In this document: in pieces, positions 1-23,607 of the stretch
Layout: every line of letters starts with the position of its first letter
Numbering within the stretch: the first letter of the stretch is position 1
Assembly: GCA_043804695.1 (NCBI GenBank)
Contig: JAZDIV010000081.1
Span: 1 to 23,607 of the forward strand
DNA: 23,607 nucleotides
Source: PVC group bacterium
GTDB lineage: Bacteria; Auribacterota; Erginobacteria; Erginobacterales; Erginobacteraceae
Direction: 5' to 3'
Translations under genes and position numbers: made by a program
The notes under the pieces: generated by a model
What the model was told of the DNA's origin: nothing
What the model saw: the letters and a program-made list of their open reading frames with translations, nothing else
The model's database searches: none

Positions 1-2
1 AT

Positions 3-752
3 CGTCGTCACAAGCGGGTGGGACATCTCTATCAGGGGAGATACAAGGCGTTTCTGATCGACGCCGATAATTATCTCCTGGCGGTATCACGGTATATCCA
101 TCTCAACCCGGTTCGGATTAAAGCCTATTCAAAGAAGTCGGATCGGAAAATTAAGGATGCCCTTTTGAAATATAAGTGGAGCAGCCTGGCGGGTTATCTC
201 TCAACGAAGAATAAAACGGAGTTTATTGATTATCGAATAATTCTGGATTACATGGGGGGAAATAATCGCACGGGGAGGGAGGCATACCGCAGATTTGTTA
301 CCCGGGAGATTGGCAGGGAAGAGGAGAGTCCGTTAGCAGTGGGAAAGGGGCATGGGATTGTGGGAGATGAGAAGTTCATTGAATGGGTGAAGGAGAGATT
401 TATAAGGAAGGCGGGGACGACGAGAGAACAGCCGGCGAGCAAAGAATTACAAAAAGTATGTAAGCCTGAGGAGTTGATTGAACATTTCGCGCGGTTAAGT
501 GGAATCTCCCGGGAGGAGATTTGCCGGAGAGGGAAGAGATCGGTCGAACGGGCAATGCTGATGGAATTGTTGTATCGGCTTTGTTCGATCGCGCAACCGG
601 AGATCGGAAGATTGGTGGGAGGAATCGACTATAGCGCGGTCAGCCAGGCCCGGAAGAGATTTCAGAAGCGGATGAGGGATAATCCGGAAGCGAGAAGAAA
701 ATTCGAAAAACTAAATGATCAGTTGATCAAATTGTCAAGAGGAAAGATTTGA
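3..752 (+). mobile_element. RAYT / IS200-like Y1 HUH transposase with C-terminal DnaA-C-like HTH, 5'-truncated by the window
   Basis: Frame open from the window edge (RRHKRVGHLYQGRYKA). Motifs RYIHLNPVR (catalytic Tyr region) and YKWSS; C-terminal QPEIGRLVGGIDYSAVSQARKRF helix-turn-helix. The HUH motif would lie upstream of the window. Confidence 0.85.
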
Positions 753-787
753 CCCCAACGGACCCCCCAACGGACCCCAACGGACCC
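751..787 (+). repeat. Short tandem repeat GACCCC(CC)AACG x3 plus a partial copy, starting in the transposase stop codon
   Basis: gaccccaacg gaccccccaacg gaccccaacg gaccc. Confidence 0.85.
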
Positions 788-828
788 GCGCAGATCACGG
801 GCTGACGGTAGGAGATCCTGTGCTGTCC

Positions 829-1080
829 TCAGCCGTGGGCCACGAGCGTACGCAGAGCCCTGTTCACGGACTCAGAGTCCGGGAAGCGAGCCTTCAGGTC
901 TGGGTCAAGCATCACTGCACCATCCTCGATGGTGAAATGGCGCTCCTCCACCGAGCCGTCTGTCTTTGTCATCCGGACCGTGTGACCTGCCCTGTAGGCA
1001 CGGTAGTGCTTGCCTCTGACTCCCCCAGAAAAGTCGTACTCCTCTCTCATTTCCATCGTGTTGTCATCTGATTTGCTCAT
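829..1080 (-). CDS. BrnA-like antitoxin
   Basis: MREEYDFSGGVRGKHY...LDPDLKARFPDSESVNRALR; overlaps the 3' end of the BrnT gene. Confidence 0.75.
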   Translation of the reverse strand: MSKSDDNTMEMREEYDFSGGVRGKHYRAYRAGHTVRMTKTDGSVEERHFTIEDGAVMLDPDLKARFPDSESVNRALRTLVAHG

Positions 1081-1351
1081 CTCTGTAACACTCCTGTTCC
1101 GCTGGCGTTGCCTTGCGGCAGCCGATTATGCGTATATGATCGTGTCTCTCAGTATACCATACCACAACAAATCTCCCTTTTGACGAGAATCCGATGTCAA
1201 TCCATCTGTCTTCGCGCCCCGAATGGTCTGGATCGGGGATCGTTACCGCGAACGGGTCATTGAAGACAGTCTTGCCTTCATAGAAGGTGATCCCATGCTT
1301 CGCCTCATTGCGGCGGGCCTTGTCTTCGTCCCATTCAAATATTAGATCCAT
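1064..1351 (-). CDS. brnT: BrnT family toxin (DUF497)
   Basis: FEWDEDKARRNEAKHGITF...IRIIGCRKAT; start could also be 1357. Confidence 0.85.
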   Translation of the reverse strand: MDLIFEWDEDKARRNEAKHGITFYEGKTVFNDPFAVTIPDPDHSGREDRWIDIGFSSKGRFVVVWYTERHDHIRIIGCRKATPAEQECYRDEQIR

Positions 1352-1418
1352 CACCATCTCTTTCAATGTGAATAGTGTTTTATCCCATCGTGCGGGTCAT
1401 GATGGATAAGACACGGTT

Positions 1419-1619
1419 TTACTCTTCGTCTTTCAGGAAATCGAAAGATGGGGAAGAAGCGGCCATTGCGAGAATATACGTGGTATCCTCATCGATCGGA
1501 GGAGGATTAACAATAATCCTTTTAAAATGATATTCCGATATTTGAGGTGAGGTGTAACTATCCGCTTTCTTTTGAAAACGGATAAGTCGTACCGTATCCA
1601 TTGTTCCGGCTATAGTCAT
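1419..1619 (-). CDS. Small hypothetical protein, possibly antitoxin-like
   Basis: 66 aa ORF with AGGGG upstream and an acidic SFDFLKDEE tail; lies between two TA pairs. Confidence 0.35.
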   Translation of the reverse strand: MTIAGTMDTVRLIRFQKKADSYTSPQISEYHFKRIIVNPPPIDEDTTYILAMAASSPSFDFLKDEE

Positions 1620-1818
1620 GTTTTCTTACCCCCTATCAGGCGCACCATAAATCTCTTATGAAATAACATTGCACCGTCACAAAGAAATTCGAATGAATAA
1701 TTACCCGGTTCCGGGAAGACCAGGTTGCGAAAACAAAAATCCAATTCAATTACGTCATTAGGATTATTAAAATCTACTGGGCCATTAGTTTTTGCGATAG
1801 TTTTTCCGGTCGATTCGT

Positions 1819-2196
1819 TTATGTAGTGGTTGACTCTGGTTGTCCGGTAATTCCCAGCACCTTCGCGGCTGTCTGGAGCTTGCGATCCCTGGTCCAGAGC
1901 GCTACGCGGCTTAACAGTGCCGAAGAGAGGAGATGCACGTCGATCCAGCCGATGCCGCTGCCTTGCAGGCTATGGATCTCGACCAGATGCAGAGCCTCCG
2001 AGTGGGACGCTGCCTTCACGGGCGGCAGCGATGAGAGAAGCGTCATAATCTCTGTCCGGTTGGCGAGGTTCCCGCACGCCAACTCGCCAATAACAAACGG
2101 GTGAGTGGTTACCTCCCCGGCGCCCAGCAAATCGACGAGAAGGGGAATCCCCCGCCGCAGATGATCGACCCAGACCGACGTATCCACCAGGATCAT
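1819..2196 (-). CDS. vapC: VapC PIN-domain toxin
   Basis: MILVDTSVWVDHLR...HPFVIGELACG...IGWIDVHLL...LWTRD. Confidence 0.9.
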   Translation of the reverse strand: MILVDTSVWVDHLRRGIPLLVDLLGAGEVTTHPFVIGELACGNLANRTEIMTLLSSLPPVKAASHSEALHLVEIHSLQGSGIGWIDVHLLSSALLSRVALWTRDRKLQTAAKVLGITGQPESTTT

Positions 2197-2206
2197 GGCG
2201 GCCCTC

Positions 2207-2395
2207 CTACGGTCGGCGGCGCGGGATCGGTCTGAGGTTTTGCTCAGTTCCGCCCAGACGGGCCAGACGCTTTGCGCTCTCCAGCGAGACAAGGGCTTCC
2301 AGACCCATGCGCACCAGAGATGTCTTCTCCTTTACCCCGGTGAGGTTGGCAGCCCGCCTCAAAATCCGATCGTCTATATTGAGAGTTGTTCTCAT
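2207..2395 (-). CDS. vapB: VapB antitoxin
   Basis: MRTTLNIDDRILRRAANLTGVKEKTSLVRMGLEAL, directly upstream of vapC. Confidence 0.9.
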   Translation of the reverse strand: MRTTLNIDDRILRRAANLTGVKEKTSLVRMGLEALVSLESAKRLARLGGTEQNLRPIPRRRP

Positions 2396-2402
2396 ACATA
2401 CG

Positions 2403-2431
2403 AATATGCCTTACCCATACATCATTGGCAA
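2403..2431 (-). promoter_or_regulatory. Putative sigma70 promoter of vapBC (leaderless)
   Basis: Minus strand TTGCCA-17 nt-CATATT, 7 nt before ATG, no SD. Confidence 0.5.
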
Positions 2432-2492
2432 GTGCTTTTTTCTGACATAACGATTTAGGGAGTACTTGAGCAAGAAGCCAAGACATTCCAGT

Positions 2493-3962
2493 TTAATAAG
2501 GTCCGGGGCGGTCTTCCCACCCGCCGGCGACGGGGGCTATCTGATCCAGCCTTTTTTTCCAGAAGAGGTAGAAAGCCACCAGCATGGCCATGAGAAGCAG
2601 GAGGGAGACCTCGTAAATCGAGGCGCGCCACGGATTGCCGGTCAGGTTCATGCCCAGCAGCCCCCCGGCGATGGAGGGGATCAGCCCCAGGCAGGTGATC
2701 ACCGCCAGCATCCTCATCACCCGGTTCATGTTGAGAGAGACGGTGTTGATGGAGAGATCGATCAGGGAAACGATCCTTTCCCTGGTGTTGTCGGAGATCT
2801 CGTACAGGTAGGCGGATTCATCGGAAAGTTTCTTGAACAGGACGAGCTGTTCGCTCCCGGCGCAGTCCAGGGCGACCGCGCGTTCCCGGAGCTCGACCAG
2901 CACCTGGCAGGAGTGGCGAAGGATGTTGTTGATGTCGGTGATCATCCGCTTCAGGGAAAAAGTTTCATCGAGGAAAGACTGCTTCAGTTTCCCCGCCGGT
3001 TCTTCTTCGAGCATGATGGTCTCCTGCTCGATCGCGTCCAGGATGTCTTCGTAATCCCGGTTCTTCAAGGCAAGGATCGAGACCAGGACCTTCAGGCTGA
3101 AGCCTTCGCCTTCCGGCTGCAGCCTGGTTTCAGTCAGCCGCGGCAGCAGGTCGCTGTCCCCGGCGGAAAGGGTCACGATCAGTTTCCCGGAGCAGATGAT
3201 CAGGAAGTTGCCTCTCCGGATGACGAGGTCCCTCACGCCCCCTCCGGCCGTGACCAAGCGCGAGTCCTTGACCAGGATGCTGGTGAAACGGGGGTAGTAG
3301 TCGATCTGGGGAAAGGTCTCCTTGAGCACCTTGCTCTGGAGCTCGAACCCGGGGATCTGGAGAGCGGAGCAGATCGCGTCCAGGTCGAGCGCGGACACTT
3401 CCTGAAGGTCGATCCAGGACGGCGCCGTCCTTTGGGCCAGAGAGGCCAGATCCTCGCGCCGGGAGGGGACCGCTTTCAGGCTCTCGTCGATCAGGGTGAC
3501 CCGCAGGCGCGACTGCGGCGGCGCCGGGGGAGCCCGCCGCCGCGCCGGGGCGGCCCGTCCCACGGTCCTGCCGGCGACAGCGAAGAGACGGCTCAGCCGG
3601 ATCAGCCGGAGGAGCGGGGCGAACCTCCCTCCGCCGGGGATGTCGGGGACGAAGTCGAGCAGGGCGAGAATGACGATGACGAGGTCGAGGAGGTGCCAGG
3701 GGTTCAGGAAAAACCGGCGCCGGTCATCGGCCGCCCACAGCTTGAGGACGTATTCGGCGACGAACATCGCAATGACGAAGTAATTAACGGCGAGGAAGAC
3801 GGTGATGGTGAAGGAGGAGAAGGTGAAGATCAGGGGCAAGAGGGTGGCGGGGATGAGAAGAAGGGCGAGCAGCACCATCAGGTCGTCGCTGAAAACCGCA
3901 TAGATCTTTTTCCGCAGCCTGCTGCGGAGGCTCTCCCCCCGGCCGACGCGATCGGATTCCAT
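2493..3962 (-). CDS. Ion_trans (voltage-sensor-like S1-S4) domain fused to a CorA-family divalent cation transporter
   Basis: N-terminal helices with FVAEYVLKLWAA, FFLNPWHLLDLVIV and S4-like LLRLIRLSRLF. C-terminal CorA features WIDL, MNRVMRMLAVIT and GMN followed by a last TM. GGAG upstream of ATG 3962. Confidence 0.85.
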   Translation of the reverse strand: MESDRVGRGESLRSRLRKKIYAVFSDDLMVLLALLLIPATLLPLIFTFSSFTITVFLAVNYFVIAMFVAEYVLKLWAADDRRRFFLNPWHLLDLVIVILALLDFVPDIPGGGRFAPLLRLIRLSRLFAVAGRTVGRAAPARRRAPPAPPQSRLRVTLIDESLKAVPSRREDLASLAQRTAPSWIDLQEVSALDLDAICSALQIPGFELQSKVLKETFPQIDYYPRFTSILVKDSRLVTAGGGVRDLVIRRGNFLIICSGKLIVTLSAGDSDLLPRLTETRLQPEGEGFSLKVLVSILALKNRDYEDILDAIEQETIMLEEEPAGKLKQSFLDETFSLKRMITDINNILRHSCQVLVELRERAVALDCAGSEQLVLFKKLSDESAYLYEISDNTRERIVSLIDLSINTVSLNMNRVMRMLAVITCLGLIPSIAGGLLGMNLTGNPWRASIYEVSLLLLMAMLVAFYLFWKKRLDQIAPVAGGWEDRPGPY

Positions 3963-4022
3963 ACCTGCTCCAGCGGTAAAGAGTGAATGAAAGGTGAAAG
4001 GCCCACCCGATGTTTGCCGGAA

Positions 4023-4050
4023 AGTATAGCAGAAAATCATTTGCCGTCAA
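4023..4050 (-). promoter_or_regulatory. Putative sigma70 promoter for the sensor-CorA gene
   Basis: Minus strand TTGACG-16 nt-TATACT with extended TGn. Confidence 0.6.
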
Positions 4051-4098
4051 TATGCCCGGGAAACAAAGCATCCCCCGGGGCGGGCTCCCATAAAGAAC

Positions 4099-4128
4099 TT
4101 GAAATCCGCTCCCGTGATGGGGCATAAT
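4099..4128 (+). promoter_or_regulatory. Putative sigma70 promoter for the NtrC-family regulator
   Basis: TTGAAA-18 nt-CATAAT, 10 nt before ATG 4139. Confidence 0.4.
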
Positions 4129-4138
4129 CGGGACCTTT

Positions 4139-5527
4139 ATGAAGGCAGGCAGCGAACAGAACAGGGCCGGCATCCTGGTCGTCGAGGACGATCCGGAGAC
4201 TCGCTCGATGCTGGTCACGGCGGCGAGGTCTTACGGGTACGACGTCGCCGAGGCCGGCGACGGGGAATCGGCCCGGGCCCTTCTGGAGAAGAGGAAATAC
4301 GACCTGGTGATCACCGACCTGGTGATGCCCGGCGTCAGGGGCACGGAACTGATCTCTTTCATCCGGAAGACCGCCCCGGGGAGCGCGGTGGTGGTGATGA
4401 CCGCCCACGCCTCGGTCAAGATCGCCCGGGAGTGCGTGAAAGAGGGCGCCGCCGCTTTTATCGTGAAGCCGTTCACGATGGAGCAGATGCACTACGTGGC
4501 GGAGACCGCCCTGATGGGGAAGAAGCTGATGGAGGAGAAGGAGACCAGCTACGAAGACCTGATCCTGGAGAACAGCTTCTTCGACCTGGTCGGCGAGAGC
4601 GTGGAGATGAAGAAGATCTACCACACGATCCTCACCCTGGCCGGAACCGACAGCCCGGTGGTCATCTGCGGGGAAACCGGGACCGGGAAGGAACTGGTGG
4701 CCCGGGCCATTCACCTGAACAGCGACCGACGGGAGAGGGAGATGCTGGTGGTTGATTGCGCGACCCTCTCCGAACCTCTTCTCCAGAGCGAACTCTTCGG
4801 GCATGTGAAGGGGGCGTTCACCGGAGCGTACAAGGACAGGGAGGGGCTGCTGAAGGCGGGGGATCAAAGCACCATTTTTCTCGACGAGATCAGCGAGATC
4901 AGCCCCCAGTCCCAGGCCAGCCTGCTCCGGTTTCTCCAGGGCGGGGAGTTCCGGCCGGTGGGGGGAACCGGCACGCAGAGATCAAACGCCCGGATCCTGG
5001 CCGCCACCAACGTGAATCTGGAAGACCGGATGGCCGCCGGCGTCTTCCGCGAGGACCTCTATCACCGCCTGAACGTGCTGACCGTCGTTCTCCCCCCGCT
5101 CCGGGAGCGGCGGGAGGACATACCCCTGCTCAGCTATTATTTCCTCAGGAACTTCGCCCGGCAGCAGGGAAAGCCCGTAAAAAACATCTCGTCCGCCGCG
5201 ATGAGCCTCCTGATGGCCGGGCAATGGCCGGGCAATGTCCGGGAACTGGAGAACACGATCGAGCGGGCGGTCACTTTCTGCCCGGCCGACAGCATCCTCC
5301 CCTGCCATCTCTACCCGGGGTCGCCGCCGGCCGGCAACGGGGAGGAGCCCTCCCCGGTCCTGAACCTGAACGACGCGCTCCACCACGCGGAGAAGTCGCA
5401 GATCCTGAAAGCGCTCCGGATGAGCAAGGGGAACAAGCAGAACGCGGCCCGGATGCTGGGGATCGACCGGATCACGCTCTGGCGGAAGATCAAAAATTAC
5501 GATCTGCTGATCCCGCCGTACTCATAA
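4139..5527 (+). CDS. Sigma54-dependent response regulator (REC-AAA+-Fis HTH, NtrC/AtoC family)
   Basis: ILVVEDD and DLVITDLVMPG receiver motifs; GETGTGKE, ELFGHVKGAFTGA, FLDEI, WPGNVREL; C-terminal AARMLGIDRITLWRK. Confidence 0.95.
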   Translation: MKAGSEQNRAGILVVEDDPETRSMLVTAARSYGYDVAEAGDGESARALLEKRKYDLVITDLVMPGVRGTELISFIRKTAPGSAVVVMTAHASVKIARECVKEGAAAFIVKPFTMEQMHYVAETALMGKKLMEEKETSYEDLILENSFFDLVGESVEMKKIYHTILTLAGTDSPVVICGETGTGKELVARAIHLNSDRREREMLVVDCATLSEPLLQSELFGHVKGAFTGAYKDREGLLKAGDQSTIFLDEISEISPQSQASLLRFLQGGEFRPVGGTGTQRSNARILAATNVNLEDRMAAGVFREDLYHRLNVLTVVLPPLRERREDIPLLSYYFLRNFARQQGKPVKNISSAAMSLLMAGQWPGNVRELENTIERAVTFCPADSILPCHLYPGSPPAGNGEEPSPVLNLNDALHHAEKSQILKALRMSKGNKQNAARMLGIDRITLWRKIKNYDLLIPPYS

Positions 5528-5530
5528 TCA

Positions 5531-5649
5531 GCCACTAAGACACCAAGTCACCAAGGGAACCCGAGTAATGAAGGATGAGGATGTCTATTCTGTGTGGATG
5601 CTATCCTTATCTTGTTCATTATTTCTTGGTGTCTTAGTGTCTTGGTGGC
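5531..5649. repeat. Palindromic element with arms of three CACYAAGW octamers
   Basis: 5531-5555 versus reverse complement of 5625-5649: 22/25 match. Confidence 0.85.
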
Positions 5650-5683
5650 ATTAAAGAGTCCCGCTAAGGGGGCGCCCATTTTA

Positions 5684-5767
5684 GCCGGGGTGGTGGAATG
5701 GCAGACACAAGGGACTTAAAATCCCTTGGCACCCAGTGCCGTGCGGGTTCGAGTCCCGCCCCCGGCA
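5684..5767 (+). tRNA. tRNA-Leu (anticodon TAA), CCA not encoded
   Basis: GCCGGGG/CCCCGGC acceptor stem, anticodon arm AGGGA-CTTAAAA-TCCCT, long variable arm, GGTTCGAGTCC T-arm. Confidence 0.97.
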
Positions 5768-5828
5768 TTTTATTTTCATTCCCCCACCACCGTCTCGAAG
5801 GGACGGTGGTGGGGGAATGAAAATAAAA
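5768..5828. repeat. Perfect 27-bp inverted repeat after the tRNA (CCACCACCG family; possible terminator)
   Basis: ttttattttcattcccccaccaccgtc-tcgaagg-gacggtggtgggggaatgaaaataaaa. Confidence 0.85.
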
Positions 5829-5839
5829 ACATATACCAA

Positions 5840-6754
5840 GTGATCAGTGACAACCGAAAAATCGTTGTTGGGTTTAGCCTCGCCCTGCTTTTATTCCTGC
5901 TTGGTTTTGCCGGTCTGTCCACCGCAGATGAAGAAATTGCGGTAATAGACTCGACCGGCACGAAGCTTTCTTTCACTCAACCACCGGAAAGAATCGTCTC
6001 CCTCAACCCCGACTTCACGGAGAACGCGGCCGCGCTGGGCGCCGCCGGGCACCTGGTCGGGATAACCGATTACTGCCGCTGGCCGGAAAAGGCCGCCGCC
6101 CCGAAGCGGGTCGGCGGGCTCTGGCACCCGAACCTGGAACGGATCGTCGCCCTCCGGCCGGACCTGGTGCTGGCCACCCGCGAAGGCAATGACCCTGAGA
6201 CAGTCGCCGCGATCAGGGGCCTCTCCATCTCGGTGTACGTCGCGGGCCCGCCCGCCGGCTTCAACGATTATTTCGCCTTTCTTGGTCAGCTGGGCCTTAT
6301 CCTGGACCGGGAGGCCGAGGCCGGGACGCTGATCGCAAGCATGACGTCCCTGATCGACCGCCTCCGGGCGGAAGCCGCCGGCCGCCCCCGGAAGACCGTC
6401 TTTTTCCAGATCGGGATGAGGCCGCTGATCACGGCGGGGAAAGGCACTCTGATTAATGAGATGATCGACATCGCCGGGGGAAAGAACATTGCCGGGGATC
6501 TGTCCGTCCGCTATCCCGCCTTCAGCCGGGAACGGGTGCTGGCTGCTGACCCGGGGGTGATCATCATCGCCGCCGCCGGGAGCGAGGCGGAGGAGGGGAC
6601 GGCCTTCTGGAAGACATTCCCCGAACTCCGGGCGGTCAGGAGCGGCCGAGTCTTCGCCGTCAACCCGGATGATGTCTGCCGGCTCGGTCCCGGGCTCATG
6701 GAAGGATTGAAGCAGATCGCTGCCTGTATCAGGGGAGAAGGGGATAAAGAATGA
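5840..6754 (+). CDS. btuF: Cobalamin/iron-chelate ABC substrate-binding protein (BtuF-like)
   Basis: Signal peptide; PPERIVSLNPDFTE, VGITDYC, PNLERIVALRPDLV, IAGGKNI, AVRSGRVF. GTG 5840 chosen because the longer ORF overlaps the tRNA. Confidence 0.8.
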   Translation: MISDNRKIVVGFSLALLLFLLGFAGLSTADEEIAVIDSTGTKLSFTQPPERIVSLNPDFTENAAALGAAGHLVGITDYCRWPEKAAAPKRVGGLWHPNLERIVALRPDLVLATREGNDPETVAAIRGLSISVYVAGPPAGFNDYFAFLGQLGLILDREAEAGTLIASMTSLIDRLRAEAAGRPRKTVFFQIGMRPLITAGKGTLINEMIDIAGGKNIAGDLSVRYPAFSRERVLAADPGVIIIAAAGSEAEEGTAFWKTFPELRAVRSGRVFAVNPDDVCRLGPGLMEGLKQIAACIRGEGDKE

Positions 6755-6915
6755 GCGTTGAAAGCCCTCTGCCCACTGGTTACTTCCCAAAACGAACATT
6801 GAATGTCATGGGAAAAGGTGGGCTAATAAATTATATTCTTTGGGGTATGTGTTGGCTGAGATGATAAGGCTTTTTTATAATGTTGCCTCGGTGGAAATAT
6901 TTTTGTTAACCAACA

Positions 6916-6944
6916 GCCCCCCCGACTGAATCAGTCGGGGGGGC
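6916..6944. repeat. Perfect 14-bp inverted repeat
   Basis: gcccccccgactga-a-tcagtcgggggggc. Confidence 0.85.
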
Positions 6945-6953
6945 AATATAAAG

Positions 6954-6970
6954 TAGCGCCGAAGGCGCTA
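6954..6970 (+). repeat. TAGCGCC-GAA-GGCGCTA mini-hairpin (copy 1)
   Basis: 7 nt before btuC ATG. Confidence 0.85.
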
Positions 6971-6977
6971 ATTTATA

Positions 6978-7994
6978 ATGCTCAAAACCCCCGCTCAACG
7001 AACAGTCCTGATGTTTGCCCTTCTGGCTGCTCTTCTCCTCGTCGCCTTCGTCTCTCTCCATCTCGGTGACGTCACGCTCCCGTTCTCCCGGGTGGCCCGG
7101 ATGGCGGCCGGGGCCCTGGCCGGGAACCCGGAGCATTCACCCGCCGCCACCATCGTCTTCCGCCTGCGGCTCCCGCGGATCATCCTGGGGATCGCGGTCG
7201 GCGGCGGTCTGGCGGTGGCCGGCCTCCTCTTCCAGGGGCTGTTCCGGAACCCCCTGGTGGAGCCGTACACGCTGGGAGTTTCCGGGGGGGCGGCCCTGGG
7301 GGTCAGCCTGGGGTTTCTGGCCGGCGCCCGCCTTCCCCGGTTCTCCCTCCCTTTTCTCGGGTTTGCCGGGGCTTGGCTGGCGGTCTCGCTGGCATATGCC
7401 ATCGCCCGCCGCCGGAAGTTCCTCAAGATCCCGTACCTGCTCCTGGTCGGGGTGATGATCTCGTTCATCTCGTCGTCTTTGATCATGCTCCTTCTCTCGG
7501 TGGTGAGCCTGAGCCGGTTCCGGGCGGTCATCTACTGGACCATGGGCTCCCTGCAGGCGGCCGATCCCTCTCTGCTCTTGCTGGTCGTCCCCGTCATCTT
7601 GCTGGGGACGGCGGCATCCATGACCCTGGCCTGGACCCTGAACGCCCTCCAGCTGGGCGAGGAGGGGGCGCTCCATCTTGGGATCAGATTGGAGCGCGAG
7701 AAGAAATGGCTCTTTTTTCTGGGATCGCTCCTGGCCGGGACCGCGGTCGCGGTCGCCGGGGTGATCGGGTTTGTCGGCTTGGTGGTCCCTCATGTCATGC
7801 GTCTGATCTTCGGAAACGATCACCGGGTCCTGATCCCGGCATCCTTCCTGGCCGGGGGGGCCTTCCTGCTCCTCTGCGATACGGCGGCCCGGACGATCGT
7901 CTCGCCGGTGGAGCTGCCGGTGGGCGTGGTCACCGGGATCGCGGGGGGAGGGCTTTTTATCTATCTGTTAAGCCGGAATCATGAGGGAAGATAA
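6978..7994 (+). CDS. btuC: FecCD/BtuC ABC permease
   Basis: LRLPRII, QGLFRNPLVEPYTLGVSGGA, GVIGFVGLVVPH, ELPVGVVT. Confidence 0.9.
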   Translation: MLKTPAQRTVLMFALLAALLLVAFVSLHLGDVTLPFSRVARMAAGALAGNPEHSPAATIVFRLRLPRIILGIAVGGGLAVAGLLFQGLFRNPLVEPYTLGVSGGAALGVSLGFLAGARLPRFSLPFLGFAGAWLAVSLAYAIARRRKFLKIPYLLLVGVMISFISSSLIMLLLSVVSLSRFRAVIYWTMGSLQAADPSLLLLVVPVILLGTAASMTLAWTLNALQLGEEGALHLGIRLEREKKWLFFLGSLLAGTAVAVAGVIGFVGLVVPHVMRLIFGNDHRVLIPASFLAGGAFLLLCDTAARTIVSPVELPVGVVTGIAGGGLFIYLLSRNHEGR

Positions 7995-8020
7995 TGAACA
8001 TCGAACGTAATATGGGAGAT

Positions 8021-8092
8021 GTAAGCAGTGAGCGGTAAGCGGTGAGCGGTATTTGCCGGGCCACCGCTTACTGCTCACCGCTAACCGCTTAC
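8021..8092. repeat. Palindromic element with arms of four GTRAGCR heptamers
   Basis: gtaagca gtgagcg gtaagcg gtgagcg ... cgcttac tgctcac cgctaac cgcttac. Confidence 0.85.
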
Positions 8093-8135
8093 CCTGAAAC
8101 CTACCCGTCACCGGGGACTGATTACTATAAATAAA

Positions 8136-8939
8136 GTGAACGGAGAAACCCATGACAATCAGGAACTGTTGACCGCCCAAAACCTGTCCGCCGGCTACGG
8201 GAAGGAAACCATCCTTCGGGGGATCAACCTTGTCATCCGCCGGGGAGAGTTTATCGGCGTGGCCGGCCCCAACGGATCGGGGAAAACAACCCTGGTCCGG
8301 GCCCTGACCGGCGTCATCGGCCGCCGGGAGGGGACCCTCCGCTGGCGGGGGCGGCCGCTGGAGGACTGGGGGCCGAAGGAGATCTCCCGCTCCCTGGCGG
8401 TGGTCTCCCAGAACCCCGGGGGGGAGATTGACCTCCCGGTGGAGGATCTGGTCATGCTGGGCCGGATCCCCCATTTCCGGACCTTCCAGTGGCGCCCGTC
8501 ACCCCGGGACCGGGCGGCGGCCGACCGGGCGCTGGCGGCGACAGAGACGGCGGTCCTGCGGGAGAAGAACTTCCGGAATCTCAGCGGCGGCGAACAGCAG
8601 CGGGTGCTGATCGCCGCCGCCCTGGCCCAGGAGCCGGATCTGCTTTTCCTCGACGAGCCCACCCAGCACCTGGACATCAGCTACCAGATCGGGATTTTCC
8701 GCCTCCTGGGAGAGCTGAACCGGGAGCGCGGGGTGACGGTCTTCGTCATCCTCCACGATTTAAATCTGGCATCCGCCTACTGCCATCGGCTAATCTACCT
8801 GAAAAACGGAGAGGTCTGGAAAGACGGGCAGCCCCGGGACCTGATCTCCCGGGAATACCTCTCGGAACTCTACCGGGCGCGGGTGGAGGTCCTCCATCAT
8901 CCCGAAACGGGGCGCCCGCTGCTTTTCCCGGGAACGTAA
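8136..8939 (+). CDS. btuD: ABC ATPase (BtuD/FepC family)
   Basis: GPNGSGKT, LSGGEQQR, FLDEPT, LHDLNLA. Confidence 0.9.
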   Translation: MNGETHDNQELLTAQNLSAGYGKETILRGINLVIRRGEFIGVAGPNGSGKTTLVRALTGVIGRREGTLRWRGRPLEDWGPKEISRSLAVVSQNPGGEIDLPVEDLVMLGRIPHFRTFQWRPSPRDRAAADRALAATETAVLREKNFRNLSGGEQQRVLIAAALAQEPDLLFLDEPTQHLDISYQIGIFRLLGELNRERGVTVFVILHDLNLASAYCHRLIYLKNGEVWKDGQPRDLISREYLSELYRARVEVLHHPETGRPLLFPGT

Positions 8940-9155
8940 ATAAGCGTACCTGAAAATCAGGGGACCAGTAGGAAGGGCATCAGAATATCAGGAGATCAGG
9001 CACGGTAGGTCGGCCTCCCCTGATAACCTGATATCCTGGTATTCTTCCCACTGATATTCAGGTAACCTGATATCTACTTCGAGGATAATCAACACATCCA
9101 GTTAATTCCCCGGACATCGCCAAAATAAAAATTAGCGCGAAACGCTAAATTCCTT
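8940..9155 (+). repeat. ~216-bp dispersed element, ATCAG family, copy 1 (ends in mini-hairpin copy 2 at 9132-9148)
   Basis: Colinear over its full length with 15150-15366. Confidence 0.85.
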
Positions 9156-9190
9156 ATTATCTGGTGCTTGTTATTTGGGATTTACGCGAG

Positions 9191-10132
9191 ATGACGAAGA
9201 AACGGACATTAAGACAGTCTGAAATGTTTTTATATTTAATTCTACTCATCTTGATTACCGGAAGCGTTCTGGGTTGTTCGATTAAAAAGATGGCTGTCTC
9301 CGAACTCGGCGACGCGCTGGCCGCGGGCGGGGACGTCTACGCCTCGGATGACGATCCGGAACTGGTCAGGGCGGCCTCCCCGTTCAGCTTGAAGCTGATG
9401 GAGAGCCTGCTGGCGGAAGATCCCGAACACCGCGAGCTTCTCCTGGCGGCCGCCCGGGGGTTCACCCAATACAGCTACGCCTTTGTCCAGGAGGAGGCGG
9501 AAGAGACGGAGGAAACCGACCGGGAGCGGTCCGCCGCCCTGCGGGAGCGGGCCCGGCGGCTCTACCTGCGGGCCCGTGACTACGGGCTGCGGGGGCTGGC
9601 GGTCGGGCATCCGGGGATTGCCGAGGAGCTCCGCCGGGAACCCCGCGCCTCCCTAACCCGGACCGGAACCGGGGATGTCCCGTTTCTTTACTGGACGGCC
9701 GTCTCCTGGGCATCGGCCGTCTCCCTTTCCCGGGACGACCCCGATCTGATCGGAGATCTCCCGATCATTGACGCCCTGGTCGAGCGGGCCCTGGTTCTCG
9801 AAGAGGATTTCGGCGCCGGCGCCCTCCATACTTTCCTGATAACCTATGACATGAGCGGGCCGGGCGGGGAGAAAGAACGGGCGGCCCGCGCCCGGGGCCG
9901 CTTCGACCGGGCTGTTGAGCTGAGTTCCGGGGAGCAGGCGGCTCCGTTTGTCGCCCTGGCCGAGGCGGTTGCCGTCCCGGCCGAGGACCGGGAAGAATTC
10001 CGGTACCTGCTCAATCGCGCCCTAACGATCGACCCGGATGAATATCCGGAGCGGCGCCTGGCCAACCTGATTTACCAGCGCCGGGCCCGCCGGCTGCTGG
10101 AACGGGAGGAGGAGCTGTTCCTTGGACCATAG
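9191..10132 (+). CDS. tatT: TRAP transporter TatT component, probable lipoprotein
   Basis: Lipobox-like VLGC; DDPELVRAASPFSLKLMESLL; ARRLYLRARDYG; precedes dctP and dctQM. Start uncertain (9164/9191/9224). Confidence 0.85.
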   Translation: MTKKRTLRQSEMFLYLILLILITGSVLGCSIKKMAVSELGDALAAGGDVYASDDDPELVRAASPFSLKLMESLLAEDPEHRELLLAAARGFTQYSYAFVQEEAEETEETDRERSAALRERARRLYLRARDYGLRGLAVGHPGIAEELRREPRASLTRTGTGDVPFLYWTAVSWASAVSLSRDDPDLIGDLPIIDALVERALVLEEDFGAGALHTFLITYDMSGPGGEKERAARARGRFDRAVELSSGEQAAPFVALAEAVAVPAEDREEFRYLLNRALTIDPDEYPERRLANLIYQRRARRLLEREEELFLGP

Positions 10133-10182
10133 TGACGGGGTAGTCATCACTATGCTCTATTGCAGTATCAGAAAAGGGAAAA

Positions 10183-10312
10183 ATGGAGTGATGGAGTGGT
10201 GGGGTAATGGAGTGGTGGAGTAAGGGGGAGGTGGAGTAATGGAGTGATGGAGTGATGGAAGCCGATTTTGCCGGGCATCGGTCCCCAGTACTCCATCACT
10301 CCAGTACTCCAA
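10183..10312. repeat. Asymmetric palindromic element of RTGGAGTR octamers
   Basis: Nine in-register octamers at 10183-10254 (two degenerate); three inverted YACTCCAN copies at 10289-10312. Confidence 0.85.
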
Positions 10313-10359
10313 CCCTCCCGGCCATTAGCATGGTGTTAATTAAGGGCTATGCGGAATAA

Positions 10360-11394
10360 ATGAAGCCGTACGCGATAATTTTGACAGCCGTTCTTTTTAT
10401 CGGTCTCGGGTTGAATTGCGGCCGGGAGTCGGTAACCTATGCGGCGCCGGCCCGGCGCATCAAGATGACCACGCTCGCTCCCCGGGGGTCGTCCTATTAC
10501 AACTCCCTGCAGAAGATGGGGGACGAGTGGCAGAAGATCTCCGTCGGCGCGGTGAAACTGATCATCTATCCCGGCGGCATCCAGGGCGGGGAGGCGGCGA
10601 TGGTTGACCGGATGCGGGTCGGCCAGAGCCAGGCCGGGATGCTGACGGCGGTCGGCCTGGCGGAGATCGAGCCGGCGGTGAGGGGCCTCAATAGTCTCCC
10701 GATGATCTTCAACAGCCTGGAGGAGGTTGATTACGTGGGCCGGCGGCTCCGGCCGCTGCTGGAGGATCGTCTCCTGAAAAAAGGCTACGTGGTCCTCTTC
10801 TGGGCGGATGCCGGCTGGTTGCGGTATTTCTCGAAAAGCCCGATGATCACCCCGGACGATCTCAAGAAGATGAAGCTTTTCACCTGGGCGGGGTACCCGG
10901 GCCAGGTGGACATCATGAAATCGGCGGGCTATAACCCGGTTCCCCTGGAGACGGGGGACATCCTCCCCGGCCTTCAGACGGGGCTGATCGACGTCGTCCC
11001 GATGCCGCCTTTCTACGCCCTCGCCCAGCAGATCTACACCCCCGCTCCCCACATGCTGGCGCTGGACTGGGCACCGTTGGTGGGGGCGGCGGTGGTCACC
11101 CGGGAAGCCTGGGAGGAGGTCCCCGAGTCCCTCCGGGAGAAGCTGCTGGAGGCGGCGGCCGCGGCCGGAGATGAGATCAAGGCGGCCGGCAGACGGGAGA
11201 ACGACGAGTCGGTCCGGACGATGGAGGAAAAATGGGGCCTGAAGATCCATCCCGTCTCCCCGGAGGTGAAGGAGCTGTGGCGCCGGAGCGTGGAGAAGGT
11301 GTACCCGGAAATCCGGGGCGGGATTGTCCCCGCCGATACGTTCGACGAGGTGGTGCGGCTGCTGGAGGAGTACCGTGGCCGGGATCGTCAGTAG
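10360..11394 (+). CDS. dctP: TRAP substrate-binding protein DctP (TatP type)
   Basis: IKMTTLAPRGS, IYPGGIQGGE, TPDDLKKMKLF, LQTGLID. Confidence 0.9.
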   Translation: MKPYAIILTAVLFIGLGLNCGRESVTYAAPARRIKMTTLAPRGSSYYNSLQKMGDEWQKISVGAVKLIIYPGGIQGGEAAMVDRMRVGQSQAGMLTAVGLAEIEPAVRGLNSLPMIFNSLEEVDYVGRRLRPLLEDRLLKKGYVVLFWADAGWLRYFSKSPMITPDDLKKMKLFTWAGYPGQVDIMKSAGYNPVPLETGDILPGLQTGLIDVVPMPPFYALAQQIYTPAPHMLALDWAPLVGAAVVTREAWEEVPESLREKLLEAAAAAGDEIKAAGRRENDESVRTMEEKWGLKIHPVSPEVKELWRRSVEKVYPEIRGGIVPADTFDEVVRLLEEYRGRDRQ

Positions 11395-11475
11395 TCTTCC
11401 TCGGGCGCCGCCGCGTCGGCGCCCCTCGCCCGCGCGTTTCCCTCATATCCGGAATCCGCGGTGGAAGGGCATGAA

Positions 11476-13356
11476 ATGACAGAAAACTTCCGCCAGGCTG
11501 ATGACGGGTCGTCCCCCCGGGCGGCCGGAAAGCCGCCCCGGTTCGTCTGGCTGCGCGCCGGCGAGAACCTTCTTCTCATCCTGGCGCTGGGGGCGATGGC
11601 CGTCGTCCCCCTGGCGGAGATCGTGCTGCGCCGGTTTTTTCATACCGGCATCTCGGGGGCGAGCCCGATCGTGCAGCACCTGGTGCTGGTTGCCGGAATG
11701 CTGGGCGGGGCGGCGGCGGCCCGGGCGGGCCGCCTGCTCTCCCTCACCACCATAACATCCGTCCTCCCTCCCGGCCTCCGGGTTGCCGCCCGGGTGCTCA
11801 GCGCCGCTTTTGCCGCCGGGGTCACCTCTTTTCTCTGCCTGGGCAGCATCCGGTACATCGAGGTCAGCCGGGAGGCCGGGAAGATACTGGCCTACGGCGT
11901 CCCCGTCTGGGTGGTCCAGCTGGTCCTCCCGCTCGGCTTTGCCGCGATCGCGGTCCGGCTTATTCTCCGCGTGTCCGCGCGGTGGACCGTCCGGGCGGCC
12001 GTCTTTCTCCTGGCCGGGGGCCTTTTCCTGGTCGGCCTCGCCCCGCCGGTCCCCCCCGCCGACCTGGTGCTCCCGGCCCTGGTCTTTCTGATCCTGTCGG
12101 CGCTGCTGGGCGCGCCGATCTTCACGCTCCTGGGGGGGGCCGCTTTGATCCTTTTCTGGGGGGAGGGGAGCCCGATCGCCTCGATCGCGATTGATCATTA
12201 CCGGATGTCGGTCAACCCCTCGCTCCCGGCCATCCCCCTTTTTACCCTGGCCGGCTATTTCCTGGCCGAAGGAGGGGCGTCCCGGAGGCTGATCCGGGTT
12301 TTCCAGGCCCTGGTCGGACGTTTCCGGGGCGGCCCGGCCATCCTGAGCGCCCTGGTCTGCGCTTTCTTCACTTCTTTCACCGGGGCGTCGGGCGTGACGA
12401 TCCTGGCCCTGGGAGGGCTGCTGCTCCCGGTTCTCCTCGCGGCCGGGTATTCCCGGCGGAACGCGGTCGGCCTGCTCACCGGGTCCGGATCTCTCGGGGT
12501 GCTCTTTCCCCCCTGCCTGCCCCTGATCCTTTACGCGATCGTGGCCTCGACGATGGGTTCGCCCGTCACCATCAGGCAGATATTTTTAGGCGGCCTCATC
12601 CCGGGGCTGCTTCTGGTGGGGATGACCGGCTGGTGGGGTCGCTGGGCGGCGGGGAAAAAAGAGACCGGCTCCCACCCCCCCCGCTTTGACCCCCGGGAAG
12701 CCGGCCGGGCGATCCGGGCGGCCGGGTGGGAACTCCTCCTGCCGGTGGTCGCCCTGGCCGCGCTCTTCGGGGGGTTCGCCACGCCGGTGGAAGCCTCCGC
12801 GGTGACGGCGCTCTATGCTTTTATCGTGGAGACGTTCGTGTACCGGGACCTGAAGATGTTCAGCGATGTCCCCCGGATGATGACCGAGTGCGGGCTGATC
12901 ATCGGGGGGGTGCTGATGATCATCGGGGTGGCGATGGGTTTCACTAACTACCTGATCGACGCCCAGATCCCCGCGCAGGCGGTCGAGTGGGCGACCGGCT
13001 CGATCCACTCACCCTGGCTCTTCCTCCTGATCCTCAACCTGTTTCTCCTGGTGGTCGGCTGCCTGATGGACATCTACTCCGCCATCATCGTCGTGGTCCC
13101 CCTGATCGTCCCCCTGGGGGATGCCTTCGGGATCGATCCCGTCCATCTCGGGATCATCTTCATGGCCAACCTCCAGCTCGGCTATCTCACCCCCCCGGTG
13201 GGAATGAACCTCTTCCTCGCCTCGTACCGGTTCAACCGGCCGATGCCGGAAGTGATCCGGGCGGTGATCCCGATGTTTCTGGTTCTCCTGGTCGGGGTGC
13301 TCCTGATCACCTACATCCCCGTTCTCACCACCCTGCTTCCCGGCCTGTTCCCCTAA
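11476..13356 (+). CDS. dctM: Fused TRAP small and large permease (DctQ-DctM)
   Basis: N-terminal DctQ-like TMs; AIPLFTLAG, SGSLGVLFPP, ATPVEASAV, GIDPVHLG, YLTPPVGMNLF. Confidence 0.9.
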   Translation: MTENFRQADDGSSPRAAGKPPRFVWLRAGENLLLILALGAMAVVPLAEIVLRRFFHTGISGASPIVQHLVLVAGMLGGAAAARAGRLLSLTTITSVLPPGLRVAARVLSAAFAAGVTSFLCLGSIRYIEVSREAGKILAYGVPVWVVQLVLPLGFAAIAVRLILRVSARWTVRAAVFLLAGGLFLVGLAPPVPPADLVLPALVFLILSALLGAPIFTLLGGAALILFWGEGSPIASIAIDHYRMSVNPSLPAIPLFTLAGYFLAEGGASRRLIRVFQALVGRFRGGPAILSALVCAFFTSFTGASGVTILALGGLLLPVLLAAGYSRRNAVGLLTGSGSLGVLFPPCLPLILYAIVASTMGSPVTIRQIFLGGLIPGLLLVGMTGWWGRWAAGKKETGSHPPRFDPREAGRAIRAAGWELLLPVVALAALFGGFATPVEASAVTALYAFIVETFVYRDLKMFSDVPRMMTECGLIIGGVLMIIGVAMGFTNYLIDAQIPAQAVEWATGSIHSPWLFLLILNLFLLVVGCLMDIYSAIIVVVPLIVPLGDAFGIDPVHLGIIFMANLQLGYLTPPVGMNLFLASYRFNRPMPEVIRAVIPMFLVLLVGVLLITYIPVLTTLLPGLFP

Positions 13357-13420
13357 CGTTAATTATGTATTGTCTCCCTGGAATTCTTGAATGATAATTA
13401 TGAAAATGTAGAAGTGTCTT

Positions 13421-13642
13421 TCTGTTTCGGGATTTCCATAACCGGATTTTATCCGGTTATGGAAATCCCGAAACAGACGGAAAAGCAACCGGAATAAAAT
13501 AATCAGCTTTTGCTTTGTGATACCACAGGCTTACCGTTACGGATTAAGCAGTTGGACTCGAACTAAAGTTCGGATCGCTATCAATCTGTTTTATATTTAA
13601 CAAGAGAACATTCACTAAATTAGCGCCGGAGGCGCTAATTTA
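13421..13642 (+). repeat. ~220-bp dispersed element, CTGTTTCGG family, copy 1 (27-bp perfect IR head; mini-hairpin copy 3 tail at 13616-13642)
   Basis: IR 13421-13447/13451-13477, then ACGGAAAAGCAACC, TCGAACTAA and ACTAAATTAGCGCC, matching 23392-23607. Confidence 0.8.
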
Positions 13643-14016
13643 TGTATGAAGTGTTTATTCAAGTCCGGTTCTCCGCGGCCCATTTCCTGGCCGGCCACCC
13701 CGGCCCCTGCCGGAATCTGCACGGCCACAACTGGCTGGTCAGGGTTTCTCTCCGGTGCCGGGAGCTCGACGGGCTGGGGATGGGGTATGATTTCACCGTC
13801 CTCAAGGAGGAGCTGTCCGGCATCTGCCGGGGTCTCGATCACGCCGTCCTCAATGAACTCGACTATTTCCGGGACCGCAACCCCACCGCCGAGAACGTGG
13901 CCCGGTTCATCCACGCCAGCCTCAGCGAACGGATCAATGACGGCCGGGTGGAGGTCTCGGAGGTCGAGGTCCGGGAAACCTCCGACAGCGGCGCCAGCTA
14001 CTATAGACAAATGTGA
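13642..14016 (+). CDS. queD: 6-carboxy-5,6,7,8-tetrahydropterin synthase
   Basis: FSAAHFL, CRNLHGHNW, LDHAVLN, NPTAENVA, VRET. Confidence 0.95.
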   Translation: MYEVFIQVRFSAAHFLAGHPGPCRNLHGHNWLVRVSLRCRELDGLGMGYDFTVLKEELSGICRGLDHAVLNELDYFRDRNPTAENVARFIHASLSERINDGRVEVSEVEVRETSDSGASYYRQM

Positions 14017-14037
14017 TTTTTCGAGCACGGTATCGCG

Positions 14038-14673
14038 ATGTTGAGGGTCAACGAGATATTCCGGAGCATCCAGGGAGAGTCGACCTTTGCCGGCCGGCTC
14101 TGCGTCTTCATCCGCCTGGCCGGCTGCAACCTGAGGTGTTCGTACTGCGATACGGGATACGCGCTCGAGGAGGGGGAAGATCTTCCCGTGGAAGATGTGA
14201 TTAAGAGGGCCGCCGCCTCCGGCTGTCCCCTGATCGAGGTCACCGGCGGAGAGCCGCTGCTTCAGGAAGATACCGTCCGCCTGGTCCGGGAACTGGCCGA
14301 CCGCGGATACACGGTCCTGGTGGAGACGAACGGCACTCTCGACATCTCCCGCCTCGATCCCCGGGCGGTCCTGGTCATGGACGTCAAGTGTCCCTCGAGC
14401 GGGGAGTCTGACCGGATGAGGTGGGAGAACCTCGCCTCCCTCAAGCCCGAAGACGAGATCAAGTTTGTGATCGGTTCCCCGGAAGATTATCGGTGGGCGA
14501 AAAGGATTATTTCCGACCGGATCGCCCCGGGCCGGAAAATCCTGCTGTCCCCGGTCTTCGGCAAGGTTGATCCGGCCGATCTGGCCGGATGGATCCTGAG
14601 AGATAATCTGTCGGTCCGGCTGCAGCTTCAGCTGCAAAAAATCATCTGGCCGGGAAGGGAAAGGGGAGTATAA
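14038..14673 (+). CDS. queE: 7-carboxy-7-deazaguanine synthase (radical SAM)
   Basis: EIFRSIQGES, RLAGCNLRCSYCDT, TGGEPL, ETNG. Confidence 0.95.
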   Translation: MLRVNEIFRSIQGESTFAGRLCVFIRLAGCNLRCSYCDTGYALEEGEDLPVEDVIKRAAASGCPLIEVTGGEPLLQEDTVRLVRELADRGYTVLVETNGTLDISRLDPRAVLVMDVKCPSSGESDRMRWENLASLKPEDEIKFVIGSPEDYRWAKRIISDRIAPGRKILLSPVFGKVDPADLAGWILRDNLSVRLQLQLQKIIWPGRERGV

Positions 14674-14674
14674 A

Positions 14675-14790
14675 TAGAGCTTACTCGAAAAGCTCGTAAG
14701 CTCTAAAATCCTAATAGCTAAATACGAAATCCTGCCTGTCCGGCGAAGCTCGAAGAGCGAAGACGGAAACAATATCAAATGACTAAAATA
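14675..14790. repeat. Composite intergenic repeats between queE and queF
   Basis: 10-bp IR tagagcttac/gtaagctcta; AT-rich AAAT-based tract interrupted by a GC-rich segment with GCTC-GAA-GAGC. Confidence 0.55.
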
Positions 14791-14811
14791 GAGACCGAAG
14801 GGAGTTTATCT

Positions 14812-15147
14812 ATGACGATCGACACGTTTCCAAACAAATATTCCAACCGGGACTACACGATCACCATCCGGAACCCCGAGTACACATCGGTCTGCCCGAT
14901 TACCGGCAACCCCGATTTCGGCACCATCACCGTCGAGTACGTACCGGACAAACTCTGCCTGGAGCTGAAGTCCCTCAAGTTGTATTTCTTCGGTTTCCGG
15001 AACAGGGGGGTGTTCTACGAGTCCCTGGTCAACGAAATCATTGACGACCTGGTGACGACCTGTTCTCCCCGGAAGATGACGGTGACCGGTGATTTTACCC
15101 CGCGCGGGGGCATCACATCCACCGTCAAAGCTGAATACTGTAAATAA
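14812..15147 (+). CDS. queF: preQ0 nitrile reductase, short type
   Basis: PEYTSVCPITGNPDFG, ELKSLKLY, RGGI; GGGAG before ATG 14812. Confidence 0.95.
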   Translation: MTIDTFPNKYSNRDYTITIRNPEYTSVCPITGNPDFGTITVEYVPDKLCLELKSLKLYFFGFRNRGVFYESLVNEIIDDLVTTCSPRKMTVTGDFTPRGGITSTVKAEYCK

Positions 15148-15149
15148 AT

Positions 15150-15366
15150 ATAAGCGGATCAGATAATCAGGAGATCAGTGGGAAGGGGATCAGAATATCA
15201 GAGGATCAGTCGGCGAGGTCGTCCTCGCCTGATAACCTGATGTTCTGATATTCTGCCCGCTGATATCCTGATAACCTGATATTCACTACGGGGATGATCA
15301 CCCCATCCATTCAATCCCCGGACAGTACGAAAACAAATAGTTAGCGCCGAAGGCGCTAAGTTTCTT
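15150..15366 (+). repeat. ~217-bp dispersed element, ATCAG family, copy 2 (ends in mini-hairpin copy 4 at 15341-15359)
   Basis: Fills the queF-queC gap almost exactly; homologous to 8940-9155. Confidence 0.85.
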
Positions 15367-16044
15367 ATGAAGAAGGAAACGGCGGTTTGCCTCCTCAGCG
15401 GGGGGCTTGACAGCTGTGTCACCGCGGCGCTGGCGGCCCGGCGGCACGAGCTTGCCCTCCTTCACTGCAATTACGGGCAGATCACGGAAGCCCGGGAGCT
15501 TTTGGCCTTTAACGGCCTGGCCGGTTATTTCCGGGTCCCCGCGGACCGGAGGCTGATCGTCGATATCGGGCACCTGAAAAAGATCGGGGGCTCCAGCCTG
15601 ACCGATCCCGCCCTGGAGGTGCCCCGGGCCGGCGCGGCGGGCGGCGCTGTCCCGCCGACGTATGTCCCGTTCCGGAACGCCAACCTCCTGGCCATGGCCG
15701 TTTCCTGGGCCGAGGTGCTTGGCGCCGGCCGGGTCTTCATCGGGGCGATGGAGGAGGACTCCTCCGGCTACCCCGACTGCCGGGAGGAGTTTTTCCGGGC
15801 CTTCAACGAGGCGGTCGAGCTGGGGACCCGGCCGGAAACATCGATCATCGTCGAGACCCCGATCATCCACTTCTCGAAGGCGGAGGTGGTCCGGTGGGGG
15901 ATGGAGAATGGGGCGCCCCTCCATCTCACCTGGTCGTGTTATGTCAGCAACGGACCCCGCCCCTGCGGCCGGTGCGACAGCTGCCGGCTGCGCCGCCGGG
16001 GGTTTAGGGAAGCCGGATTTGAGGATCCGGTTGAAGTAGAGTAA
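15367..16044 (+). CDS. queC: 7-cyano-7-deazaguanine synthase
   Basis: LLSGGLDS, TYVPFRNA, GYPDCR, TWSCY, CGRCDSC. Confidence 0.97.
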   Translation: MKKETAVCLLSGGLDSCVTAALAARRHELALLHCNYGQITEARELLAFNGLAGYFRVPADRRLIVDIGHLKKIGGSSLTDPALEVPRAGAAGGAVPPTYVPFRNANLLAMAVSWAEVLGAGRVFIGAMEEDSSGYPDCREEFFRAFNEAVELGTRPETSIIVETPIIHFSKAEVVRWGMENGAPLHLTWSCYVSNGPRPCGRCDSCRLRRRGFREAGFEDPVEVE

Positions 16045-16054
16045 AAAGCTATTT

Positions 16055-16151
16055 ACCGCGAAGGTCACGAAGTACACGAAGAATAATTAAGCAGAAATGA
16101 AATGTGGCTCATTTTTAGTACGATCTCCTTGAACTCCGTGTTCTTCGTGGT
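16055..16151. repeat. Palindromic element with nonamer (CACGRAG) arms, copy 1
   Basis: accgcgaaggtcacgaagtacacgaag ... ctccgtgttcttcgtggt. Confidence 0.75.
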
Positions 16152-16163
16152 TTTCTTATTTGA

Positions 16164-16369
16164 TTCTCTTCCGTTTTGTGTGGGTAAACGCAGTAAATAG
16201 GTCATTGCGAGGAGCGGTTGCCCCGAATTTCTTCGGGGCAACCAGTGACGAAGCAATCTCCTCTAAATACCCTTGAAGAATTTGTAATCCGTTTATAAAG
16301 AATAGATTGCTTCGGTCTCCGGCCTCGCAATGACAATTCATTTTAATACCCACACAAAATGGAAGAGAA
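16164..16369. repeat. Nested palindromes: outer 23-bp IR around a GTCATTGCGAG...CTCGCAATGAC element with an inner hairpin
   Basis: 16164-16186/16347-16369 (22/23); 16201-16212/16323-16334; 16249-16259/16304-16314; 16216-16243. Confidence 0.85.
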
Positions 16370-16417
16370 CCTCTTATTTTTATGTCAATGAGACACAGTG
16401 TTTGATCAGGTATAACC

Positions 16418-16990
16418 ATGCACCAGGAGATTATATATCCCGGCGCGGAGGGTTTTTCCGTCCGTCGGCCAGTGCGGCTGGTTGGCGATCAGGAAGGGTT
16501 GGAACGGCTCTGCGCGGAACTTCTCGGGGAGGCTGTCATCGCCCTGGACGTGGAGACGACGCTCGACTGGGGACGTCTCTGCCTGGCCCAGGTCGCCACC
16601 GGCGCCTGGAGCGCGGTCATCGATGTCTTCGAGATCGAAGATATCTCACCGCTTTTCGCCGTCCTGGAAAACCCGTCGATAAAAGTCATTATTCATAATG
16701 CCGGCTTCGAGCGCTCCATCCTCAGCCCGCTCGGGTGTCACATCACCGGCGTCTTCGACACCCTTCGCGCCTCCCGCCGCCTCCGGGGCTACCGGATCGC
16801 GGGGGGGCACAGTCTGGGGGCGGTCTGCCGGCGGGAACTGGAGATCGAGCTGGACAAGAGCTACCAGAGGTCCGACTGGCGCCGCCGCCCGCTTTCCTCC
16901 GGCCAGATCAACTACGCCGCGCTGGACGCGGAGGTGCTGATCGATCTCTACGAAATATTCCGGGATCTTTTTTTTCCGGAGGAAAAATAA
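16418..16990 (+). CDS. Stand-alone DEDDy 3'-5' exonuclease (RNase D / PolA exo-like)
   Basis: IALDVET, HNAGFE, VFDT, QRSDWRRRPLS, YAALDA; no HRDC domain. Confidence 0.88.
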   Translation: MHQEIIYPGAEGFSVRRPVRLVGDQEGLERLCAELLGEAVIALDVETTLDWGRLCLAQVATGAWSAVIDVFEIEDISPLFAVLENPSIKVIIHNAGFERSILSPLGCHITGVFDTLRASRRLRGYRIAGGHSLGAVCRRELEIELDKSYQRSDWRRRPLSSGQINYAALDAEVLIDLYEIFRDLFFPEEK

Positions 16991-16992
16991 GA

Positions 16993-17139
16993 ATCGAGGC
17001 CGGGCTCGCCCGGCTGGTGGTCACCGAGGATCCGAACTTCACCAAGGACGACTGCTACAATTTCCGCCTCGCCCGCGAATACCTGGAGCGGGCCGGGGTG
17101 AAGATCGAGGTGAGAAAAGACCTCAGGTGCCGGCGCTGA
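16993..17139 (+). pseudogene. Startless 3' gene remnant resembling a dCMP deaminase C-terminus
   Basis: IEAGLARLVVTED...LAREYLERAGVKIE with host-like GC3 codons. Confidence 0.5.
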
Positions 17140-17173
17140 TCGGGGCTTCATGGACGGACATTGCCGGCCGGGA

Positions 17174-17202
17174 TTGCGTGATCCGGCTCCATGCGGTATC
17201 TT
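17174..17202 (+). promoter_or_regulatory. Putative sigma70 promoter (leaderless) for the gene at 17210
   Basis: TTGCGT-17 nt-TATCTT, 7 nt before ATG. Confidence 0.45.
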
Positions 17203-17209
17203 ACCTTAG

Positions 17210-17828
17210 ATGACTATTCGCCGCCATTCCCATAATCTTTTTCTTCCGGTGCTGCTTCTTCTCGGCTGCATTTATGTCCCCGGCGCCTTCCCGTTTGCCC
17301 CCGGACCGATCCCGCCCCCGGAAGAGGAAGCGCTCTTCTTGGTTTCCTCCCGGAGGCCCCTCGACCGGACCGTTCTGACCGCACCCGGCCGGGTGCTTTA
17401 TTTCGGCCCCGGGAGCGCCCTGGTGCGGACGACCCAGGCCTGGGCCGAAAGCCTGGCGGGGGAGGGGATGGAGATCAAGCGGGTGATGCCGCGGACGGGG
17501 CTTCGCCGCGCCGTCCGCCGTTCCCCCTCCGCCGTCCGGGTCCGGCCGCGCCGCTCCGGAGATCCGGCTGATGATCGGGCGGGTTGATTACGACGGGGAC
17601 GGCACCTCCGCTCCGGCGGTATTCCGGCCGGGTTCGGGGCTCTGGGCGGTCCGGGCACTGACCCGGCTTAATTTCGGTCCCGGGACCGACCTCCCCGTCC
17701 CGGCCGATTATGACGGCGACGGTGCCGATAACCCCGGGATATTCCGCGCCGGCTCCGGCCTCTGGGCGGTCCGGGGGATGACACGGGTTTACTTCGGGAG
17801 GGAGGGGGATATCCCCGCGACCCGGTGA
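17210..17828 (+). pseudogene. Frameshifted secreted protein with two C-terminal DYDGDG (FG-GAP/VCBS-like) repeats
   Basis: The signal-peptide ORF 17210-17587 continues in another frame via a Pro-rich linker into the 17571-17828 repeats, ending DIPATR. Confidence 0.65.
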
Positions 17829-18014
17829 GGGGAGACGGCGCTCATCCTCTTTCATGCATGGTCCGGGTTAAAACCATGTATAATAACATATGTTCCTGTT
17901 TCGGAATGCGCAAGCCTGGCAATAACATTTAAAGATATGTTTTAGAATTTTTATTTTATATCCAATCACATTCAATCGTCTATTAAATCAAAATTCTCTC
18001 CCGGGAACTGATCC

Positions 18015-18596
18015 GTGGACCCGAAAGATTTTAATGCCATTTACGAGAAGTATGGACCCCTGGTCTGGTCGATGATCGGGAAGATGGGGGTCGCCGGTCC
18101 GGACCGGGAGGACGTCTTCATGGAGTCGTGGGAGGCCGTCTTCAGTTCCATCGGCACCTTCGACGGGCAGTCAAAGTTCTCGACCTGGCTCGCCCGGATC
18201 GTCAGGAATAAGTCCATCGATCACATCCGTAAGCACATCTTGGTTCCCCTGGACGACGAAGAACTGGCCCGCCGGGCCGATGACGCCGGGTCCCGGACGG
18301 AGGGCATGTCCTTTCTCCCCCGGGGAGCCCTGTCGCCCCGGGCGGGGGCGATCCGGCAGGAGGCGGCCGACCTGATCCGGACCGCCCTGGACGAGCTTTC
18401 CCCGCAGAGAAAATTCATCGTCGGGAAATGGATGATCGGGTTCAAGTACCGGGAGATCGCTGAAATGCTCACCGCCGCCTCCGACGACCCGGTGGATGAA
18501 AAGTACGTGGGGAAACAGATCTATTACGTTAAGATGATCCTGGCCGAGGCGCTGGCGGGGGCAGGGATAGAATCTCTTGAAGATTTATTGGAATAA
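18015..18596 (+). CDS. ECF sigma-70 factor
   Basis: EDVFMESW, FDGQSKFSTWLARIVRNKSIDHIRK, ALDELSPQRK, GFKYREIAEML. Confidence 0.9.
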   Translation: MDPKDFNAIYEKYGPLVWSMIGKMGVAGPDREDVFMESWEAVFSSIGTFDGQSKFSTWLARIVRNKSIDHIRKHILVPLDDEELARRADDAGSRTEGMSFLPRGALSPRAGAIRQEAADLIRTALDELSPQRKFIVGKWMIGFKYREIAEMLTAASDDPVDEKYVGKQIYYVKMILAEALAGAGIESLEDLLE

Positions 18597-18663
18597 AAAG
18601 GGCCGCTCATCCGACTAATCAATAAACAAGTGTTGGTCCCTATCCTTGGAAAAACTATTTTAC

Positions 18664-18763
18664 CAACCACAGAGCACACGGAGGTCACGGAGTGAAAGAT
18701 GAAAAATAAAAAAGGTTTGTTATCTGAATATCATCTCAGTGATCTCCGTGTTCTCCGTGGTTG
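18664..18763. repeat. Palindromic element with nonamer (CACGGAG) arms, copy 2
   Basis: caaccacagagcacacggaggtcacggag ... ctcagtgatctccgtgttctccgtggttg. Confidence 0.85.
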
Positions 18764-18816
18764 ATATGGTATATGAATATATGTAAGCCGGGAAACAGTA
18801 ATTGACTTAGTTGATT

Positions 18817-19839
18817 ATGCAACGTTGTCTTACAGAAGAAGAGATCAGCCGTTATCTCGACGGGGAGTTCGCGCCCCGGGAAGCCCGCGCGGCCGCGGCC
18901 CATATCGAGAAATGCCCTGCCTGCGGGGCCCTCTGCCGGAAGCTCCGCGCGTCCGGCCGGGCCCTGGAGACGTGGGCGTCGTCGGCGGTTCCCCCGGATC
19001 GGAAGAGAGGGGAAGACTGCCCCGACGAAGGGCTTTTAGCGGCGTTTGCCGACGGCAGCATCCGCGAAATAAACGCGCGCCGCGGGATCGCGGCTCACCT
19101 GGCCCGGTGCGCGCGCTGCTCCCGAATCGCCGCGGAAGCAGCCCGGGCGGCCGATCTGGCCGGCGCGGCTCAACGCGGAAAGCCGGATCCCGTTCCCGCC
19201 CGTCTTCACCGGATGATTGAGGAACGGTTCTTCCCTCGCCCGGTTTCTCTGGGGAGGATTGAGATAGACCTAGCCGAAATATGGGGGACTTTTGCCCGCT
19301 GGGTCCGGCCCCGGTTTCCAGGGCAGCTTGCCTATGCCATCTCCCCGGATTACCTGAGTCCGCAGATGGCGGCGGAAGACCGGGTGCCCTATTCCCCGCC
19401 GGAGCCCGGTGAATCCGCATTCCGGGAGGCCAAAAAGGGGGAGCCGGAAAACCGCCCCGGGGAGCGGAAGGCCGTCCGGAAGGTGAAGAGACCGCTGAGA
19501 ACGAAGCCGCTCTCCCGGGCCGCGCGGCTAAAATCCGGCAGTGCCGATAACAGGCCCTCCCCATGCCCCCGGTGGTCTTTTGAGCGGGGAGACCTCCGGG
19601 TCTCGGTCGAGGTGGCGGACGGCAAAGAAGGGGAGGGCGCCTGCCGGATAGACGTCACCGACCGGAGGGGATGCCCTCTCTCCGGCGTTCCCCTGGTGCT
19701 GGAGAAAAGCGGGCAGGAAATCTGGTCGGATACCACTCAGCTGAAGAAGGAGTCCATCTTCCCCCACCTCGTCCCCGGGCAGTACCGGCTCATCATCACC
19801 GGCGAGAATGTCTACAGCCTGGATCTTGACATCAAATAA
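18817..19839 (+). CDS. Putative anti-sigma factor with two zf-HC2 domains and a C-terminal beta-rich domain
   Basis: YLDGE...HIEKCPAC and CPDEGLLAAF...HLARCARC; follows the ECF gene. Confidence 0.75.
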   Translation: MQRCLTEEEISRYLDGEFAPREARAAAAHIEKCPACGALCRKLRASGRALETWASSAVPPDRKRGEDCPDEGLLAAFADGSIREINARRGIAAHLARCARCSRIAAEAARAADLAGAAQRGKPDPVPARLHRMIEERFFPRPVSLGRIEIDLAEIWGTFARWVRPRFPGQLAYAISPDYLSPQMAAEDRVPYSPPEPGESAFREAKKGEPENRPGERKAVRKVKRPLRTKPLSRAARLKSGSADNRPSPCPRWSFERGDLRVSVEVADGKEGEGACRIDVTDRRGCPLSGVPLVLEKSGQEIWSDTTQLKKESIFPHLVPGQYRLIITGENVYSLDLDIK

Positions 19840-19877
19840 AAATATGCGGAACACGTTAGTTCTTTGAAATTTTTTTC

Positions 19878-19910
19878 TATCCACCACCGACGCAGGGTCG
19901 GTGGTGGATA
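19878..19910. repeat. 14-bp inverted repeat, CCACCACCG family copy 2
   Basis: tatccaccaccgac-gcagg-gtcggtggtggata. Confidence 0.8.
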
Positions 19911-19959
19911 TTTGCAAAGAGCTGAAATGTTACAAATATGCTATGATGCCAATGCCAAT

Positions 19960-20202
19960 ATGAGAACAATAATACTCGAAGAGGATGTTCTCGACCGGGC
20001 GCGGGCCCTGAAGAAAAAACTCCGGATCCCATTTAAGGCAGTGATCAATCAGGCCCTGCGGATCGGGCTGGAGAAAGTGGAGGAGCCCGGATGGCGCAAG
20101 TCTTACCGGACCAGGCCGCATCCGATGGGACTGCGCAAGGGGTATGATCTGGATAACATCCGGGAACTGCTCGCCCAGGCTGAGGGAGAGGACTCCCGGT
20201 GA
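19960..20202 (+). CDS. VapB-like (RHH) antitoxin
   Basis: MRTIILEEDV...FKAVINQALRIGL...DNIRELLAQAEGE; its stop overlaps a PIN-gene GTG start. Confidence 0.8.
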   Translation: MRTIILEEDVLDRARALKKKLRIPFKAVINQALRIGLEKVEEPGWRKSYRTRPHPMGLRKGYDLDNIRELLAQAEGEDSR

Positions 20203-20279
20203 TTCTGGTTGACGCCAATATATTGTTCTATGCCGAGGATAGCCTGAGCCCCCGCCACGCCGGATCCCGTATGTGGTGA
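20199..20279 (+). pseudogene. vapC: Truncated VapC PIN toxin
   Basis: (M)ILVDANILFYAEDSLSPRHAGSRMW* followed by further in-frame stops. Confidence 0.8.
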
Positions 20280-20405
20280 GATTAATTCTCCTGAATAATC
20301 CGGGTCAGGACATTCCTCCCGTAGTGAGAATTTCCTCCCGGCGCGTTTCCCAGCGCGCCCGGCGCCGGTGGCGGGAGCCTTCCCGCCGTGATATATTTAG
20401 CCGGA

Positions 20406-23105
20406 ATGAAAAAGGGCGCCGTCATTTTCATCCTCTGCCTGGGTTTCGGGCTTTTACCGAAACCGGCCCCTGCCCAGACCCCCACACCGCCCCCCGGGAT
20501 CTCGGCCGTCTGGGCGAACAGCGGCGAGGGCAAGATAACCCGGGACGAACTGCGCGCCTCTGCCGATCCCGGGGGTGTCGTCAACTCGGTCTGGGACGGA
20601 ACCTCGGTCAGGCTCTTCGGGGCGAAGAACGAGATCGTCGCCTTCAACCTCTGCCTGGAGGCCGCCACCCGGTCGGCAGCGGGGGTAACGGTCTCCCTTA
20701 ACCGGCTGGACGGCCCGGGCGGGTCCGTGATTCAATCCTCGGCAACGACGGGGGACGGGGTTTTCAACTGGAACGGCCGTGACATCGAGCTTTTTTACAT
20801 CCGCTACCTGGAAATCGAAGGGCTGAGCCGCCTCTCCTACGAGTCGTATGACGAGCGGCACATCCCAAAGCGGTTTCGCCGCCCCTGGAGCGGTGACGGG
20901 GAGGGGAGCGGGACCTGGCTTGACCGACCCGATCACAACAAACAGTACCCCGAGATCGCCGTTCCCCTCGAACTGGTCCCGGGCTTCACTATCCAGACCG
21001 GTCAAAACCAGAGCATCTGGTGTGATATCTATATCCCGGACAATGCGCCGGCCGGGCTCTATACCGGAAGCGTTACCGTCACTGAGAACGGTGCTCCCGC
21101 CCGGCAGGTCCCCGTTGAGCTGACCGTCCGCGATTTCACCCTTCCGGACCTCCCTTCGGCCCGGACGATGCTCTTCATCAGCACCGATAACATCAACTAC
21201 CGGTATCTCGGGACGTTATATCCCACCCCGGGAACCTCCCTTTACCAGCAGAGTCTTCTGCTGGCCGACCGGCATTTTCAACTCGCCCATCGCCACCGGG
21301 TCTCCCTGATCGACGGGTATACGGATCCGGCCGATATGGACGAGGTGTGGGCCGACCGGCTGAACGGGAATCTCTTCACGCCTGCCCGTGGTTACCGGGG
21401 CCCCGGCCGGGGGGTGGGGAACAACATTTACTCGATCGGGACCTATGGCGGATGGCCCTGGCAGGGCGGGGGTGAGGCGGCGATGCGTTCGAATACGGAT
21501 CTTTGGGCGAACTGGTTCAATATCCGGAACTTCAGCACCCCCACGGAGTACTTTCTCTACCTGATCGACGAGTCGAGTGATTATCCTCAGATCGAGGAAT
21601 GGGCGCAATGGATCAACAATAACCCGGGCCCCGGCCGCCAGGTGCTCTCGATGGCCACCGTCTCCCTGGTTGACGGCGTCAACCGGACCCCGTCCCTCGA
21701 CATACCAGATTCCGGTACGGCCACCGGTATTACGGCCGACTTCCAGGCCGCTGCCGCCAGCCTGCTCTCCTCTCCCGATAAGCGGCTCTGGATGTATGCC
21801 GCCTACCGGCCCAATGTCGGTTCCATGGCCATCGAGGATGACGGGGTCAGCCCCCGGGTGACGGCCTGGGCCCAGTTCAAGAAACAGGTTGGCCGCTGGT
21901 TTTACTGGGAGTCCACCTACTACGACAACTTCCAGGGGGGTACCGGCCAGACCAATGTCTTCCGGTCGGCATTTACCTTCGGCGGCCACAGCGGTTACAA
22001 CCAGGTCCTCGGTGAGACCGGCTGGAACTACGGGAACGGCGACGGCGTCCTCTTCTATCCCGGGACCGATCTCAACTTCCCCGTCGACTCGTATGGGGTA
22101 AACGGTCCCTTTGCCAGTCTTCGCCTCAAGCACTGGCGTCGCGGTATCCAGGACGTGGATTACCTGACCCTGGCAGCGAAGGTGGCACCGGACCGGGTAT
22201 TGCAGATCGTCAGCACAATGATACCCAAAATCCTCTGGGAGTGTGGTGTCGACGACCCGACCGATCCGACCTGGATCCGGACCGACATCAGCTGGTCGAC
22301 CGATCCGGATGTCTGGGAAGCCGCCCGGCGGGAACTGGCGGATATCATCGAGGCGGGCGCGGCCCCGGTTCCCCATTCCGGGGATTACGATGGGGACGGA
22401 ACCGACGACATCGCCGTCTTCCGGCCGTTTTCCGGACTCTGGGCGGTCCGCGGCATCACCCGGCGCTATTTTGGAACGTCCTCGGCCCGCCCGGTCCCGG
22501 GGGATTACGACGGCGACGGGACCACCGATATCGGGGTCTTCCGCCCCGACACCGGCCTCTGGGCGATCGTCGATAAGACCCGCTTCTATTTCGGGAGGGA
22601 AGGGGATCGGCCGGTTCCCGGAGACTATGACGGGAACGGGATCTGTGATACGGGTATATTCCGTTCCGGCGCCGGCCTCTGGGCGATCAGAGCTGTCAGC
22701 CGGATGTACTTCGGTCGGGCCGGCGACTCCCCGGTTCCGGGCGATTATGACGGCGACGGTACGGAGGAAGCCGCCGTCTTCCGGCCGGCGGCCGGCCTCT
22801 GGGCGGTCAGGGGAGGGCCCCGGATCTATTTCGGCGGTTCCGCTGACGAACCGGTCCCCGGAGACTACGATGGCAATGGTACCAGAGACTGTGCTATCTT
22901 CCGGCCGTCACTTGAATTATGGGCGATCCATGCTGTAACCCGTATCTATTTCGGCAACGCAGCCGATACCCCGGTCTCGGCAGACTATGCGGGGAGCGGG
23001 ACTGACTCGATCGGCATCTTTCGGCCTTACTCCGGCCTCTGGGCGATCAGGAAACTCACCCGAGTCTATTACGGGACTACGGGAGACATACCGGTTACGA
23101 GGTAG
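20406..23105 (+). CDS. Secreted GH123/DUF4091-like putative glycoside hydrolase with six C-terminal FG-GAP/VCBS-like repeats
   Basis: Signal peptide; [17 protein letters not shown]...[37 protein letters not shown]. Confidence 0.7.
22380..23102 (+). repeat. Six tandem 120-bp (40-aa) coding repeats
   Basis: GDYDGDG..D..IFRP..GLWA....TR.YFG...D.PV units starting at 22380, 22500, 22620, 22740, 22860, 22980. Confidence 0.92.
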
Positions 23106-23198
23106 AATCCAATCCGAGGTTGTCCCCTATTTTGCGCCTTAAAATGTAGATTTTGACCCTGCTTGCAGACAATGGGGCCGCGGGCGAGAGCCGGACAA

Positions 23199-23233
23199 CC
23201 TGTATCCTGTATCCTGTATCCTGTATCCTGTAT
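23199..23233 (+). repeat. Heptamer tandem repeat (CCTGTAT)x5
   Basis: Five perfect copies, plus degenerate copies to about 23260. Confidence 0.92.
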
Positions 23234-23300
23234 CTATCAATCATCCTGTATCCGATATCTTGCCTCATGTAATTTGCCGCTTCGGAATTTTAATAAAGTA

Positions 23301-23368
23301 TCTGTGGGAGGGGTTTTCAACCCCGATTTAGTGTGCAGGGAATCGGGCTTAAAAAGTCCTCCCACAGA
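23301..23368. repeat. GTGG-headed REP doublet (REPIN-like)
   Basis: tctgtgggaggggttttcaaccccgatt ... aatcgggcttaaaaagtcctcccacaga; each arm has an internal imperfect palindrome. Confidence 0.8.
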
Positions 23369-23370
23369 AG

Positions 23371-23387
23371 TTAGCGCGAAGCGCTAA
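23371..23387 (+). repeat. TTAGCGC-GAA-GCGCTAA mini-hairpin (copy 5)
   Basis: Perfect 7-bp stem with GAA loop. Confidence 0.88.
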
Positions 23388-23391
23388 GTTC

Positions 23392-23607
23392 CTGTTTCGG
23401 AATTTCAATAATCAGATAAATCCGATTATTGAACTCCCGAAACAGACGGGAAAGCAACCTGGATCAACTCATGTCCTTTTCTGGTTTAAAATCTAAAGGG
23501 TTAAATGTCACTTCTTGTACAATAGAATTCGAACTAATCCCCGTACATCATCCGACTGTTACCGGTTTGAATAGTATAACCCGCAATAAGTAACTAAATT
23601 TGCGACC
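23392..23607 (+). repeat. CTGTTTCGG family element, copy 2 (runs off the window)
   Basis: IR 23392-23417/23420-23445 (23/26), ACGGGAAAGCAACC, TCGAACTAA, ends ACTAAATTTGCGACC. Confidence 0.75.

Follow-up and report, generated by a model that had tools for sequence, protein, structure and literature searches.

Known targets of voltage sensors are tetrameric cation pores, a phosphatase and, in Hv1, the sensor itself. In human Hv1, the selectivity residue is Asp112, located in the core of S1. [quoted passage not shown] A passage of the structure paper on SLC9C1 names this protein as the sole transporter known to be under VSD control. According to a section of a review, transport by CorA is dependent on membrane potential (PMC9276622). 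Our literature search found no description of a VSD fused to CorA; subscription journals, TCDB and InterPro notes and supplements were outside its coverage and may hold one.

The DNA analysed here (the window, a stretch of 23,607 nucleotides from a PVC group bacterium) encodes on its reverse strand a protein in which a VSD and CorA are joined (Table 1). Pfam locates Ion_trans (PF00520) at residues 30-129 (profile positions 7-111 of 241, E = 2.6e-13, 50.2 bits with a cut-off of 25) and CorA (PF01544) at residues 182-471 (profile positions 5-292 of 292, E = 8.5e-33, 114.4 bits with a cut-off of 27); both matches are far beyond chance. As the Ion_trans match stops at position 111 of the profile, it covers the sensor half (S1-S4) only, and residues 154-480 are CorA. 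The S4-S5 linker helix, S5, P-loop and S6 are all absent from the fusion protein, and neither GYG nor GFG is found in its whole sequence. The fourth helix contains LLRLIRLSRLF (residues 117-127, Arg at 119, 122 and 125), which is followed by a stretch rich in Pro and Arg, RAAPARRRAPPAPPQS. The sequence-only reading of this DNA had described S1-S4-like helices with Arg at every third residue, a Pro/Arg linker, a full CorA body with GMN and the lack of an S5-P-S6 pore and of GYG; all of these are present as described, and the N-terminus does match Ion_trans in Pfam. We read the protein as a six-helix membrane protein consisting of an S1-S4 VSD (residues ~26-137), a linker and a complete CorA body. 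The topology is self-consistent, since the end of S4 lies on the cytoplasmic side, which is where the CorA domain has to be. The full-length AF2 model has a pLDDT of 86.5. We infer a pentameric divalent-cation channel of the CorA type in which membrane voltage biases opening; we put the probability of this reading, which takes in the pentamer, the voltage gating with its polarity, the coupling route and the ion, at roughly 0.6.

Table 1. Window coordinates of the fusion gene, its upstream signals and the elements of the encoded protein
Feature	Coordinates	Strand	Details and basis
VSD-CorA fusion CDS	2493..3962	-	489 aa + stop; ORF list, translation, Ion_trans and CorA on a single chain
Sigma-70-like promoter	4023..4050	-	TTGACG, 16 nt spacer, TG, TATACT; 10/12 matches, TG-extended
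GGAG ribosome-binding site	3968..3971	-	5 nt before the ATG at 3962; direct sequence reading
S1 helix, residues 26-45	3828..3887	-	AF2 helices
S2 helix, residues 50-77, with F67 and E70	3732..3815	-	AF2 helix; family conservation
S3 helix, residues 88-104, with W89 and D93	3651..3701	-	Conservation: W89 in 98/115
S4 helix, residues 113-137	3552..3626	-	Basic at 113, 119, 122, 125 and 132; conservation, AF2
Pro/Arg-rich linker, residues 138-153	3504..3551	-	Variable sequence, length nearly fixed
CorA cytoplasmic alpha/beta domain and helices, residues 154-369	2856..3503	-	Pfam, Foldseek, profile alignment
Stalk helix into pore-lining TM1, residues 370-437	2652..2855	-	AF2 helix 370-437
GMN motif, G437-M438-N439	2646..2654	-	End of the first of two C-terminal helices
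TM2, residues 449-470	2553..2618	-	AF2 helix 449-480; aligned to TmCorA TM2
Atypical C-terminal tail, residues 471-489	2496..2552	-	10 residues inserted ahead of the conserved GW, followed by an extension

The stop codon occupies 2493-2495, and the sequence-only reading had the extent of the gene right. In the list of open reading frames, a single frame spans 2493..4040 on the reverse strand and would give 515 residues from its upstream ATG; the ATG at 3962 gives 489. The start at 3962 matches the N-termini of the homologues, is in keeping with the GGAG ahead of it, and is favoured because the promoter overlies the alternative ATG at 4040. The promoter is a consensus match only; the scan of positions 2300-4250 gave three promoter-like sites, against 0.4 expected from shuffles. 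A search of window positions 1-6000 against Rfam (E ≤ 1) returned only tRNA and chance-level matches, with no riboswitch or other RNA upstream of the gene.

Both domains are found in 41 of 42 near-length homologues. When representatives at 50% identity are taken (n = 76), all have CorA and 70 have Ion_trans as well. The fusion was located at 29 genome loci and in ESM Atlas clusters of 89, 51 and 222 members. It is carried by Methanoperedens, Methanocellales, Methanoregulaceae, Chloroflexota and other bacteria, with a patchy distribution mainly among anaerobic archaea and bacteria. The architecture is thus not unique to this assembly, the doubt that had been attached to the original description. 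That an error of assembly or gene calling has joined two genes is hardly credible, as the same colinear arrangement is seen in dozens of assemblies that are independent and come from several sources; for practical purposes this recurrence refutes it. Nothing was found in favour of an artefact; two of the 29 related loci are split, by frameshifts. These two (L023 and L030) were considered as natural split forms and rejected, since the breaks fall within S4 and within the CorA N-domain and neither is at the domain boundary. A further 28 shorter database matches were scanned. All have the sensor half of Ion_trans only, nine with a partial CorA as well; they therefore look like fragments of the fusion and are no evidence for other architectures. 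By domain matches, recurrence and residue conservation, the VSD-CorA architecture is real, recurrent and under selection. The gene itself is an accessory paralogue, probably of horizontal origin, beside two ordinary CorA genes. Clustering of the open reading frames within 5 kb, over 28 loci and the window, gave no conserved gene neighbour or operon partner; the recurring cluster is generic ABC-ATPase-like (eight loci), and no other cluster occurs at more than four. Two sets of DNA contigs (shares 0.09 and 0.06) place five short pieces on the gene with 85-100% likeness, none of which crosses the VSD-CorA junction; they have no bearing on expression or read support.

Conservation was assessed in 115 family members with 19-81% identity. 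F67 in S2 is kept in all 115, position 70 is Glu in 108 and Asp in five, and D93 in S3 is kept in 110. By the work on Kv and Nav channels, we take F67, E70 and D93 to be the charge-transfer centre. In S4, R119 is found in 109 members, R122 in 106, R125 in 94, R113 in 74 and R132 in 98 (Lys in a further eight), with at least three basic residues among positions 113, 119, 122 and 125 in 97 of the 115. The full set of VSD residues is present in 90 members, and the other 25 are without at least one. Within the AF2 models, confidence is lowest in S4. This helix is broken into 115-120 and 124-130 in the full-length model (pLDDT 66-68) and is a helix at 114-137 (pLDDT 55-60) in the model of the VSD alone, which has an overall pLDDT of 69.5. 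No Foldseek match to the VSD-only model reached E ≤ 0.001 (the best had 0.023); listed matches 1-50 are all VSD proteins, with probabilities of 0.97-1.00. The best TM-score among the matches listed was obtained with the isolated Ci-VSP sensor (4g7v_S; 0.68/0.70, rmsd 3.1, 130 columns).

At the sequence level, the VSD alone matches solved Cav3, Nav, NavAb/NavMs and Hv1 proteins with E values from 3.3e-14 to 1e-3. Mouse Hv1 (3wkv) is among them, at E = 2.6e-5, and this match would fit a VSD that serves as a pathway for H+ (or another ion), as in Hv1 or omega-current mutants, with H+ movement coupled to divalent transport in a CorA/ZntB-like manner. Some members of the CorA superfamily (ZntB) have been reported to be proton-driven, which also counts for such a pathway. 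However, the match to Nav and Cav sensors is better than that to Hv1, and the invariant Phe of the hydrophobic plug argues for a sealed sensor. The core of S1 (positions 28-42) has no conserved acid: an acidic residue is found in at most six of the 115 members at any position, and 12 of the 15 positions are free of acids throughout. We regard the proton pathway as very improbable. The sequence-only reading had proposed a channel coupled to membrane potential or pH; the S1 core does not uphold the pH-coupled, Hv1-like half of this, the half on membrane potential coincides with the reading we prefer, and the architecture on which the proposal was built, a pore-less VSD with a whole CorA, stands.

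R125 and the first CorA strand are 28 residues apart in 63 of the 115 members and 27-30 residues apart in 109, and the sequence in between is not conserved. A linker with fixed length and free sequence suggests a mechanical or geometric constraint. Residues 133-143 have a pLDDT below 50 in the full AF2 model, and a disordered linker is a poor force transmitter unless it is held taut. Voltage might instead act through direct packing of the VSD on the outer ring of TM2 helices, as in non-swapped voltage-gated channels, with the tether as a connector only. The disorder is consistent with this arrangement, as are two conserved elements that are both expected at the inner membrane surface: A-x-G-R132 at the end of S4, and G481 (109 of 115) and W482 (110 of 115) after TM2. 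A mere connector leaves the conservation of linker length unexplained, and we consider control by TM2 packing unlikely.

The CorA part of the model superimposes in Foldseek on the CorA proteins of T. maritima and M. jannaschii (E about 1e-14, TM-score up to 0.77 when normalised by the target), and the profile alignment to residues 27-351 of TmCorA (3jcf_A) has an E value of 3e-33. The NCBIfam equivalog corA (TIGR00383) is matched at 66.4 bits, below its cut-off of 200.75. The conserved residues of the stalk and TM1 are N406, M416, A420, P429 (115/115) and G434. In the GxN motif, the Gly is kept in 112 and the Asn in 111 of the 115 members; the middle residue is Met in 65, Glu in 19, Val in 10, Gln in nine, Ser in seven and Ile in two. 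The C-terminal end of the query is unusual. Of 32 aligned homologues, 25 stop two and seven stop three residues past Gly-Trp; the query has RLDQIAPVAG inserted before Gly-Trp and seven residues beyond it, with a pLDDT below 50 at 481-489.

Residues E88, D89, D175 and D253 of TmCorA, of which D89 and D253, as well as D175, are acids of the inter-subunit regulatory Mg2+ site, align to Q209, S210, A298 and K378. Acidic residues at the positions equivalent to D89, D175 and D253 occur in 7, 12 and 4 of the 115 members, respectively; all three acids are retained in the two canonical CorA paralogues that the same genome encodes. Eight CorA relatives without a VSD, which start with Met and are apparently complete, are without the same acids and have the same short loop after GxN. 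By this comparison of sequences, the loss of the T. maritima-type Mg2+ site is not tied to the VSD fusion. A table in a review lists TmCorA D253K as 'constitutively open' (PMC9276622), which counts for the voltage-biased reading; a passage of another paper, according to which TmCorA with a mutated M1 site is still able to reach the closed state (PMC8865849), counts against it. Close to the lost site, D381 (89 of 115), E382 (83 of 115) and D221 (92 of 115) are conserved, and another Mg2+ site is therefore possible. Alternatively, S1-S4 could be a structural membrane module for anchoring, assembly, localisation or lipid sensing; gating would be by cytoplasmic cations only, and voltage would be no physiological signal. 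The nearby acids as a potential cation site, the VSD-less relatives of the same CorA subtype, the disordered linker and the 25 members that are without part of the VSD residue set are consistent with this. An anchor, however, needs no invariant Phe, no acids in S2 and S3 and no three to four regularly spaced Arg residues in S4, retained at 19-81% identity, nor does it account for the constraint suggested by the linker. A purely structural role for S1-S4 appears improbable.

In the preferred reading, that of a voltage-biased CorA channel, the subunits would form a CorA-like pentamer with the TM1 helices lining a pore for divalent cations, probably Mg2+, Co2+ or Ni2+ in a member with GMN. The five peripheral VSDs would presumably make opening voltage-dependent. 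The most likely coupling would run from movement of S4 through the tether of fixed length to the N-terminal cytoplasmic domain, whose inter-subunit locking controls gating in canonical CorA. Direct contacts in the membrane between the VSD and TM2 may add to the coupling. As the Thermotoga-type acidic residues of Mg2+ feedback are absent, voltage would be a main control input. In its most complete form, the proposal is of the first voltage-gated channel on a non-tetrameric, non-VGIC pore: five VSDs round a CorA pentamer, with tethers pulling the cytoplasmic gating domain open or closed, voltage replacing the Mg2+ feedback, and the GEN, GQN, GSN and GVN members carrying other cations. All of these together we hold only tentatively, at somewhat less than an even chance.

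If true, a sensor on a five-fold CorA pore would add another solution to voltage control, one with different mechanics. It would provide a natural test of how S4 couples to a gate without the S4-S5 linker, and the S1-S4 sensor would be a portable prokaryotic module able to gate an unrelated channel architecture. The fusion would also bear on the gating of CorA itself, because the usual Mg2+-site residues are absent. It may bear on the control of cation entry under changing membrane potential in anaerobes such as methanogens, Methanoperedens and Dehalococcoidia; a link to their high Ni and Co demand is speculation. The protein lends itself to experiments: it is small (489 residues), its homologues are numerous and its prediction is good.

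In fold and in the order of elements, residues 154-480 agree with CorA (TmCorA 4i0u, 3jcf and 3jcg; M. jannaschii 4ev6): the alpha/beta domain and the stalk helix are followed by TM1, GMN, TM2 and a C-terminal end that is basic and contains Trp. Both the fusion and canonical CorA also have the TM1 pattern M-R/K-x-L-A/T...P...G-x-x-G-M-N. The fusion differs from CorA in the added N-terminal four-helix voltage sensor and tether, in the loop after GMN, which is three residues shorter (NPW as compared to the MPEL type), and in the variable middle residue of GxN in the family; with respect to TmCorA, the regulatory D89, D175 and D253 are changed to Ser, Ala and Lys. The VSD has F-x-x-E in S2, Asp in S3 and R-x-x-R-x-x-R in S4, as do NavAb/NavMs, Cav3, Nav1.x and Kv. 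In the Ion_trans channels the pore is tetrameric and formed by S5-P-loop-S6, whereas the fusion has none of these and its pore would come from an unrelated pentameric family. Hv1 likewise has a VSD with no separate pore domain attached; the fusion has the separate CorA pore, and its family is without the conserved acid in the S1 core. Ci-VSP, the best size-normalised structural match, similarly combines a pore-less VSD with a linker after S4 and a cytoplasmic effector domain, but it is eukaryotic and its effector is an enzyme; in the fusion the effector is a channel body whose chain returns into the membrane. SLC9C1, the sperm Na+/H+ exchanger, also joins a VSD to a transport protein other than the tetrameric VGIC pore. 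In the fusion the order is reversed, with the VSD coming first, and the partner is a prokaryotic, putatively pentameric channel, whereas SLC9C1 is a dimeric secondary transporter of animals.

Both parent families lie on the single chain of P0001, the 489-residue VSD-CorA protein, and both exceed their cut-offs in the Pfam search that the sequence-only reading had proposed for PF00520 and PF01544. The Ion_trans match is confined to the S1-S4 half of its profile. The motif LLRLIRLSRLF (residues 117-127), the Pro/Arg-rich stretch following it and GMN (residues 437-439) were all found as that reading had described them, and its claim that a K+ filter is absent holds, with neither GYG nor GFG in P0001. 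The VSD-CorA observation is confirmed; its interpretation as a voltage-coupled CorA is plausible. P0001 is not an equivalog of either parent family in NCBIfam, scoring 66.4 bits against corA TIGR00383 (cut-off 200.75) and 19.7 bits against the methanogen hyperpolarisation-activated K+ channel model (cut-off 300).

Features of the window, of P0001 (residue numbers; counts among 115 members) and of two homologous loci
Feature	Location	Strand	Remark
BrnT-family toxin	1064-1366	-	domain search
PIN/VapC	1819-2292	-	domain search
VapB	2207-2395	-	domain search
VSD-CorA open frame	2493..4040	-	ORF list
GGAG	5 nt before ATG at 3962	-	sequence
Sigma-70-like promoter, TG-extended -10	4050-4023	-	10/12 matches
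NtrC-type sigma-54 response regulator (receiver, AAA+, HTH_8)	4139-5527	+	divergent from fusion gene
tRNA-Leu(TAA)	5684-5767	+	between response regulator and ABC transporter genes
BtuF/FecCD-type ABC transporter	past tRNA-Leu
TRAP-type transporter: TAtT-family protein, DctP solute-binding protein, fused DctQ-DctM	9164-13356	+
Ion_trans PF00520	residues 30-129 (profile 7-111 of 241)		E 2.6e-13, 50.2 bits (cut-off 25)
CorA PF01544	residues 182-471 (profile 5-292 of 292, whole model)		E 8.5e-33, 114.4 bits (cut-off 27)
F67	S2		115/115
E70	S2		E 108, D 5
D93	S3		110/115
R113	S4		74/115
R119	S4		109/115
R122	S4		106/115
R125	S4		94/115
R132	S4 end		98/115, plus 8 Lys
Gene in two frames, Chloroflexi MAG	L023:320-1794		frameshift inside S4
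Gene in two frames, Methanoregulaceae MAG	L030:5848-7429		frameshift inside CorA N-domain

Translation from 3962 gives the 489 residues, and this start is favoured because the homologue N-termini in the alignment, the promoter and the GGAG all fit. Three promoter-like sites occur in 2300-4250, against 0.4 expected from shuffles. The opposite strand carries a 506-residue open frame (2466-3986, +) mirroring the fusion gene; its Gly/Asp/Glu/Pro-rich, low-complexity translation points to the shadow frame of a GC-rich gene and not to a second gene.

The fusion is real and recurs beyond this assembly; uniqueness to one assembly is what the sequence-only reading had named as damaging to it. Both Pfam families occur in 41 of 42 similar-length matches (query counted; 29-81% identity) in a collection of 5.8 billion proteins; the sole exception, P0023, is a truncated gene call beginning inside S3-S4. 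An exhaustive HMMER search of 1.84 billion representatives gave 1131 matches at E <= 0.001, of which 82 reached E <= 1e-30, the majority of the top rows spanning query residues about 10-470 in one piece. Among 76 full-length proteins scanned with Pfam (the query and 75 representatives), all have CorA and 70 have Ion_trans as well. Three ESM Atlas clusters, of 89, 51 and 222 members, contain both families. A further Atlas cluster, of 550-residue Nitrososphaerota 'CorA' proteins, aligns structurally to query residues 22-476 with only the CorA family assigned, and may begin with a membrane module that has diverged. Scanning one genome per species located homologues at 29 loci, a list biased by the choice of two peptide patterns for the scan: archaeal loci belong to Ca. 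Methanoperedens, Methanocellales, Methanoregulaceae and Methanothrix, and bacterial loci to Dehalococcoidia, other Chloroflexota, a Victivallales bacterium, 'Bacterium UASB14' and unclassified bacteria. L023 and L030, two of these 29 copies, are frameshifted, neither at the domain boundary, and are either pseudogenes or assembly indels.

By sequence, residues 1-140 match voltage sensors from channels of solved structure, with Cav3.2 giving the best figure (E 3.3e-14), Cav3.3, Nav1.5 and Nav1.7 also matching, mouse Hv1 at E 2.6e-5 and NavMs and NavAb at E about 1e-3. In the AlphaFold2 model of the whole chain (115-row alignment; pLDDT 86.5, pTM 0.70), four helices lie at the N-terminus, of which S4 has the lowest confidence (pLDDT 66-68); residues 133-143 fall below 50. 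With a VSD-only model (pLDDT 69.5), Foldseek returned nothing at E <= 0.001; above that value, voltage-sensor proteins fill every row among the matches listed (ranks 1-50), and the isolated Ci-VSP sensor superposes with TM 0.68/0.70 and rmsd 3.1 over 130 columns. The strongest argument for a voltage sensor in P0001 is residue conservation, counted in 115 full-length members (19-81% identical to the query). Of these, 90 combine F67 with the two acids and the three core basic residues; in Kv/Nav work, such positions form the gating-charge transfer centre. An Hv1-like proton path, which would fit pH coupling, appears disfavoured, since acidic residues are nearly absent from the S1 core (positions 28-42) of the 115 members.

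The CorA body superposes on the T. maritima and M. jannaschii proteins (Foldseek E about 1e-14; target-normalised TM up to 0.77), and a profile built from 33 members of the family aligns to residues 27-351 of TmCorA with E 3e-33. The TM1 pattern is kept (N406, M416, A420, P429 in 115/115, G434, G437, N439), whereas E88, D89, D175 and D253 of TmCorA are replaced by Q209, S210, A298 and K378 in the profile alignment. Acidic residues occupy the positions of D89, D175 and D253 in only 7, 12 and 4 of 115 members; conserved acids lie one helical turn off (D381 in 89/115, E382 in 83/115). The loop after GxN, with NPW, is three residues shorter than in canonical CorA. The same assembly encodes two ordinary CorA paralogues (256 and 224 bits), which, unlike the fusion, keep D89, D175, D253 and the MPEL-length loop. 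In TmCorA, D253K is listed as 'constitutively open' in a review table (PMC9276622), and PMC8865849 states that M1-site mutants can still attain the closed state. Eight Met-starting, apparently complete relatives of 308-343 residues (P0128, P0132, P0133, P0138, P0140, P0156, P0165 and P0181) have no VSD and also lack the D89/D253 acids, so the loss belongs to this CorA subtype and need not follow from fusion; seven, all except P0181, have the NPW-type short loop. These proteins possibly represent the subtype ancestral to the fusion. The middle GxN residue, normally an invariant Met in canonical CorA, is M in 65 members, E in 19, V in 10, Q in 9, S in 7 and I in 2, which hints at differing ion selectivities across the family. 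The query has the canonical Met438, and because of its GMN we infer that it would carry Mg2+/Co2+/Ni2+. At its C-terminus (2496-2552, -), ten residues are inserted before the conserved Gly-Trp and seven lie beyond it, with low model confidence; 32 aligned homologues end two (25) or three (7) residues past the Gly-Trp that follows TM2.

The linker from R125 to the first CorA strand (residue 154) is not conserved in sequence across the 115 members; its length is 28 residues in 63 and 27-30 in 109. The end of S4 has to face the cytoplasm, where the CorA N-domain sits, so the six-helix topology is self-consistent. The protein would form a CorA-type pentamer with a TM1-lined divalent-cation pore and five peripheral sensors. 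Acting through the fixed-length tether, VSD-TM2 contacts, or both, a shift of S4 would tip the balance between a locked and a relaxed arrangement of the cytoplasmic domains. We put the probability that voltage controls the gate of this CorA at about 0.6; given such control, we weight tether and in-membrane coupling roughly equally. Gating polarity (opening on depolarisation or hyperpolarisation) is not readable from sequence.

The fusion gene is an accessory copy, present in 3 of the 41 genomes searched (its own and those of relatives): its own and both genomes of another family in the same order. It occurs in none of eight further same-family genomes (including the one further same-genus genome) and in none of the rest. 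In a 27-row tree (three rows omitted, two cut; midpoint-rooted only), the window copy groups with two unclassified bacteria (100/100), nested in a clade (100/99) mixing bacteria with Methanocellales and Methanoperedens; this mixture would fit transfer between domains, in either direction. Downstream, two type II toxin-antitoxin modules (1064-2395, -) adjoin the gene, and GC is 0.47-0.58 over 1001-3000, below most of the window. The toxin-antitoxin genes, low GC and patchy distribution of the fusion are the reasons why this region could be an acquired island. No sigma-54 -24/-12 element was seen by eye in the 176-bp region between the regulator and the fusion gene. The periplasmic-binding-protein gene must start later than its mechanical ORF start (5726), which falls within tRNA-Leu. 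None of the fusion gene's neighbours (toxin-antitoxin, regulator, tRNA-Leu, ABC transporter) recurs beside homologues.

Homologues are labelled 'ion transporter' or 'CorA' in public annotations, and we found no description of VSD-CorA in the main texts of openly accessible papers. It is a new architectural variant joining two well-known modules and is of great interest to channel biophysics; according to the abstract of the SLC9C1 structure paper, SLC9C1 is the only known transporter under the regulation of voltage-sensing domains.

Follow-up and report, generated by a model that had tools for sequence, protein, structure and literature searches.

A strand-specific G-N-A hairpin beside gene boundaries in one family of Auribacterota, a candidate 3'-end module of mosaic intergenic repeats

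The window analysed here, a stretch of DNA 23,607 nt in length, begins with part of a Y1 (HUH) transposase-like gene and contains, among others, a FecCD permease gene, queD, queF and queC. It holds five copies of a short hairpin (Table 1). The original prediction had listed these five copies, and all of them were found in their places, each with a purine loop on the + strand. Four match the search pattern exactly, compared with none in 100 dinucleotide shuffles (pattern search). The 17-mer cores TAGCGCC-GRA-GGCGCTA are located at 6954–6970, 13621–13637 and 15342–15358, and the core of copy 5 (23372–23386) is the short form TAGCGC-GAA-GCGCTA. In copy 1, pairing runs up to the base before the FecCD permease start codon (ATG at 6978). 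The pairing of copy 3 ends on the first base of the queD ATG (13642–13644), and a sister species also has a hairpin at the same position before queD. The queC ATG at 15367 is 8 nt past the core of copy 4. The fold energy of copy 2 as DNA is just −5.5 kcal/mol, and the gene after it (TAtT) starts with either GTG 9164 or ATG 9191. A degenerate copy had also been suspected at the window end. The string ACTAAATTTGCGACC, found there, comes after a family-1-type body and is one base off the start of the genome copy C1:180, CACTAAAT-TAGCGACC-GAA-GGGCGCTA; a sixth hairpin was therefore likely lost to the contig end.

Table 1. Hairpin copies and associated features of the window. Head families are numbered according to the clustering described in the text.
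Feature	Position	Strand	Details
Y1 (HUH) transposase-like gene, 3' part, DnaA-type C-terminal HTH	3..752	+	truncated by the contig start; 'RAYT' of the original prediction
Sigma-70-like promoter site within family-0 head	6852..6881	+	TTGGCT-N18-TATAAT, 10/12 consensus matches
13–14-bp G+C inverted repeat, variable inner hairpin of family-0 head	6916..6944	+	
GNA hairpin copy 1	6947..6977	+	TATAAA-g-TAGCGCC-GAA-GGCGCTA-a-TTTATA (pattern search, fold)
ATCAG/CTGAT heptamer head-to-head array, head family 3	8955..9075	+	
GNA hairpin copy 2, degenerate	9132..9148	+	TTAGCG-CGAAA-CGCTAA
Long palindrome, 5' module of family-1 cassette	13422..13476	+	CTGTTTCGG...CCGAAACAG
Family-1 cassette body	13477..13615	+	CTTACCGTTACGG...ATCAATCTGTTTTA...ATTCAC
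GNA hairpin copy 3	13616..13642	+	TAAAT-TAGCGCC-GGA-GGCGCTA-ATTTA (pattern search, fold)
Second ATCAG heptamer array, between queF and queC	15157..15285	+	
GNA hairpin copy 4	15341..15359	+	TTAGCGCC-GAA-GGCGCTAA
GTGG doublet, head family 5	23302..23367	+	GTGGGAGGGG...CCTCCCAC; second copy on contig C19
GNA hairpin copy 5, short form	23367..23391	+	GAAGT-TAGCGC-GAA-GCGCTA-AGTTC, one G.G mismatch
CTGTTTCGG palindrome opening the next cassette at the foot of copy 5	23392..23445	+	
Probable 5' half of a sixth hairpin	23593..23607	+	ACTAAAT-TTGCGACC; rest cut off by the contig end

The genome scan that the original prediction had proposed as its own test returned many copies, polar in orientation and with repeats upstream. 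With no more than one stem mismatch allowed, 129 copies were detected in the 2.97-Mb genome, which is 88% complete. The stem is 12 bp long (TAAAT-TAGCGCC/GGCGCTA-ATTTA and covarying variants), and pair counts indicate that pairing ends there. The hairpin claimed originally is thus real, but its length is not as claimed, since five further A/T-rich pairs lie outside the 7-bp core (fold, pair counts). The length of the core stem ranges from six to eight pairs. A G-N-A triloop closed by C-G is present in 121 of the 129 copies (GAA in 75, GGA in 34, GCA in 10 and GTA in 2). Seven pair positions retain Watson–Crick pairing by means of at least two pair types, exceeding 1000 of 1000 shuffles. Half-site variants are compensatory (GCGGC/GCCGC, GCGAGC/GCTCGC, GCGTC/GACGC), and double changes from T-A to A-T and from C-G to A-T were noted between orthologous copies of different species (C1:16738, C8:5784). 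The compensatory pairing and the nearly constant loop bear out the earlier preference for a hairpin over a fixed-spacing operator. Among the stem mismatches on the GNA strand, A.C is more frequent than G.T (17 versus 7), which does not favour wobble pairing in a sense-strand RNA. The base before TAG is T in 82 copies, G in 44 (giving GTAG, a feature of the E. coli REPs) and A in three. In an Rfam search with E values up to 1, no family covered the hairpin or its heads; the sole matches were tRNA and, on palindromes, sub-threshold microRNA and snoRNA-like hits.

The 3' foot of the hairpin nearly always abuts a functional boundary, a placement that the original prediction did not contain. According to gene calls made by a simple in-house caller, a start codon lies 0–10 nt from the 3' foot in 42 of the 129 copies and 11–40 nt from it in 22, mostly with a GGAGG-like Shine–Dalgarno (SD) sequence between hairpin and start. 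A convergent stop codon is found no more than 20 nt from the foot in 25 copies, and in at least nine the foot meets CTGYTTCGG, the start of a new cassette. The remaining 31 copies were classified as 'other' (23) or inside a called gene (8), and several of these are gene-call errors. Polarity is evident in the 121 GNA copies: within 40 nt, the 3' side has 64 gene starts and 21 convergent stops, compared with three and three on the 5' side. Between co-directional genes, the cassette is in sense orientation in 62 cases and antisense in 20. In the 102 spacers with a hairpin, the median length is 288 nt and the median repeat coverage 86%, and the DNA left unexplained has a median of 0 nt on the tail side and 5 nt on the head side. 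Only about 6% of genes have a hairpin. With respect to GC skew, the orientation ratio is 77:44 for the copies (77/121) and 1527:701 for the genes (1527/2228); no replication-strand bias beyond that of genes was found in the 121 copies.

A variable head on a constant tail had been suggested, with four head families named. This arrangement is confirmed and is broader than suggested: head clustering revealed nine multi-copy families (33, 28, 10, 7, 3, 2, 2, 2 and 2 copies), another 40 of the 129 copies have a unique upstream sequence, and the hairpin occupies one cassette end only. Family 0 has the GAA loop in 27 of 33 copies, family 1 has the TAAAT lower stem in 28 of 28 and the GGA loop in 21, and family 2 combines a GAAGT lower stem with a short core in 10 of 10. 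The tail variants thus follow the head family, which fits the copying of head and tail as a single unit. The TAGCGGC variant is found with family 0, family 1 and unique contexts. Heads and tail variants travel together, yet modules also reassort. All heads named for the window are real, except that the CTGTTTCGG palindrome does not sit directly on the tail as a head; it is the 5' module of a family-1 cassette of about 220 nt, which the hairpin terminates. In other family-0 copies, the arms of the inner hairpin differ in sequence yet still pair. The queF–queC junction has zero length in hairpin-free relatives, whereas the window has a 220-nt cassette there.

An aligned promoter-like site passes the scan in 11 of the 33 family-0 copies, and the same scan detected none at a fixed place in families 1 and 3. 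A promoter in every cassette was rejected: the fixed-place site belongs to family 0 only, and scans of the family-1 and ATCAG cassettes of the window showed none at a conserved place. SD use in the genome is moderate (a 5-mer SD in 23% of genes versus 5% in a control window). The GGAGG motif is found only in the 34 GGA-loop copies, where one half of the motif is part of the stem and the distance to the ATG is 9–14 nt. The hairpin was also rejected as an SD site in itself; copies 11–40 nt from a start have a separate SD past the hairpin.

Apart from related metagenome contigs, the hairpin occurs in just three genera, all of one family near Candidatus Euphemobacter (Auribacterota); five sister-genus genomes lack it. 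Of 28 junctions compared between the genomes of two species of the genus, G000 and G001, three held the same cassette, ten differed in cassette or hairpin variant at the shared position, and 15 were empty in one species. Empty sites, for which the original prediction suggested looking at orthologous junctions, are thus present, and the genes do not need the hairpin. At the 13 junctions where both species keep it, many of the heads differ. Identity is 91.1% and 93.5% for two of the three conserved cassettes, against 55–67% at third codon positions of the flanking genes; some cassettes change four to five times slower than adjacent synonymous sites. The cassette with 93.5% identity (C22:2649) belongs to the antisense, stop-abutting class, so a 5'-leader function alone cannot explain the conservation. 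At C84:12459, one species has the hairpin on the ATG and its sister has AAGGAG there. Neither the cleanest empty/filled pair (C84:25229) nor the surroundings of solo copies showed a target-site duplication. One comparison gave 27 G000-to-G001 flank matches, of which 13 were dropped, the flank match being weak or in another repeat (C9:37250, C40:56, C47:9933, C60:31159, C62:21371, C70:20216, C81:23372, C87:27938, C110:9038, C127:19498, C133:12179, C147:156 and C1:18470). In a second junction comparison of 13 sites, L022 had no match and L025 was ambiguous.

Public genomes and metagenomes contain 100 distinct copies with the same core and placement, in a context of 40–59% G+C. In the 50 metagenome loci with enough flank, an ORF starts within 45 nt on the 3' side in 25 and on the other side in 10. 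A megablast search with 80 metagenome loci found no match to a near-identical strain of G000; six loci gave matches, two of them long (80–82%) and four short (75–105 nt, 84–93%). Nine 17-mer matches in viral contigs were rejected as unrelated hairpins, none having the TAAAT/ATTTA lower stem. Single matches in Rhodocyclaceae, Tepidisphaeraceae and Dehalococcoidia records were taken as chance; two have no complementary flank, and the third is followed by ATTT but has no complementary flank on the 5' side.

On balance, we think it probable that the hairpin is a conserved polar 3'-end module of intergenic repeat cassettes of mosaic build that are specific to the clade and of the same general kind as BIME and BOX elements. 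The interchangeable modules of such cassettes would be the CTGYTTCGG palindrome, A/T-rich hairpins, heptamer arrays, REP-like doublets and, in one family, a promoter-like site, and every cassette would terminate in the G-N-A hairpin. Cassettes would be copied as head-plus-tail units, with some swapping of modules, and would have been inserted into originally very short spacers, of which they would now make up nearly the whole. Whatever boundary comes next, whether SD or start codon, convergent stop codon, tRNA end or another cassette, the hairpin end would be set against it. The signal may be a folded single strand read on the G-N-A strand only, its end being recognised by a putative copying or recombination machinery. 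Three quarters of the co-directional cases are in sense to the following gene; there the element would be transcribed, and the hairpin is probably read as a stable leader hairpin in mRNA. Such a leader could isolate the start region from repeat-rich upstream RNA and be compatible with SD-less initiation; this shielding may be the reason that cassette insertions survive and that some are conserved. For 25 copies a leader role is impossible, because they lie antisense against stop codons.

The leader could also be the essence of the element. The hairpin would then be a dedicated cis-acting mRNA element, namely a selected leader signal (5'-end stabiliser, processing site or SD-less start marker) spread by selection and gene conversion, its repeat nature being secondary. 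We regard this as possible, although on the unlikely side. It would agree with the 42 starts at 0–10 nt, with the position directly before the SD of most of the 22 others and with the AAGGAG in place of the hairpin at C84:12459. It would also agree with the 13 of 28 junctions that keep the hairpin despite different heads, with cassette conservation far above that of third codon positions, and with the placement that holds in distant metagenome relatives (25/50 versus 10/50). However, the 25 copies facing stops in antisense, the at least nine facing another cassette, the 15 of 28 junctions empty in one species, the low share of genes (about 6%) and the lack of a G.T excess over A.C argue against it. 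It is unlikely, too, that the cassettes are portable expression units, in which the G-N-A hairpin would be both a portable start-site module replacing SD-based initiation and a recombination handle for swapping promoter-leader cassettes. An operator of a dimeric DNA-binding regulator, with the palindrome TTAGCGCC-N3-GGCGCTAA beside promoters, is very improbable: a perfect palindrome near the starts of unrelated genes is what a global regulator site would look like, but the half-sites change in a compensatory way rather than hold one consensus, the core stem varies from six to eight pairs, the GNA loop is strand-specific, and numerous copies follow a stop codon or separate two cassettes. An intrinsic two-way transcription terminator is very improbable as well. 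A consensus scan does call the hairpin terminator-like on both strands (a stem followed by ATTTAT or CTTTAT), and 25 copies lie directly past convergent stop codons; but the T run is just 3–4 bases long and is itself paired in the lower stem (fold), 64 copies lie between the upstream region of a gene and its own start, where a terminator would silence the gene, and the family-0 hairpin is downstream of a promoter-like site.

Distinctly unlikely is a mechanism of the REP/RAYT type, which the original prediction had in mind, in which a Y1 HUH transposase, for instance that at the window start, would nick and mobilise the ssDNA hairpin and the heads would be other elements that land beside it. 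Points in its favour are the C-GNA-G triloop, a hallmark of very stable DNA mini-hairpins in the available parts of PMC13037366 and PMC3201870, the GTAG at the core start in 44 of 129 copies, the persistence of the hairpin family across genera, as in REPs, the at least nine cassette starts at a hairpin 3' foot, and the presence of Y1 genes. Six Pfam hits and the window fragment make up seven Y1 loci. The translation of the fragment contains HLYQGRYKAF and scores 23.1 bits with Pfam Bac_DnaA_C (under the cut-off) and 20.8 bits with NCBIfam REP_Tyr_transpos (cut-off 80). It is 36% identical to the full-length protein of contig C43, which is closest to REP_Tyr_transpos (NF047646) with 72.9 bits, a score under the 80-bit cut-off. 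However, no hairpin lies within 6.2 kb of the Y1 genes at the seven loci; the nearest are 6.2–15.1 kb away, and two of the contigs have none. On both sides of the C43 gene lies a different inverted repeat of 36 nt, with 14 copies of its 24-nt core in the genome. PF01797 is present in nine of nine genomes of the family, including all five without the hairpin, and a Y1-DnaA_C protein is encoded by four of these five sister-genus genomes. REPIN-like inverted doublets were not found among the 129 copies, which form six neighbouring pairs within 1 kb, two of them inverted, with spacings of 163–947 nt. The orientation of the copies is no more closely tied to GC skew than that of genes, and tail variants track heads. 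For these reasons the proposed link with the RAYT is not upheld. The tail may still be a landing pad, as the original prediction also suggested: at least nine cassettes begin at a hairpin foot, but the match between tail variants and head families fits joint copying of the two. There was no match to PF07282, the mark of a TnpB-type partner, in the 88%-complete genome. A miniature element derived from IS200/IS605 was rejected as well, with the hairpin at one end, no TnpB and no extra strand bias. The integron attC and the CRISPR repeat were set aside by form, the element being a perfect 31–35-nt hairpin without spacer periodicity.

Decades after mosaic repeats such as BIME, BOX and REP became known, how they spread and of what use they are to the host is still debated. 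The hairpin-ended cassettes belong with the mosaic repeats of other bacteria as an unusual variant: distinct short modules occur in varied orders and subsets, giving nine head families and 40 unique contexts. In enterobacteria, bacterial interspersed mosaic elements (BIMEs) consist of REP/PU sequences and accessory motifs. Like them, the cassettes are intergenic mosaics of a few short modules around a palindromic unit, high in copy number and restricted to a lineage. Unlike in BIMEs, the GNA hairpin is always at the 3' end, against a start or stop codon, and there are neither inverted doublets nor a flanking RAYT. Since Rfam gives no similarity to the described mosaic families (BIME/BOX), this is a class that works alike rather than the same family. 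Correia elements of Neisseria and MIRUs of mycobacteria are small repeats beside or between operon genes, some with promoters or mRNA cleavage. MIRUs are tandem direct repeats containing small ORFs; in operons they fit exactly between the stop codon of one gene and the start codon of the next, in a fixed polarity. Correia elements are marked by terminal inverted repeats and a TA duplication. A constant GNA hairpin at the end is found in neither. BOX elements are modular short repeats near genes, co-transcribed and with stable folds; to our knowledge, they have no known transposase of their own, and we know of no report of BOX elements abutting starts within 0–10 nt or supplying stop codons to convergent genes. 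Compared with the boxA-boxB-boxC elements of Streptococcus pneumoniae, as they appear in part of PMC3049150, the cassettes share the modular short repeats by genes and the stable folds, whereas modules and phylum differ. The REP/REPIN-RAYT systems, as far as the excerpts of PMC3116915 and PMC3337134 describe them, resemble the cassettes in their short extragenic palindromes, in long vertical persistence and in genomes with Y1 transposase-like genes, but the cassettes have no doublets, no repeat-flanked RAYT and no co-occurrence across genomes.

The clade offers an unusually clean case, in which a constant strand-specific hairpin marks the polar end of every cassette a few bases from start or stop codons, and in which sister species show it swapped between cassette types at corresponding sites. 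Should the hairpin act within the mRNA, SD-less translation starts would have a natural insulator in it; should it serve as a handle for recombination, a putative enzyme acting on G-N-A hairpins would be indicated. The portable start-site reading, if true, would imply a built-in means to rewire operons. Whether the hairpin acts in mRNA or in recombination, annotators of Auribacterota genomes should be prepared for start codons immediately behind it. The d(GCGNAGC) mini-hairpins share with the genomic copies the C-G closing pair and the G-N-A triloop (121/129); in the available parts of PMC13037366 and PMC3201870, they are physico-chemical model oligonucleotides, and a biological role of the loop in genomic repeats is not established there. 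In this genome, C-GNA-G is found in 379 of 631 long triloop hairpins.

The mosaic cassettes of this genome share a polar end module, a strand-specific hairpin whose structure is conserved. The cassettes are copied as units and exchange modules, their hairpin end abuts coding or cassette boundaries, the same junctions are used again in different species, and some of the cassettes are constrained. The pattern TAGCGC(0-2)GRA(0-2)GCGCTA matches the window exactly at four places, each on the plus strand, and has no match in 100 dinucleotide shuffles. All five copies named in the original prediction are present on reading the sequence, and the degenerate start noticed at the end of the window is likely a sixth copy truncated where the contig stops, since the last bases, ACTAAATTTGCGACC, are preceded by a family-1-type body and match the beginning of the genome copy CACTAAAT-TAGCGACC-GAA-GGGCGCTA except at one base. 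The stem extends beyond the first description: outside the 7-bp core there are five further pairs, rich in A/T, in the versions TAAAT...ATTTA, TAAAG/CTTTA, TTAAG/CTTAA(T), and GAAGT/AGTTC. This 12-bp stem folds on both strands (−8 to −12 kcal/mol as DNA and −12 to −17 kcal/mol as RNA); the four good window copies have fold z-scores between −3.2 and −6.7, and the fold of the degenerate copy at 9132 is weak.

Features of the window and types of cassette head
Feature	Position in the window	Description	Basis
Y1 gene fragment	3-752	C-terminal part of Y1 (HUH) protein, DnaA-type HTH	
Hairpin core, copy 1	6954-6970		sequence reading
Hairpin core, copy 2	9132-9148	degenerate	sequence reading
Hairpin core, copy 3	13621-13637		sequence reading
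Hairpin core, copy 4	15342-15358		sequence reading
Hairpin core, copy 5	23372-23386		sequence reading
Head family 0	6916 (type)	inverted-repeat type; order: sigma-70-like site, leader, G+C inverted repeat, hairpin	
Head family 1	13422-13642 (type)	unit of about 220-250 nt, CTGTTTCGG palindrome first	
Head family 3		ATCAG arrays	
Head family 5		GTGG doublet; short hairpin form	

The assembly, including the window contig, is 2.97 Mb in 155 contigs with 57.8% G+C. A pattern search with at most one stem mismatch found 129 hairpin copies in it, and the loop is G-N-A in 121 of them (GAA in 75, GGA in 34, GCA in 10, and GTA in 2) and different in the other eight. Paired variants of the stem include TAGCGGC/GCCGCTA, TAGCGAGC/GCTCGCTA, and TAGCGTC/GACGCTA. 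Two to four Watson–Crick pair types are found at each of seven stem positions (pairs 6 and 7 of the core and pairs 1 to 5 of the lower stem), and pairing at each of these positions exceeds that in every one of 1000 partner shuffles, although the copies are related and this excess is not a probability. The excess ends there, with none from the sixth outer pair outward. Two readings of the element were a protein operator with fixed spacing and a hairpin, the latter preferred originally; the retention of pairing across several pair types argues for a folded strand and disfavors the operator. Recurrent mismatches on the GNA strand are purine–purine (G.A 32, G.G 19), and A.C mismatches outnumber G.T (17 versus 7), so wobble pairing lends no support to sense RNA. 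Among the 631 long triloop hairpins of the genome, the loop is G-N-A or its complement (GNA/TNC) in 379. Among these 379 is a second, A/T-rich family of GNA triloop hairpins, TCTTATTTTT(C)C-GNA-G(G)AAAAATAAGA, with roughly 170 copies, for example near 9620 in locus L018 and in the 5′ parts of family-0 cassettes, and a REP-like family, CGTTCCCACGC-GGA-GCGTGGGAACG, has about 14 copies in the genome.

Heads were clustered on the 400-nt stretch preceding each copy, and the similarity was required to reach the hairpin. This yielded nine multi-copy families (33, 28, 10, 7, 3, 2, 2, 2, and 2 copies) and 40 singletons sharing one hairpin, which bears out the predicted arrangement of variable heads with a constant tail. 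Tail variants track the heads: the TAAAT lower stem is present in 28/28 family-1 tails, 21 of them with a GGA loop; family-0 tails carry TAAAG or TTAAG in 25 cases and a GAA loop in 27/33; and all ten family-2 tails have the GAAGT lower stem and a short core. Heads are thus copied together with their tails. Modules also reassort, as the TAGCGGC tail was found with family 0, family 1, and unique contexts. The G+C inverted repeat of family 0 varies in sequence and is always paired; the sigma-70-like site of this family, TTGGCT-N18-TATAAT at 6852–6881 of the window, has 10 of 12 matches, and the aligned promoter-like site passes a scan in 11 of the 33 copies. The 102 spacers containing the hairpin are 288 nt long at the median, and a median of 86% of a spacer is repeat DNA present elsewhere in the genome; the median length of unexplained DNA is 0 nt on the tail side and 5 nt on the head side.

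In some places, 7-nt units in head-to-head arrays form long palindromes (window 8955–9075 and 15157–15285; locus L015, 1–170 and 8590–8760). In this genome the units are of the GATCAG type, and the sister species of the same genus has GATTACC, AAATCCT, and CTTCGTG units. Arrays are found at the same junctions in both species, with a unit type that differs between them.

Placement was determined against gene calls from our own simple codon-usage caller (2228 genes, 80.5% of the genome covered). With sides named by the GNA strand, 64/121 GNA copies have a gene start and 21/121 a convergent stop no more than 40 nt away on the 3′ side, and within the same distance on the 5′ side, gene starts and stop codons are found in three copies each. 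Considering all 129 copies, a start codon lies 0–10 nt past the core in 42 and 11–40 nt past it in 22, nearly all of the latter with a GGAGG-like Shine–Dalgarno (SD) sequence immediately after the hairpin; a convergent stop lies within 20 nt of the 3′ foot in 25, and the start of the next cassette (CTGYTTCGG) is at the 3′ foot in nine. Eight copies are within a called gene and 23 have other 3′ contexts, several of these two classes being miscalled members of the start, stop, or cassette classes. Copies of the stop class often supply the stop codon themselves, six with the TAG of the core and six with the TAA in the lower stem. The pairing of copy 1 ends at 6977, directly before the ATG of the FecCD gene at 6978, and in copy 3 the final paired base, an A, is also the first base of the queD ATG (13642); the sister-species homologues of both products start at the same residues. 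A fourth type of boundary is represented by C148:24 and C154:62, where the hairpins adjoin the 3′ end of an opposite-strand tRNA gene (GCCGAAGGCGGGATTTGAACCC...). In co-directional gene pairs, 62 cassettes are in the sense and 20 in the antisense orientation. Hairpin orientation matches the local GC skew in 77/121 copies, which is no better than the agreement of genes (1527/2228); thus, there is no separate replication-strand bias.

Coding DNA of the two species is about 80–88% identical. Orthologous junctions were compared in three sets: complete window copies 1–4, within a stretch syntenic with the sister species; 13 hairpin sites of the sister species, one without a match and one ambiguous; and all copies of our genome against 800 kb of the sister genome, which gave 27 flank matches, 13 of them dropped as repeat-borne or weak. 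Among the 28 distinct junctions, three have the same cassette in both species (C32:5778, C22:2649, and C1:16738). Ten have a hairpin at the same spot with a different head, often with another loop, lower stem, or core variant: the heads differ at the queD junction, family 0 with GAA corresponds to a family-1-like head with GGA at C87:43980, and TAGCGCC-GGA corresponds to TTGCGAGC-GCA-GCGAGCTA with tandem G.A pairs at C8:5784 and C51. At the other 15 junctions, the hairpin is present in one species only. At the empty sites, the insert boundary is 0–4 nt from the ATG, as in 'ctaaatttta|ATG' at C84:25229; at C84:12459, AAGGAG precedes the ATG in our genome and the hairpin is on the ATG in the sister species. 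No target duplication is visible at C84:25229, a clean pair of empty and filled sites. The variant AAAT-TTGCGAGC-GCA-GCGAGCTA-ATTT forms a stem only when two tandem G.A mismatches are counted as pairs (GC-GA-GC/GC-GA-GC); it was seen at C51, C84:10246, and C72 and in the sister species at the orthologue of C8:5784, and in the sister species it takes the place of the standard form at the same junctions.

For the three shared cassettes, identity between the species is 93.5% over 354 nt, 91.1% over 248 nt, and 72.1% over 215 nt, and the flanking genes are 55–67% identical at third and 77–97% at first and second codon positions. Variants peculiar to a locus are also retained in the shared copies; at C32, for example, both species have the same inner inverted repeat. 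Given identities above those of third codon positions and the retained variants, two of the three cassettes are, as judged from these alignments, constrained or at least slow. Pairing-preserving double changes in orthologues were found at C1:16738 (T-A to A-T) and in the lower stem at C8:5784 (C-G to A-T).

The que genes illustrate how a cassette may enter a junction. In the hairpin-free genus of the family and in G004, from another genus, queC either overlaps queF (ATGA) or is connected to it through an SD sequence within queF, whereas the window has a 220-nt cassette between them and a QueF that is a few residues shorter. Compared with G004, it lacks seven residues, ending in ...EYCK instead of ...EYVKPPHRGKR (window 15120–15147; L016, 6720–6790; L017, 3140–3260). 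Apparently, the shortening resulted from entry of the cassette into the overlapping stop–start junction. This comparison indicates that cassettes entered very short spacers, which accounts for part of the abutment and leaves the polarity unaccounted for. Upstream, a TRAP-TAtT operon (TAtT, DctP, and fused DctQM; window 9164–13356) separates the que genes from the ABC transporter in both species; in G004 and the relative G005, the operon is absent at this place, and queD comes next after the ABC ATPase gene.

The tail had been proposed as a signal or landing pad, possibly for the RAYT at the start of the window. A full-length relative of that ORF on contig C43 matches Y1_Tnp and Bac_DnaA_C, and its score on NCBIfam REP_Tyr_transpos (72.9 bits) is below the cut-off of 80. 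No hairpin lies within 6.2 kb of the Y1 gene at any of the seven Y1 loci, the hairpin does not form inverted doublets, and Y1 genes are present in 9/9 genomes of the family, including five without the hairpin. The C43 gene is itself flanked by a 36-nt inverted repeat, GGTGTCGCGTCTTGACATTGGACAT... (L003, 897–932 and 1906–1941), with one arm within the 3′ end of the gene; it is unrelated to the GNA hairpin, and its 24-nt core has 14 genome copies. This repeat is a candidate cognate repeat of the C43 Y1 protein. Together, these observations leave the RAYT link not supported, bearing in mind that a trans-acting single-copy enzyme need not adjoin its target. Four tested features of REP/REPIN–RAYT membership are lacking, and no TnpB-type gene was found in the genome, which is 88% complete.

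The hairpin 17-mer was counted in 41 genomes. It occurs 81 times in our genome, 35 times in the sister species, and 47 and 9 times in two other genera of the family (G003 and G004), and it is absent from five genomes of the fourth genus and from 32 genomes of other families of the order and phylum. A 20-mer version was found at 45 loci in a set with one genome per species (185,579 species). Forty-two of them are in three MAG records, one of which bears the name Candidatus Euphemobacter frigidus; the three remaining loci are single matches in unrelated records and were taken as chance. The genus Candidatus Euphemobacter is filed in Candidatus Auribacterota, family Erginobacteraceae, and a contig of that record is 82% identical to contig C106 of our genome over 1069 nt, which makes our genome a relative within Erginobacteraceae. 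JGI metagenomes contain 86 further stretches (80 retrieved, 67 distinct), with hairpin contexts of 40–59% G+C, the same lower stem, and new heads; an ORF starts within 45 nt on the 3′ side in 25 and on the other side in 10 of the 50 loci with enough flank. The words repeat, palindrom, and hairpin do not occur in the main text of the paper naming these taxa (PMC9324843). Among the papers that a full-text search for Auribacterota listed, none deals with repeats, as far as titles and the beginnings of abstracts indicate.

The hairpin end may be the handle of some copying or recombination mechanism. In the sense orientation, a putative leader hairpin would keep the start region clear of repeat-rich upstream RNA. 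The moderate use of SD sequences (a 5-mer SD in 23% of genes versus 5% in a control window) is consistent with such a role. The 25 antisense, stop-abutting copies mean that an mRNA leader cannot be the whole story. One of the two slow cassettes, C22:2649, belongs to this antisense class.

BIME and BOX mosaics are nearest in kind to the GNA cassettes, and REP/REPIN elements bear a looser likeness to them. Correia and MIRU elements are also more loosely similar in kind. The GNA cassettes are set apart from these elements by the constant GNA end module, the placement at start and stop codons, and the swapping of cassettes at fixed junctions.

Other repeats were noted in the window. Two more long palindromes, at 10222–10324 (the TAtT/DctP gap) and 5768–5828 (just past the tRNA gene at 5684–5767), have only sub-threshold, microRNA-like Rfam matches. 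Short tandem repeats are located at 753–790 (CCAACGGACC-type, directly past the Y1 gene fragment) and at 23199–23235, where five CCTGTAT(C) copies lie past the gene of a large FG-GAP protein.
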